DNA of 63,724 nt, the filler included, from Kipferlia bialata (Eukaryota): assembly GCA_003568945.1 (NCBI GenBank). It is 6 parts of 6 records of this genome, joined end to end, with 100 filler letters (N's around TTAATTAATTAA, not from the genome) between each part and the next. Parts side by side here need not be neighbours in the genome. Positions count along the whole stretch, not along the records: positions 1 to 13,521 come from BDIP01000936.1; positions 13,622 to 27,120 come from BDIP01000937.1; positions 27,221 to 40,716 come from BDIP01000938.1; positions 40,817 to 54,308 come from BDIP01000939.1; positions 54,409 to 60,184 come from BDIP01000972.1; positions 60,285 to 63,724 come from BDIP01000979.1. One strand, given 5' to 3'. Shown here piece by piece: positions 1-63,724 of this stretch (position 1 is its first letter; each line of letters opens with the position of its first letter). The translations under genes and the position numbers were made by a program. The notes beneath the pieces were generated by a model. The model ran no database searches and was not told where the DNA came from. It saw only the letters and a program-made list of their open reading frames with translations.

Positions 1-5
1 ATATT

Positions 6-59
<54 letters not shown>

Positions 60-60
<1 letters not shown>

Positions 61-885
61 GCGTTCTCAATGGGCATCAGGCCTGGGGGTGAGGTGTACT
101 GGTATATGGATCATCATATTCATCCACAACATACCCATATACATACTGCACTGTACCTGTGACTATTCACTATGAAATAGTATATATATGAATATTGATA
201 TACCTGTGTCCTGACTGGCTGCCTGGGACAGAAGGCCAAAAGCACCGCCTGGGGTAGGGGGTCATATATGTATACATATGCATATATATACATATATAGT
301 AGTAGAGAGTGCTGGAGGAGAGAGAGAGAGAGGGAGATATAGTACAATGCAGAGGAGACCAGAGGTACCACATGGAGTGAGAGATATAATACAAAGAGAC
401 AGATTATGAGATTGTAAATCCAACATAAACGGCGGATTAGAAGTCTGTAGCAGTATTGCTTGATTACATACCCTTGCCCTCGGCAGCTGCCCTGCTCCTC
501 TCTCTCTCTCTCTCCCTCATTCAAAACATGTACATACATACTATATATACATATACATATATATATACATATATATATAGACTTACCCTTGCCCTCTGCC
601 GCTGCCCTGCTCCTCTCTGTCACGTTCTGGAGGACACCAGCTGGGTGTTAGATACACAAGCACATATATATAGAGAGAGAAATGGATAGTGACACACTAG
701 ATGTTCAAATACAATAATTCAAAGTATAATTATAATATATTCAGTACTATATCCGTCTATACCTCTGGGTGGAAAGAGTCCTGATGGCACCTCTCCCGCA
801 GATGCTCCCTCTCTCTCTCCCTCCTCCCCTGTCTCTCCGGCATCGGATGCCAGGACATTGAAGGGGGTGCTCTCCTATAGGGTAA

Positions 886-939
<54 letters not shown>

Positions 940-2519
940 AAGATCTCATCAAATACACATACTCTACCTGGTTCTCCTGGGGTGTCTCATACACCCAGCA
1001 TATATATATTTATATATATGTGTGTGTGTGTATATATAGTATATTGTATATAATGGAATGTAATCATGTATATTCTCTACCTGGTTCTCCTGGGGTGTCT
1101 CATAGACAGTGGAGAGGGGGAACCTCTCTCCCTCCACAGTGGGGGTATCACTGGTGGCGGTCTTGGCTGAAAGTGAGACACTATATACTATATGTATATA
1201 TAGGGAGAGAGAGAGTATACAAGTGGCGGTCTTGGCTGGCTAATCAGAAACATGTATACACTATACATGCAAACGTGGTAGGTAAGATATAGCACTACAT
1301 AGGTATCTCCATATTTGTATACAAATATAAACACCAACTCCTGGGGTGTCACTGGGTACAGTCATGGCTCATAGTGATGGGGTTTGACACTATGAATATA
1401 TAGAGTACTGTATAGTGTTACATAAGGTCTACACATACCTGGGTACTTTACTGGGTATGGCGTCACACTAAGAGGGAAGGCAGTGGATAGATGGGACACT
1501 GACTGGGAGAGAGAGAGAGAGAGAGCGCTGTCCTCCGTGTCACTCTCGTCAGTATCCACATCACTCCACTCGCCCTCTCCCTCTCCCTCTCCCTCCCCCT
1601 CCCCCTCTCTCTGCCTCCATCTGGACACCCTGTCTGCCTCGACCTCCTCGTCACTGTCCTGGGGTTATATAATATATAATAATATACACTATAAATACAT
1701 ATACTAAATCGTCACTCTCCTATGGTTATATACACTATGCACTACATAGTAATCTACACTATATATATATATGTATACATATATACTATATATATATATA
1801 CTCTGTCTGCCTCGACCTCCTCGTCACTGTCCTGACGGGTGAGATAGTGCACATAATATACATACAGTAAAAGCCACCATGTAGAGTCGTCACTGTCCTG
1901 GGGGGTTACCCTTCTAACCGTCATTGCATCTCTATAAGGATATATACCGCAATACCTCTGTCTCCTCGTCTGATGTCTGCCCCTTGTCTCTCTCTCTCTC
2001 TATATATATATCTATATATATATATAAGTACTATCACTTCCCTGTCTTACCCTAGCTCCACCCATGTCTCTGACCCCCCGAGGAAGGCTCTCTCTCACAC
2101 ACTTACTCTCCTTATACATATATATACCCTACCTCTGTCTCCTCGTCTGATGTCTGCCCTTTCTCCCTCTCCCTGTCACTGTTCATCAGTCCATAGGAGT
2201 AGGACCGGTGGCCGGTCTCACTCTCAGACAGACAGAGCCTACTAATCAGAAGGAGTTAGTGTTACACTGATAGTACAGGTATATATAGAGTATGTACAGT
2301 ATGACTAGGACCGATGGCCTGTCTCACTCTCGGAGAGACATAGTCTAGGGAAAGTAGTGTATATATACAAATATCTATATATGTACAAATACATATATAG
2401 AGAGAGAGAGAAATAGAAGACTAGAGTATATATAGGGCCAGAGAGAGAGAGGAGTCAATCTCAGACAGACATAGTGTAGGGTATGTAGTGTGTTTATACA
2501 AATATGTAGTATAGATATG

Positions 2520-2552
<33 letters not shown>

Positions 2553-2858
2553 TATGCCCTGTGGCCTGGTCTCACTCTCACACAGATGGAAGAATAATAG
2601 TATGCACACTATAAAAATTTAGAAATAGATGAAAGCTGTTGTCCTTGAAAGAATTAGTACTCATAGGAACTCTTCCCCAGAATCATAGCCATATCTACCG
2701 AATCCAACACCACTCCTACCTCTCTCCCCCAGTCTCCCTGCCACTGCCACTCATGTCTGTCTCTCTCTCTCCCTCTACACCCTTTCTCCCTCTGTGTGTT
2801 GATGGGTGGAGGATGGGCTGGTACTGGGGCTGGGTGATCTAGACATTAGAAGGTATGC

Positions 2859-2899
<41 letters not shown>

Positions 2900-3787
2900 T
2901 GCAGGATAGGCTGGTACTTGGGCTGGGTGATCTAGCGGTTAGAAGGTATGTATTTACATATATATAATGATGTATAAGGTATCAATAAGCATATATTTAC
3001 ATATATAACACATATATGATGGGCTGGTATTGGGGCTGGGTGATCTAGATGTTAGGACGGAGTGTTATACATTCACACACGTAACTGTGTAAATAAGAGA
3101 TTCTCAGTAAAAGATACCCATAGAGACCTCCCAGGGTAGGCAGTGTGACGAAGAGGTACTGCCACATACCATCTACATACAAATGAAAATGTATAATAAC
3201 ACATACGTGTATATACATAATAATACATACGTGTATTCCAGTATAACATCTAACACTTAGTGTGTATGTCCATACCTGGTTAAGCAGTGTGGCGCATAGG
3301 TACTGCCACAGACCAGCGAGGGACCGGTTGAGGACATCGACGTCCTGTCGTGAGGGGATATTCACATATATAGGAATCTGTATAGAGAGAGATATATCCG
3401 CGAGGGACCGGTTGAGGACAGGACATCGACGTCCTAGGGTGAGTATGCACATGCGTCAATATGAGTATGTACAAGAGGGTATGCAGAACAGTACACACAC
3501 GCACACAGTGAAAGAGAGCTTAGATAATGAACGGCTGAGGACATCGACATCCAATGGTAAGGGGCCAGAGAGAGAGAGAGGGAGAGAGAGGGAAAGAGGA
3601 TATATGTATGTATCCCTATACAAACCTGGCTAGTGGGGTTGGATAGGGTATCCCCTGTCTGTGTCCTCTCTCTCTCTCTCTCTCTCTCTCTACATGTAGA
3701 TATATACATAGATACGTACCTGGCTAGTGGGGTTTGACAGCGTGTCCCCAGTCTGTGTCCTCTCAATGAACTCTCTCTCTCTCTATC

Positions 3788-3819
<32 letters not shown>

Positions 3820-6800
3820 GATATGTACCTGGCTAGTGGGGTTACTGAGTGTGTCCCCAGTCTGGGTTCTCTCGATGAACTCGAGGAAGTCTCTGGCGGC
3901 ACTAAGAAGGACCTATAATTAGAATACATGGAGAAAGAGAGAGATATCCATGAACTGAGAGAGGGGGAGAGAGAGATATCCATGAACTCTAGGAAGTCAC
4001 GGGCGGCACTAAGAAGGACCTACAGTAACGGTATACTAATGTACATATCAATATACAGGGGGTGCGAAAGAGAGAGAAACTGAGAGAGAACATCAATCTC
4101 TAGCGGCACTAAGGTGGAAGTGTTTGTATACAATTTGTCATTTTGATATAGATCTACTTCATATCACCACATACCTCGTCAGGATCCACCCCTCCCTCCT
4201 CCCTCTCCCCAGGCCACTGCTGGGGCAGGGGGATCTTCTTGGTGCGGCGCCTGGATGTTGAGTACGTGTGAGTGTTTCGCATATAATAGCAATTGTACAA
4301 CTGCAATGATTATACAGTTGTAGGCACATATGATGTCTGGTCATTTCCATACCTCTGCATAACTCTCCACCACTGGGGACCCTTCTCCCCACCCTTCCCC
4401 TTCCCCTTGCGCCCTCTCCCTCTCCTACCCTTCCCCCTCTGGAATCTCTCTCTCTCCCTGTCCCGGTCTCTCATGCCATACAGCCTCACACCCTGAAGGT
4501 AAAAAGGGTGTAGGAGGAGAGAGTATGTGTATTTGTGAAAAAGGGTGCAAGCGGAGAGAGTATGTGTGTTTGTGTAAAGAGGGGGCAGAGAGAGAGAGAG
4601 AGAGAGAGAGATACCTCAGGTGGACTGGTACTGGCCCTCCTCAGTACAAATATACATGTATATACTATAAGTATGGTCTTATCACATGCAAAATACATGT
4701 GATTTAGTATAGTATGTATGAATTATGTATAATATATGTACCTCAGGTGGGCTGCTGGTACTGGCCCTCCTGAATACATATATATACAAATATATACTAT
4801 GAATATACTATTAGTATTTTCAGACATAACACTATATACTGTACATATATGTAATGAATATAGCACATATATGTAATGAATATAATTCTATAATAATCAT
4901 ATACCTCAGGTGGACTACTGGTACTGGCCCTCCTCAGTGACCATCCAACATCCTCCTCTCCCTCTCCCTCTCCCTCTCTATCCCATAGAGATGAGGATGT
5001 GTGGATGCCACGACCGGCGGTAGTCTCTCTCTCTCTCTCCCTCTCTGCCCCCTTAGGGCCGGGCCACTTGAGACGCTGGGGATGAATACACTACTAAAAG
5101 CAATAGCATTTTTACTCATAGTTTATACTCTATACTCATATATGTCCACTTCAGACGCTGGGGATAAGTGTACACAATTATGTACAATACAAGACTTACA
5201 TTATATATGCTATACATACCTGGGGCGATATAGACAGAGGTGAGCGTGTGAGTGGCGACAGGGCATGGCTGAAGTGGCCCATGGAATATATATGTATATA
5301 CATATATAATCTATATAGAATATGCAAGGGAAGTATATCACATGGTATATGTATGTGTGTATTTGTATATACCTGGGGTGATATGGAGAGTGGGGATCTG
5401 GTCAGAGGTGACAGTGCATGGCTGAAGTGGCCCATGGAGTAGTCCCCATCCCCATCCATCTCTCCCTCTATGCGCATGGTGGGGAGGGGTGCCCTTCTCT
5501 AGGGGTGAGCACAGTAACAATATGTATATACTATATATATATATGTATATGTATATGTGTATATATGTATATATATTGCGCATGGTAGGGAGGGGGTGCC
5601 TTCTCTGGATATAAGAGAGTACAGAGATGCTATTGTATAAGTCCAGCTGACCAATTATTGCTCTCTATGTACTATATGTATATATATGTATATATATGTG
5701 GATGCGCATGGTGGGAAGGGGGTGCCTTCCCTAGATGTGAGTGTGTTGAAACACCATATACATACTATAAATATATATGTATGTATATATTGGTGTACAT
5801 ATATATATATATATTATACTTGTTAGTATACACATGGCAGGCAGTGCAGGTCTATTCTAGGGGTGAGCACAGTAACCACTATCCATAATAGTGCATATAT
5901 GTACTCTATAGATGCCTCACTCTCTCTCCACATAGTGTATATATATACGTTAAGAAATTCATATATATACTCTCGTCAATACACACCCATATGGGTATTG
6001 GCCTATATGTTATGTGTATACATATATCCTTCAATACAAGCGTACCTGCATCGGTGGGCTCTCTCTCTCTCTCTCATGCCCCTGCCCTTCATACATGCAT
6101 ATACACGAATAAGTACATACACTTCTAGACACTCACATGTAAATAGTTAGTACCTGCAGTACTATTATAAGCGTTACTACACATCCTACCTGCATCGGTG
6201 GGCTCTCCCCCATCCCCCTGCCCTTCATGCCCTTGACAACGCCTGGGGGGTTAGATTGTGTATGTGGCCAGAATTCATGGTATATGTGGTATAAAGTAGA
6301 GTATATAGAAACGCATATATACTATATCCTTGCTCTGCATGCCCTTGACAACGCCTGGAGGGTTAGAGAGATATAGTAGAGGAATATATAGTGTATAGTA
6401 TATAGTAGACCATATATATAGTATATAGTAGATCATATATATATGTAGTTTAGTAGGGATATATATACAATGAATCAAGAAATCCTGCCCTTCATGCCCT
6501 TGACAACGCAGGGTTAGGCAGACATAGAATTTATGTATGTGGACAGGGAGTAAAGCAAACGGCTGGAGGTAGAATTGCATTGAGCCCGTCAAGTATCCTG
6601 TATGACTACGCCTGAGTGCATATATATAGAGAGAGTTATAGAGTACACCCAGCCTAGAACGACCCTATGGACAGCATGGAGTCATACCATATGTATATAT
6701 ACAAGTACATAGTATGCTTATGATACTTATACATACTTCCATAAACATGTATCCGTATATATATATATGTACATACCCTTGAATGGCCCTATGGACAGCA

Positions 6801-8972
6801 TCGAGTCGATGGCCTTCTGCCAGGCAGAGGAGGCATCTGAGGATTAGACACAAAAGAGTATATATATATATAGAGTATATATAGAGTATATATATATATA
6901 TATAGGGAGAGGAAGTGAGAGTGAGAGAGACAGAGATACAGGGTTCTGCCAGGCAGAGGAGGCGTCTGGGGGTTAGACACATATACACACGCACATCTAT
7001 ACACAAATTGCGATTACATGTGAAAGGTATATGAGTCAATATTATTTAGGAGATACATGTATGTGTGCAGACAGAGAGATATCAGACGGGGTATCTAGGC
7101 ACGAGAAGTAACTCACACATATCCTCTATAGAGAGAGACCCCATGTATATACACAGGGGGAGGCTCAACCACTCACCCTCGACCTCTGGCTCTGCGGGTC
7201 TATCTCTCTCCCTGTCTCTCTCTCTCTCCCTGATCACGATGGTGTCACTGGGATGAGTATATATATATATATATACATAGCACATACTATACAGATAGTA
7301 TATACCACAGCCCTCTCTCTCCCCCTGATCACAATGGTGTCGCTGGAATAAGAATATATAATAGTAGTATATTCTCATGTGTCGCTGGGATGCGGCTGTT
7401 ACACTATAAACTATGTATGCTCTATATGCATATGCATAACACACACTCACACTCACCCCTTTGCCTTTAATAAAGTAATTAGTCAGTATAAGGACCTGTA
7501 TACTAAGATATGTATACAATACATCTATATATAGTATACTCACCCCTTTGCCTTCCTGGGGTTCTTGGCCAGGTGGGCCTGGAAGCGCTTGAACCTAGGG
7601 GTTAAGAGAACTATACATATATAATCAAATGTGTGTATAGCAGTAGAATAGAATAGATTAGATATATATGTGTGCCAATGTAAATAGGTGGGCCTGGAAG
7701 CGCTTGAACCTAGGGTGTTAGTGTGCACGTAAATTTGTATTCAAATATACATTCATATGTGTGTGTATGTGTGAATGCAAAGGCAATAGGCCTTGAATCT
7801 CTTAAACCTAAATGTCAATGAAGATGAAGTGTGTCTTCAGATACACGCATAGAGAGAGACACAAATCCGGGCCTATAAACATCACGACCCTACATAGATA
7901 CGTAATCTCATGCACACAATTACACATACCTCTGGAGCGATGCCAGCTTGAGGTTGGACACAGAGCCACCGACCTGGAGTGAGTGACACTTACATACGCA
8001 AATACACACATATATATACACACATATGTATGTGTGTATATTAATATATGTATGTGTAAGGCTTGAGGTTGGAGTCACCCACCTGGAGTGGAGTACATAT
8101 CTACAAGAGTATACATCTGGATCTTGTGGCATCAGTGCAAATATATCAAGCCAGTGCCAGAGTTCCCGGTATACAGGGATATATGTTCATAGATAGAGTT
8201 ATAGTTACCACTATGGAGTTGTATGTATCCTGCGTATGTATCCCAGTACCAGAGATCCAGGCAGTGTCTCTGTCTATACCTCTCGTCAACATATTTACAA
8301 TAATTGAAATACATAAAGTGTATTGATATAATGCGAGAGTGGCAGGTATTATTATGCGTATTAAAACAAAAACCTCGACAACGTGTACTACACACTATAT
8401 TCAAATACACACACCTGGTTCAGCATTCTGACGGATATGCTAGCCACCACCATCTGATACACCACAAAGGCATCTGGCCCCTTCTTAGACCCTTGGGACT
8501 CTGCAACTGTAGCAGTCATGGCATTCCTGGTATTAAATATATATACAATAACATATTTATATATATATACCTATATATGTGTGGAGTATATATTGGTATT
8601 CATTAGTTGCTTGACTGTCAGCCACAGTGGCAGTCATGGCATTCCTAATGATAAGACCATGTGTATGCATCCACAAACACACATGAGTGCATAAGAATAT
8701 GACAGAATGTGTATACTGTATACTACAGCTACATATATACACACCTCAGAGCGTTGAATGCTGCCACCTGCTCTGGGTTGGTCTGGTCGGACAGGTGCTC
8801 TGAAGGGTTAGAGATGTATATATATCCATATACTTATAGAGTTATGTAAATATACAATAACAAGTAGTAGGAGAGAAAGAGATATACTGCTCTGGGTCGG
8901 TCTGGTCGGACAGGTGCTCTGAAGGATAAGGGGATAGTCATGAAGATATAGTTAAATATATATAGTTACTGG

Positions 8973-9006
<34 letters not shown>

Positions 9007-11311
9007 CACTGCTCTGGGTTGGTCTGGTCGGACAGGTGCTCTGGGAGGTTAGGTAACAAACACAAGTATAGATGTCTGTATACACTCACATATATATATA
9101 TAATAGTATCAGAGAGAGAGAGACATATGTTTACTGATATGGGTTGGTCTGGTCAGACAGGTGCTCTGGGGGTTATGTTCAGTATGAGTATATGAACACA
9201 GATATTCCATTATATACTGAGGTGTAGAACATCTACTCATACACATACCTAGTCTCAGGCTGGGAGGCCGTCTCTCTATATATATAATGTATACATATGC
9301 TCTATTCACATATACACATTCATATCGCATACTATACTATACACATACCCAGTCTGAGGCTGGGTGGCCGTATATACACAGGTATATATACAGGTATATA
9401 TATATATGTATATATGGATGGTGCCCCTAGACTAATCCATTAAAGTATAAATATATACTTCTATGCACACCTATTCTCAGGCTGGGAGGCCGTCTCTTCC
9501 GGCCCTTCCTAGATCTCTTGGCCTTGGCACGGCTGGATATGAGTGTAATCACTTGATACATACGTATATACAATAATACATAGTAGCAAATGTATATAAT
9601 GCATGTGTGTACTTCCTAGATCTCTTGGCCTTGGCACGGCTGGATGTAAGGGTATATGTATACACATATATACTAGAGTATTCAGTAATTAATGAATGTA
9701 ACGTGTGAATATCTAACGGCTGGAATCAGAACAACAGAACAATAACGAACAAAAACGAACAAAAACGAAGAACAAGGAACAACACAGAACATGGTTGGAC
9801 AAGGAAAGGCTGCGGCAAGAGGATCCACAATATATACACAATAATACTGGATACAATACTGACGTATGAGGTTAGTAATTATGAATATGAACAGTATAAT
9901 GTATTTGCACACACACCTAGACCCGTAGTCAAAGCTATGCCACCAGCCCTCTATATATGTATGTATATATACTTATATATATTAATGTATACACACATCT
10001 GTATGTACCTATATATTCATACATATGTAAATGTATACAATTAGGTATACCTAGACCCATAGTCAAAGCTGAGCCTCCTCCCCAAGGGCTGTCTACCACC
10101 CCTCTCTCTCTCCCTCTCTCCACCTCTCTCTAGGGTGGAAGGAGAGTCAGGGTCACGCTTCTGGAACCTATTGCATTAGAAACATGGATAAGACAGATAC
10201 AATATATGAATATATGTCATACAATCAGTATCTCTTCGGAGAGTCAGGGTCACGCTTCTGGAACCTGATATAGGTAAAAGGGAGTAGTATCAATATATAT
10301 AAGTAACACAATACAGTCTATCCAATACCTTAGTGTCCACCCCCTCCTAACCCTGTCTCTCTCTCTCCACATATCTACCTCTCCATCTATATTCATACTA
10401 ATATAATGATATACACAAACACGATAGAGTTGCAGTATAGCACATGAGTATACCTGGGCGTCCACCCCCTCCTGACCCTGTCTCTCTCTCTCTCCAACTG
10501 TCTCCTCCTCTTCTTCTGATGGTTAGGACATACCCATATGCAAACAGTGCCAAATGTTAACAGAAAACATGTGATACACTCCGCCTATATCGTTACCTTC
10601 TGCTTGGGTGTCAGTTCATCATATAACCAATAATCCAACCGATGACTCTCTCTCTCTCTCTCCTTCTATATATATATACATATATATATCATGCATTCAG
10701 TATATATTTATATATATATATATACCTTCTGCTTGGGTGTCAGCTCATCGTCAGTGTGCACTAGCCTGGAGTTTAGAAGGGGTATACTATCACTATTGCA
10801 AAAAATGGATTTTATAGACCTCCCAATGGAAAGGTATTGTGGATTAGAAATACTGATATATTGATTGATTAGCTAGGGGATGTGAGTGCATCCATGGTAT
10901 ACAGTCAAGAGAGAGATTCCGATCAATTGACTGCAGTCAATCAATCAATAAATCAATCAATTGATTACCTGGGTGATGTGAGTGCATCCATCGGAAGGTC
11001 CATCTCGTTGGTGTCTCTCTCCCTCTCGCTCTCCCGCTGGCTCCTGGGGGGTGAGTACAGACATGTATACATACTATACATACATCTACATACTATATAT
11101 ATACTATATATACTATACTATAGATACTATACATATATACACTATATATATTCTCCCGCTGGCTCCTGGGGGGTGAACACCTCTACACACACACATCTCA
11201 CACCTCTCTACTAAGTATATACCTATATACTATACATGCATCAATCTCTCTCTCTCTCTCAATATATATATATCCTATACATACCTAATCCCTCTCTTGT
11301 GATGTCTGGCC

Positions 11312-11349
<38 letters not shown>

Positions 11350-13150
11350 GTGTGTGTACATGTGCATATTACCTTATGCCCCTCTTGTGATGTCTGGCCC
11401 TCTCCCTGGCTATCTGCATCTCTCTCTCTCTCTNNNNNNNNNNNNNNNNNNNNNNNNNNNNNNNNNNNNNNNNNNNNNNNNNNNNNNNNNNNNNNNNNNN
11501 NNNNNNNNNNNNNNNNNNNNNNNNNNNNNNNNNNNNNNNNNNNNNNNNNNNNNNNNNNNNNNNNNNNNNNNNNNNNNNNNNNNNNNNNNNNNNNNNNNNN
11601 NNNNNNNNNNNNNNNNNNNNNNNNNNNNNNNNNNNNNNNNNNNNNNNNNNNNNNNNNNNNNNNNNNNNNNNNNNNNNNNNNNNNNNNNNNNNNNNNNNNN
11701 NNNNNNNNNNNNNNNNNNNNNNNNNNNNNNNNNNNNNNNNNNNNNNNNNNNNNNNNNNNNNNNNNNNNNNNNNNNNNNNNNNNNNNNNNNNNNNNNNNNN
11801 NNNNNNNNNNNNNNNNNNNNNNNNNNNNNNNNNNNNNNNNNNNNNNNNNNNNNNNNNNNNNNNNNNNNNNNNNNNNNNNNNNNNNNNNNNNNNNNNNNNN
11901 NNNNNNNNNNNNNNNNNNNNNNNNNNNNNNNNNNNNNNNNNNNNNNNNNNNNNNNNNNNNNNNNNNNNNNNNNNNNNNNNNNNNNNNNNNNNNNNNNNNN
12001 NNNNNNNNNNNNNNNNNNNNNNNNNNNNNNNNNNNNNNNNNNNNNNNNNNNNNNNNNNNNNNNNNNNNNNNNNNNNNNNNNNNNNNNNNNNNNNNNNNNN
12101 NNNNNNNNNNNNNNNNNNNNNNNNNNNNNNNNNNNNNNNNNNNNNNNNNNNNNNNNNNNNNNNNNNNNNNNNNNNNNNNNNNNNNNNNNNNNNNNNNNNN
12201 NNNNNNNNNNNNNNNNNNNNNNNNNNNNNNNNNNNNNNNNNNNNNNNNNNNNNNNNNNNNNNNNNNNNNNNNNNNNNNNNNNNNNNNNNNNNNNNNNNNN
12301 NNNNNNNNNNNNNNNNNNNNNNNNNNNNNNNNNNNNNNNNNNNNNNNNNNNNNNNNNNNNNNNNNNNNNNNNNNNNNNNNNNNNNNCTAATACCCCTCTT
12401 GTGATGTCTGGCCCTCTCCCTGGCTATCTGCTTCTCTCTCTTCATCCTGCCCTTGTCCAGCTTCCTAGGGGGTTAGAATGGGTATATACACAATATGTAT
12501 AGTATATATATAATGATATTACTATGTATGATACTATATATGATATCATATATCTATCTATATATATATATATATAGTAGTAGTAATAGTAGTAGTAGTA
12601 TATAGTATATAGTGCATATAGTACATGTGGTATCTCTCTTCATTCTGCCCGTGTCCATTATCTTAGGGTTAGAATACACATACATAGATCGCATTGAGTA
12701 TATATTGTGTATAGTGTAGTGTATACTGGAGTATTCCAGTTTCCTCGGGTAAGAGTGTATATCCATACATTTAGAATGCTAGAATATAGTGATATCGAAT
12801 ACTATATGTCTCTCTTCATCCTACCCTTGTCCAGGTTCCTATAATAATCAATTGATGATAACCAATCAATCAATTGATTACTATACATACACACCTAATG
12901 TGCCTGGCTCTCTTTGCCATCAGCTTGGCCCGTCGCCTCCTCTCTCTCTCTCTCTCCTTCTCCCCCTCTCTCCCTCTCTCCCCTGTGTCGGAAGGGGTGG
13001 CTCTAGGCATATCGAGGGGGAGAGGCCTCCTGGGGGTAAGGAAGAGATGCTCACTCATACATATACATATGTGTTATATGGGTATATATGCCCTGTGTTT
13101 GAGGGGGTGGCTCTAAGCATATCCAGTGGAAGGGGGCGTCTGGAGTGAGA
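60..13150 (-). CDS. Large multi-exon hypothetical low-complexity protein (partial, about 30 short exons)
   Basis: GC-rich blocks bounded on the minus strand by CTNAC..YAG acceptors and GT donors splice into sensible peptides (RNAMTATVAESQGSKKGPDALVVYQMVVASISVRMLNQ; VLLSAARDFLEFIERTQTGDTLSNPTSQ; FKRFQAHLAKNPRKAKG). No family recognised; it could be more than one gene. Confidence 0.55.
11434..12386. other. Scaffold gap (N run)
   Basis: Plain N run; smaller gaps near 50866-50967 and 62533-62565. Confidence 0.98.
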
Positions 13151-13299
13151 TTGGTGGGAGAGAGAGACAGAGTAAGAGAGAGAGAGAGAGGCCTAGGCAT
13201 ATCTAAAGGAAGAGGAGACCTAGAGTGAGAGAGATAGGACAGACAGAGAGAGAGAAGATGATAGAGAGACATGACCTAGGCTCAAAGATGGCACCTTAG

Positions 13300-13383
13300 A
13301 GTGTGTGAGAGAGAGGACAGAGAGAGTACAGAGAGAGGGGACAGAGAGAGAGAGAGAGAGGACAGAGAGAGAGAGAGAGAGGG

Positions 13384-13417
<34 letters not shown>

Positions 13418-13464
13418 AGAGAGGCAGTGTCTGAAGTAGTATGGTGAAGGAGATTGAATGGGAG

Positions 13465-13521
<57 letters not shown>
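13300..13521. repeat. (GA)n / GGACAGA microsatellite at segment end
   Basis: Long GA runs seen directly; similar (GA)n, (TA)n and poly-G/C tracts occur throughout introns and at most segment ends. Confidence 0.95.
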
Positions 13522-13621
13522 NNNNNNNNNNNNNNNNNNNNNNNNNNNNNNNNNNNNNNNNNNNNTTAATTAATTAANNNNNNNNNNNNNNNNNNNNNNN
13601 NNNNNNNNNNNNNNNNNNNNN
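13522..13621. other. Artificial 100-bp spacer (N44-TTAATTAATTAA-N44)
   Basis: Six-frame stop linker flanked by Ns; identical spacers at 27121-27220, 40717-40816, 54309-54408 and 60185-60284. Confidence 0.97.
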
Positions 13622-13628
13622 CTTTTTT

Positions 13629-13662
<34 letters not shown>

Positions 13663-13692
13663 CAGCTTCCCCCACTTGTATCTCATCTCTAG

Positions 13693-14206
13693 ATCCCTTG
13701 ACTGTGTGCTCTCTACTGTCAAGCAGCCTTTCTCCTTCGACGGGTCTGGCTTTGTTGCTCTCTTCATCCTGGCAGGTGTATGCGTCTATTGTGATTAGTT
13801 GGTATCTTTCTCTCTCTCTCTCTCTCTCACGCATCTCTTGTTGCCCTTGTACTACTTACATCAGCCGTATGTCTTTCGGGTACCCTGTTCTGGACACTTA
13901 AGGTAGGTGTCATGCACACACGCTTCCTGGTAATCTCCTTCAGTCTCTCTCTCCTGGTAACCGATAACGTGAGGCTCCCAACCCCCCCCCCTCCCACCCC
14001 AGTCATATGCCAAGTACAACTCTAGGCGCCGCAAGGACGGAAAGGGACCAATGCTAGGTATGCGTGGTTATGATACCGACCTCCCCCCCCCCTGTCTCCC
14101 CCCAGGCCTTGGACCCAAGCGCTACCAACGCATGCTGCAGATAGTGCACTCTGCTCTGTCAGTGGCGTGCATAGCGGCACTTATAGCATGGCACAAGCTG
14201 ATATAG
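13693..14206 (+). CDS. 3' part of a membrane protein with two hydrophobic segments (4 exons, partial)
   Basis: Spliced translation SLDCVLSTVKQPFSFDGSGFVALFILAAVCLSGTLFWTLKSYAKYNSRRRKDGKGPMLGLGPKRYQRMLQIVHSALSVACIAALIAWHKLI* using canonical GT-AG sites. Confidence 0.55.
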
Positions 14207-14560
14207 AGGCTAGGAGAGTGTTTCTAAGAGGTTACACATAGTATGTTGCATCATGGAGAGAGACCCCCCATATGTATAGACACTAGTGATAGTTGTGCAC
14301 TATATTGGTATAGTCACATTTAGTATAGAGCAATATGTATTAGATCCATATCTAGTAATTAGCAGCATCGTAATAGATTTCGTGTATTGTCCGTGACGTG
14401 TGTATAGATACATACCGGAATTCACCATAGAATATAGTACCATTCTCTACAGATATCACTGTACACTGTATACATCCTGATCTAGGATGCATTTGTTCAC
14501 TCCTATTTGGGTTGTTCTCTATATTGTGTCTCCCTCACTGCACTAGAGAGCATTGACAAT

Positions 14561-15533
14561 ATGAACTCCACCGTTGGAGAGACACATGTGTCACCGCGAA
14601 TTCCTGTTGTGGCTCGACCTCAGTGTGTGACTGCTATATCAGACACACAGGTATAGGTGTAACAACACAGATGGAATGATACGTCTCACACGCCAAATGC
14701 CATGTCTCTGGCTCTTTGGGTAGTACTCATGACCAGGCCCTGCTGCTAGTCTCTCAGACTGGCCCCACCAAGACCTGTCTCCTCCTGACCACCCACTCAG
14801 ATGGGTCATTCTCAGAGGAGGGGCTGCCATGCCCCATACTCATACAGGTACTGCCTCTACTCTTACAACACCACGTTGTCACACGATATATGGCTGCCAT
14901 TCTCTTCTCCCTGACAGCACAGTGTAAGTGCTACGGAGTCAGAGTGGGTAGAGACCTTCTGTTTCTCTGCTACGACCCCCACCACGATCCCTTCCGCCAC
15001 ACCCTGTATGCACTCTCAGTGGGTACCATGGAGTGGAGGGTGGCACAGGAGCAAGGGGTCAGGCCTCCCAGGATGACAGCACCCACTGTATTCAGGTGTC
15101 ATATCAGACTGTTATGACTACAGTTCAGTCTGACTCTCACTACCACACTGCTTACAGACCACGAATTACACTATGCTAACTACAGTCAAAGGAACACCTT
15201 CTATATCCACGGAGTAGAGTATGTGCGGAAGGAGAAGTCTCTACAGAAGTGGTGGGAGGGCTTTGACACTGAGGTTCCCAAGCCGGAGTTCTGGGCATAT
15301 GCGCCACACCTTGGCACTTGGGAGAAGGCTCCTACCCCACCAAAGCGTCTGAGACGAAGGTACTAATACGGAATTTCACACTCACTGTGACAACTAACGA
15401 CAGAAAGCGTGTCCGTCCCCATGTAAGACGCACACCAACAGTGCTTGTAGGTACCCACAGGGTATGGCGAGTCCATGCACTGACAGTGACCAAGAAAGGG
15501 CTGGACAATGGGTGCACGGACAGTCCTGTGTGA
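14561..15533 (+). CDS. Divergent kelch-like beta-propeller protein (spliced)
   Basis: Peptides CLLLTTHSDGSFSEEGLPCP, LYALSVGTMEWRVA and FWAYAPHLGTWEKAPTPP resemble kelch blade motifs and other ORFs in this window. Confidence 0.45.
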
Positions 15534-15703
15534 AGATGGGAGATGACCACATGATTGCACAATAGGTCCTATTAGAACTGATCTGAATCATTGAGGCGGT
15601 AGTTTAGTAATCTGGTTGTGTCTCACTACATACTCCACCATTCTTTAACACTTCTTATCAAACATCTATTATCACCGTCTCACTCTCTGTCTCATCCCTA
15701 TCC

Positions 15704-18315
15704 TCACACGATGGTGAGGTTGTATGTCACATCCACCACCAGACCGAAGTCCACCACCTCCGCATACACTCTAAGGGAGTGCTCCCCCATGGACAGGTTA
15801 GGGATGACCACGTAGTACCCGCCCCCGCCTGCCTGCCACAGACCCTCTACGTCGTAGTCGAAGATGGAGCCGTCAAGGACCTCCTGGATGTAGGGCTTGG
15901 ACTCGTAGTAGTAGGATGGCTCGATAGGGGGGAGAAGCGAGGTGGTGACTCCGTCTAGTGTGAACTGGAGGGGATTGGTCAGCTCGGTGAAGACGCTGTT
16001 GTAGAATAGGCGCAACCCCTCCAATGTGGAATCATCCGGCTCACTGAAGTACCTGTGTTACTAAGAATGGAGAGTTCCGAATTGCCTTATCACAAGTATG
16101 CTAGGTTGGCATATACATACCCGTTAAAGACTGGTACCACAATGTCGCGGCCATACTCGACGGCACAGTCTCTAACAACAGGACCGATTAGACCCTGAGT
16201 GCCTGCCAGATACCTGACTAGTTAACACTGAGTGTTGTACTTGCGATACATAAGTAACGTACTCTCTATAATATGGCGAGATTTATAGTAGCTATTCCTC
16301 ACCATGCCGTCTGAAGGTCCTGGTGTAGGCCGCATCTCTCTCCCGTTGTGTCACTCATGGGGTTGTTGTCCAGAGGCTCAATGCTCGCCCAGTTCCTGCA
16401 GTGAGGGTCATACAATATCCAACATGTCTACAAATGGCCAAAGACCCACATACCACCAGTCTCCATTGACATCGCCAGCCGGTCTAAACTGCATGCAAGT
16501 GGCATCTTCCACACCACAGGAGGAGTGATGGAGGTCGTCAATCCACTGAGGTGAGGCACTTATAGGAATGGTGTGAAGAGTACTAGTGTATATAACCGCT
16601 AGTGGTCAGCAGTACCTGTGGACATTCCAAGGCATTGCCTGCAAGGGTCACCTCCCTCAGGCCACCCATCTGGCCTGGTACCAACTGGCTCATGTCAGGC
16701 ACCTCGCCATTGATCTCATTGCACTCTAGACGCAGGCTCTTCAGGTGCTGCATTGACTGGGATTGGTATAGGCTAAATACGACTTCTATAATGATCAATC
16801 GTAGAGAAGCACATATAACATGCCAATGCACCCATATACCTGCAGACACTCAGGTAGGGCACCCGTGAACCTGTTGTTGTCGAGCAAGGCATACTTGAGG
16901 TAGGGCAAGGCACAGAGGGGGTCGATGTTGGTGCCACTCTCGATATCGTCACACCTTGACTGGCCGAAGTGGTTGCCTAATGGTAAGAGTGGTCGAAAGT
17001 GCAACGACAAAGTAACTCAGTCAAGTACCTGTGAGGTCCAAGTGCTGCATGTGCTCAGGGAGAGGGTGTATGGCACCCCTGAGGCCGTTGTTCCTTAGGT
17101 AGAGGGTCTTGAGCTGGGGCAGGCATTGGAGGGCAGGGTGGGCATACCCGATGAGGTTGTTGTCGCTGAGGTGGAGCTCCTTGACGGTATTGGGAGTGCA
17201 CACGCCAGGCACGTAAGAGTCGCACTCACATATGACACCGAAGTACTGGAGGTTAGACGGCATGTGATGTCCATAGCCTACACTTCTCATCAACAGATAA
17301 TGACTGAAGACTACCACTGAACAGCACCATACCTCGCACACGTCAGTGCCAGTCCAGCCTGTGTTGTTGGTCCAGTTGTCGCCTCCAGCAGCCTGTGGGT
17401 AGAAAATGTGTTGAAATCAGATATGATTATGATAAGAGTGTCCCCCAGTGGGAATACAGTGTATTCAATACACCGCATATATGATACATGACGTGCATGC
17501 CACGCGGCTGACCTGGTAGAACATGGCCAGTGCGGCCTCAGGGGTGGCAGGACACTCAAAGTGCACAGGGATGGCATCTATCTCCAGGGGGATGGCCACG
17601 CCGATCTCCTCGTCCTGGGTCAGTGTATTGTGTATGTGTCAAGGCAAGACAGGTAGGCAGATGATGTGAAGGGAGGGGATGTGGGAACAGTCATGAACAC
17701 ATCAGCTAGTAGATACTGACAATAGACCCCCACCCACCTGATGTGCGTACACAGCCGACGTAGGCAGGAATGGTGTGATGGCGTCACTGGCAACATCCAC
17801 CTGGAAGCCCAGGGAGAGAGAGAAGGGGGCGTCGCTGTCGATGTCACCCATGTAGAACCGCAGGGCCACGGCGCCGTCGGGGTAGTTGTAGACATAGTCA
17901 GGCTCGACGGAGACAGACTCGAGGTCGATTACGGTGGTGCAGGGGGCGACAATGTCCAGACGGACATCGGTGTTGATAAGCTGGTGTGAGGCAAAGAGGA
18001 GCGAGATTAGAGAGGACTTGTGGTCCTACGGGTGAACAGTCGGAGAGAATAGCGTATCAGTGATAAGGGCCGCCAAAGCCTGAGTCAAGTAGTGACTGAA
18101 CTTGTGTGTGACGATAGAATTACATGTAGGAGGTGTGTTCTTACCTCAGTCTCCGCCTCTGTGACGTTGACGGTGAGCAAGGCCGTCTTGGGGTTGGTAT
18201 CGCCGCTGGCCAAGTATATGCCGCCCTCTGGGGTAGTGATAGAGGCCGAGGCGTCCAAGGCCACGGAGAAGGAGAGCAGGAACAGCAGGATCAGGCAGCA
18301 CACAAACACCCTCAT
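15704..18315 (-). CDS. Secreted/surface leucine-rich-repeat protein (plant-type LRR with N-cap)
   Basis: Signal peptide MRVFVCCLILLFLLSFSVA; N-cap ALAMFYQAAGGDNWTNNTGW..C..FGVIC; repeats VKELHLSDNNLIG, LKTLYLRNNGLRG, LKYALLDNNRFTG, LKSLRLECNEING. Confidence 0.8.
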
Positions 18316-18589
18316 CGAGTAGTGTCTGGTAGAAACGTGATTGTTCAAGGATGCTTCCGAAGCTGTGCGAAGCTGCGACTTATGGTATCAGCGTCTGAAG
18401 GTTTCAACCCAGAATCTGAAGCTACCAATTGTCTGAAACACAAATCATCTCAACAGTTACATCACAATGCATACGGCGCCATGGCTGAAATGACAAGTCA
18501 AAATTTACTCTAGAACGAGGGAGACAAATAGAAATCGGAAACACGTGAAACATGGACATAAAGTATTGTCGAACTGGCAGTTCAACTGC

Positions 18590-18611
18590 CCCTCACAGTG
18601 AGGGCCTCACT
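18590..18611. mobile_element. Putative DNA-transposon excision footprint, T=CCCTCACT
   Basis: CCCTCAC-AGTGAGGG-CCTCACT = T[1-7]+revcomp(T)+T[2-8]; a variant scar lies adjacent at 18571-18590. Confidence 0.6.
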
Positions 18612-18750
18612 TCTTGACCTTGGTCTTCAGGGGTCCAACCCCTGCTAAAGACACTGTCCACACAGCCAGTAAGACAATGACCACCACTGAGGTGATGGAG
18701 ACTGGGGTGGTGCCCTTGACGCCTCTGTTCTTGACGAGGATGCCTAAGGT

Positions 18751-18789
<39 letters not shown>

Positions 18790-19273
18790 CGGGGGGGGGG
18801 GGGGGGGGGGGGGTCACGAATAGCTTCCCGACACCATACCGTGATCATAATAGCCAGAAGCTGCACAAAGTACCTTGAACAGTGCCTTCCAGAAGGTGAC
18901 ACCGACATATGAAACCCTCCTACCCACTACACGTCACATATACACACAGACCCTACCTCCACATTCCTCTTGAACTTTGACCTGGTCAGACTGTGCTGGA
19001 TAAAGTCAAGGGCATCTCTAGGGGTTAGTATAGGTTAGTATTCAGGAAGAGAGACTGGATAGATATGGACTGAGAGACAATATCCGGTCAGATGCACTTC
19101 TCTGCGGCGATATGGTCCTCTGACACCACCCTCACCTGCCGGATATGTCCTTGACAGACGATATCTGGGGCAGAGCGGGGAGGGATGGCATGGTCTCCCA
19201 AGATATGCAGGTCAAGAGAGGTCCTGACATGAGATACGTGGGATACTGTTGATCTGTCAGAAAACATCTCCAT
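18607..19273 (-). CDS. Possible small protein with C-terminal transmembrane helix
   Basis: Last exon can read GILVKNRGVKGTTPVSITSVVVIVLLAVWTVSLAGVGPLKTKVKK*; upstream exon phases could not be fully reconciled. Confidence 0.3.
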
Positions 19274-19602
19274 ACTGGATTATAGTACCCACAATGTACA
19301 GATATACCACACTAATAGCACTCACACTGTGGTGTGGGTCAGAACACAGGGGAGTCTCGGTTCTCTGTAGTGGCAGAGGAAACAGCTGGAGCTGCGAGAT
19401 GCCTTCTCTCTGTTGGCACAAAAACTGTAGGGGTGTAGACTCGAAGACGGATTTGTCCCAGCGAATTGTTCATCGTCTCTAATTGTTCTGTCCACTGGCT
19501 TTTTTGACCATATCTGCTCATTTCGTCTTCAATGAACGTAGAGCGCAGAGTATTCCCACAGACGGATTTAGACGGGATTGAACTAGAACAGGATAGTGTC
19601 AG

Positions 19603-19624
19603 GTCCTAAGTTAGGACTCCTAAC
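19603..19624. mobile_element. Putative excision footprint, T=GTCCTAAC
   Basis: GTCCTAA-GTTAGGAC-TCCTAAC. Confidence 0.6.
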
Positions 19625-19984
19625 AGTATATACTCCTAACATAGGAGTCATTCACTGACTGGCAAAAAGAAATTTTTGGAATGAGTCGAATAATGAGTCA
19701 CTCACCTAGAGTGTGTTCTATTGATATAGATATAAGATATTAGACACAGTAGACACTATAGACATAGGGACTCTTCTTGTAAGACGTGTTGCTCCAAGTC
19801 TAGGAGGCATATACTTCCCACCCTTGACCCTGTATGTATTGCCCACGAGTTGCCTCAGAGGTGGAACCGTGCCTCTGTTCCCTTGGGCCACTCTGTGTGC
19901 ATCATGACTGGGCGCAGGTCGAGACCAGGTCTGGTGTTAGAGGGGTGGTAGAGCAGGTATCAATTACTGAATCTGGCCCAGGCC

Positions 19985-21250
19985 ATCACACCAACCCTGG
20001 GGTTGGTGTGATGGTATAGTAGGATTCAATCTTCCAATCCATACACCAGTGCCTGTGGCTTCTTAAAGGAAGGAAGTACCAATACTAAGACAATAGGGAT
20101 TAGTCATATGGACGTAGTACGTCACGTACACTCTGTCAGGGTGGGTGCTCCACTGGGAGTAGACACCAAGGCGGCTGAAGATCTCAGGCTTGAAGCCATC
20201 GGGCCTGGGTCAGTTCACCAGTGACATATAGAGCTACAATGGCTACATACTATTGGTATATCGACGAAGAGGCCCGTACCTGATACCACTCCCTAGCAGT
20301 GCCTCCACTTGACGCAGTGTCTTCTGCAGATAGGCATGGTCTCTGAAGTCTGGGCACCTCACACACACGATGTACATCCTGACATGGCCGTCGTCACACA
20401 GCTGCCGTTAGTCTAATGTGGATATATATACTCTAGAAATAGCTCATGATAGAACTTCTATCATCGAAGATATGATAGAATGTCGTCGTATAGTGGTATA
20501 CCGTTGAACAGGCCCTACCTTGGGGACGCAGGAGCAGGCACAGCCCAGAAGATTGTGTCTGTCTCCGTCGATGCCATTCACAACAGCCCGTGCCACCTTG
20601 GGCCACACTGTATCAATCTGATGGTAGTGGACAGTGTTCACTGAACACCCTACATAGTATAGTATTGTAGTGTACACCCAAGGTAAGAGGACTCAACACT
20701 ACTCCTATTACTGTAGAAGTGTATACACATGCTACTTACGTCTCTGGGTACAATCGGTATCAACAGCTTTGTCTGTGTGTGGCCAAGTGGGACAGTGGCA
20801 GCAAGGATCCTGTCTCTTACATCCTGTGTGTGAATCACAATGGGATACACTGAGAATTCTTTGTGGACATATACTACCCTAGAAGTTCAATCTCATTCAT
20901 GACCTGCTTGTACTCATCTGTGGGGGCCTTGTTCTGCAAGAACATGTCCACGATGCTCTTGTACTGAGGCAAGGCTCTCACTGTTTCGAGGTCGTAAGGA
21001 ACAGGGTTGTTCAGGTGGTTGGCTACCATCAGGCATCTCACTCTTCCGTCATCCCTTCGCTGCTCTGATGGAATGTGGTGGGCCAGGTAGTCCTCAATAG
21101 CCTCGCTGGTGCCGTCGAAGTGGATACGGACCTGATTATTGGGATACAATTGTAAAAGAGATATAGTATCGGTTTGGCAACTATATGTATGTGCAGAACA
21201 GATTGTACCTTTGGTGGCTGGTCCTGGTGGTATCGGCTCTGAGCGTACAT
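19985..21250 (-). CDS. DUF1917 / UPF0696 (Bles03/C11orf68-like, eIF4E-like fold) protein
   Basis: Spliced motifs HQIDTVWPKVARAVVNG, YIVCVRCPDFRDHAYLQKTLRQVEALLG and GFKPEIFSRLGVYSQW follow the family pattern D..W..va.a...G / icVy..Df.D / yKpD.yT.LGiY. Last exon uncertain. Confidence 0.65.
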
Positions 21251-21566
21251 TGGATTCAAGGCAATAACCAGTGTGTACTAGGCGCTGGCGATAGAAGAAG
21301 GAGGGGGCTATTAGATCACTGCGTCGTGGAGGGTATCTCCAACAAGCCCTAATCTGTCACCGCCGCTAAATACCGTAGACTCTACAGTATCTGGTCCTGA
21401 TTCAAGGAACACGGTCTAGCTTTTCGCGGAATGACTAATGCGACACCTAGTCAATATATAAAGTACACTGAACGGTCCAGGACCAATGAATACAATTTAC
21501 TAAAGATGGTTTCTAGAGCAATAAGCTGGCTCTCACGACGGTTATGTCCTATGAGATGCTCTTGAC

Positions 21567-22530
21567 TCAAGTGAGGCTCTTAAGTCTGATAACCTCACCT
21601 GTCACAGTATCTAGCACGTTACCGACTGTCATGCCATATCCTGTGTAGCTTTGATCAGGAGCCACTAGACACCGCTCTGAGCCGAGATGAAGGGGTCGGT
21701 CTGCAAGGAAGACTTCTGGTAGCTCATAGTGGAGGCTGCAGTGAAGTCTATCCTTTGCTTGGTGGCCAGGTTCACCGTCATACTCACGGTCCATCATCTG
21801 CCAGCCTAGTTTCGGAGTGTATCGTGCCCAGAAGAGGTAGGGTTGCACACGCATGTCTAACTGCTGCGCAAACAGACAGGCCCCGAAGGGAGTTTGACAG
21901 AAGGTTAACCTCTTGCACTTGGGTAGGCTGCAGGGAGTGTGTGTCCAGCGCCTCTCTTCGTACTCCAAGTTGGACAGCGCACGATATGTCTTGGAACGTC
22001 CCATGATGCTGGAGTATACAACAAGACTACCCTCGTAACAGAAGATGGCTCTGACATATGGCCTGTGGTCCCCGCTTCCATCACCCTCCCCAGCCACCAG
22101 GGCCTGTGCAAGTACAGGTGCGAGGTCAATGTCACTCCAGATGTGGTCGTCAAGGGAGAGCACCTGGCACCTCAGGTGGTCGGCAGGGTATGACTCAAAG
22201 GCAGGTACGGCATTGCACACGTAGACTCTGCAGCCGTCACAAGCGAGTAGTGGACAGTGATAGAAGGTGACAGGGGAGACCACTTCCTCTTCCTCTGCTG
22301 TACCGTCCTCCAGAATGGTGATGATTGAGCATCTGCGGTCACGTCCAAGAACAAACGCCTGGAGTCATGCAACTTCTATAACAATCTTTCGACATACTAT
22401 ACTGATGTCTACTCGACTATAGTCACTGTATGCCTCACCTTGTTGTGCCGAATCTCAATCACAACTGAGGATCTAACCAGTAGAAGGCTGTCCTGTGAGA
22501 GGCTGGAAACCCAGTGCCGAGAGCTGCAGA
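21567..22530 (-). CDS. Divergent kelch-like beta-propeller protein
   Basis: 238-aa ORF extends upstream in frame (AFVLGRDRRCSIITILEDGTAEEEEVVSP) to an acceptor near 22360, with another exon at about 22440-22530; motifs VLSLDDHIWSDI, RYTPKLGWQ, VLDTVTGE. Confidence 0.55.
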
Positions 22531-22729
22531 GTGACACACTAGTGGGATAGGGATCATTCTGTACTGTGAGAGGTAGTGATCAAACAGTAATTTACAGTCT
22601 GACAATATCATAGTCTACAGTAGTACACGATCTTGGCATAATGGGATATATATGCTAAGGAAGTGTCAATGAGCTGCCTTGTGCAACCACGGTAACAACG
22701 TATGGGTAGTGCTACACCAGTTGATAGTA

Positions 22730-22751
22730 GATGTAAGTTACATCATGTAAC
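22730..22751. mobile_element. Putative excision footprint, T=GATGTAAC
   Basis: GATGTAA-GTTACATC-ATGTAAC. Confidence 0.6.
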
Positions 22752-22915
22752 ATATATCAGATACACATACCACATCACTGGCCATAGTGGTGCCGTAGGT
22801 CGGGCCGTACTCCCATGTTAGCTTCCCAATGGGAGCCTCTGTGTCAAGTGTGGACATTCCAACTAATAGTCAGTATGGGGGCGAAATTACTGAGCCTAGT
22901 AGCTGGTAACGATTA

Positions 22916-22937
22916 CCTGAGAATCTCAGGCTGAGAT
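22916..22937. mobile_element. Putative excision footprint, T=CCTGAGAT
   Basis: CCTGAGA-ATCTCAGG-CTGAGAT. Confidence 0.6.
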
Positions 22938-23338
22938 AGACTGTGTTATCGTGTTTGTTGAAAGAGCGGCAAGATGGGTACATACCGTGTAGTGTACACC
23001 GTGATGGTCCACTATGTCTACAGTGCTGACACTCTCACCATCACCTGTAAAGTCGACTCAAAGCTTGACATTTCCGCAACACTGTTTAGTCAAGAGGGAA
23101 GTGTAAACAGTGATCTCGAGACCCTTCCTGACCTCATAGCAAAACACTAAACCACAACAGACCACACTGATACTAGGCCTAGTCTAAATCTAACATCGTG
23201 TAGACACAATAGCCACTAACAGCCAACAAGGTCTATACCTCTTTGGAGACTATATCCTCGTAACATACTGAACAGTGTAGCCATGAGGAGGTCATTGATA
23301 TGAGACCAACATTGTAGAGTAACAATGGAAATAGCTGA

Positions 23339-23986
23339 CTAGCCAAAGCTAAACCTGGGCCAACCATTGTCTTCAGCCGTATGTCTAGGTGCGTTCGCTC
23401 CTGTCCCAAACCCGAACCCAGGCTGAGTAGTAGGATTCGGCGGAGTAGGGTTTCCAAAGGCAGCCAGCCCCACAGCACGCCCGTGACGGCCCCCAAGTAT
23501 CCTTGTTAGAGGGACACTAGCCCGCTGTCTAGCAGAGTGCTCTTCGAGAAGTGCAGTGCGCTGCCTAAAGGCCTCGGGATCATCCCAATCCTCTACCCTG
23601 GGTGTCACTGACTGCTCACTAGAATACATACTTAACATATATCATTGGTCACTGGGGGTGTACTACTCCGCTACTCACCTTGCGTATCCCATGGCACTGT
23701 TGGGGTACACGAGGTCTGGGTGTATGGCAGCGTCGTGGGTCTTGTTGTGTCTGTGCATCGTCACCCTTGTGTCATCGGTACTGGATTCTATACTCAGATC
23801 CAAGTGCCCACGCAAGGTGCCAGGCTGAGAATGAGTCGAGGCATTCTTAATTTTTTTATATATATAGTATGGATATATATATGGATAGACAAGACACCTC
23901 ACTGTAGGAGAGTGTACATCATATGGAAGAATAATCGGTGTTATTACATTACCCACAGGGTAACCAGTCAACGCTTCACCAGCCAT
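23339..23986 (-). CDS. Hypothetical protein with FG-rich C-terminus
   Basis: GC-rich exon-like blocks with splice signals; last exon VEDWDDPEAFRQR...AFGNPTPPNPTTQPGFGFGTG...RFSFG*. Confidence 0.35.
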
Positions 23987-24205
23987 GTACCTTCAGTGGG
24001 AACAACCATGTGGGGTTTAGGCGGTGGGCAACATCTCCACTGATCTGAGGTGAGTAACTAGCTCACATGCATAATGAACAATCACAATACTTTACAAAAC
24101 ATTCACACCACAGGTTACGAGGGACTGATGATAACGTGTGTGTGACTGGCATTGTACTACTTACCGTATCATACAGGATCATGCTGTCCCTGTTCCATAG
24201 CACTA

Positions 24206-26200
24206 TCAGACGGTCGAAGGCCTGGCGGTAAGTGCATTAATAGTAAGCGGCATGATCGACAGACAACAATAATCACTTGTTGAGTAAAAACAATCCTCGC
24301 ATCCCACCTTAACATGTACCGCACTGTACGATGCCGTCACATGAGCGGGGAATGACACATGGAGGTCTGTCCACCCGTCACTCAGGGTGAAGCTGGGTAA
24401 GAGGGGTATGCAGTATGTGCTACATAAATACAACAGAGAATATTCACTGTATTTCTCAGATATGCTCACCTGAAGGCATGGTAGCGAGCAAACACGTAGA
24501 GCACCCCGTGGACTACTACACATGCACGGTACATGGGGTCCTCATGCTGTGTTAGAAGGGATACTCTAGGAGTCTCTACTGCGATACCGTGAGAAATCAA
24601 TGACAGTGAATGTGTTGCGGATTTATAATAGAATACACGTGGAAGCGCAGTATCGTGAACAATACGCACCATGATACCCCTTGGGCACTGGTGATCTAGG
24701 GTGTCAAAGGTCCCAGTAGCAGGATCATAGAGACGCATGATCTCTCTACCACCCTGGGGTTAGAAGGGACCACTATATACTACACCTCGTGTATTTGCAG
24801 CAGCTCTCACCTGGTCCTCCTCGTCCCGTGCCCCATGCCTCTCGGCACAGTGGCCAGTGGAGCCGAAGACCAGGAACTTGCCGTCTAGACACACCCCCAT
24901 GCCAGCTGGGGTAAGTATGATGTGTATCCTATATAATTTATATAGCATATTGTGATCGATATCAACATGGCAATACTACTATATAATACTACGGAACTTA
25001 CCGTCTAGACATACACCCATGCTAGATGGGGTGAGGGTATATAATAGAGTGATAAATAGAGTAGTATGATCCAATATACTGTGCACATCTTATAGTGAAT
25101 CGATATCTTATAGAGACAGACGCACATGCCAGCTGAGGTGCGGGTATTCTATATGAAACAAAACCAAAATGGAGACAGATACTTTAGCTAGCTAGGGGGT
25201 GGGACTTGGATGTATATCCGGAAATTCACCCCGAAAGTGTAGACAGTGAATCACACACATACACACACACATATATATTAATATACACATATATAAGAAC
25301 TGGACATCGCACCTGTGTCCTTAGGTTCCATGCCGTCTCTGTCGGGATCTGCTGTCCTGTCTGTAGGTCAGTGACGATATAACATAACAATTAATGAATG
25401 TATAATATGATGGTGTAACAACAATAATACCCAATAGACCATATCAGACACACAATACGGGACAACGTACCTTCTGGCCTGACAGTCTTCCACTCAAGAG
25501 TGTCCAGAGGTAGTATGTTGAGCTCTTCTGAAGAGTTAGACACTGGCTTAAGATCCTAACTACACAGTATATACAGAATACTCTAGATTAGTGAGCTAAG
25601 GCATACAGCCTGTATTACAAGCTGTCTGTAAATAGGTTCACACCGCATCAAAGCATAAGCACCTGTACCAGCCTTGCTGCCAAATGGGACGGTAACTGGG
25701 TCCCCAGATCTGCAGTGAGACACACTGCTGTGACATACACCTTTACACACTATACACTTACGATGCTTAATACCAACCTGAGTCTCTTCCCGTAGAGGTA
25801 CACACAGCCACCGACCCTAGCAATTGCAAGGGGCTGGACTGTCACACAGACACCACGAGGGGCCTCGGGTTACACACTATAAGTATAAATATACACGCAG
25901 TAAAATATGTGTAAACGAGTGAACTACAATATCCAACCTGGAGACGGGATGGGATCTGTCTGGACTCCAGTAGGGATGTGGGCTGCTGCTGGTCTTGGTG
26001 GGAGAACACTGAGGTGAGAGCCGTATATAGTCAGCAAATAGAAAGAATATATGATGGCAATGTTCCTTATGAATCGTGATGTCACATACACCACATACCG
26101 TGTGTCACAAGCTGATTGTCCTGGACGCTGAAGGAGAGTGACTCCCCAGGGCCTCCCTCAACCCATCTCTGGTACGAGGGTGCCTTGGTGGCTAGTGTCA
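24206..26200 (-). CDS. Kelch-repeat-like protein (multi-exon)
   Basis: Exon peptides AIARVGGCVYLYG, LNILPLDTLEWKTV, GVCLDGKFLVFGS, RLYDPATGTFDTL, CVVVHGVLYVFA, FTLSDGWTDL. Confidence 0.6.
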
Positions 26201-26759
26201 GCGGAATACACTAAGTACTCTGGTATTCAGGCAATGAGTATTGTATATATGCGTGTAAAGCACACTGTGTACATAGAGAGGGTATCATACAGTGTATGAT
26301 TCACGCTCTTACACGTATTCATTTGTGTTCAAATATGTATTAGTACATGTGCACATACCCGCATTGCCGTGGCTCTTGATATCGGTGAATAGGGCAGGTT
26401 CTGAGATATGAGGTGTTGGGGCACACTTTGAAAAACTTAGAGGGAAAGAGAGAGGCGAACAGAGAGGAACATACAGACCACAGAAAGAGAGAGAGAGACC
26501 CTACCACTAGCGACAGGCTGTGGAGTGATGGCAGGAGAGCCAAAGAGCGACATTGGATCGGCAGGATGGGCCATAGGTCTCTGAGAAACTGGTGTGAGAG
26601 CTAGAATTACATGTGATAATGTCATATATACGTTTAGACTAAATGTAAATAGGAACGCTGGAAAGGTACTATTAGTACGGCTACAGCTATGTGTTGCATG
26701 TGTGCTAGTAGGCCACTTCAGATGTGGACTGCTAGACTACTAGACTATGTGACATCACA

Positions 26760-27059
26760 CTAACTCCCACCTTGGGTGGCATGCTGTGCTCCAAAGGCTG
26801 TGACAGGGCCAGTGGGGGTAAAGCAAGGGGGGTTGCCAGGGCCGCTAACACCCTGTGCTGCAGTCTGTCCGAAAGAGAATTGGTTAGACCCTGGAGTGAC
26901 ACGGGGTCTCATAGGAGCGGGGTGCGAGGCAGAGGTAGGAGAAGGTGCAGTACCCACACTGCCAAAGGGGTGGGGTCCAGCACGGAGTCCTAAGGTGGAG
27001 TGTATGCTATCTGAAGATTGCAAATAGTGAGCTGTATCCCGGAAAGGGAAAGGGTACAC
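26760..27059 (-). CDS. 3' exon of a hypothetical P/G/F-rich protein (partial)
   Basis: 99-aa GC-rich ORF at a segment end with PFGS, FSFGQ, AFGA motifs. Confidence 0.3.
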   Translation of the reverse strand: MYPFPFRDTAHYLQSSDSIHSTLGLRAGPHPFGSVGTAPSPTSASHPAPMRPRVTPGSNQFSFGQTAAQGVSGPGNPPCFTPTGPVTAFGAQHATQGGS

Positions 27060-27308
27060 TTCAAGATAGAGTATAGATGATAAGTGGGGGGGGGGGGGGG
27101 GGGGGGGAGGAGGGGATAGANNNNNNNNNNNNNNNNNNNNNNNNNNNNNNNNNNNNNNNNNNNNTTAATTAATTAANNNNNNNNNNNNNNNNNNNNNNNN
27201 NNNNNNNNNNNNNNNNNNNNGAAAAAAATTTTTTTTTGTCCCCCCCCCCCCCCCCCCCCCCCCCCCTCTCCCCCTTGTTTGTATATACATATGTATCCTC
27301 ACCCCCAG

Positions 27309-30300
27309 CTAGGCCCTGTGCGTGTGGCCGAGAAGGACCAGGAGGAACCAGCAAGTGGTGTGGGGTACATCGTAGGTACACACACTAATCTCTACGTATT
27401 ATGTGTATTATTTGATATTCAACGTAGTCGTCTAATGACTGCTATTGGTGTCTCACCCCCAGGTTATGACGATGGTACCCTCCTGGCCTTTGCCGTCACT
27501 GACCAGGGGCGTGTGTACACACACAACCTGACACCCCCGCTGTCACCAAGGCCACCCATCCCATCCACTCTGAGGTACCATATATATTCATATACACTAG
27601 TATTCACTATACATCTTAAACGATTGTCATATATATATTCATGCGTTTATGTTTGCTTTGCCCTGACCCTCAGGCTCCTAGAGTATGCCCAGCCCCTAGG
27701 CGGTGCCCCTGGTCGTAACCCATCCCTGGCCATCAGACACCGGATACTCTTCATAGGCAGTAGTACAAGCACGCCAGTTGTGTACAAACTGACAGGTATT
27801 GCCATGTAGGGGTATTGTGTATGTGTAGTATGTGAATTATCCTACTCACCCCCAGGTGATGATGTCCTGAGTCCTCTGCTGTCTGAGCTAGGCCTAGGGT
27901 TCTTGGCAGCTCCATTCAGGCAGTGTCTCGGACCAGTCCAGGTTTTTATTATACTACATTATGTACTCATATTCATATGTTTCATATACAAACACTAGTT
28001 TATTCCCTGTGTCGGTTTACTTTCCTGGCCTCACAGTGTAGGATGCCATTGTGTTCAGACCCCATGGTGAGGTGACAGACTTGATGGTCACAGTCAGTGG
28101 ACACGCTAGGTATAACTTCACATATATACTAACTATATATTTGTGAAATATATGGTTGTTGACTGTCTCTCCCTTACCCATAGGGATGGACTCCTTGCCA
28201 TCGGCATGCCCTGCTACCCCCTCAAATCATATACATTCATAGACTTATGTCTATCATTTGTGTAATAGTACTGAGTGACTTATCCTAGGGATGGTCTCCT
28301 AGCCATCGGCATGCCCTGCTACCCCCTGGAGCGACTCTCTGCCCCAGGCCCAGTCATCCCCACTCCCTCTCCATACATGAGATGCTTCGGACATGCCAAC
28401 GGCCAGTACCTGCTCCTCAGTGACAGGTGAGAGGCATTCACACTGTATATACTGTGTATACAGATATGTATTTGTATTAGACACTTATTGTGTATTCTTA
28501 CCATTGTGTGTCTAATATTCAGGGGTGCAGGCTACACCTCTGTGTTCCGGGTGGAGCAGATGGACACGGTCAGGTTCAGACCCATTGCACCCCACCACCT
28601 GACAGGACTCGACATGGAGCACGCAACACTCAAGGTATATTCATATATTGGTATATGTATATATATATGTGTGTGTGTGCGCGCGTATATATATATGTGT
28701 ATATACACGACTCGACTTGGAGCACACAACACTCAAGGTGAGCAATGTAAATATCAAATGTCTTCAAAACTTGGATAGAATATATCTTCTGTTGAGTTTG
28801 ATTGATATCACAATTCTGACCCCAGGTCGAGCCCGTCATTCTCAACACCGGCCACATGTGCTCATGCGATATGTCGGGACCAGGTATACATTCATGTTTT
28901 TGTCTTTTAATGCGGCCTTCTGACTTCTCTCCTCATGATATTTCTTGATCGATTGCACTGACAACCCAGGTCTTGCCAAGCACGCTGCCATGGAGAGAGA
29001 GAGGCTTAAGAAGGTACATATGAATACATTGTCATGTATTGTTGTGTGTTCTTACATATGTCTCAATCCAGGCCCGCCAGATGGCTGTGGACAGGGAGGG
29101 CAAGGAGCCAGACGCTGAGACCCTTGCTAAGCAGGATATGACCAAGCTACTAGTGCAGGTATGCTATATTATAGATATACATTTGAATTGTAATTATTGG
29201 GTCTGGTTGGTTTGCTGACTTCCAGGTGACCCACACCGAGATCAGGGTATTATGTAACGACCCCTTCAAGACTGGGCCCAACAAGGAGTTACCCGCTGGG
29301 TCCCTTGTCACCAAGTGGGTGGCACCACACACAAGCAGGTGGGACATGTACCAAATTAATACACTTACTGTTAGCAATCTTTCTCTAATAGAGTGTTCTT
29401 CTCACTCCAGAGGTCATCTGCTCCCATTGATGGGCGCCAGTGTTAGCAACACATTCATCGCAGTCTCAAGGGGAAGGAGGTTAGAAAATGAGTATTCATA
29501 AGTACCTACTATATTTCCTGCATCCTCAGTTGTTATAATTGGTTGTGTTACTGGGATATCTTACTGGCCCCAGGACCTTTCTGCTTCATGCCCATCGTAC
29601 TCAGTTTATGTATTCTCGTTTTGAACTCACGGTTAGGATCTTTCTGCTTGAGATGCGGGTAACCAAGAAGGACGATGATGGCAGCATGGGGGTGGACCTG
29701 TGCGTCAGAGCCAACTTCAAGACTACCAAGGTCACATACCAGTATTGCATTTGTAACATATATGTATATGTAGTGTGTATTCTCTCACCCCCAGGAGGTG
29801 TCGTGTCTGACTGTTGTGGCCGATGCCTCCAAGCCCATGAGGTCCGGGCAGCCAGTCCCAGAGGCATGTAGGTGAGGATGACTCTAAATGTACATTCTTC
29901 CCTGCATTGACTAATATTTTGTATATATTATTCCCATTATAGTAGCAAAGTATTGTGTGTTATGTCTTACTCCTCAGGTTCCCCGGTCTCCTCTTTGTCT
30001 CCACCTACTCTGGCCACCTCCACGTCCTGTCCCTGCCCCCACACTCCATGGCACTCGTGGATGAACTCGCATGCCCATACTGTCTAACGTAAGTTGTAAG
30101 CTATATTACGGTATATACTAGGTACTATCACTGCCTCCCCATTCCATGGCACTCGTGGATGAGCTGGCCTGTCCTTATTGCCTGACGTGAGTACCATTAT
30201 ATGTTCATAATTACTCTCTTCGCACACTGACACTGATGTTGTTGGAGGGTGACACACACTTAGAGGCAAACGTTATTCATTTGACTGCTGCTATATCATA

Positions 30301-33300
30301 TGTATGTTTGCGACCTATTCTAACCTCAGTGGTCTGCCCCTTCTGGGTCACTACCACCTTAGCGACAGAGCCACAAGCATCAGGTACATGCACATCTATA
30401 CATGTATCAATGGATCGTATGGATATTCTCTTTCCCACACACCAGGGTTGCCAGGCTTAGCCCCGCTGTCCCCTGCCCCTACCTCCTAGTCGGTCTGGCC
30501 TCTGGCACTGTGGTTGTATCTCAACTGCACATTGCTCTGACAGAGGATGCATGCGACCTCTTTGCACCCTTGAGAGTGCCGGTGGAGGTATATTATTATA
30601 GTATATATACTATGTAAATATTCCATACACTCATCTTGGTCCGATGTCTTTCTATATTTTACTGGATATGTTAACACCAGGGTGCATCTGCTGTCCAGAA
30701 GGCCCCCTTCCCTGGGATGGCCGTGGCAGACATTGAGTTACAGGAGACACAGGAAGTGACTCTAGGTATGACATATACCCTTGATTCTCTCTATCTCAGC
30801 ATTGTATTATATATATGTTGTGTGTGTCCACTGACCCCACAGGCACTGAGCCCGTCTCAATGTCCTTTGTATACCCTGTCTCCAGTGCAGATGTGTGTCC
30901 ACACGTCCTAGTCAGATCCTCAAGGTATGTACAATACAGGTGTAATATACACAAGCATATTCTCTACTTATACATCGTGTATCCCCTCCTTACCCCCCAG
31001 GTCTGCCTTCATCTTCTGTGACAACGAGTCCCTGTGCTGTGTGTGTCTTTCCACAACACCACCTGCCAGGATCACAGAGGCTACACCACTAGGTATATCC
31101 TATCATAATATTATATACAAGGTCTTGTGGTCAACACCACTATGTGTAACATATCATATTCCGAGGTGTATTGTTCAGTTCAGTTTCTCACTTCAGGTCT
31201 TGCCATTGATGAGTTGTACGAGACCCCGTCTGTGCAGCTGCTGAGAGACCCAGCCATTGGGCTGGGACCCGCCAACCCGGTCCCATCCATCGCAAGACCT
31301 AGGTAATTCACTGCATACATATTACGATTATAAGGATTTATATATGTATGCAGTGGTCGTACGTCCCCTCTGACCCACAGGACTGAGCGTATGGGCAGTC
31401 TCCACCTAGACCCCCTCGTGGTGATTGTTGACCAGCCAATCCACTCCCGGTATGTAGTATTCCATTATATATTTATACTGTTATGTTATATTTTTTATTC
31501 CAGTGCAGTTACTACATGCAATATGCTAACTTCCAGTGATGTTGCCGGTGTCCACGATGCAGTCAGGGACCAGTCCCAGCCAGAGTACAGGTATCATTTA
31601 CAATCTTCTCTGAGGTTTAGATCTAACTCATTATATATATCTCTCTGACCCCCAGACTGTACCTGGTGGCCCCCAAGCTAGAGTACTCCATTGCCTGGGA
31701 GTCTGTGCTGCTCAAGAGAACACCAGTCTCAGTCACATACAGGTACATGGAGTCTATATCACGTTACCAATACTGAATGCCACTCCATGAGCCTTTTGGT
31801 TCTTACTAGTTCTAGATACTAACTCCCAGTGAGCCCCTTGGATGCCTCGCTGTCTTGACAGAGCACTACGTCACAAAGCAGCAGATCAGGTATTATGAAC
31901 TAGAAGTACTGTTCACGTTCATGTATAGCTGTATCCCTTCGTCTTCTTTGATATATATATTCAGATTTACATGTCAGGTTTGTAGACTATGAGACCATGC
32001 GTGTCGTGCATGAGCTGAGACTGCCAACTGGTCTCACCTGCGCTGTGTTCAAGATTCTACCCATTGGGGGGTCTCTGATCCTGGTGGCTTCACTGTACAG
32101 TCAGGTTAATATATGTAATAACTAATATCTCTGTGTCTTTACAGTATTCTGAATACTGTAATATTGCTCGTACACATTGCCATTGTACATAATGTATAGT
32201 GTGTACTACTATACCTTACCCCCAGGCCGCCTTTGCCGTTGAGATGGACGATGTGCCCGACCCAAGACTGGCGTTCTACTCGGTCAAGGAGGCCATTTCG
32301 ATGCCGGGGGAGATAAGGGCACTCAATGTGAGTATGGGCAGTACATATATGAATTCATACCGCACTGTATTGTCTATCAATGTCCATGTATATCGATTTC
32401 GGATTAACCCTAACCCCAGGTTGCCCACATTGGAGTTGAGACCCTCTCTCAGCCCTGTCTGTCAATGTCCATGCACCCAAAGGGTATGGTGTTCTACAAT
32501 ACATATGTTGGATGTAATATATATATGTATTTCTGTGTGTGTATAAGATTTTATTGTTATCTCACCCCTCAGGCTATGCCGAGCGCCTTGCCTCCCAGAG
32601 AAGCATGTCCACACTCAAGCCATCAGCCAAGTGAGTGGCACATACATGCATATACAGAGTCTCTACTGCAGTGTTGCGTGTATGTAACTGTTGTGTGTAT
32701 GTTCTTATCAACCCATCTTACCCCCAGGGACAGTGCCGTCGTGGCTGCAGCTGTGGGTAGCAGTGTGGTGGAGATCCAGGTACCCAAACACAATCAGTAT
32801 CCTCTTGCCACTATCTTGTCAGTACATATGCACTCTTTGGTATTCTAACCCCATTAGTTCTTATACCTAACACAATCCACATGCTCTCTAACCCCTTCAG
32901 TTCCACGGCACCGAGAACCCTCCCTTCCTGATCCACTCCTCTGCCAGCACTGCACCCTCAGTGTCACAGAGCGTCGTGTCACCCACACAGGTTAGTTAGT
33001 CTTCATATACTGAACACAAATGAGACACCGTGCATATTCAGTATACTTTATTATGTGGCTGTATATCTCACCCCCAGCTTGGCATCTCCTCTGGACCCCA
33101 GTTTGGCTCTCTCTCTGACGACAACCTGTCTGTGTCTGATGATGACTTGGAGGCAGTGTCAGGTGATGCGCTGCTGCCAGTCTTTGGACAGAACGGAAGG
33201 TGAATATGTATATCTCTCACTCTCTATGAATCTCTTCCGTGATCCTACAGCGAGTGTGTGTAATTATTGTGTTCCATCATATAACTCTGGTACGTATAAG

Positions 33301-34866
33301 TATGTTTGTCCCTGTCTTACAAGTCAGGGGTGCCCAGCTGTCTGCCTTTGAGTTGAACCCTGACACAGCCGGGGATGTGCCAGTACCAGCTGGACTGCCC
33401 GCCATCGGTGAGTGGATATATATATATGTGTGTGAACACATACCTTGTTACTGGGTCTATTCTGAACCCCATTGAGAACTCTATGAACTGCGATTGTGTT
33501 CAATGACAACACAGTATCTGACCCCCAGGCAGCGTATGGTCCTTCTCCTCTCTTCAGACCCTCCTAGCCATGGCAGTGGCCAAGCAACCATCCGTCATGA
33601 GCTCATACGTCAGTCCTCCCAAGGTATACCTTTTGGATCCTATATATGTATTCTATTCTATTAGGTATTCTTCTCATATCTTCCTAATTCAGCTCAACAA
33701 CACCCGCCACCCCTTTGCGGGTACATCCATGACATCTGCCCTGATAGGGTCGTTAGACGACCAGGAGTGCGAGACACTGGATGAGGGTAGCAAGGTATAC
33801 CACACTATACACAGTGTATCTTTATATGTACATCAGTGAGTCTCATTCCTATGATGTATGTGTATGTAGTCTTCCCTCACCCTAGGTGTACCTTACTAAC
33901 CGTGGTGCTGTTGAGTCCCCGACTGGCAGGGTCAACATGCAGCTGTGTGCAGGGCAGCCAACATACATCAAGAACATCAAGGCAAGACACACATTAGATA
34001 CATACTAACAGTATTGACTTGTATGAATATGGTATATATGTATACCCCTCTAACCCCAGGCCCTGGCCGATGTCCTCAAGTCCAAGGAGTCAACCAGAGA
34101 GGACCTATTCTTCCCAGTCAACGACGGTACGCACTCTCCGTACTAGGCCTAGTATCCCTACTTCAGCTATTTCCTTGATTCGGAATAGTTGTTCAATTCC
34201 AGTAATTCAGGCTTGGTCTCTTACTCCAGGCACCTGTGTGCTAGGCGTTGAGAGTGGCGGCGGTGTCTCCCTGTACCAGAGGGTGATGGACGGGAGTGGC
34301 GAGTGGTCCCTCAAGCTGATAGCAGCCGATGTGCACCACGTGGCCCCTGACCCCAAGAACGCACTCTACCTGCCGATGAAGTATGCAGTCGTGGTGGATC
34401 ACAGCGGGGCATTCAGACTCTTAGGTATACATTATATTGATACTAATATACATATATGTCTTATTGTTACTATAATTCTTTTGTGTATATCATGTTAGAG
34501 TATTAAGACTTAGAGTATTTAATTGTTCACATTCAGGTGTGGGTGAGAGCACCATTGATGTCGCCCTGAGGGGCAGGGACGAGACCGAGGAGAGCATCCC
34601 CCTGCACCCCTTTGAACTGGTGGCAGAGTGCAGGCTCAAGCACAACCTCAACGTCATTAGGTGGGGTGTTAGGCATTGTTTTGTTAATTCTATATAATTA
34701 TAGGTACACGTGTAGAGGGGATAGACACGTGTCTGGTTGCATTATGAGGATATATGGATATTCTTACCCCCAGGCAGATCAGACCCCAGCTTGTGTTCAG
34801 AGATGCCCCACTCACAAAGACACAGCCGGCAGGTATATATATATATATAGAGAGAGAGAGATATAA

Positions 34867-34897
<31 letters not shown>

Positions 34898-35480
34898 TGC
34901 CCCACTCACAAAGACACAGCCGGCAGGTGGATGCATATATCTATATGTATATAACAGTATTGTATAACAATATACATATCCGATAAGGCTCTGACCAATG
35001 ACACAGCCGGCAGGTGGGTGGATACATAAATACACTATGTACATATATATATTTGTATACCTACATTTATACAATATGTACATTTATACATGTATGCATA
35101 TACATGTCTACATATATTTCTTTCTATTCTCTTACCCCCAGCCCAGTCGACCCTGTCCTCCCCCTCAGTCTCCACCCGTCCTCTGCTCCACCCCTTTGGC
35201 CCACCTCCCACATCTCCCAACGGGTCTGCCAGGCCCACACCCATCACAGTGGTGGGATTCAGCGATGCAGGAGCCGTGGTTATCTTCTGCCCAGTGCACT
35301 CTAGGCACTACACGCTGCTGAACCACCTCCAGACGTCAATGTCCAACCACATCAAGTACGAATACATTAAGTATATTCGATACATTAGTGTTGTATGTAT
35401 CGCTATCTCTTACTAACCCTAGGCTCCAGCAGCATACATCCAATGCAGTCGGTTCCTGGGCTCACCCCTCATGTTGGGAG
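27309..35480 (+). CDS. DDB1/CPSF160/SF3B3-family triple beta-propeller protein, most like DDB1 (partial, about 40 exons)
   Basis: LFIGSSTSTPVVYKL and CLGPVQDAIV...VTVSGHARDGLLAI match the MMS1_N region; GAVVIFCPVHSRHYTLLNHLQTSM...NAVGSWAHPSCW matches the CPSF_A C-terminal region. The final IDGD segment is not seen. Confidence 0.65.
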
Positions 35481-35680
35481 GTAGGACACCATTCCATATA
35501 CTATCGTCTCCCCCCCCCCCCCCCCCCCCCCCCCCCCCTTTTTTTTTTTTTTCCACCCCCCCCCCCCCCCCCCCCTTTTTCCCCCCCCCCCCCCCCCCGT
35601 AATTTCTATATCGTTCTCCATTACCAAACATCTCACTACTCTATATGATGTGTATTTTGTCATTTTTCAATCCACAACAG

Positions 35681-38437
35681 CCAGATTGCATTTTTCGGAT
35701 TCCAGTTTGTATGAGCTTAGTGATGATGTTGAACCATATAGGTACACTGTCCTTCCCACCAGAAGACTCTCTCTCTCTCTCTTTCTCTAGAAGCTGTGCC
35801 TTGTCTAACTTCCAGCCAAGTGCATCTCCTCCGAGTCCCATATCTCCTGAGTATATATACATTTCCATAACTCTCTCCATATATTGTAGAAGACACCTGT
35901 TTCCGTTATGTCTGTACTGCATCTTATTCCCAGCCAAGTGCATCTCCTCCGAGTCCCAGGTCGCCCAGCTCTACTCTGCCATCCACCTAGGTGACACAGA
36001 TGGAGCCCTGGAGAGTGTGGCTGGGATACTCAAGACAGTCAAGGCAGAGGAGGTGGGTGATATAGTATTGTGTATACATTAATATGTATACACTGCACTT
36101 GGGATATATCTGGAACTTGAGGTGTTCGAATGCACCTGAGGTGATTTGTATACTTGAAGTGCCGATAACACTACAAGTGTTATTGTATATTTGCACCTGA
36201 GCTGTATATTGAAGTTGAGGTGTTGGATGCACCTGAAGTGATGTATATACATGAAGTGTCGACAACACCTAAAGTTCCGTCGCCACCTGAGGGGTGAACG
36301 GAACTTGAGGTGTTGACTGTACCACATAACTGTTATTGTATTTATGATGGATGTTCTAACCCCCAAGTGCCTAGAAGTGGCTACCAACGTGTTTGCACGG
36401 GACTGCGACCCAACACAAGGTATACTTGTATGCTTCATTATATGTATTGTATGTATGTTTATGTATTCCTCGCTGCTGGATGAGACGTCGATGTAGTATA
36501 AGTGTAGTAGGCCATTGTGTCTCACCCACAGCATTTGTCTCTGAGGTTCTGGAGAGTCTTGACTGTGAGCCCACACTCCTCACCAGTGCCCAGCAGGTAT
36601 GTATGTGTTATACACATACACATTTTGTATATTGGAATATATATTCCTTTTCCTCAAGTGAATTTGAGTTTGTATATTAATCATATATTGTTGACTCGTT
36701 TGACAATCTCTACCCCTCAGGTTAACCAGTGGTGCTCTGATGCCACACACGGACATATTACAGAGATACTCCAGAGTCTACCCAAGGATGTATTCTCAGT
36801 CCTCATCTCTGGTATGTAGATAGTGGCACAAATAGTAATCAGTGTCACTACGTATTCCTAACCCTTAGCCGTGTACTTCGAGGCAGAGTGGGAAGTCCCA
36901 TTTTCCAGGTCTTACACCGGCAGAGGCTTGTTCACACAGTTCAATGGAAAGGTATGTGTAATAGAGGTTATTGTGCAGTGTCTCTACTTCTGTTGGTTCT
37001 GTTCCCAAGAGTCAGTACACATGTTGGTTGATGATTAGATAGAGTATATTAGTAGGGTTCAGATGTCTTTTTTCACCCTAGGCCCGCACCATATACATGA
37101 TGCATAAAGGGCACACACAGATGACCTACAAGCACAGTGACGGGATGCAGCTGGTCTCTCTCCCATACCGCAACTCCGACGTCAGAGCTGTCATTGCACT
37201 CCCAGACCAGAAGGTAGAGACTACATGTAGATATATCTATTATACCTATCATTAATTGGTGTATATTTATTATTGTTTATCTGTAGTCAGCAGGGATGTG
37301 TGGATTTGTCATAGACCCAATCCCTCTACGATACCACTAATATCTAGGGCCGCAGTGCTTTTGCAAAGGCAGGCCGCATCCTGGTAAGACCCGGTTACAC
37401 GTCAGAGGGCACCCGGACAGCTGAGGTGAGTGACGGGCCTCTTACATACACAAGAGTGTGTCGTTGGTTCATGCTCTATTCATGCTCTATTCATGCTCCT
37501 TGCTTATACAGGTCACCTTCGCTCTGCCTCGATTCTCTATGGAGAGTGAGCATGATCTACTCGACATGCTGAAGGTAAGGACACATACACTAACGCAACT
37601 GTGACTGCCTTTTGCTAGTGTTTTGTTTCATAACTCATTATAAGTCTCATCATGATCTAGCAGTATATCGCATTGAAGCTATTGACCCAGAGACATAGTG
37701 AGATTGAGAAAGTATTCAGTTTTCGCTTGCCATGCATCCACCTGTAACCGTAGGAGATGGGTGTCCCCACGGATCTTCTTGACTGCTCCACCACACTCAG
37801 GTGCCGTCTCAACACGATGAAGGTGTCTGGGGTGACACAGAAGGCCACTCTCACAGGTGGGTTGTATTGGAGGGTTGCAGGAATTTGTTTAGAGTGTATA
37901 CTGTGTATCTCCAATGAATATATATATCATGAACATCGTATCTGGATCATGGGTTGTGGGACACCTGTATCTATTGTTCTACACTGACCTGCAGTCACTG
38001 AGAAGGGCACTATTGCCTCCGCCGCTACCGCTATACTCCAGATTGGAGGTGGAGGTCCTCCTCCGCCACCTGAGGCCACGGTATGTGTGATGATAATGAA
38101 TACATGTGATATTGGATATCTGTCTGACTCTGAGGTATATTAGAAGATACTGAGATCAATTAGCATATTTGGATATCTATCAGGGAAACTGTACTGACCC
38201 CCAGGTGATCTGCGACCGTCCCTTCTGGTTCATGCTGTATCTGGGTGACACTCTGCTCTTCAAGGTATCTCGCAAATCACGGGAAATATATAACAATTGT
38301 GTAAATTGGCGTGGTGCTATAGTGGTTACAGTGCTAATTCCCACTTATCATCACCCTAGGCAGCCAAGTGCACTGCACCAAAAGGGGTGGAGAAGCAGAT
38401 GGCCGATGCCTATCGTCACATGTATGGCCTTCACTGA
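35681..38437 (+). CDS. Serpin with inhibitory-type hinge (about 13 exons, N-terminus unclear)
   Basis: Spliced motifs AQQVNQWCSDATHGHITEIL, VLISAVYFEAEWEVPF, QLVSLPY, LPRFSMESEHDLLDMLKEMGV, VTEKGTIASAAT and CDRPFWFML..LLF are the serpin signatures. Confidence 0.9.
36113..36315. repeat. Intronic compound repeat: two ~58-bp direct copies plus an 18-bp hairpin
   Basis: GAACTTGAGGTGTTCGAATGCACCTGAGGTGAT.. at 36113 vs GAAGTTGAGGTGTTGGATGCACCTGAAGTGAT.. at 36211; inverted arms 36263-36280 and 36298-36315 (one mismatch). Confidence 0.8.
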
Positions 38438-39914
38438 TTGAGACAAGTCAGCAAGAAGCCCACTTGAAACCTGTGAAGACAACCTGAAACAAAGCGTCCA
38501 TGATGAGTCACAGGAAATATAAATTATGTTAACGGATAGTCCACGCAATTAAAGGAAGAATCAGTTTCATATATCCAGGGAGAACATAAGTGGGAAATTG
38601 CTCTCGGGGTACGAGTCGAATTCACTTAAGTGTGTCTGTCAGAAGTTTCTGCCATTTCTCACCTGATGTCCGCCCGCTACTGTTTCACTATCTTCCAGTG
38701 TATATATTCTCTGTGTAGGTTCATAATATCCCCAGTCACTCTCATAAGTCTTATGAGAGTCTTATGAGTCATAAGAGCCCTATATTCAGTTTTTCTCAAA
38801 ACCGGTCTCAGCCGGAGGCCACTATACTACTAGTATCATACTAGTATCATACTAGTATAATACTAGTATGATATAGACTATATCAAATTGATACCATATC
38901 AGATATAGTATCACTTTGATGTGTCTGCGTCAAAGATAGCAGCCAGTAATTCTATGAGCTTCATATGCTTCTCAATGAAGTTCATAGAGCGAATGCAGCG
39001 AGTGGAAATCGCTAGCGAATTGTCAGAATGAAACGAATGCCCTGCATTGTATGGTATTGACGCAATTAGAATCTCACTATTAGAATGACATACGCCATTA
39101 TCACAGACGTTGTTTTGTTGTCTAATCTACTGTCAACTGGTTCACGGAAGTCTTTCATCGGAAGTGGATCTCAAGTGGAACCGCGATACAAACTCTCCCT
39201 CTAGAATATGTCGTGCATTTGCCCATCCTCGGGGTCATAGTCTATGTTGTACATTCTATCCTCCTCTTCAAGCGCCTCTCTGGCGTCCCGTCTCGCATTC
39301 CACTTAGCAACCCCTCTCTCCATCCTAAAGTCATTGCCAGCTACAGCCCAATTCAGAGTGTCATCTGGGTATTGTGCCACTCCGTCGAAGCGAAGGGAGA
39401 CGAGGAGGCTCTCATTCCTCGCATACCCTTTATACAGACACTCTGCCAGGCCCAGTTGTGTGATCTCGTCTTGTGATACAAGTATCTCAGGCTCTAGAAT
39501 ATACTCAGTCAGAGGTGGATTGGTGCCAAATAGGCCTTCAAGGTATCTCTTTGGGTAGCTCTGAGGTATGTTGTCAGACCCAATAGGAGACAGGTTACCA
39601 ATGTATCTGGAGTCAAGTGGCCCACGTGAAGTGGGTTGTCTCTCAAAACCTTATGTATTCTAGAGTATAATTGTGGAAGTCTAGTTACCAATACTCACGG
39701 TCTGGGGAAATCTATGTACAGTAACTGACATAGTTTCGTATGTGCCTGTTTCCTAAGGACACCGTATCCAGAGCCCATATCATACTATTTCTGACCAGCA
39801 CGATGTCGCGACCACACACCTAGCTGTCAGGGTTGATACTTACTGCTTGACTGTCGACGTTCCATGTGGCAATGAGTAGGTCAACGATATAATGATAAAT
39901 GAATACCAAGACTA

Positions 39915-40716
39915 CTACAATGGAGTAACTACATCAACACCAAATACCTGTAGGACGATGCTTCCTCTGTAGTACTCCTCTAGAGCAGGGAGTGCTACTT
40001 CCCATACGCCTCTGCTCGAGAGTGAGTACAGGCACATTCCAGTCCCCTGCCCGAAGGTGTCATCTCTCACCATCATGTAGATACTATCTCCCACCACTGC
40101 AGACCACTCTGGGTTTCTGAACCCAGTGGGGGAGTCTCGTAAGTCTCTAAGGTTCTCAGTGAGAGGGTCAAAGCCAAAGAACCGGTAGTGCGTTCGGTAT
40201 GTGTGGCGTGGCTCGCTCCCGACGGCGATGATCAGCTCGTCACCAAGGGCAAACACTCTGCGAGTGCTTTCACGGGGTCTGGCACCCAGCACACTCTCTT
40301 GCAATACCTGAGCGGAAGACTGGTGCTTGTTAATGTGCAGAGAGTTGCTGCCGCGGCGAGCTCCCTCCAGAGAGTCCAGCCACGCCCTTGTATAAAACCT
40401 GTCACTCTGGTGGGACTCGATCCAATCATGGCCGACTAGAGGTGTGTAGTCTAGGGATACTGTGGACCAGGAGCGTGTTGACAAGTCCAGGGTGTGGATG
40501 TACCCACAGTCCAGGACTGGGGAGCTTGAGCAAATGCACACATAGTTGCCAACCCTCGACATAGTTGCAGAATCGAAACAGGTATTGGGATCTGGGTGAC
40601 CTCCTGGGAACTCGTCGTCAGGTAGGAGTGGAGAAGGGTACATCTGGAGTATTCCTCTCTTAGCGAAGTCAGAGGCTGCATCGGCACGGGTAAAGTACTC
40701 ACACATAGTAGAGGTG
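39915..40716 (-). CDS. Kelch-like beta-propeller protein (partial)
   Basis: 263-aa ORF with MSRVGNYVCI, HTLDLSTRSWSTV, FALGDELII, FGFDPLTENL, SAVVGDSIYM, YSLSSRGVWE. Confidence 0.6.
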
Positions 40717-40823
40717 NNNNNNNNNNNNNNNNNNNNNNNNNNNNNNNNNNNNNNNNNNNNTTAATTAATTAANNNNNNNNNNNNNNNNNNNNNNNNNNNN
40801 NNNNNNNNNNNNNNNNGGGGGAG

Positions 40824-40869
<46 letters not shown>

Positions 40870-54408: not shown

Positions 54409-54458
<50 letters not shown>

Positions 54459-55410
54459 GACAGGGGGAGAGAATATATAGAGAGAAAGTATGGTCTAAGG
54501 CGGTGAGAGAAGAGAAGCAGGTGTGTGTGTGTGAGGGAGAGCGGGCGGTTGTGGGGAGATTTGAGAGGGGAAGACCCATGTCGATAAATAGTCAAAATAT
54601 CACATAACAGTGCTTAAGAAGAAGACAACTAGCCCTCCAACACCCCTTGCAGTTGTAGGTGTGAATTCCTCACACCAGCATGTACAATTCAAGGCAAAGT
54701 TCAAAGTAGACATAATACGCAATACTTCGTATGTCTGATACCCTAGCGTCATACATACCCGTGCAATATGGTAGGTTACCTATTAGTCCCTAGACACACC
54801 CTAAATGGTTGTAATCCAATCAGTCACTGGCCACTAATCACTCTCTGGCAACAGTAATCGACCCAGACTCAGTCAACCAAGGCAGGAAGAGAAGAAAAAA
54901 AGAAACATACAGGAAGGTCTTCCCACTAGTTCACAGTATACTAGTATTCAGTGAAAGAGGACTCATACATGAACAAAGACAGGCACAGAAGAGCAGATGA
55001 AGCCGAGTTGCCTAGAGAGAGAGACGATTTATTGGAGTGGACCCTTTAGTTGCCTAAATCGCAAAACTCCCAGTTAGACCCTTTCATTCTCAATGAGTTT
55101 TCGCCTTGGGGTCAATGATGTTGCATAAAGTCGTGATCCATACTGTGCTCTGGAACAGCTTTAAATACATTCTCTCCCCACAGACAGAAGTCCGGTAAGT
55201 AATGGGACGTATTGAGTGTGTGTGAGAGGTTTTCTATCCATGTTGTGTCGCATACTGCCATTTCTCTCATCAGTGCACACCGAATCTTTTTGGATCCGTT
55301 CACAGAAATCCAATGGTCTCTGGAATTCCTAGGGATTAGGGGTCAATGAAAAATCCAATCAAAGCCAATCATTCATGCATTGCTCTTCTTTCGAACCCCC
55401 AGTTCCTAAA

Positions 55411-55581
55411 GTGAGTAAGACAATGGAATTAGATGCATATTCAAGCATCTTTGCCATATTCATGCTCATTGAGTGGTTATTACAGTCTTTGGTATCATTT
55501 TTGGGATTGTCTAATAATACTTGATTCTTTTGTGTGGTTCTCCTTCCCTGCTTGCTCTCAGCCGTCCATTCTTACCTCCAG
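55411..55581 (+). other. Probable 5'-UTR intron of adhE
   Basis: GTGAGT at 55411 and CTTACCTCCAG ending at 55581, one base before the ATG at 55583. Confidence 0.5.
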
Positions 55582-55582
55582 A

Positions 55583-58500
55583 ATGTCCACATACAACCAG
55601 GCCCCAGTTTCTACCGTCGAGGAGCTCGACGCTCTCTTTGAGCTCACATGTAAGTGGTCATCTCATCAATCATATCTTTCTTCCCTGCTTCGGTGTAGAT
55701 CAGATTTGTGTCTAATTGCCAGGTGAGGCCAACGAGATCTTCCGCAAGATGGACCAGGAGTCCGTCGACAGGATCTTCAAGGCTGCCTCTCTTGCTGCCT
55801 CCGAGGCCAGGTATAAATCAACATCTCACACATCCATCCATCCATTCACTTCCTGTGGACCACCCATTTCCACATCATCTCTGCCTTACTTCCTACAATG
55901 ACTCACATTCAGGATCGTGCTTGCACGTGAGGCCGTCGAGGAGACCGGCATTGGTCTGCTTGAGGACAAGGTCATCAAGAACCACTTCGCTGCCGAGAAC
56001 ATCTACAACAAGGTGTGTTACCTGTGTGTCTGATGTTCACCCTGCTATTTTAAATGTTTCCGTATGGCTTTCTTTCCGCTTAAACATATCACTCCCGTCA
56101 TACCCTCCCCCCTTTGCACATCTCACCCCAGTTCAAGGACATGAAGACCGCTGGTGTTGTCGTCGAGGACAAGGTTGCCGGCTTCAGGCAGATCGCCGAG
56201 CCCCTGGGAACCCTCGCTGGAATCATCCCCACCACCAACCCCACCTCCACCACCATCTTCAAGTGCCTCCTGGCCCTCAAGACCAGGAACACCATCATCT
56301 TCTCCCCCCACCCCCGTGCCAAGAACTGCACCATGCACGCCGCCCAGATCGTGCGTGACGCCGCCATCGCTGCCGGTGCCCCCGCCAACTGCATTGGATA
56401 CATCACCACCCCATCCATCCAGCTGTCCCAGGTCCTCATGTCCCACGACAAGACCGCCACCATCATCGCTACCGGTGGCCCCGCTATGGTCAAGGCCGCC
56501 TACTCCTCCGGCAACCCCGCCATCGGTGTGGGTCCCGGTAACGTGCCCTGCGTCATGGACGAGCACTGTGACATCGAGGCCGCCGTCGCCAACGTCCTCA
56601 TGTCCAAGTCCTTCGACTACGGTGTTATCTGCGCCTCTGAGCAGTGCGTCATCGTGATGGACTCCATCTTCGACAAGGTCGAGGCTGAGTTCCGCAAGCG
56701 CGGTGCCTTCGTCATGGACGCCGAGCAGAAGGAGAAGGTCGGCCACGTGCTCTTCCCCACCAGGGAGGGCAAGAGGTACCTCAACCCCGCCGTTGTCGGT
56801 ATCTCCCCCAACCGCATCGCCGAGCTTGCCGGTGTCGAGTGCCCCCCCAGGGCCCGTATCCTCATGGCCAAGATCGAGGAGGTCTCCATGGAGGAGGTGT
56901 GGTCCAGGGAGAAGCTCTCCCCCGCCCTCGCCCTCATCAGGGCTTCCTCTTGGGACAACTGCTGCGAGCTTGCTGAGGGCATGCTCAAGCAGCACGGACT
57001 CGGCCACTCCGCCGCCTTCCACACCAACGAGCACACCCAGCAGGACAGGTTAGTATCTCTCTCTCTTTATCTCTCTCCCTGCAACCCCCCTCTCCCTAGC
57101 CTTCTCCTTACCCCCAGGATCGATGAGTTCACCTACCGCTGCCACGTTGGCCGTGTGATCATCAACTCCCCCTCTGCCCACGGAGGACTCGGAGACATCT
57201 ACAACTTTGTGATGAACCCCTCCCTGACCCTCGGATGCGGATCCGTTGGAGGCTCCTCCACCATGGAGAACGTCGCCCCCGGCCACCTCATCAACCTCAA
57301 GACCGTTGCCATCAAGCGCGAGAACTGCCTGTGGATGAGGTACATGCCCGCCGGTTCTCTCGATAAGTAACTGCAATGCCCGTAGTTGCACCACTCTTTC
57401 TTTACACGGCGCTTGTTTGTTACCATCATCGTGTGTTTATAGTGTCATCTTCGTGTCACCACAACAGTCAATGGATATTTGGCTGTTTAGCTGGTTTGAT
57501 CAATGCTCTGTAATTACTATATATATACCATACACTGCCAACAATCCCCCTTACCCTCCAGGGCTCCCCCCAAGACCTACTTCAAGTTCGGCTGCCTCTC
57601 CGAGGCCATGAAGGACCTCAAGCAGTTCAAGAAGGCCTTCATCGTCACCGACAAGGTCCTCTTCGACCTCGGATTCGTCGACCGCGTCACCAACGAGCTC
57701 ACCTCCTACGGCATCCCCTACTCCGTGTTCACCGACGTGCTCCCCGACCCCAACCTCGAGTGCTGCATGCAGTGCGTGGACAGGATCAAGGCCTGCCAGC
57801 CCGACCTCATCCTCGCCCTTGGCGGTGGCTCTGCCATGGACCTCATGAAGATGGCCAGGCTCATGTACGAGGCCCCCGAGACTGACTTCTCCGGCTGCGC
57901 CCAGCGCTTCATGGACATCCGCAAGCGTGCCTACATGTTCCCCGACCTGCTCTCCAACCCCAAGACCTTCTCCGTGTGCATCCCCACCACCTCCGGCACT
58001 GGATCCGAGGTCACCCCCTTCGCCGTTATCACTGACTCCGTCGCCGGAATCAAGTACCCCCTGGCCGACTACAACCTGATGCCCCAGATGGCCATTGTTG
58101 ACTCCTCCCTCGTCATGTCCATGCCCAAGTTCCTCGCTGCCTGGACCGGCCTTGACGCCCTTACCCACGCCATCGAGGCCCACGTGTCCGTGCTCGCCCA
58201 CGAGTACTCCACCCCCTACGCCCTCCAGGCCATCAAGCTCGTGTTCTCCTACCTCGAGGAGTCCGTCAACACCGGATCCCGCGTTGCCCGTGAGAAGATG
58301 CACTCCTGCGCCACCCTCGCTGGAATGGCCTTCGCCAACTCCTTCCTCGGAATCTGCCACTCCATGGCCCACAAGCTGGGACAGAAGTGGCACATCCCCC
58401 ACGGTCTGGCCAACGCCATCATGCTGATCCCCACCATCCAGTACAACGCCACCGACGCCCCCTTCAAGCAGGGTCTCTTCCCCATGTACACCAAGGCCTG

Positions 58501-58798
58501 CGCCAAGGCCAGGTACGCCGAGATCGCTGACTACTGCGGAATCTCCGCCGCCGGCCAGACCGACGACGAGAAGGTGCAGGCTCTCTGCGACAGGATCGAC
58601 GGCCTCATTGCCGCCGTTGGCGTCAAGAGGTACATCAAGGACACCCGCAACCCCCCCTCCCAGGAGGAGTACGAGGCCTCCCTCGACTACGTTGCCGAGC
58701 AGGCCTTCGACGACCAGTGCACTGGCGCCAACCCCCGCTACCCCCTCATCTCTGAGCTCCGCGAGCTCCTCTCCGGTGCTTACGCTCCCCAGGAGTAA
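55583..58798 (+). CDS. adhE: Bifunctional acetaldehyde-CoA/alcohol dehydrogenase
   Basis: Exons 55583-55649, 55723-55810, 55913-56012, 56132-57048, 57118-57339 and 57562-58798 join in frame. Motifs IIPTTNPTST, ATGGPAMVKAAYSSG, KSFDYGVICASEQ (catalytic Cys), LTLGCGS, LGGGSAMD, PTTSGTGSEVT, DALTHAIE..HSMAH..HGLAN (Fe ligands), DDQCTGANPRYP. Strong C-ending codon bias. Confidence 0.97.
57107..57117 (+). promoter_or_regulatory. Example of fused branch point/3' splice site (CTTACCCCCAG)
   Basis: The consensus CT(A/C/G/T)AC-pyrimidine-rich-YAG ends most introns in the window (CTCACCCCCAG, CTGACCCCCAG, CTAACCCCAG). Confidence 0.85.
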
Positions 58799-59092
58799 GG
58801 CCCTTGAGGCTATGCCGTGTGTGTTGTGTTAGTGTGTTTTAGTACTCATAGTTCCTTATCGTGGTACAACCGCTCTGCTGGATATAGTCTGGTGCAGCTG
58901 GATCAAATAGATACCGTTACTTAGTTCTATGCTGGGTTTGGATGTGCTCTGAATATGATATTATCAGTCCCATCATGGTGATGTATATACTTGTTATGAT
59001 ATTTCTTGTATATCATGTCACTGATACCCATCTCCATCTGACCAATGCCTATCTGAATAGAATACTGAACTGTGTGGTTTCTATTAGTTGTC

Positions 59093-60134
59093 CTAGAATA
59101 TGGCTGCCCACAGCAGCAGCACGATGCACAGACTGATGAGGATGGTCATGATCCACAGGTCTCGCCTCTTGAGGGCAGCCACCTTGCCAATGATGGTGCT
59201 GGGGGTGAGGAAGAGAGAGAGAAAGTGCATGTGTGGCGGTACCTTATACTTGGTATCCTCGAGTACACTCCTGTGACCTTGGACCTGGCACCCCTGATCA
59301 GGTGGCCTGGCAGTCAGACAGTCAAACACATCGGAAAGAGAGAGAGGGGACAGAGAGAAATAGAGATGCTGTGCGAGTACCCTGTGTGTCCAGCTCCTCT
59401 GCTGTGGTGTGTGCAGTCTCAATGAGGTCATCCACAGTGCTAGGGGTCAGAGAACTATACACACTCAATACATACAAATGCGTGATACTATACTCATTGT
59501 CCTTGTCACATACCGTGTAGCATCCACCGTGTTGAGCCTCTCCCTAAGGAGGGCCTCCTCCATACCAGACACAGGGCCAACCTCACTGGGGGTAAGATGG
59601 GGACACACGCACATATACACATATACACACACACAGAGAGAGAGAGAGTACTAGTGACTATACCTGGGTCTCAGCATGGCGTCCAGCTGTCGTCTCTCTT
59701 CCCTGGGGTCAGATGCGAGTCATAGTATCACAACACCTATTGATAGAGTGTCGATAGATACATGAATACCAAGTGCATATGATGACTCTGTCCCCTCACC
59801 TCATGTCCAGTGTCTGTATGGCAGAGGCAATCTCAGCCCTGGGGTGAGATTAGTATTGAGAATAGCACATATACTCCTATGCATCATACTTTCACACATG
59901 ATTAAGAGGATGTCTCAGCCCTAGGGTTATGATAGGGTCAATATATGATGAGTCAGAACGAGTATGTATCGATACCCATGCCTGTGTGATGCGAGTGCCC
60001 TCTGCTCCCAGTCATATAGTATCATATGTAGTATGTATCACAGTATATATTACCAATGATATATGAATATCCTGTACCTGTGTGATGCCAGTGCCCTCTG
60101 CTCCTTATCTACAACCATGGACATCACGGTGTAG
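59093..60134 (-). CDS. GOS1: Golgi Qb-SNARE, GOS1/GS28-like (partial)
   Basis: Spliced EALLRERLNTVDAT..TVDDLIETAHTTAEELDTQGHLIRGARSKVTGVYSRIP..STIIGKVAALKRRDLWIMTILISLCIVLLLWAAIF*: Qb-SNARE motif, KRRD and a C-terminal anchor. Confidence 0.75.
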
Positions 60135-60667
60135 CTGGGGTGGGTGGGGGGGGGGGAGAGAGAGAGAGAGGAAGAGGGAGAGATNNNNNNNNNNNNNNNN
60201 NNNNNNNNNNNNNNNNNNNNNNNNNNNNTTAATTAATTAANNNNNNNNNNNNNNNNNNNNNNNNNNNNNNNNNNNNNNNNNNNNAGGGGAGAGGTTGTGG
60301 GGGGGTGGGGGGGGGGGGGGGGGGGGGGATGATCAGATGGAGAAAGAGAGATTATCGTTGAGCGGAGAGCCAGTATTCCACCCTGGCTGGTGTAAGGATG
60401 AGAAAGAGAGAGGGGGTTGTAAGCGAGGGAGGGAGCGAAGAGAGAGAGAGAGAGGTACATGTGTACCTTTGAGAATCCCTGCACACTCCAGCTGCTCTTG
60501 TACAGACTGAACTTGCTACAGGTCTCTAACCGTGTCATATCTAGGTGACGAAGACTCGGGTATGGTTCAAAGAAAGCGGGTGAGAGGTTAGGCCTCGAAA
60601 GGAGTAACTATGTGACACATTTGCGAAAAAGTGAACAAAATGTGTTGAAATGAATGGCCTGATAAAA

Positions 60668-60757
60668 TGGTGTCTCTTGTGGGAATCGAACCCACACAAC
60701 GGCCAGGAAAAGTCTTCTTAGATTTTTTGGAATATAGCCATTGATCCAATAAGTGAC
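60668..60757 (-). tRNA. Degenerate tRNA(Leu)-like Pol III unit (pseudo-tRNA or tRNA-like ncRNA)
   Basis: Acceptor GTCACTT/AAGAGAC+A followed by CCA and TTTT; A-box-like TGGATCAATGG; perfect T arm GTGGG-TTCGATT-CCCAC; anticodon and variable arms non-canonical. Confidence 0.5.
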
Positions 60758-61207
60758 ACCGAAACTTTTAGCATATTTGGGCCGCCTTAGAGACCATATT
60801 ACTCTAGTATACCCCGCACCCATTTCCACACTGAGTGTGATACTGATCTATTGTCGAGACAGCAATTACAAGTTGCTATCTGCGTGTGTCTCGACCTATA
60901 CTACTGGTGGTCGAGACTATAATATATATATACACAACGTAGACCAAACTCCCCTCCCCAAATAACTTCAAATACACTGGCTAAATGCCACACACAACAC
61001 ATAAAGTAGCGCTACTTGGACCGTTGACCGTCTCTAACCATGCATGGCAAGATACAGTCTAGAAGGGCGCTGGAAGAAGGGGGGGGGGGAAGGGGGGGGG
61101 CGGTCATGTCATATGCACAAGTCCCTATATCTCTACGAGACTGTGCACGCCTCAAGATTCCTTGCAGTACCTGCAGTCCTCGATATACCCTAGATACGCG
61201 AGATAAC

Positions 61208-63039
61208 CTAGTACATCTCGTCCTCGCTGCCGTCGGCCTCGAAGAAGTCCCTGATGAGACCAGCGGCAAAGTCGTAGACGTTGTAGGAGGAGGTCTAGGG
61301 GTAAGAGAGAGGGACATAGAGAGAGAGAGAGAGAAGGAGGAAGAGATCACGACGTTGTAGGAGGAGGTCTGAGGGTAAGTAAGCATAAGTCAGAGAGAGA
61401 GAGAGAGAGAGAGAAAGGAGGACGTTGTAGGAGGAGGTCTGAGGGTAAGCAAGAGCAAGAGAGAGAGAGAGAAAAGAGGAAGAGATCAGTCAATGAGTCA
61501 GCATTGCAGCTAATGCATATTTATATATATATATGTAGGAATATATAAATGCACCAACCTGCTGGAGGTCCTCGATGGTGTCCAGGCCTCCACAGCTCTC
61601 GATCCTGAGGCAGATGGGGTTGGTGTCCTCGCCTGGGGTGAGAGGGGGAAGGCATAGACAGAGACATTTATACACATGGAACACATATGTCATAGTCAAT
61701 GATTGAGAGGGGCTATAGAGATAGAGAGATCGTATACGTACCGAGGTCCTCTCCGTACTGGAGGCATGACCTGAGGAACTGGAGACCCACGACAATGCAC
61801 TTGCGGTCCCTAGAGTGAGATAGAATAATATCCAATATGAACTCACAAGTATACGTATATATATACCTGTTGGTGTCTGATGTCTCGAGCATGGAGCATG
61901 TGCCCTCGACGGCACCGGCATCAATGGCATACCTGGGGGTGAGATAATACAAAGAGAGAGAGAGAGAGAGGAGAGAATTATGGGCCTGAGTGAGATATGG
62001 GGTAAGAGAGTAATGGTGGAAGGGCGAGAGAGATAGAGATAGAAAGACAAAGGTTGACTCACTTGAGCATGGCGTACTGGTCGTCGTGTGCAATGAGGTT
62101 GCCAAAGGACCAGACGGCCTCTCTCCTGGGGGTAAGTTGCATCAATGATACAGTATACATTATAGTGTACATTAAAGAGTAGAGATAACACACCTGATGT
62201 CTGCGAATGGGGACCTGAGGCAGTTGACCACCATGGGGATGAGGCCTGGGGTCAGTATACATACAGAGTACATACACAAACATATATATTATATATTATC
62301 ATATATATTATATACTCACCAGAAGTGCACAGGAGCTCCCTCTGTGCCTTGGTTCCAGCTGCAATGTTGGAGATGACCCAACAGCACTCCTTCCTGATGT
62401 ACCTGGGAGTTAGGGAACATCCAACCCATATTAATAGTATATATAGTAGGAAATATCCATGTATATACCTGAGCTCGCTGTTGAGCAGGATGAGCAGCCT
62501 CTCGATGATGCACACAGGATACTCACACAACANNNNNNNNNNNNNNNNNNNNNNNNNNNNNNNNNCACACAGGATACTCACACAACACTACAATATGGTA
62601 TATATATATATATATATATACATATATATATACCTGAGCTCGCTGTTGAGCAGGATGAGCAGCCTCTCGATGATGCCTGCGTTGAGTGTCAGCTCACAGA
62701 TGTCATCGGGGCCAGCGACACAGTTGCCAAGGGTTCTGGGTATGAGTATATCATATATGCATATACACTGTAAACAATATATACTCTATGTATAGGAATA
62801 TGAATACGATTACATAAACATGGGTATATATAGACAAAGATGCAGTTGCCATGGGTCCTGGGTATGAGTATATCATATGTATATACATTCATACAATATA
62901 CTATAAACAATACATATTCATTTGGTATATCCATGTGTACATACCTGAGGCATGGGGTGGAGATCTGGCTGTCGGAGTGCACGACAAGCTCCATGAGCCT
63001 GGAGGGTGAGACGAGAAGGATCTGTAAAGTCTTTCATGG

Positions 63040-63070
<31 letters not shown>

Positions 63071-63607
63071 ATATACACACATCCACTGTACCTCCTGAGC
63101 AGGATGCCGTCATTGACACTGACCAGGTCAATGAGGTGCTGGCCTGGGGATAAGACAGCATTATACAAGTATTACATACATATAATGGCACATGTATATA
63201 TATGTATATATCATGCCATACCTTGCACGGGTGGCTCCTCTCCGGGGGGGACATCACTGGCAGAGCGGTCACTGGGGGGTGAGAAGACTAATAAATACTA
63301 ATGAATACTAAAGTACACACACATATACTATACATACATCATTGTGTATTGCTATATTATATATAATTGTACATGCATATATATATATCTATACCTGAAG
63401 TAGGACAGGGCCCAGGCAGCATCCAGGACAATCTCGTAGCACTCCCAGTGGAGGTACTGGGGTCAGGGGAGATCGTATATGAGTATATATGGGAAGGGGG
63501 GGGGGGAAATAATAATACTATATCTATACATACACATATATGTCCCTACCTTGATGATGGGTGTGATCAGGCACTTGACCTGGTGGTATGGGGGAGAGGG
63601 GTGGTTC
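61208..63607 (-). CDS. KPNA: Importin (karyopherin) alpha, 3' part
   Basis: ARM-repeat peptides CLRTLGNCVAGPD, IRKECCWVISNIAAGTKAQ, REAVWSFGNL, RIESCGGLDTIEDLQQ..NVYDFAAGLIRDFF; TAG at 61208-61210. Confidence 0.92.
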
Positions 63608-63724
63608 CTGGGGGGTGAGGGAGTGTATTCAATATAGTCAGAAGTTAAGAGAAAGGAAAAGGAGGAGGGGGGGTGGGGGGGGGGGGGGGGGGGGGCTTCT
63701 AATATATATATATATATACATTAA

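What the first reader, a model, noticed from the sequence alone, without database searches (positions are those of the whole stretch)
465..62870. Introns stacked with synonymously recoded spare copies of the adjacent exon end and its splice site
Seen: dozens of introns in at least seven unrelated genes contain 1-4 extra copies of 15-70 nt of the neighbouring exon. In the cases examined the polarity is consistent: [branch point+AG+exon start] copies lie upstream of the full exon and [exon end+GT] copies lie downstream. Each copy usually has its own consensus-matching but different splice signal and an unrelated intron sequence. The exonic parts differ almost only at silent positions, including AGT/TCA/TCC Ser and AGA/CGC Arg swaps. 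Copies generally lack the second splice site, so they are not ordinary cassette exons. Neutral decay of a tandem duplicate would give mostly non-silent changes and similar introns, the opposite of what is seen. Inference: the copies have been under protein-coding selection. Candidate mechanisms: (a) one-sided recombination capturing junctions from highly diverged alleles or homeologs; (b) expanding and contracting junction arrays in which loop-out rotates different copies into the coding position, i.e. intron replacement; (c) pointer-like DNA rearrangement or non-canonical splicing. I know of no description of this architecture.
Basis: partly seen in the sequence, partly recalled or inferred. 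Interest (0 to 1): 0.93.

Follow-up and report, generated by a model that had tools for sequence, protein, structure and literature searches.

The report
Stacked retired splice junctions in Kipferlia
In the free-living protist Kipferlia bialata, over a third of the introns examined hold stacked spare copies of the neighbouring exon edge and its splice signal, which differ from the working exon mostly at silent positions and were skipped where RNA was checked; they are likely former working junctions from very different alleles, left behind by imprecise DNA repair, so one genome would record its species' hidden diversity.

Summary
The feature is real. The window is Kipferlia bialata DNA. In seven hand-built gene models, 56 of 146 introns hold 97 junction-anchored exon-edge copies of 11-69 nt; control pairs gave none at score 12 or more. 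dN/dS to the exon is 0.13; copy-versus-copy pN/pS is 0.13-0.20; a simulated neutral spare gives 0.41-1.02. So the copies diverged as working coding sequence, and neither decay nor rotation within one lineage fits. Intron bodies beside them are mostly unalignable. One DNA contig spans 28,740-34,828 unchanged, and an RNA contig skips all three copies it tests. The architecture has a precedent: amphioxus 'mirages'. This scan noted similar repeats in animal DNA. New here are the density, unalignable intron-sized spacers and coding-type divergence among copies. Best reading (0.5): gene conversion from a diverged allele, ended by microhomology joining, installs a new junction and retires the old one. 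No diverged donor allele was seen, so that step is inferred. Genes A and D, the densest, have no read check.

The parts
587..13029 (-). Gene A, unknown low-complexity protein, 26 modelled exons; 46 copies in 22 of 25 introns
   Evidence: stop-free frame with outermost splice sites; copies
472..503 (-). Donor-side copy of the end of exon 640-587, two silent changes, own GT (outside the 97)
3626..3773 (-). Two donor-side copies of exon 3912-3829 (45 and 54 nt; 9 and 8 silent, 0 replacement; Ser AGT/TCC/TCA)
3132..3171 (-). Decayed donor-side copy: GT lost, 1 silent and 6 replacement changes
5220..5288 (-). 69-nt donor-side copy of exon 5498-5373, 13 silent, 0 replacement
8887..9165 (-). Three 32-nt acceptor-side copies of exon 8799-8745 ending at one point, each with a different branch point-AG
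23679..26588 (-). Gene B, 15 modelled exons; one counted copy at 24,993-25,025
27309..35480 (+). Gene C, 42 modelled exons; 6 copies in 5 of 41 introns; RNA contig follows the model at the 15 joints shown
28184..28222 (+). Acceptor-side copy of exon 28,289-28,426, 2 silent changes
28705..28737 (+). Donor-side copy of exon 28,523-28,634, 3 replacement changes; the RNA contig carries the full exon's letters
   Evidence: loose end at 28,824
29574..29586 (+). Short acceptor-side copy; skipped in RNA (joint skips 157 nt)
30122..30186 (+). 65-nt donor-side copy of exon 29,978-30,088, 14 silent, 0 replacement, consensus donor; skipped in RNA (joint 30,088>30,330)
34893..35013 (+). Two donor-side copies of exon 34,774-34,832
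35816..35840 (+). Acceptor-side copy ahead of the first modelled serpin exon (35,934); outside the 97
   Evidence: serpin match below Pfam cut-off
43080..53901 (-). Gene D, WD40-repeat protein, 38 modelled exons; 39 copies in 24 of 37 introns
46248..46514 (-). Three donor-side copies of exon 46,670-46,575 (7 silent, 1 replacement in all)
47009..47037 (-). 29-nt acceptor-side copy, 6 silent, 0 replacement
50125..50340 (-). Three acceptor-side copies of exon 50,038-49,957
53902..54243 (-). Four acceptor-side copies of exon 53,901-53,766, period about 81 nt, five different branch point-AG signals, breakpoints at a (CT)n tract; outside the 97
   Evidence: 37 of 37 pairwise codon differences in the first 13 codons are silent
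59094..60134 (-). Gene E, SNARE-like by my reading (no Pfam hit for the one exon scanned); one copy at 59,982-60,008
61208..63607 (-). Gene F, importin-alpha-like by my reading (weak Arm hit); copies at 61,351-61,368, 61,421-61,438, 62,469-62,511, 62,843-62,857
33442..33481 (-). Exon end plus donor site of another expressed gene, antisense inside a gene C intron
   Evidence: a second DNA contig, 3 other letters, and an RNA contig match it
48940..48961 (-). False copy: unmerged scaffold overlap at an NN gap; excluded

Best explanation
The copies are skipped spare exon edges with their splice signals that diverged under coding selection, and they are likely retired working junctions: a break near an exon edge would be repaired by short gene conversion from a strongly diverged allele, run into the donor's intron, and be closed by microhomology joining, which would install the donor's junction next to the exon and push the old one into the intron. 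Shown: the copies, their coding-type divergence, mosaic tracts, intron-sized spacers, RNA use of the outer sites at three arrays. Inferred: the diverged donors (about 0.28 substitutions per four-fold site, many versions coexisting), the repair route, later neutral decay, and exon-definition splicing as the reason the inner sites are ignored.
For: dN/dS 0.13 overall, 0.09 in the 80 intact copies; simulation with both lineages selected gives 0.03-0.10, neutral spare 0.41-1.02. Copy-versus-copy pN/pS 0.13-0.20. Copy splice sites score like real ones but differ in sequence. Divergence per copy fits a spread of ages better than one time (lnL -85.8 vs -93.9). Silent differences are clustered, as in conversion mosaics (134 runs vs 161+/-6.6 in 31 copies). 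Copies nearer the exon are longer (20 vs 6 pairs) and more often the intact one (7 vs 1). Spacer side of the breakpoint is richer in dinucleotide repeats (3.7 vs 2.5, p=0.019). K. bialata lacks Ku70 and has Pol theta and five Rad52 entries (PMC8516963 supplement). End-joining termination of HR and tracts under 100 bp are described in PMC5104497. RNA skips the copies. A foreign gene's junction in one intron shows that junction fragments do get captured.
Against: No diverged allele was seen: the 6.1-kb stretch is one contig with no other letters (contigs drop variants), and no second Kipferlia lineage was found. Intron bodies are far more diverged than silent sites predict (10 of 89 align; substitution-only simulation predicts 89%, or 47% at six times the rate), even beside exon copies identical over 22-43 nt. 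The near-total lack of spacers under 50 nt (3 of 89 vs 62% expected) is not explained by the repair route, and the array at 53,902-54,243 has spacers near 30 nt. The age gradient is weak: nearer copies are not significantly more similar (17 vs 10, p=0.25) and their silent/replacement ratio does not differ (p=0.59). No repeat enrichment on the exon side of breakpoints (p=0.63). Some arrays share breakpoints and related spacers, i.e. plain tandem duplication also contributes.
Confidence: 0.5

Rival explanations
1. Ordinary local tandem duplication of a junction (a mirage), followed by unequal crossover and gene conversion between the copy and the exon of diverged alleles, in a hyper-polymorphic species; no one-sided capture step is needed.
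For: Gives the same low dN/dS and mosaics. 10 of 89 flanks are still related and several arrays share a breakpoint. Mirages with 81-100% identical units and haplotype length differences are published.
Against: Fresh duplicates with near-identical spacer and intron should be common; none of the top-scoring flanks is near-identical over 35 nt apart from the excluded gap artefact. It needs the same unseen diverged alleles.
Confidence: 0.27
2. The copies are still used: DNA loop-out between copy and exon in some cells or stages (pointer-like), or a non-standard splicing route, puts them into mRNA, so both versions stay under selection at once.
For: Explains low dN/dS without extreme diversity. Copy splice sites are as strong as real ones and spacers are intron-sized. 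Up to 14 silent and 0 replacement changes in 65 nt.
Against: RNA contig uses the outer sites and the full exon's letters at three of three arrays; the DNA contig shows no skip joint. Only 1 of 44 donor-side copies has an acceptor before it; donors after acceptor-side copies are at background (28 of 53 vs 59%). Use of an inner site would be in frame and stop-free in 3 of 73 cases. 17 copies have decayed. Contigs hide minority forms, and genes A and D were not checked.
Confidence: 0.12
3. Tandem duplication in one lineage with neutral decay of the spare, or rotation of units through the coding position by loop-out, with microsatellite slippage scrambling the introns.
For: Explains polarity and fast intron turnover; fits the 17 decayed copies (dN/dS 0.34-0.45).
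Against: Predicts dN/dS 0.41-1.02 (120 replicates); observed 0.13; 0.5 rejected at p<1e-13; copy-versus-copy differences are silent too.
Confidence: 0.04
4. Assembly or library artefact stacking two haplotypes.
For: Short-read, fragmented assembly; one false copy at an NN gap; run X1 may be the source of this DNA, so it is not independent.
Against: 0.99 of sampled 31-letter words of 27,300-35,400 (six copies) are in X1's separately assembled contigs; one 6,179-nt contig spans two arrays with no difference; up to five versions of one junction; decayed copies; no N at most breakpoints.
Confidence: 0.04

Closest known systems
Amphioxus 'mirages' (Adh3, globins BflGb6/BflGb9, troponin C, PGBD5); PMC3087553 and PMC3902484, passages read
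   Same: Tandem duplicates spanning an exon-intron boundary, at 5' or 3' ends, many keeping AG/GT, without disturbing normal splicing.
   Different: Mirages are minisatellite-like units 81-100% identical with concerted evolution, reported at a few loci. Here 56 of 146 introns carry them, the intron parts are mostly unalignable and the exon parts show coding-type divergence, also among copies. The passages read report no silent-site bias.
Non-canonical (end-joining) termination of gene conversion / one-sided invasion; PMC5104497, abstract and Introduction read
   Same: One end copies a donor, the other is joined by microhomology; Pol theta involved in Drosophila; short tracts under 100 bp.
   Different: Described as a reporter or cancer outcome with sister templates; here it is inferred as a recurrent heritable process with diverged donors.
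Internal gene duplication and intron gain by tandem duplication (Rogers; Gao and Lynch 2009, seen only as cited in PMC3087553; not held)
   Same: Intragenic duplicates that include splice sites.
   Different: No new intron or exon results at the arrays tested; the intron position stays and its ends appear to be replaced.
Duplicated cassette or mutually exclusive exons (recalled)
   Same: Exon-like copies under purifying selection inside introns.
   Different: Copies are partial, lack the second splice site, and are skipped in the RNA contig.

Membership tests
Mirage repeats | Tandem duplicates spanning an exon-intron boundary, 5' or 3' | tested here: met
   97 junction-anchored copies, 44 donor-side, 53 acceptor-side
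Mirage repeats | Normal splicing is undisturbed | tested here: met
   3 of 3 arrays in gene C skipped in one RNA contig; other genes untested
Mirage repeats | Minisatellite-like units similar over their whole length (81-100%), intron part included | tested here: not met
   10 of 89 flanks align, median z 0.27; identity at background beyond about 22 nt
Mirage repeats | Concerted evolution among inner units | tested here: inconclusive
   copies differ from each other about as much as from the exon; a few arrays share breakpoints and variants
Mirage repeats | Copy-number differences between haplotypes or cells | tested here: inconclusive
   no skip joint in DNA contigs over 6.1 kb, two arrays; contigs drop variants
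Cassette or mutually exclusive duplicated exons | Both splice sites present | tested here: not met
   1 of 44 donor-side copies has an acceptor; 28 of 53 acceptor-side copies have a GT, background 59%
Cassette or mutually exclusive duplicated exons | Copy appears in mRNA | tested here: not met
   three arrays, one contig
Pointer-guided DNA elimination (ciliate-like) | A contracted DNA form exists | tested here: inconclusive
   none; raw reads not available
Recursive or nested splicing | Stepwise removal through the inner sites (lariat intermediates) | not testable with these tools
   only contigs were served
End-joining-terminated gene conversion | Machinery: HR plus Pol theta, no classical NHEJ needed | tested here: met
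   published table rows: PolQ and Rad52 present, Ku70 absent in K. bialata; read, not re-derived
End-joining-terminated gene conversion | Microhomology at the new junction | tested here: inconclusive
   donor unknown; spacer side enriched in dinucleotide repeats (p=0.019), exon side not
End-joining-terminated gene conversion | A diverged donor template exists | not testable with these tools
   no second strain or allele found

The most novel reading that the evidence does not exclude
Kipferlia runs an active, genome-wide junction-swapping process: exon edges with fresh intron ends are repeatedly exchanged at the DNA level, within the cell population or from conspecific DNA, so that intron sequence is rewritten far faster than silent sites while every stored junction stays fit to code and splice.
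Probability: 0.2. Interest if true: 0.92.

Novelty: new variant of a known kind. Interest (0 to 1): 0.72.

Why it matters
If right, one short-read genome stores several past working alleles at many junctions, implying silent diversity near 0.28 in a free-living fornicate and cryptic recombination between diverged lineages. It would show intron ends being replaced in place, a route of intron turnover tied to a repair set without classical end joining. It also gives thousands of natural decoy pairs: consensus-strength inner splice sites at normal intron spacing are ignored, which makes exon definition versus intron definition directly testable in an organism with 90-nt introns and a reduced spliceosome (87 of 174 proteins). 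Gene models for this genome may be affected.

Tried and rejected
No whole genome was held, so nothing is genome-wide. No listed run is on record as RNA; X2 is a guess, though its contig is spliced. Reads were laid only on 28,740-34,830. Metagenome scan with the ADHE C-terminus gave 80 loci at 45-57% identity, no second Kipferlia lineage. No introner-like family among the 146 introns: only low-complexity matches. No long-range or inverted copies of window exons within the window. A RIP-like spectrum does not explain the silent bias: 140 of 251 changes are transversions, and CpA/TpG-type changes are 20 vs 10. No fixed unit length: copy and spacer lengths are uncorrelated (rho -0.14, p=0.18). Splice-site strength does not separate used from unused sites (p=0.57 and 0.98). 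Two diverging homologs alone were rejected by argument: five intact versions at one junction need more than two donors at once. Canestro 2002 and Gao and Lynch 2009 could not be read. Literature searches listed no paper on such copies in Kipferlia; the genome paper has no 'duplicat' or 'tandem'.
Full report
Source. An exon at 57,563-58,795 is 100% identical to the aldehyde-alcohol dehydrogenase of Kipferlia bialata; the next hit is Dysnectes at 74%. The window is six scaffolds joined by N gaps with linkers. The published genome of this species was made from Illumina TruSeq reads with SPAdes, has 124,912 introns and looks diploid by k-mers (PMC5874029, parts 1-3 of 6 read); I did not establish that the window comes from that assembly. 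No whole genome was held, so all counts are for this window.

Gene models. I built seven models by hand (153 exons, 146 introns). Using the outermost splice sites, each has a stop-free frame up to its end. Other genes in the window were not modelled. Plain introns have a median of 91 nt; exons are 55-60% GC, plain introns 35-46%. For gene C an RNA-like contig confirms the 15 joints displayed (17 more not shown), and the share of words that run holds (0.32) equals the share predicted from the model (0.323). Models A, B, D, E, F and G rest on open frames and splice motifs only.

The observation. Aligning each intron with its two neighbouring exons gave 96 hits at score 12 or more in 292 pairs and none in 1,460 control pairs. 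Of 104 hits at 10.5 or more, 100 touch the junction. After dropping three, 97 copies remain in 56 introns: 22 of 25 in gene A, 1 of 14 in B, 5 of 41 in C, 0 of 11 in G, 24 of 37 in D, 1 of 6 in E, 3 of 12 in F. At least six more lie outside modelled introns. 80 keep their splice dinucleotide, and their sites score like the used ones. The polarity is as described, but it follows from any duplication across a junction.

Not an artefact where tested. Run X1, which may be the source of this DNA, holds 0.99 of the sampled words of 27,300-35,400, and one 6,179-nt contig covers 28,740-34,828 with no difference, through two arrays. One false copy at an NN gap was removed.

Coding-type divergence. pS is 0.255 and pN 0.039, dN/dS 0.13 (0.16 with transition bias); intact copies 0.09, decayed copies 0.34. 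A spare that decays neutrally while the exon is selected should give about 0.5 or more; simulation through the same trimming gave 0.41-1.02 in 120 replicates, and 0.03-0.10 when both lineages were selected. Copies also differ silently from each other (39 vs 17 among intact copies, 48 vs 31 in all). At 53,902-54,243 five versions of one acceptor have five different branch point-AG signals and 37 of 37 pairwise codon differences silent. So each intact copy spent most of its separate history as a working junction. Rotation of units within one lineage cannot give this, since only one unit codes at a time (my argument, backed by the test against 0.5).

Current use. The RNA contig joins 30,088 to 30,330 and 29,477 to 29,635, skipping both copies, with no other letters, and its loose end at 28,824 carries the full exon's letters, not those of the copy. 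This is one contig, three arrays; minority forms would be hidden. Second splice sites are absent or at background, and use of an inner site would be in frame and stop-free in only 3 of 73 cases. Outer sites are not stronger than inner ones; both outer sites are the ones nearest across the exon, which suggests exon definition (inference; the rule that short introns favour intron definition is recalled).

Clues to origin. Four-fold sites differ at 74 of 319 (d about 0.28), with a broad spread of ages fitting better than one time. Silent differences are clustered in tracts. Splice-proximal intron bases are more alike than chance (0.52-0.58 vs 0.34-0.46) and fall to background beyond about 22 nt, so the introns share descent but are deeply diverged. 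Spacers are intron-sized (medians 73 and 77 nt); 3 of 89 are under 50 nt against 62% expected for random breaks. Copies nearer the exon are longer and more often intact, but not significantly more similar. K. bialata lacks Ku70 and has Pol theta and five Rad52 entries; fornicates lack Rad51A and NHEJ (PMC8516963, passages and supplement rows; one supplementary PDF could not be read). One intron holds, antisense, the exon end and donor of another expressed gene.

Mechanism. I favour replacement from diverged donors: a break near an exon edge, short conversion from a diverged allele into its intron, closure by microhomology joining, old junction pushed inward, later decay (0.5). The nearest rival is plain duplication reshuffled by unequal exchange among diverged alleles (0.27); both may act, and both need many coexisting diverged alleles, which I could not see: the laid stretch shows no second allele and no other Kipferlia lineage was found. 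Continued use of the copies keeps 0.12. Unexplained: intron bodies diverge much faster than silent sites (11% align vs 47-89% simulated), the 50-nt spacer floor, and the strong differences between genes.

Known relatives and novelty. They share the layout and the undisturbed splicing, but are near-identical minisatellite units at a few loci. The whole-unit similarity test is not met here, so this works like a mirage without being filed as one. Searches (listings only) and a term search of the genome paper showed no account of it in Kipferlia; the original mirage paper and Gao and Lynch 2009 were not held. PMC6679479 and PMC9933649 were seen as passages, PMC5104497 as abstract and Introduction. 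Verdict: real, a new variant of a known kind, interest 0.72.

Noticed in passing
window 33,442-33,481 (-): An exon end with donor site from another expressed gene sits antisense in a gene C intron; a second DNA contig (3 other letters) and an RNA contig match it.
   Followed up: partly
window 2,046-2,090, 8,113-8,265, 9,720-9,830 (+): Exon-like islands antisense within gene A introns, two with splice-like ends; possibly more foreign captured fragments.
   Followed up: partly
window 33,982-34,059 (+): A GC-AG intron is needed to keep gene C in frame.
   Followed up: partly
all modelled introns: 118 of 146 exons end in AG and 95 of 146 start with G; the branch-point motif lies within about 12 nt of the AG.
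   Followed up: partly
window 55,573-58,798 (+): Aldehyde-alcohol dehydrogenase gene with long exons, strong C-ending codon use by eye and no junction copies in the self-comparison.
   Followed up: no
window 36,053-36,367 (+): Serpin intron with degenerate repeats and an imperfect 53-nt palindrome at 36,263-36,315.
   Followed up: no
window 19,983-20,014 and 41,772-41,792: Near-perfect palindromes of 32 and 21 nt.
   Followed up: no
window 48,940-48,994 and 62,511-62,587: Short duplicated overlaps around N gaps, typical scaffold artefacts.
   Followed up: yes
scaffolds 1 and 4 versus 2 and 3: Copy density differs strongly between genes (22 of 25 introns in A, 0 of 11 in the serpin); cause not found.
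   Followed up: no

What the first reader, a model, noticed from the sequence alone, without database searches (positions are those of the whole stretch)
3626..4019. One exon with spare copies on both sides; three DNA spellings of RTQTGDTLSNPTSQ
Minus-strand exon 3829-3912 ends AGA ACC CAG ACT GGG GAC ACA CTC AGT AAC CCC ACT AGC CAG|gt. Copy 3720-3773 reads AGG ACA CAG ACT GGG GAC ACG CTG TCA..., and copy 3626-3667 reads AGG ACA CAG ACA GGG GAT ACC CTA TCC.... All encode the same peptide, Ser is AGT, TCA or TCC, and each has a GT donor. Both copies start out of a (GA)n run at a GAG microhomology. An acceptor-side copy (to 4019) has CGT for AGA and CTA for CTC.
Basis: seen in the sequence. Interest (0 to 1): 0.8.

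Follow-up and report, generated by a model that had tools for sequence, protein, structure and literature searches.

The report
Stacked retired exon edges in introns
In this free-living protist, about four in ten introns examined carry stacked partial copies of the neighbouring exon edges with intact-looking splice signals; the message skips them where checked, yet they differ from the used exon mostly at silent positions, so they are likely once-working edges picked up from other alleles by recombination.

Summary
In detail: three spellings of ERTQTGDTLSNPTSQ, each followed by GT, plus an acceptor-side copy; every changed codon in these three copies is silent. It is not a one-off. In this Kipferlia bialata-type window, 48 of 124 modelled introns hold such copies. 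Exon starts lie only upstream of their exon and exon ends only downstream, and 72 of 84 copies keep AG/GT. Single-base codon changes are 107 of 139 synonymous, against 26% expected by chance and 41% for a neutral duplicate. Between neighbouring units the intron parts are only about 61% alike, the exon parts about 92%. A spliced contig uses the whole exon 3912-3829 in its own spelling and skips all 9 copies in range, so these are not alternative exons in that contig. Closest known: amphioxus 'mirage' repeats. A word search of the scan's notes showed mirage-like cases on other DNA, none in this genome. Best reading (0.55): retired working edges, stacked and refreshed by recombination between very divergent alleles that pair only in exons. 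No second allele was available to test this.

The parts
3829..3912 (-). Used exon, 84 nt, phase 0 (VLLSAARDFLEFIERTQTGDTLSNPTSQ)
   Evidence: X2 record 9 lies on 3829-3910 with 0 other letters, joined to 4173 and 3344; open frame in the chain
3774..3828 (-). Used donor GT plus 55-nt intron head ending in (GA)n
   Evidence: first 20 nt match the next head at 17 of 20 (0.13% of 7626 random head pairs reach this)
3720..3773 (-). Donor-side copy 1 (exon end, 6 silent codon changes, GT kept, no acceptor)
   Evidence: skipped by the spliced contig
3671..3719 (-). Unused GT plus 49-nt intron head ending in (GA)n
3626..3670 (-). Donor-side copy 2 (7 silent codon changes, GT kept)
   Evidence: skipped by the spliced contig
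3552..3625 (-). Inner 74-nt intron core, from unused GT to a decayed acceptor (TG)
3982..4019 (-). Acceptor-side copy 1 (exon start, AG kept, CGT for AGA, CTA for CTC)
   Evidence: inside DNA contig X1 record 8 (3829-4574); skipped by joint 3910/4173
4097..4119 (-). Decayed acceptor-side copy 2 (AG lost; 2 non-silent, 1 silent change)
4175..4250 (-). Upstream exon
   Evidence: X2 record 9
4353..4492 (-). Second upstream exon
   Evidence: X2 record 9
3276..3344 (-). Downstream exon
   Evidence: X2 record 9
3400..3433 (-). Acceptor copy of exon 3344 (AG kept, small internal duplication)
   Evidence: inside X1 record 7; skipped by RNA
3532..3551 (-). Decayed acceptor copy of exon 3344 (TG)
3132..3171 (-). 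Decayed donor copy of exon 3344 (GT lost, 6 non-silent changes)
3018..3044 (-). Acceptor copy of exon 2838 (AG kept)
2899..2931 (-). Acceptor copy of exon 2838 (AG kept)
2720..2838 (-). Next used exon
   Evidence: joint 2838/3276 in X2
204..11043 (-). Host gene A, partial: 25 modelled exons, 736 aa open chain, no Pfam family in 5 exons scanned; 21 of 24 introns carry copies
43704..53901 (-). Gene B: 37 modelled exons, 1115 aa, WD40 match in the first exon; 21 of 36 introns carry copies

Best explanation
These are unused partial copies of exon edges, each with its own splice signal, that were likely working edges in other alleles and were likely stacked into the intron by recombination. Shown: the anatomy, the silent bias, the strong but differently spelled splice signals, and skipping in RNA at the junctions checked. 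Inferred steps: (1) In a very diverse population, alleles differ at silent sites in exons and far more in introns, so homologues can pair only in exons. (2) A seed unit forms when repair from a homologue ends by a short microhomology join, often between an intronic dinucleotide run and a GAG/CTC/CAC-like spot in the exon. (3) Once a copy exists, unequal exchange or conversion between the copy and the working edge of another allele adds units of about one intron length and refreshes their exon parts with working spellings. (4) Only stacks that splicing ignores survive: exon starts upstream, exon ends downstream, with the site nearest the whole exon used. (5) Units that stop being refreshed decay at random.
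For: Silent bias: 107 of 139 single-base codon changes against 0.259 by chance (p 3e-36) and against 0.41 for a neutral duplicate of a selected exon (p 8e-18). With one copy per family it is 81 of 103. Copy-to-copy codon changes are 29 silent, 16 not; changes private to a copy are 20 and 10, so the copies themselves were under coding selection. Splice signals of copies score like used sites (donor 2.18 vs 2.32, acceptor 5.06 vs 4.57; random GT -0.11, random AG -10.0) yet share only about 51% of letters with them, against 37-40% for random pairs: alive in separate lineages. Intron parts of neighbouring units are 61% alike (null 50%; 11 of 23 above the null's 95th percentile; 0 of 23 at 80%), exon parts 92%. 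Breakpoints are shared within 2 nt in 8 of 23 pairs against 13% expected (p 0.007). A dinucleotide run continues 3 nt or more into the copy in 8 of 23 junctions against 2.4%. Copies that lost AG/GT show 13 silent and 19 non-silent changes, intact ones 98 and 24 (p 3e-5). At the locus the intron head groups the exon with copy 1, while the exon part groups copy 1 with copy 2: a mosaic. From papers (passages): metamonads lack NHEJ and depend on homologous repair, with alternative end joining in some (PMC8516963); crossovers fall in exons in the hypervariable fungus Schizophyllum (PMC4209137).
Against: No second allele or strain was seen: X1 shows no other letters where laid, so high allelic diversity is assumed, not shown. 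For 23 copies with no exon difference the adjoining intron still looks as unlike the used one as random introns do; on the donor side only 1 of 35 flanks exceeds the null's 99th percentile. This needs very fast intron change. The age gradient is weak (signal lost in 1 of 19 nearest vs 7 of 24 farther copies, p 0.05). Non-silent changes show no drift to A/T (21 vs 20), which neutral decay in A/T-rich introns might give. Density is uneven (A 21/24, B 21/36, C 4/41, C2 0/11, D 2/12) and unexplained. RNA confirms only 4 introns; other exon models rest on open frames.
Confidence: 0.55

Rival explanations
1. Old sister-chromatid tandem duplications (classic mirages) whose intron parts drifted while the exon parts were repeatedly overwritten by conversion from the working exon of the same haplotype; no divergent alleles needed.
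For: Intron parts of neighbouring units are weakly related and breakpoints are often shared; copies 1 and 2 are closer to each other (5 differences) than to the exon (8, 9); the layout matches mirages (PMC3087553 passages).
Against: Neutral drift deep enough to leave 61% identity should erase branch-point and donor signals, yet they are as strong as used sites and differently spelled. Copies with 11 silent and 0 non-silent changes (5285-5220, 30131-30186) are hard to get from a snapshot that then drifts.
Confidence: 0.17
2. The copies are still translated at low frequency, through rare alternative or nested splicing or trans-splicing, so selection keeps them silent-only.
For: 72 of 84 keep AG/GT; about half score above the used site (18 of 36 donors, 15 of 36 acceptors); intact copies are the silent-biased ones. 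Contigs drop rare isoforms.
Against: The spliced contig skips 9 of 9 copies in range, 6 of them intact. Only 2 of 72 intact copies give an in-frame, stop-free product if their site is used. Only 1 of 39 donor copies has an acceptor-like site at its start. GT-like sites follow 19 of 45 acceptor copies, but 59% of random intronic GTs pass the same bar.
Confidence: 0.1
3. The pieces came by ectopic conversion from diverged paralogues or homoeologues in the same genome.
For: It would give the same silent bias and diverged introns. The whole genome was not available to exclude it.
Against: No second version 90% or more alike appears in the DNA or RNA contigs laid; up to four spellings per junction would need several paralogues for many unrelated genes.
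Confidence: 0.08
4. Assembly artefact: haplotypes or strains written in tandem by the assembler.
For: Fragmented assembly with gaps. Near-identical repeats beside gaps at 48909-49016 and 62462-62511 probably are artefacts.
Against: X1 contigs run through exon plus copies with 0 other letters (2906-3559, depth 424; 3829-4574, depth 443; neighbour 437). X1 holds 0.99 of 1022 sampled words of 1000-10900. Strict polarity and graded decay are not what an assembler makes.
Confidence: 0.04

Closest known systems
Amphioxus 'mirages' (Adh3, globins BflGb6/BflGb9, troponin C, PGBD5); seen as passages of PMC3087553 and PMC3902484; the original Adh paper was not held
   Same: Tandem repeats of an intron-exon boundary on either side of an exon; many keep AG/GT; normal splicing unaffected; unequal crossing-over proposed.
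   Different: BflGb6 units are 81-100% identical; here the intron parts are about 61% alike (none at 80%) while exon parts are about 92% and differ mostly silently. Here 48 of 124 introns are affected, in a unicellular metamonad, against a few animal loci. The passages read report no silent bias ('synonymous' occurs 0 times in PMC3902484; not searched in PMC3087553).
Human F7 intron 7 VNTR with silent 5' pseudo-sites (PMC1557585, abstract only)
   Same: Repeat spans the exon-intron boundary; the first donor is used and downstream donors stay silent.
   Different: Identical 37-bp units at one locus, donor side only. A 5'-to-3' scan explains the donor choice here but not the choice of the last acceptor.
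Tandem exon duplication with mutually exclusive exons (e.g. Dscam; recalled, from no call)
   Same: Diverged copies of coding sequence in an intron, under coding selection.
   Different: Those are whole exons with both splice sites and appear in mRNA; these have one site each and were skipped.
Exon-biased crossing-over in hypervariable Schizophyllum commune (PMC4209137, passages)
   Same: Recombination confined to conserved exons when alleles are very divergent: the premise of the best explanation.
   Different: Describes clean crossovers, not stacked edge copies; diversity was measured there and is only inferred here.

Membership tests
Mirage repeats | Tandem repeat spanning an intron-exon boundary | tested here: met
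   84 anchored copies, spacing median 106 nt, range 69-177
Mirage repeats | Many units keep AG/GT | tested here: met
   72 of 84
Mirage repeats | Normal mRNA is made | tested here: met
   spliced contig skips 9 of 9 copies in range; only 4 introns checked
Mirage repeats | Minisatellite-like identity of units (81-100% in BflGb6) | tested here: not met
   intron parts median 0.61, maximum 0.69, 0 of 23 pairs at 0.8
Mirage repeats | Copy number differs between haplotypes or cells | not testable with these tools
   one DNA run, contigs only; no variant joint at a copy among 15 of 16 joints shown
Mirage repeats | Concerted evolution within a cluster | tested here: inconclusive
   6 codons where all copies agree against the exon, 30 private to a copy, over 19 families
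Mutually exclusive duplicated exons | Each copy has both an acceptor and a donor | tested here: not met
   1 of 39 donor copies has an acceptor-like site at its start; 2 of 72 give an in-frame, stop-free product
Mutually exclusive duplicated exons | Copies appear in mRNA | tested here: not met
   X2 record 9 has the exon's own spelling; rare isoforms would be lost in contigs
Introner-type mobile introns | Families of near-identical introns at unrelated sites | tested here: inconclusive
   no such family among local repeats; no whole genome held

The most novel reading that the evidence does not exclude
Kipferlia turns over its intron ends genome-wide: recombination between alleles that pair only in exons keeps installing a new working splice junction and shelving the old one in the intron. 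One genome would then archive several past alleles of thousands of exon edges, tolerated because its spliceosome picks sites across the exon although introns are only about 90 nt long.
Probability: 0.3. Interest if true: 0.85.

Novelty: new variant of a known kind. Interest (0 to 1): 0.62.

Why it matters
It gives many natural competition tests of splice-site choice in an early-diverging protist: equally strong decoys about 100 nt away are skipped on both sides, including the upstream acceptor. Fungi and protists are inferred to define introns, not exons (PMC2397502, passages), which predicts use of the innermost pair. If the copies are old alleles, population diversity and intron turnover can be read from one genome, and the stacks offer a route to intron sliding and gain. 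They can also mislead gene finders: my own took several copies for mini-exons.

Tried and rejected
No whole genome is held, so nothing genome-wide was tested. The general repeat finder was swamped by microsatellites; I wrote my own search. No RNA holder was listed on record; X2 is a guessed RNA run, although its record 9 joins across four introns. Metagenome scans found no relative of a gene B exon (596 pattern hits, 0 confirmed), and with AdhE only loci at 42-57% identity (80 kept of 578; not examined further), so there is no second strain. An exact look-up of the single-exon gene at 41936-42886 found nothing. Pfam gave nothing for 5 of 5 gene A exons. In-frame swap of a donor copy through the AG of the (GA)n run: rejected by hand, the internal GT in GAGTTC gives frameshifts. 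Mini-exon reading of the acceptor copies at 9165, 9040, 8918: considered; they would need a partner acceptor inside the exon that keeps the frame, and none does. X2 depth near 3437-3516 was read as short low-complexity matches and not used. No A/T drift of non-silent changes was found. Two cited papers were not held. Literature searches without a matching description: 0 papers; 0 papers; two searches returned the two mirage papers.

Full report
Setting. The window is a string of contig pieces separated by N spacers. An AdhE exon at 57563-58795 is 100% identical to a protein named Kipferlia bialata, a free-living fornicate with 124,912 GU-AG introns (PMC5874029, passages). That exon is on another piece; the piece with the finding (1-13521) shares the intron style, so the species is inferred for it.

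Observation. Confirmed base by base. Exon 3912-3829 is followed by copy 3773-3720 (6 silent codon changes) and copy 3670-3626 (7 silent), each with GT. It is preceded by copy 4019-3982 (2 silent, AG kept) and a decayed copy at 4119-4097. The AGT against TCA/TCC serine change needs two base changes, which points to deep divergence under selection (inference).

Reads. Only 2700-4700 was laid. In X2, a guessed RNA run, record 9 (758 nt, depth 100) lies in five pieces with 0 other letters and 0 gaps: 4494-4352, 4249-4173, 3910-3829, 3344-3276, 2838-2719. It skips all 9 copies in range, 6 with intact AG/GT. In X1 (DNA, possibly the source of the window), records cover 2906-3559 and 3829-4574 at depths 424 and 443 with 0 other letters. 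The tool skipped 3560-3828. The unlaid ends of those records (128 and 39 letters) would reach the two (GA)n runs, which fits the assembly but is inferred. Contigs hide rare variants.

Extent. A self-trained gene finder plus hand correction gave five stop-free chains with 124 introns. Aligning each exon to its flanking introns gave 94 hits, against 17 of 788 exon-intron pairs that are not adjacent; those looked mostly like low-complexity matches. Of 51 upstream hits, 49 begin within 8 nt of the exon start. Of 43 downstream hits, 42 end within 12 nt of the exon end. I dropped 10 hits (3 not anchored, 6 too weak without gaps, 1 beside a gap), leaving 84 copies of median length 27 nt; two zero-difference copies near gaps were kept (50851, 62511). 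Copies occur in 48 of 124 introns: A 21/24, B 21/36, C 4/41, C2 0/11, D 2/12.

Selection signal. Differences by codon position are 29, 22 and 122. Changed codons are 111 silent and 43 not, with 1 stop. Single-base changes are 107 of 139 silent against 0.259 expected from the observed spectrum. A neutral duplicate of an exon that evolves only silently predicts about 0.41 (my calculation), which is rejected, also with one copy per family (81 of 103) or unique changes only (97 of 129). Copy-to-copy and copy-private changes are also mostly silent (29 vs 16; 20 vs 10). Copies that lost AG/GT have lost the bias (13 vs 19).

Intron side. The intron next to a copy is mostly no closer to the used intron end than random introns are on the donor side (1 of 35 above the 99th percentile, p 0.15) and slightly closer on the acceptor side (5 of 44, p 4e-5). 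Neighbouring units in a stack are weakly related (0.61 vs 0.50). Yet splice signals are as strong as used ones and differently spelled. This is the picture of one junction evolving in separate working lineages. Units measure about one intron (spacing median 106, plain introns median 93).

Mechanism. Inferred: a seed by homologue-templated repair finished at a microhomology, growth and refreshing by unequal exchange between a copy and another allele's working edge, and survival only of stacks that splicing ignores. At this locus the used head and the head behind copy 1 match at 17 of 20 bases and both end in (GA)n, while copy 1 and copy 2 share AGG ACA and TCN against the exon. Unequal exchange between two alleles that each held one copy would give this. 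Loss of NHEJ in metamonads (PMC8516963, passages) and exon-biased crossover in a hypervariable fungus (PMC4209137, passages) make it plausible but do not show it. In the spliced contig the sites nearest the whole exon are used on both sides. Choice across the exon would do this; nested removal from the inside out could work for two-sided stacks but not for one-sided ones (inference).

Against. No second allele was found; the age gradient is marginal (p 0.05); non-silent changes do not drift to A/T; uneven density is unexplained, and gene D has the most simple repeats in its introns but few copies; RNA covers 4 of 124 introns.

Known systems. It works like an amphioxus mirage (lead from scan note e1-8148756) but fails unit-wide identity, so I file it as a variant and not as a member. 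It fails the tests for mutually exclusive exons. Nine paper searches showed no description in Kipferlia in the listings, and 'duplicat' occurs 0 times in the main text of PMC5874029. Subscription papers and supplements were not seen and may bear on this. Scan notes: none for this genome or for a Kipferlia word search; two sea-urchin notes describe single loci with silent-biased dead copies (unchecked).

Verdict. Real, window-wide and statistically strong; not alternative exons where checked; most likely retired allelic edges. New variant of a known kind, interest 0.62.

Noticed in passing
window 27309-38421 (+): A long intron-rich chain whose last exons look like a serpin (Pfam Serpin, E 7.9e-5, below cut-off, on 37082-37213). 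It follows an unrelated 1300-aa open chain; fusion or two genes is unresolved around the poly-C at 35510-35600.
   Followed up: partly
window 55724-58798 (+): Bifunctional aldehyde-alcohol dehydrogenase AdhE, 100% to the named Kipferlia protein, few introns and no edge copies found; next hits are other fornicates, then bacteria.
   Followed up: partly
window 61215-63607 (-): Armadillo-repeat gene (weak Pfam Arm match), importin-alpha-like by recall; two acceptor copies at 61438 and 61368 share one breakpoint.
   Followed up: partly
window 53851-54242 (-): At least four acceptor-side units of about 81 nt before exon 53901, more homogeneous than elsewhere and most like a classic mirage; left out of the statistics because the upstream exon is beyond a gap.
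   Followed up: no
window 14400-24800: Intron-rich genes with plainer introns and no edge copies; density of copies differs sharply between contig pieces.
   Followed up: no
window 8887-9165 (-): Three acceptor copies of exon 8799; two stop at the same base (GAGCAG), where a GT-like motif overlaps the end of the copy.
   Followed up: partly
window 3936-3988 (-): A 21-nt internal duplication at the tail of the acceptor copy and its (CT)n run.
   Followed up: no
window 48909-49016, 62462-62587: Exact repeats on both sides of small N gaps, probably assembly duplicates.
   Followed up: partly
window 41906-42889 (+) and 21567-22364 (-): Long intron-free open frames (327 and 265 aa) with no Pfam family.
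   Followed up: partly
window 13566-13577 and similar: TTAATTAATTAA between N runs marks joins of separate contig pieces, so neighbours across them are not true neighbours.
   Followed up: yes

What the first reader, a model, noticed from the sequence alone, without database searches (positions are those of the whole stretch)
5220..5441. 23-codon intronic copy with 13 of 13 differences silent
Exon end 5373-5441 and copy 5220-5288 (minus strand) both encode YSMGHFSHALSPLTRSPLSISPQ followed by GT. Twelve codons differ (13 nt, including AGA/CGC) with no amino-acid change. A 23-nt identical block sits next to a run of near-saturated third positions. The 84-nt spacer is in frame and stop-free but has no branch-point acceptor.
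Basis: seen in the sequence. Interest (0 to 1): 0.82.

Follow-up and report, generated by a model that had tools for sequence, protein, structure and literature searches.

The report
Silently recoded exon ends inside introns
In the free-living microbe Kipferlia bialata many introns hold short copies of the neighbouring exon's end, with its splice site, that differ from the exon mostly at silent positions; they are likely leftover pieces of other, highly diverged versions of the same gene placed there by faulty recombination, which would be a record of sex and extreme diversity in a group where sex has not been seen.

Summary
Confirmed, and not a one-off. The 69-nt copy differs from the exon end at 13 nt, all silent (12 are secure; one may be junction filler). 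The window is Kipferlia bialata. Around 138 exons modelled here lie 103 such copies: 59 of exon starts with their acceptor, upstream, and 44 of exon ends with their donor, downstream. In 98 copies away from gaps, silent sites differ five times as often as replacement sites (0.27 vs 0.055); shifted frames lose the signal. Copies keep consensus splice sites, yet the intron letters beside them are unrelated to the exon's own. Each copy adds about 105 nt to its intron. A spliced RNA contig across four neighbouring exons uses the inner exons letter for letter; DNA contigs hold exons and copies in one piece. Alternative splicing cannot explain the constraint: 94 of 98 extensions shift frame or stop. 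Best reading (0.55): fragments of diverged functional alleles left by aberrant and unequal recombination. No second isolate was found, so the allele pool is inferred. I found no description in print.

The parts
5373..5498 (-). Focal exon (126 nt, phase 0) of a low-complexity protein gene without a recognised family; acceptor 10.1 bits, donor 8.0 bits
   Evidence: no Pfam family; no relative found
5289..5372 (-). 84-nt spacer: proximal donor plus TA-rich intron filler; one weak AG only
5220..5288 (-). Focal tail copy: last 23 codons of the exon, 13 (secure 12) silent differences, followed by a donor stronger than 129 of 131 real donors; the 20 nt after it are unrelated to the exon's own intron start (edit distance 9 of 20; random pairs 10.4)
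5146..5157 (-). Short head copy of the next exon (12 nt, one silent difference) behind an 11.4-bit acceptor; below the detection threshold
4905..5075 (-). Next exon (171 nt); has two tail copies of its own at 4742-4771 (2 silent differences) and 4612-4645 (one codon deleted)
5577..5604 (-). Head copy 1 of the focal exon (28 nt; 1 silent, 3 non-silent differences)
5702..5730 (-). Head copy 2 of the focal exon (29 nt; 1 silent, 4 non-silent differences)
3829..3912 (-). Neighbouring exon tested with RNA contigs: read with 0 other letters, inner acceptor and inner donor
   Evidence: record 8
3720..3773 (-). Tail copy 1 of exon 3829-3912: 8 of 8 differences silent, Ser AGT/TCA included; present in DNA contigs as its own piece
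   Evidence: record 4
3626..3670 (-). Tail copy 2 of exon 3829-3912: 9 of 9 silent against the exon, 5 of 5 differing codons silent against copy 1
3979..4019 (-). Head copy of exon 3829-3912 (3 silent, 1 non-silent at the inner end); in one DNA contig with the exon, not covered by the spliced RNA contig
30122..30186 (+). Tail copy of exon 29978-30088 in another gene and contig: 14 of 14 differences silent, eight changed codons in a row
53932..54239 (-). Array of four head copies of WD40 exon 53766-53901 (51, 51, 41, 51 nt; spacing 81, 81, 81, 95): 18 silent, 1 non-silent difference, each behind a different consensus acceptor
46248..46514 (-). Array of three tail copies of exon 46575-46670 (45, 44, 42 nt; spacing 105, 116, 106): 7 silent, 1 non-silent
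8887..9165 (-). Array of three 32-nt head copies of exon 8745-8799 with one shared inner end and three different acceptors
204..13219 (-). Host gene of the finding (27 modelled exons, 50 copies; both ends lie beyond the modelled part, one gap inside)

Best explanation
The copy is one of about a hundred intronic duplicates of exon ends in this Kipferlia bialata window, and it is likely an untranslated fragment of a different, highly diverged working allele of the same gene, likely left behind when recombination between two alleles began in the conserved exon and ended by an imprecise joint in the unalignable intron. Steps: (1, shown) copies are anchored on the adjacent splice site, in direct orientation, starts upstream and ends downstream. 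(2, shown) differences are silent-biased and the splice sites are consensus but different, so both sequences were under selection as coding exon ends while they diverged. (3, shown for four neighbouring exons, inferred for the focal one) the mRNA uses the inner exon. (4, inferred) the divergence therefore built up in separate lineages. (5, inferred) a break in an exon is repaired off the other allele: one end copies the rest of that exon, its splice site and most of an intron, then rejoins the resident end through TA/GA/TC filler; only outcomes that leave one whole exon and no decoy acceptor-donor pair survive. (6, inferred) once a copy exists, unequal crossing-over with other alleles adds units with the same inner end and new outer ends, and short conversion patches make the identical blocks. 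(7, from literature) fornicates lack NHEJ and Rad51A and have two Dmc1 paralogs, and Dmc1 tolerates mismatched base triplets, which would favour such events.
For: Anchoring: 80 of 82 local alignments fall on the adjacent exon end; 93 hits in adjacent introns against 0-3 per replicate for non-adjacent pairs, 2 on the wrong side, 3 inverted. Silent bias in 98 copies: pS 0.27, pN 0.055, 195 of 323 differences silent against 26% expected, p 2e-38; in shifted frames 8-9%; third positions lead in all six phase classes. Copy against copy: 47 silent, 10 non-silent codons; 6 codons show three synonymous states, so at least three sources. Splice sites: head acceptors median 8.8 bits (49 with AG), real 10.6, background -4.9; yet in 18 of 18 copies of 22 nt or more with 0-1 difference the 20-nt intron flank is 6-12 edits from the exon's own, random pairs 9.8-10.4, which a fresh same-allele duplication would not give. 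Splice-site halves hold 58 silent to 2 non-silent codons, inner halves 45 to 16, p 5e-4, as expected if outer parts are refreshed from working alleles (alignment-edge noise also contributes). Neighbouring copies share inner ends within 2 nt in 11 of 30 pairs against 13% at random. Tails precede heads in 11 of 12 introns with both. RNA record 8 has 0 other letters over four exons. Some copies decay: 3 stops, 16 of 103 without AG/GT, 3 frameshifting indels of 4 seen. Literature: PMC8516963 section 8, PMC6719624 section 17, PMC4209137 abstract: crossovers in a hypervariable fungus fall in exons.
Against: No second allele or isolate was seen: DNA contigs show no other letters and no second version of the copy-free exons at 80% likeness, and searches found no relative of the focal exon or a second Kipferlia AdhE. 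The needed divergence is extreme: silent sites are either identical or fully saturated in blocks of 3-5 codons (two-state model f0 0.0, f1 1.13, supported range about 0.9-1.3), an exponential-coalescent model fits worse by 6-8 log units, and 3 of 52 Ser codons switch between AGY and TCN, with almost no amino-acid change; in the hyperdiverse fungus S. commune high diversity brings 'extreme amino acid diversity' (PMC4576712 abstract). Spacers are nearly a whole intron long (median 75, none under 30; copy-free introns median 91), which a random break-off point does not predict. Sex has not been observed in Metamonada (PMC8516963 passage). Exon models are mine, from a gene finder trained on this window and corrected by hand.
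Confidence: 0.55

Rival explanations
1. Copies are born as same-allele tandem duplicates (unit about 105 nt) and stay nearly frozen, while the working exon and its splice site are rewritten much faster, by short conversion patches from other alleles or by exon-focused mutation filtered by selection. Copies are then dated snapshots of the exon.
For: Explains silent bias, three-state codons and blocks of identity; tight unit length, median 106, quartiles 95-122; silent difference per base rises with copy length, rho 0.55.
Against: Outer copies are not more diverged than inner ones (9 more, 8 less, 4 ties). Copies with 0-1 difference already have unrelated intron flanks. No known process raises the silent rate of an exon tenfold over GC-rich DNA 100 nt away (own knowledge). 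Its conversion form still needs the allele pool.
Confidence: 0.18
2. Copies are still used: in some stage or fraction of cells the exon is joined to a copy at an identical block, by DNA rearrangement or by an RNA-level jump, so both stay under protein-level selection in place.
For: Accounts directly for saturated silent sites with almost no amino-acid change (58 to 2 in outer halves), for intact strong splice sites and for identical blocks that could act as pointers.
Against: No joint between exon and copy in DNA or RNA contigs and no RNA contig with copy letters on exon 3829-3912 (RNA depth there equals record 8 alone), though 3560-3828 was skipped as repeat and contigs drop rare forms. The product would be the same protein, so the benefit is unclear. 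By my reasoning, simple collapse or two-way conversion cannot bring the replacement/silent ratio below about 0.5, against 0.10-0.20 seen. Many copies are decayed.
Confidence: 0.15
3. One reading: the distal donor, or the copy as a cassette, is spliced in and gives a duplicated peptide.
For: Focal extension is 153 nt, in frame, stop-free; the copy's donor is stronger than the exon's (9.9 vs 8.0 bits).
Against: 94 of 98 such extensions shift frame or stop, the other three fully silent long tails among them; 4 of 98 open is the chance level. The cassette would frameshift. Inner sites are used at four neighbouring exons. A second copy behind an intron-derived linker need not keep every residue.
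Confidence: 0.04
4. Assembly artefact: two haplotypes or strains strung in tandem.
For: Five of 103 copies sit beside N gaps, two of them identical to the exon. The DNA run laid may be the source of the window, so it is not an independent sample.
Against: Separately assembled contigs carry exon 3276-3344 with its flanking copies (record 1) and exon 3829-3912 with its head copies (record 3) in one piece with 0 other letters; the tail copy has its own contig with flanks at depth 395 beside 424-443; no second haplotype covers copy-free exons. Gap-side copies were dropped before all statistics.
Confidence: 0.04
5. Ordinary neutral internal duplications, the silent pattern being chance or selection on the exon alone.
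For: Short internal duplications are common in eukaryotes (PMC3443670 passages); 128 of 323 differences are non-silent.
Against: Expected silent share 26% (41-44% with silent drift of the exon) against 60-76% seen; focal p 5.6e-5 under the kinder model; copy-to-copy differences are silent too.
Confidence: 0.01

Closest known systems
Internal (intragenic) tandem duplication and intron gain by tandem genomic duplication (PMC3443670, passages seen; Gao and Lynch 2009 not held, recalled only)
   Same: Short direct duplications inside a gene that span or contain splice signals, with part of the duplicate ending up intronic.
   Different: No new intron is made and the protein is unchanged; the duplicate carries a real splice site with an unrelated intron flank and shows protein-level selection that a same-allele duplicate cannot acquire.
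Tandem exon duplication with mutually exclusive splicing (recalled)
   Same: Homologous coding segments in neighbouring introns under purifying selection.
   Different: Copies are partial, with one splice site only; they encode the same residues rather than variants; not in the RNA contig.
Recombination in a hypervariable species, Schizophyllum commune (PMC4209137 abstract; PMC4576712 abstract and section 5; PMC9187340 abstract)
   Same: Crossovers confined to conserved exons; corrected silent divergence 0.48 between interfertile populations, close to the 0.34-0.39 here; blocks of two divergent haplotypes.
   Different: There the variation is seen between individuals and includes much amino-acid change; here it is inferred from fragments within one genome, in far shorter blocks, with little amino-acid change.
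One-sided invasion / templated insertion at double-strand breaks, and unequal crossing-over (own knowledge; search gave listings only)
   Same: A break end copies a template and rejoins by microhomology or filler, leaving a tandem duplicate; arrays grow with shared breakpoints.
   Different: Not known to me as a pervasive, splice-site-anchored feature that builds intron length in steps of about 105 nt.
Silent-cassette gene conversion (vls, pilS, VSG) and paralogous segments in ciliate germline DNA (recalled)
   Same: Partial unexpressed copies next to an expressed sequence, with identical blocks that could serve recombination.
   Different: Cassettes change the protein and belong to one gene family; these are synonymous and occur in unrelated genes (WD40, serpin-containing, importin-alpha-like, unknown).

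Membership tests
Internal tandem duplication within a gene | Direct repeat within one gene, close to its source | tested here: met
   93 adjacent direct hits against 3 inverted and 0-3 non-adjacent; spacing median 106 nt
Internal tandem duplication within a gene | Both copies identical at birth over the whole unit, intron flank included | tested here: not met
   18 of 18 copies with 0-1 exon difference have flanks 6-12 edits of 20 away; only 8 of 82 flanks are within 4 edits
Internal tandem duplication within a gene | Intronic duplicate decays without regard to reading frame | tested here: not met
   pN/pS 0.10-0.20 in frame, 3-5 in shifted frames
Intron gain by tandem genomic duplication | Duplicated AG|GT inside an exon creates a new intron between the two copies | tested here: not met
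   Copies lie inside an existing intron and repeat its donor or acceptor; RNA joins skip them whole
Mutually exclusive or cassette duplicated exons | Duplicate has both an acceptor and a donor and keeps frame | tested here: not met
   Focal spacer AG 0.1 bits, cassette 91 nt; 80 of 82 alignments cover one exon end, none the whole exon
Mutually exclusive or cassette duplicated exons | Duplicate appears in mRNA | tested here: inconclusive
By-products of recombination between diverged alleles | Differences look like those between working alleles (silent-biased, splice consensus kept) | tested here: met
By-products of recombination between diverged alleles | Arrays share the inner breakpoint and differ outward | tested here: met
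   11 of 30 neighbouring pairs within 2 nt against 13%; flanks differ
By-products of recombination between diverged alleles | Such diverged alleles exist in the species, some matching the copies | tested here: inconclusive
   No second allele or isolate found
By-products of recombination between diverged alleles | Outcrossing or a heterozygous stage occurs | not testable with these tools
   Meiotic, plasmogamy and karyogamy genes are kept in metamonads, sex not observed (PMC8516963 passage)
Silent-cassette gene conversion (antigenic variation type) | Cassettes encode protein variants of one surface gene family | tested here: not met
   Differences mainly silent; copies in all five gene-bearing contigs modelled
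Introner / mobile intron elements | One element family repeated at unrelated sites | tested here: not met
   Each copy matches only its adjacent exon; Kipferlia is not named in the main text of PMC9860276

The most novel reading that the evidence does not exclude
Kipferlia keeps protein-identical, synonymously recoded spare ends for its exons and still swaps them in, by a DNA- or RNA-level joining at short identical blocks that is not spliceosomal, or rewrites exon ends by an unknown process that respects the reading frame. Saturated silent runs with almost no amino-acid change in low-complexity proteins, Ser AGY/TCN switches and intact but different splice sites would then reflect selection in place, across tens of thousands of introns.
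Probability: 0.17. Interest if true: 0.93.

Novelty: new variant of a known kind. Interest (0 to 1): 0.76.

Why it matters
On the best reading, one genome preserves pieces of at least three ancestral alleles per locus. That would be sequence evidence of outcrossing in a free-living metamonad, a group where sex has not been observed (PMC8516963), and of silent-site divergence (raw 0.27-0.30, corrected 0.34-0.39) above the 0.20 within-population figure that PMC4576712 called the highest reported. It would show what Dmc1-only, NHEJ-less repair does to gene structure, and give a mode of intron growth in steps of about 105 nt (91, 196, 309, 437 nt for 0-3 copies). It also poses a splicing question that can be tested now: how a reduced spliceosome passes over consensus decoy sites, some stronger than the real ones. 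With 93 copies in 131 introns here and 124,912 introns reported for the species (PMC5874029), the class could run to tens of thousands, though density varies tenfold among genes and the window is no random sample. If no diverged alleles exist, the pattern needs a mechanism that is not known.

Tried and rejected
No whole genome is held for this window, so all counts come from the window. General repeat finder was swamped by microsatellites. Run search: no listed holder on record as RNA; one DNA holder and one guessed RNA run of the same sample; its 0.12 word share is not used as evidence. The listed RNA joint 3276 to 3044 (27 letters) is read as the start of exon 2720-2838, which lay outside the stretch, matching its head copy. 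No relative or annotated protein for the focal exon: 0 of 8 candidates, 4 weak hits with none of the peptide's 5-mers; two single exons not found by exact look-up. Metagenome scan with the AdhE exon: best 80 of 577 loci were 42-57% identical, none a second Kipferlia. Nested model (a whole new exon inserted into the old one, so head plus tail rebuild it): heads and tails do not co-occur beyond chance (p 0.45, 0.16) and mostly leave gaps. Age order by rank: none. Direction of third-position change: balanced, 74 vs 64. Same-allele duplication with collapse or two-way conversion: rejected by reasoning (ratio not below about 0.5). Recursive splicing, decoy or docking roles: would not constrain amino acids; not tested further. 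Earlier findings of this scan: none returned. Not in print as far as searched: searches gave no listing that describes such copies; the genome paper's main text has no word starting 'duplicat'. Subscription journals and supplements were not seen; Gao and Lynch 2009 was not held.

Full report
Observation. The two stretches translate to the same 23 residues and differ at 13 nt in 12 codons, all silent, each followed by GT, with an 84-nt open spacer. The first difference lies in TA filler at the junction; without it 12 of 12 are silent, p 2.8e-7 for a drifting copy and 5.6e-5 if the exon also drifts silently. The copy's donor scores above 129 of 131 real donors, the spacer's one AG above only 5 of 138 acceptors.

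Setting. The window is six contigs joined by N and a linker. An AdhE exon is 100% identical over 408 aa to a protein named Kipferlia bialata; the next hit, Dysnectes, is 73%. Introns have a branch-point-like motif a few bases before YAG. I modelled 138 exons in five contigs with a gene finder trained on the window and hand correction; each chain is open and in phase. One gene on contig 2 (11 exons) and the AdhE gene were not in the count. The host gene encodes a low-complexity protein with no Pfam family in six exons tested and no relative found.

The finding is one of a class. An ungapped, frame-blind search anchored at exon ends found 103 copies: 59 heads (exon start, upstream; 49 with AG) and 44 tails (exon end, downstream; 38 with GT). 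Controls: 93 hits in the 131 adjacent internal introns, 2 on the wrong side, 3 inverted, 0-3 per replicate for non-adjacent pairs; 80 of 82 gapped local alignments sit on the adjacent exon end. Five copies beside N gaps were dropped before the statistics. In the other 98: 195 silent and 128 non-silent differences, pS 0.27, pN 0.055; among 82 with an intact site and 6 nt trimmed, 151 to 59, pS 0.30, pN 0.037; shifted frames give 6-9% silent. Seven of the 26 copies with five or more differences are fully silent. Density varies: 50 copies for 27 exons in the host gene, 41 for 38, 7 for 53, 4 for 13, 1 for 7. Intron length climbs with copy number: medians 91, 196, 309, 437, 479 for 0-4 copies.

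Anatomy that bears on mechanism. Head acceptors keep the consensus (8.8 bits, real 10.6, background -4.9); tail donors score 6.8 against 6.0 real and 4.0 background, a weak separation. The intron flanks are nevertheless close to unrelated: mean edit 8.6 and 9.3 of 20 against 9.8 and 10.4 for random real pairs, and 6-12 in all 18 copies of 22 nt or more with 0-1 exon difference. Silent changes cluster (52 adjacent pairs against 35.8 shuffled, 0 of 5000) and fit a mosaic of identical and saturated blocks. Non-silent changes gather at the inner end (58:2 outer, 45:16 inner). Copies differ silently from each other (47:10), six codons have three synonymous states, and rank gives no age order. Inner ends are shared within arrays more than by chance. 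Filler after heads is rich in TCTC and TATA, before tails in GAGA and TATA. Tails precede heads in 11 of 12 introns. Some copies carry stops, frameshifts or lost sites.

Reads. One DNA holder, possibly the window's source, and one guessed RNA run of the same sample were laid on 3000-4760. RNA record 8 covers 4352-4494, 4173-4249, 3829-3910 and 3276-3344 with 0 other letters and contiguous record positions; two joints are listed with GT-AG ends, and the joint from 3829 to 3344 is read from the positions. RNA depth over exon 3829-3912 equals that record alone, so no contig with the copies' letters lay there. DNA records 1 and 3 carry exons and copies in one piece; record 4 is the tail copy with 8 other letters at similar depth. 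No second allele appeared.

Reasoning. Only translation constrains amino acids. Alternative splicing cannot supply it, since 94 of 98 extensions break frame or stop. A same-allele duplicate that drifts, collapses or converts both ways cannot give pN/pS near 0.1 (my reasoning). So the two sequences most likely diverged while each was a working exon end in its own lineage and were then brought into tandem. Recombination that starts in the exon, the only alignable part, and fails in the intron gives one-sided duplicates; selection keeps those with one intact exon; unequal crossing-over then builds arrays with shared inner ends and new outer ends. Steps beyond the anatomy are inferred. Fornicates lack Ku and Rad51A and carry two Dmc1 paralogs (PMC8516963, section 8 read); Dmc1-type residues ease repair from templates with adjacent mismatched triplets (PMC6719624, abstract and section 17); in S. 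commune crossovers between 14%-diverged parents fall in exons (PMC4209137, abstract) and corrected silent divergence between populations is 0.48 (PMC4576712, section 5), against 0.34-0.39 here.

What does not fit. No diverged allele was found. Saturated blocks with almost no amino-acid change, Ser family switches in 3 of 52 codons (two of the three share one exon codon) and near-intron-length spacers are more extreme than a simple hyperdiverse population predicts, and an exponential-coalescent model fits worse than the two-state one. These leave room for a faster-rewritten exon (0.18) or for continued use of the copies (0.15).

Comparison and novelty. It works like an internal duplication or templated insertion, but fails the tests for same-allele duplication, intron gain, mutually exclusive exons, antigenic cassettes and introners. 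Papers seen: PMC5874029 (passages, section 7), PMC6679479 (passages), PMC8516963 (passages, section 8), PMC3443670 (passages), PMC9860276 (term search, no hit), PMC6719624, PMC4209137, PMC4576712 as above, PMC9187340 (abstract); all others as search listings only. Seven searches showed no description of these copies; supplements and subscription journals were not seen. Labels such as importin-alpha-like and SNARE-like are my reading of the translations, not tool results.

Verdict. Real, far beyond chance, and much wider than reported. New variant of a known kind; best mechanism 0.55; interest 0.76; a categorically new reading stands at about 0.17.

Noticed in passing
window 24866-25140 (+): A gene outside the counted set shows the same pattern: an exon end followed by two tail copies, the first with three silent and two non-silent codon changes.
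   Followed up: partly
window 27309-38430 (+): Long many-exon gene(s): a beta-propeller-like part without a tested family and a C-terminal part with a Serpin hit below the curated cut-off (E 7.9e-5); a C/T run at 35500-35600 leaves open whether they are one gene. One intron has a GC donor at 33982.
   Followed up: partly
window 55560-58800 (+): Bifunctional aldehyde-alcohol dehydrogenase (AdhE), 100% to the K. bialata protein; long exons and short introns without TA filler, no exon-end copies seen by eye, hinting that highly expressed genes avoid them.
   Followed up: partly
window 61209-63607 (-): Armadillo-repeat, importin-alpha-like gene (my reading); a 43-nt identical tail beside an N gap may be an assembly duplicate; two identical 18-nt heads at the last exon.
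   Followed up: partly
window 15700-18325 (-): Secreted-looking protein with leucine-rich-repeat-like segments (my reading); introns are less TA-rich; not searched for copies.
   Followed up: no
window 43085-54240 (-): 38-exon gene with WD40 repeats (for the first exon) and 41 copies, among them the four-unit head array.
   Followed up: yes
window 59095-60134 (-): Small coiled-coil protein with a C-terminal hydrophobic stretch, SNARE-like (my reading); one tail copy ends in GC instead of GT.
   Followed up: no
window 13566-13577, 27165-27176, 40761-40772, 54353-54364, 60229-60240: Identical 12-nt linkers between 44-N runs: artificial contig joins, not biology.
   Followed up: yes
window 8060-8080 (-): A head copy of exon 7930-7973 with what looks like an in-frame 6-nt deletion, missed by the ungapped search; the count of 103 is a lower bound.
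   Followed up: partly
window 36100-36300 (+): Intron holds a diverged repeat of about 100 nt unrelated to the flanking exons (by eye).
   Followed up: no

What the first reader, a model, noticed from the sequence alone, without database searches (positions are those of the whole stretch)
30024..30192. 65-nt intronic copy with 14 of 14 differences at silent third positions
30024-30088 (followed by GTAAGT) and 30122-30186 (followed by GTGAGT) both encode VLSLPPHSMALVDELACPYCL. Fourteen of 21 codons differ, all silently, around a 20-nt identical core TCCATGGCACTCGTGGATGA. With about 30% of random changes silent, 14/14 has probability near 1e-7. There is no microsatellite at the junction and the whole unit fits within one short read pair, which makes it the cleanest test case. 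The AG before the copy is in the wrong phase for simple alternative use.
Basis: seen in the sequence. Interest (0 to 1): 0.85.

Follow-up and report, generated by a model that had tools for sequence, protein, structure and literature searches.

The report
Foreign-allele exon scraps archived in introns
In the free-living protist Kipferlia bialata, many introns hold a spliced-out copy of the neighbouring exon's end that is spelled differently but encodes the same amino acids; these copies are likely scraps of other strains' gene versions left behind by DNA repair, which would be a trace of mating in a group where it has never been seen.

Summary
In detail: 14 of 21 codons differ, all silently. 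A DNA contig spans both copies unchanged at depth 458, and the one RNA-type contig uses copy 1 and splices copy 2 out. The case is not isolated. The window holds 69 clusters of partial exon copies, in two mirror forms: exon end plus donor copied downstream, or acceptor plus exon start copied upstream. Without the focal pair, 113 of 174 changed codons are silent; neutral decay gives 24-42%. Unused copies keep their own splice signals, but the intron bodies beside them are mostly unrelated. A copy that is not translated cannot be kept silent-only in place, so it was likely functional in another lineage and was copied in by one-ended, homolog-templated repair. The organism is Kipferlia bialata. 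Closest known: amphioxus 'mirages' and repair-mediated duplications. This scan noted splice-junction repeats on other DNA, not on this genome. The donor alleles were not found, so the origin is inferred.

The parts
29978..30088 (+). used exon of a beta-propeller (RSE1/DDB1/CPSF1-type) gene
   Evidence: RNA-type contig piece and joints; PF23726 on P0001
30024..30088 (+). used copy (3' 65 nt of the exon)
30045..30064 (+). 20-nt identical core in the used copy
30089..30329 (+). 241-nt GT..AG intron as spliced, containing the unused copy
   Evidence: joint 30088-30330
30089..30121 (+). 33-nt spacer: used donor GTAAGT, ends in TAG, no CTNAY branch motif; shortest spacer seen (one other, with N, ties it)
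30122..30186 (+). unused copy, 14 silent differences, 0 amino-acid changes
30143..30162 (+). 20-nt identical core in the unused copy
30187..30329 (+). second donor GTGAGT plus 143-nt intron body ending in the used acceptor; unrelated to the first spacer (z -0.3)
30330..30383 (+). next exon
28184..28222 (+). mirror form in the same gene: acceptor plus first 39 nt of exon 28289-28426 copied upstream, 2 silent differences, spliced out
28705..28737 (+). downstream copy in the same gene with 3 amino-acid changes and 0 silent ones (a decayed counter-example), spliced out
34893..35013 (+). two further copies of the end of exon 34774-34832 with donors; the first is identical over 34 nt, yet the intron bodies differ
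5220..5288 (-). 69-nt downstream copy, 13 silent and 0 amino-acid differences
47182..47413 (-). two versions (59 and 83 nt) of one whole intron with flanking exon pieces, joined by 38 nt of AT-rich filler
53853..54250 (-). five versions of one acceptor plus exon start, each with a differently spelled branch point; one 3-state site and one four-gamete pair

Best explanation
The second copy is a real, spliced-out partial exon, one of about 97 in this window, and it is likely a piece of a different, once-functional allele that DNA-break repair would have copied in from a diverged homologous chromosome. Shown: the copies lie in direct orientation in the intron touching their source exon; they carry one splice site and usually lack the other; their differences are mostly silent; their splice signals are intact but differently spelled; the neighbouring intron bodies are mostly unrelated; junction sides are rich in dinucleotide repeats. 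Inferred steps: (1) strains have protein-conserved exons but fast-turning, unalignable intron interiors; (2) in a transient diploid or hybrid a break is repaired on the homolog, pairing only in an exon, and synthesis runs through the other allele's intron and 15-70 nt into the next exon; (3) the free end is joined by microhomology or filler instead of annealing, leaving both versions in tandem; sister-templated events would give the identical copies; (4) selection removes products that delete exon or create a complete extra exon, so one-sided copies invisible to the spliceosome remain; (5) unequal exchange between alleles adds copies and makes mosaics such as the 20-nt core; (6) copies then decay. 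The silent differences would thus predate the duplication.
For: Silent excess: 148 silent and 78 amino-acid-changing differences in 89 scored copies, pN/pS 0.16. Without the focal pair, 113 of 174 changed codons are silent against simulated means of 0.24 and 0.42, maximum 0.52 in 2000 runs; wrong frames reverse the pattern. Silent changes are near symmetric between used and unused copy (52 versus 42). Not used: all 3 clusters in the laid stretch are skipped by the RNA-type contig. Own splice signals: GT kept in 35 of 38 downstream copies, AG in 36 of 44 upstream copies; CTNAY before 31 of 44 unused acceptors against 80% at modelled introns and 8% in intron interiors, and 28 of the 31 differ from the used site at 4 or more of 15 positions ungapped. 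Intron bodies alike in only 13 of 65 pairs, so not plain tandem duplication. Location: 84 of 89 in the adjacent intron, 1 not, 4 undetermined; self-BLAST 61 near, 0 far, 0 inverted. More than two donors: a 3-state site, and four-gamete pairs in 2 of 6 clusters with four or five copies. Divergence fits a spread of donor ages far better than one value (lnL -122.5 versus -139.3). Context: metamonads lack NHEJ, and fornicates lost Rad51A and keep two Dmc1 paralogs (PMC8516963 section 8); Dmc1 is proposed to stabilise mismatched triplets (PMC6719624 abstract).
Against: No donor allele was found: no second haplotype at 85% or more in X1 contigs over 6 kb, none in metagenomes. The model needs very high silent divergence: about 0.2 per degenerate codon on average and 14 of 20 here; the focal pair is still a 0.3% tail under the fitted spread, and a two-class fit (90% at 0.13, 10% at 0.54) is slightly better. 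37 of 82 copies carry amino-acid changes and 19 are identical; the other copies of the middle contigs give 5 silent and 8 changing codons. Spacers are as long as near-whole introns (0 of 70 under 33 nt against 33% expected), which needs filler or selection as an extra assumption. Copy density is very uneven between genes. RNA support covers only 3 of 69 clusters; the rest rest on my own gene models, built after masking the presumed unused copies. Four-gamete pairs can be homoplasy.
Confidence: 0.6

Rival explanations
1. Both spellings are used now: an alternative intron from the GT at 30024 to the AG at 30121, followed by the second donor, gives the same protein, so selection keeps both copies.
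For: This path is in frame; copy 2 starts on a codon boundary right after TAG and keeps a consensus donor GTGAGT.
Against: Donor at 30024 scores -2.5 and the acceptor -0.8, below the 5th percentiles of modelled introns (1.8 and -0.2); no CTNAY; no RNA-type contig on copy 2. Most other copies have no usable far-end site yet show the same silent excess.
Confidence: 0.08
2. Copy 2 is a former mutually exclusive duplicate exon, stranded when the intron in front of copy 1 was lost precisely.
For: It is bounded by AG and GT, is among the longest copies and has saturated silent sites.
Against: The 33-nt spacer is shorter than any of 112 modelled copy-free introns (minimum 47); no branch motif; it does not explain upstream copies that end mid-exon without a donor, and it needs a very recent loss.
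Confidence: 0.08
3. Mirage-type turnover within one population: copies arise from the same chromosome, and frequent unequal exchange or conversion cycles them through the used position, so harmful changes are purged indirectly while intron interiors are rewritten fast.
For: Arrays of up to five copies, mosaics and identical tracts; 19 of 82 copies identical; amino-acid changes are commonest at the far end (26 of 59 in the last quarter, partly an edge effect); mirages are reported as unstable (PMC3087553).
Against: Exchange frequent enough to purge would also erase silent differences; 14 of 21 codons differing needs long separation (inference). It overlaps the best explanation once the exchange is between diverged alleles.
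Confidence: 0.15
4. The donors were paralogs or a second subgenome of an old hybrid or polyploid, since lost, not alleles of an outcrossing population.
For: The two-class fit and the highly diverged tail.
Against: Five differently spelled acceptors and a 3-state site in one cluster need more than two donors; no other contig of X1 holds copy 2.
Confidence: 0.06
5. Assembly artefact: two haplotypes or strains laid end to end.
For: Fragmented assembly, repeats at many junctions, X1 may be the same reads.
Against: A separately assembled contig spans the unit unchanged at depth 458, with no second haplotype; X1 holds 0.99 of sampled words of 27300-35400. Only this contig was tested.
Confidence: 0.03

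Closest known systems
Amphioxus 'mirages' (Adh3, globins BflGb6/BflGb9, troponin C, PGBD5; PMC3087553 and PMC3902484, passages read)
   Same: [quoted passage not shown]
   Different: Mirages are minisatellite-like units (BflGb6: 81-100% alike) known from a few loci. Here only the exon part and splice site are shared, intron bodies are mostly unrelated, differences are mostly silent, and 50 of 153 modelled introns carry copies. The passages read do not mention a silent excess.
Repair-mediated duplications by synthesis-dependent strand annealing (Pace et al. 2009, PMC2671141, abstract read)
   Same: Short, closely linked duplications, including exons and splice sites, ascribed to break repair.
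   Different: Those copy nearby DNA of the same genome; here copies are confined to the adjacent intron and look like versions from other functional lineages.
Tandem exon duplicates with mutually exclusive splicing (PMC9013439, abstract read)
   Same: Adjacent duplicates with conserved coding sequence.
   Different: These copies are partial, lack one splice site and were not seen in RNA.
Gene-end replacement by integrating elements, such as e14 at icd with icdC (recalled; lead from e1-6958313; one search gave listings only)
   Same: A duplicated gene piece differs silently because it was functional in another lineage.
   Different: No element or integrase here; spacers are 33-155 nt of low-complexity DNA in spliceosomal introns.

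Membership tests
Amphioxus-type mirages | Direct duplicate spanning an exon-intron boundary, in the adjacent intron | tested here: met
   84 of 89 adjacent; 0 far, 0 inverted
Amphioxus-type mirages | Both 5' and 3' boundaries duplicated | tested here: met
   31 donor-type and 38 acceptor-type clusters
Amphioxus-type mirages | Normal splicing unaffected | tested here: met
   3 of 3 clusters skipped in one RNA-type contig; contigs only
Amphioxus-type mirages | Minisatellite-like units alike along the whole unit, intron part included | tested here: not met
   intron side alike in 13 of 65 pairs; focal z -0.3
Amphioxus-type mirages | Copy-number instability between haplotypes or cells | not testable with these tools
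   one sample, contigs only
Mutually exclusive tandem exons | Each copy has its own working acceptor and donor, in matching phase | tested here: not met
   acceptor score -0.8, no branch motif, frameshift on whole-exon swap
Mutually exclusive tandem exons | Both copies appear in mRNA | tested here: inconclusive
   only copy 1 in X2 contigs, which drop rare forms
Repair-mediated duplications (SDSA) | Short, closely linked duplication | tested here: met
   offsets mostly near 100 nt
Repair-mediated duplications (SDSA) | Microhomology or filler at the junction | tested here: inconclusive
   dinucleotide-repeat share 0.32 at 75 junction sides versus 0.14 in 32 intron middles, p 0.0007; none at the focal junction; pre-insertion state unknown
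Repair-mediated duplications (SDSA) | Copy taken from the same genome and decaying neutrally (my reading of the class) | tested here: not met
   silent share 0.65 versus 0.24-0.42
Repair-mediated duplications (SDSA) | Empty site in a relative | not testable with these tools
   no related locus found
Gene-end replacement by integrative elements | A mobile element between the copies | tested here: not met
   33-nt spacer; spacers 33-155 nt

The most novel reading that the evidence does not exclude
Kipferlia's introns are a built-in archive of other strains' alleles: homolog-templated repair between highly diverged haplotypes routinely strands exon ends in introns, so one genome records many outcrossing events and a silent diversity near 0.2 per degenerate codon, with a tail from deeply diverged donors. 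That would be genomic evidence of genetic exchange in a free-living metamonad and a route by which intron interiors are swapped between alleles.
Probability: 0.5. Interest if true: 0.9.

Novelty: new variant of a known kind. Interest (0 to 1): 0.78.

Why it matters
[quoted passage not shown] If the copies are alleles, a single assembly gives a test of outcrossing and an estimate of diversity, and a picture of repair in a lineage without NHEJ or Rad51A. It also bears on intron turnover and on how splice sites are chosen among near-perfect decoys, and it warns that silent-only duplicates need not be expressed. Practically, such copies mislead gene models (NCBI model P0002 includes one).

Tried and rejected
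No whole genome is held, so everything rests on this window. Metagenome scans found nothing: degenerate motif 0 matches; P0001, 45 pattern hits and none confirmed. Two protein searches returned only the organism's own models. PDB search hit only the serpin part; no RNA holder listed; X2 is only guessed to be RNA, though its contig skips GT..AG introns. RNA use of copies in the WD40 gene remains untested, as does a computed comparison of P0002 with my model; by reading, NCBI holds a single copy in 24 of 25 clusters, includes the copy at 44708-44681, and starts inside the five-copy cluster. Rejected: read-through or a 33-nt intron (stops); RIP-like mutation (mixed changes); inverted or dispersed elements; an extant paralog as donor. 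Rows dropped: of 137 pairs I removed by hand those at N runs, intron-only repeats and two within-exon repeats before clustering; 89 of 97 extra copies were scored, 82 after dropping those whose modelled splice site scored 0 or less; the five-copy cluster is under-scored because the model starts inside its exon. Not in print as far as searched; the K. bialata genome paper has 0 occurrences of 'duplicat', 'heterozyg', 'meio' in its main text; supplements were not read; the original mirage papers were not seen.

Full report
Observation. The two 65-nt stretches sit 98 nt apart and encode the same 21 residues; 14 of 21 codons differ, all at position 3 and all silently. The chance under random substitution is 1e-8 to 1e-7. 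Run X1 holds 0.99 of the sampled words of 27300-35400, and one of its contigs covers 28712-33300 at depth 458 with no difference or gap. X1 may be the source of the window, so this rules out a joining error of the deposited assembly, not every error in the data. No second haplotype was laid at 85% or more.

Gene and organism. The window is a string of contigs joined by N-flanked linkers. The focal unit lies in an intron-rich gene whose NCBI model P0001 is named Kipferlia bialata and carries the RSE1/DDB1/CPSF1 second beta-propeller family. The RNA-type contig of X2 (5494 nt, depth 69.5) uses exon 29978-30088 and joins 30088 to 30330; nothing of X2 lies on copy 2. Copy 2 is therefore intronic in the main transcript. 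A cut from 30024 to 30121 would be in frame, while a 33-nt intron, use of the second donor alone, or swapping whole exons meets a stop. The sites of the in-frame path are weak and lack the branch motif.

It is one of many. A nucleotide scan blind to codon position found 137 near pairs, which after hand removal of non-exonic pairs form 69 clusters: 48 of two copies, 15 of three, 5 of four, 1 of five. Of these, 31 copy an exon end with its donor downstream and 38 copy an acceptor with the exon start upstream. They occupy 50 of 153 modelled introns, unevenly: 21 of 33, 1 of 16, 4 of 41, 0 of 12, 21 of 37 and 3 of 14 by gene. 84 of 89 scored copies lie in the intron touching their source exon, and none is distant or inverted. 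The used copy was assigned by my own models after masking; the RNA-type contig agrees in 3 of 3 clusters, and by reading, NCBI's P0002 agrees in 24 of 25.

Selection signature. Over 89 copies there are 148 silent and 78 amino-acid-changing differences, 158 of 226 at codon position 3. Leaving out the focal pair, 113 of 174 changed codons are silent; simulations give 0.24 for neutral decay and 0.42 when the used copy also drifts silently, never above 0.52. The picture is mixed by copy: of 82, 26 differ only silently, 19 are identical, 37 carry amino-acid changes. In the focal gene the copy at 28705 has three amino-acid changes and no silent one. Unused donors and acceptors score like used ones, and 31 of 44 unused acceptors have a CTNAY motif (background 8%), mostly spelled differently from the used site. 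Yet the 40 nt of intron next to the site are alike in only 13 of 65 pairs, and several pairs with identical exon parts have unlike intron sides.

Mechanism. An untranslated copy cannot avoid amino-acid changes in place, and most copies lack the second splice site needed for use. The simplest reading is that exon piece, splice site and intron body were functional elsewhere. Five differently spelled versions of one acceptor, a three-state site and four-gamete pairs point to several donors and to exchange among them. At 47182-47413 two versions of one whole intron stand in tandem, alike at the ends, different in the middle, joined by 38 nt of AT-rich filler. I infer repair on a diverged homolog that can pair only in exons, overshoots into the next exon and is closed by microhomology or filler; selection lets only one-sided copies stay. 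Junction sides are enriched in dinucleotide repeats. Fornicates lack NHEJ and Rad51A and keep two Dmc1 paralogs (PMC8516963, section 8 read), and Dmc1 is proposed to stabilise mismatched triplets (PMC6719624, abstract); this fits but tests nothing here. Divergence fits a spread with mean near 0.22 per degenerate codon (0.18-0.30), or slightly better two classes; the focal copy is in the far tail.

Weak points. No donor allele was found. Spacers are never under 33 nt, against 33% expected from a random cut, which needs filler or selection. Hot and cold genes are unexplained. RNA evidence is contigs from one sample for three clusters. The within-population turnover model is not excluded.

Known kinds. 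Amphioxus mirages duplicate both kinds of exon-intron boundary without disturbing splicing (PMC3087553 and PMC3902484, passages) but are whole-unit minisatellites. Repair-mediated duplications (PMC2671141, abstract) are the nearest mechanism. Mutually exclusive exons (PMC9013439, abstract) fail on splice sites. The K. bialata genome paper (PMC5874029, passages) reports 124,912 introns and does not use the word stem 'duplicat'; PMC6679479 (passages) mentions the species only for spliceosome content. Searches listed no description of this pattern. Earlier notes of this scan describe splice-junction repeats on other genomes and none on this one; I used them as leads only.

Verdict. Real, pervasive, not expressed in the data at hand, and best read as stranded pieces of other alleles (0.6). 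New variant of a known kind; interest 0.78.

Noticed in passing
window 13522-13621, 27121-27220, 40717-40816, 54309-54408, 60185-60284: N44 + 12-nt AT palindrome + N44 linkers join separate contigs, so neighbouring genes across them are not genomic neighbours; several contig ends are poly-G or poly-C tracts.
   Followed up: partly
window 27309-38666 (+), P0001: The NCBI model fuses the beta-propeller gene to a serpin. The X2 contig has only about 1.3 kb beyond 33200, while the fused model needs about 2 kb, so these are probably two genes.
   Followed up: partly
window 47182-47413 (-): The only one of 11 introns with both copy types in which the acceptor-type copy precedes the donor-type copy; it could form a pseudo-exon, but its acceptor is weak.
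   Followed up: yes
window 13622-24800 and 36300-44300: No exon copies were detected in these intron-containing stretches, whereas 1-13150 and 44300-54250 are dense; dense genes tend to have more GA/CT repeats in introns.
   Followed up: partly
all modelled introns: 71% of exons end in AG, and intron ends share 2-6 letters on both sides in 14 of 15 RNA-shown joints; the focal donor is the exception, and both its versions use the strong GTRAGT form.
   Followed up: partly
window 55582-58794 (+): GC-rich, long-exon gene that looks like a bifunctional aldehyde-alcohol dehydrogenase (name recalled, not tested); no intronic copies.
   Followed up: no
window 60467-63607 (-): Importin-alpha-like gene (name recalled, not tested) with three copy clusters, one identical over 43 nt.
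   Followed up: partly
window 36130-36310 (+): A roughly 97-nt repeat inside an intron that is not an exon copy.
   Followed up: no
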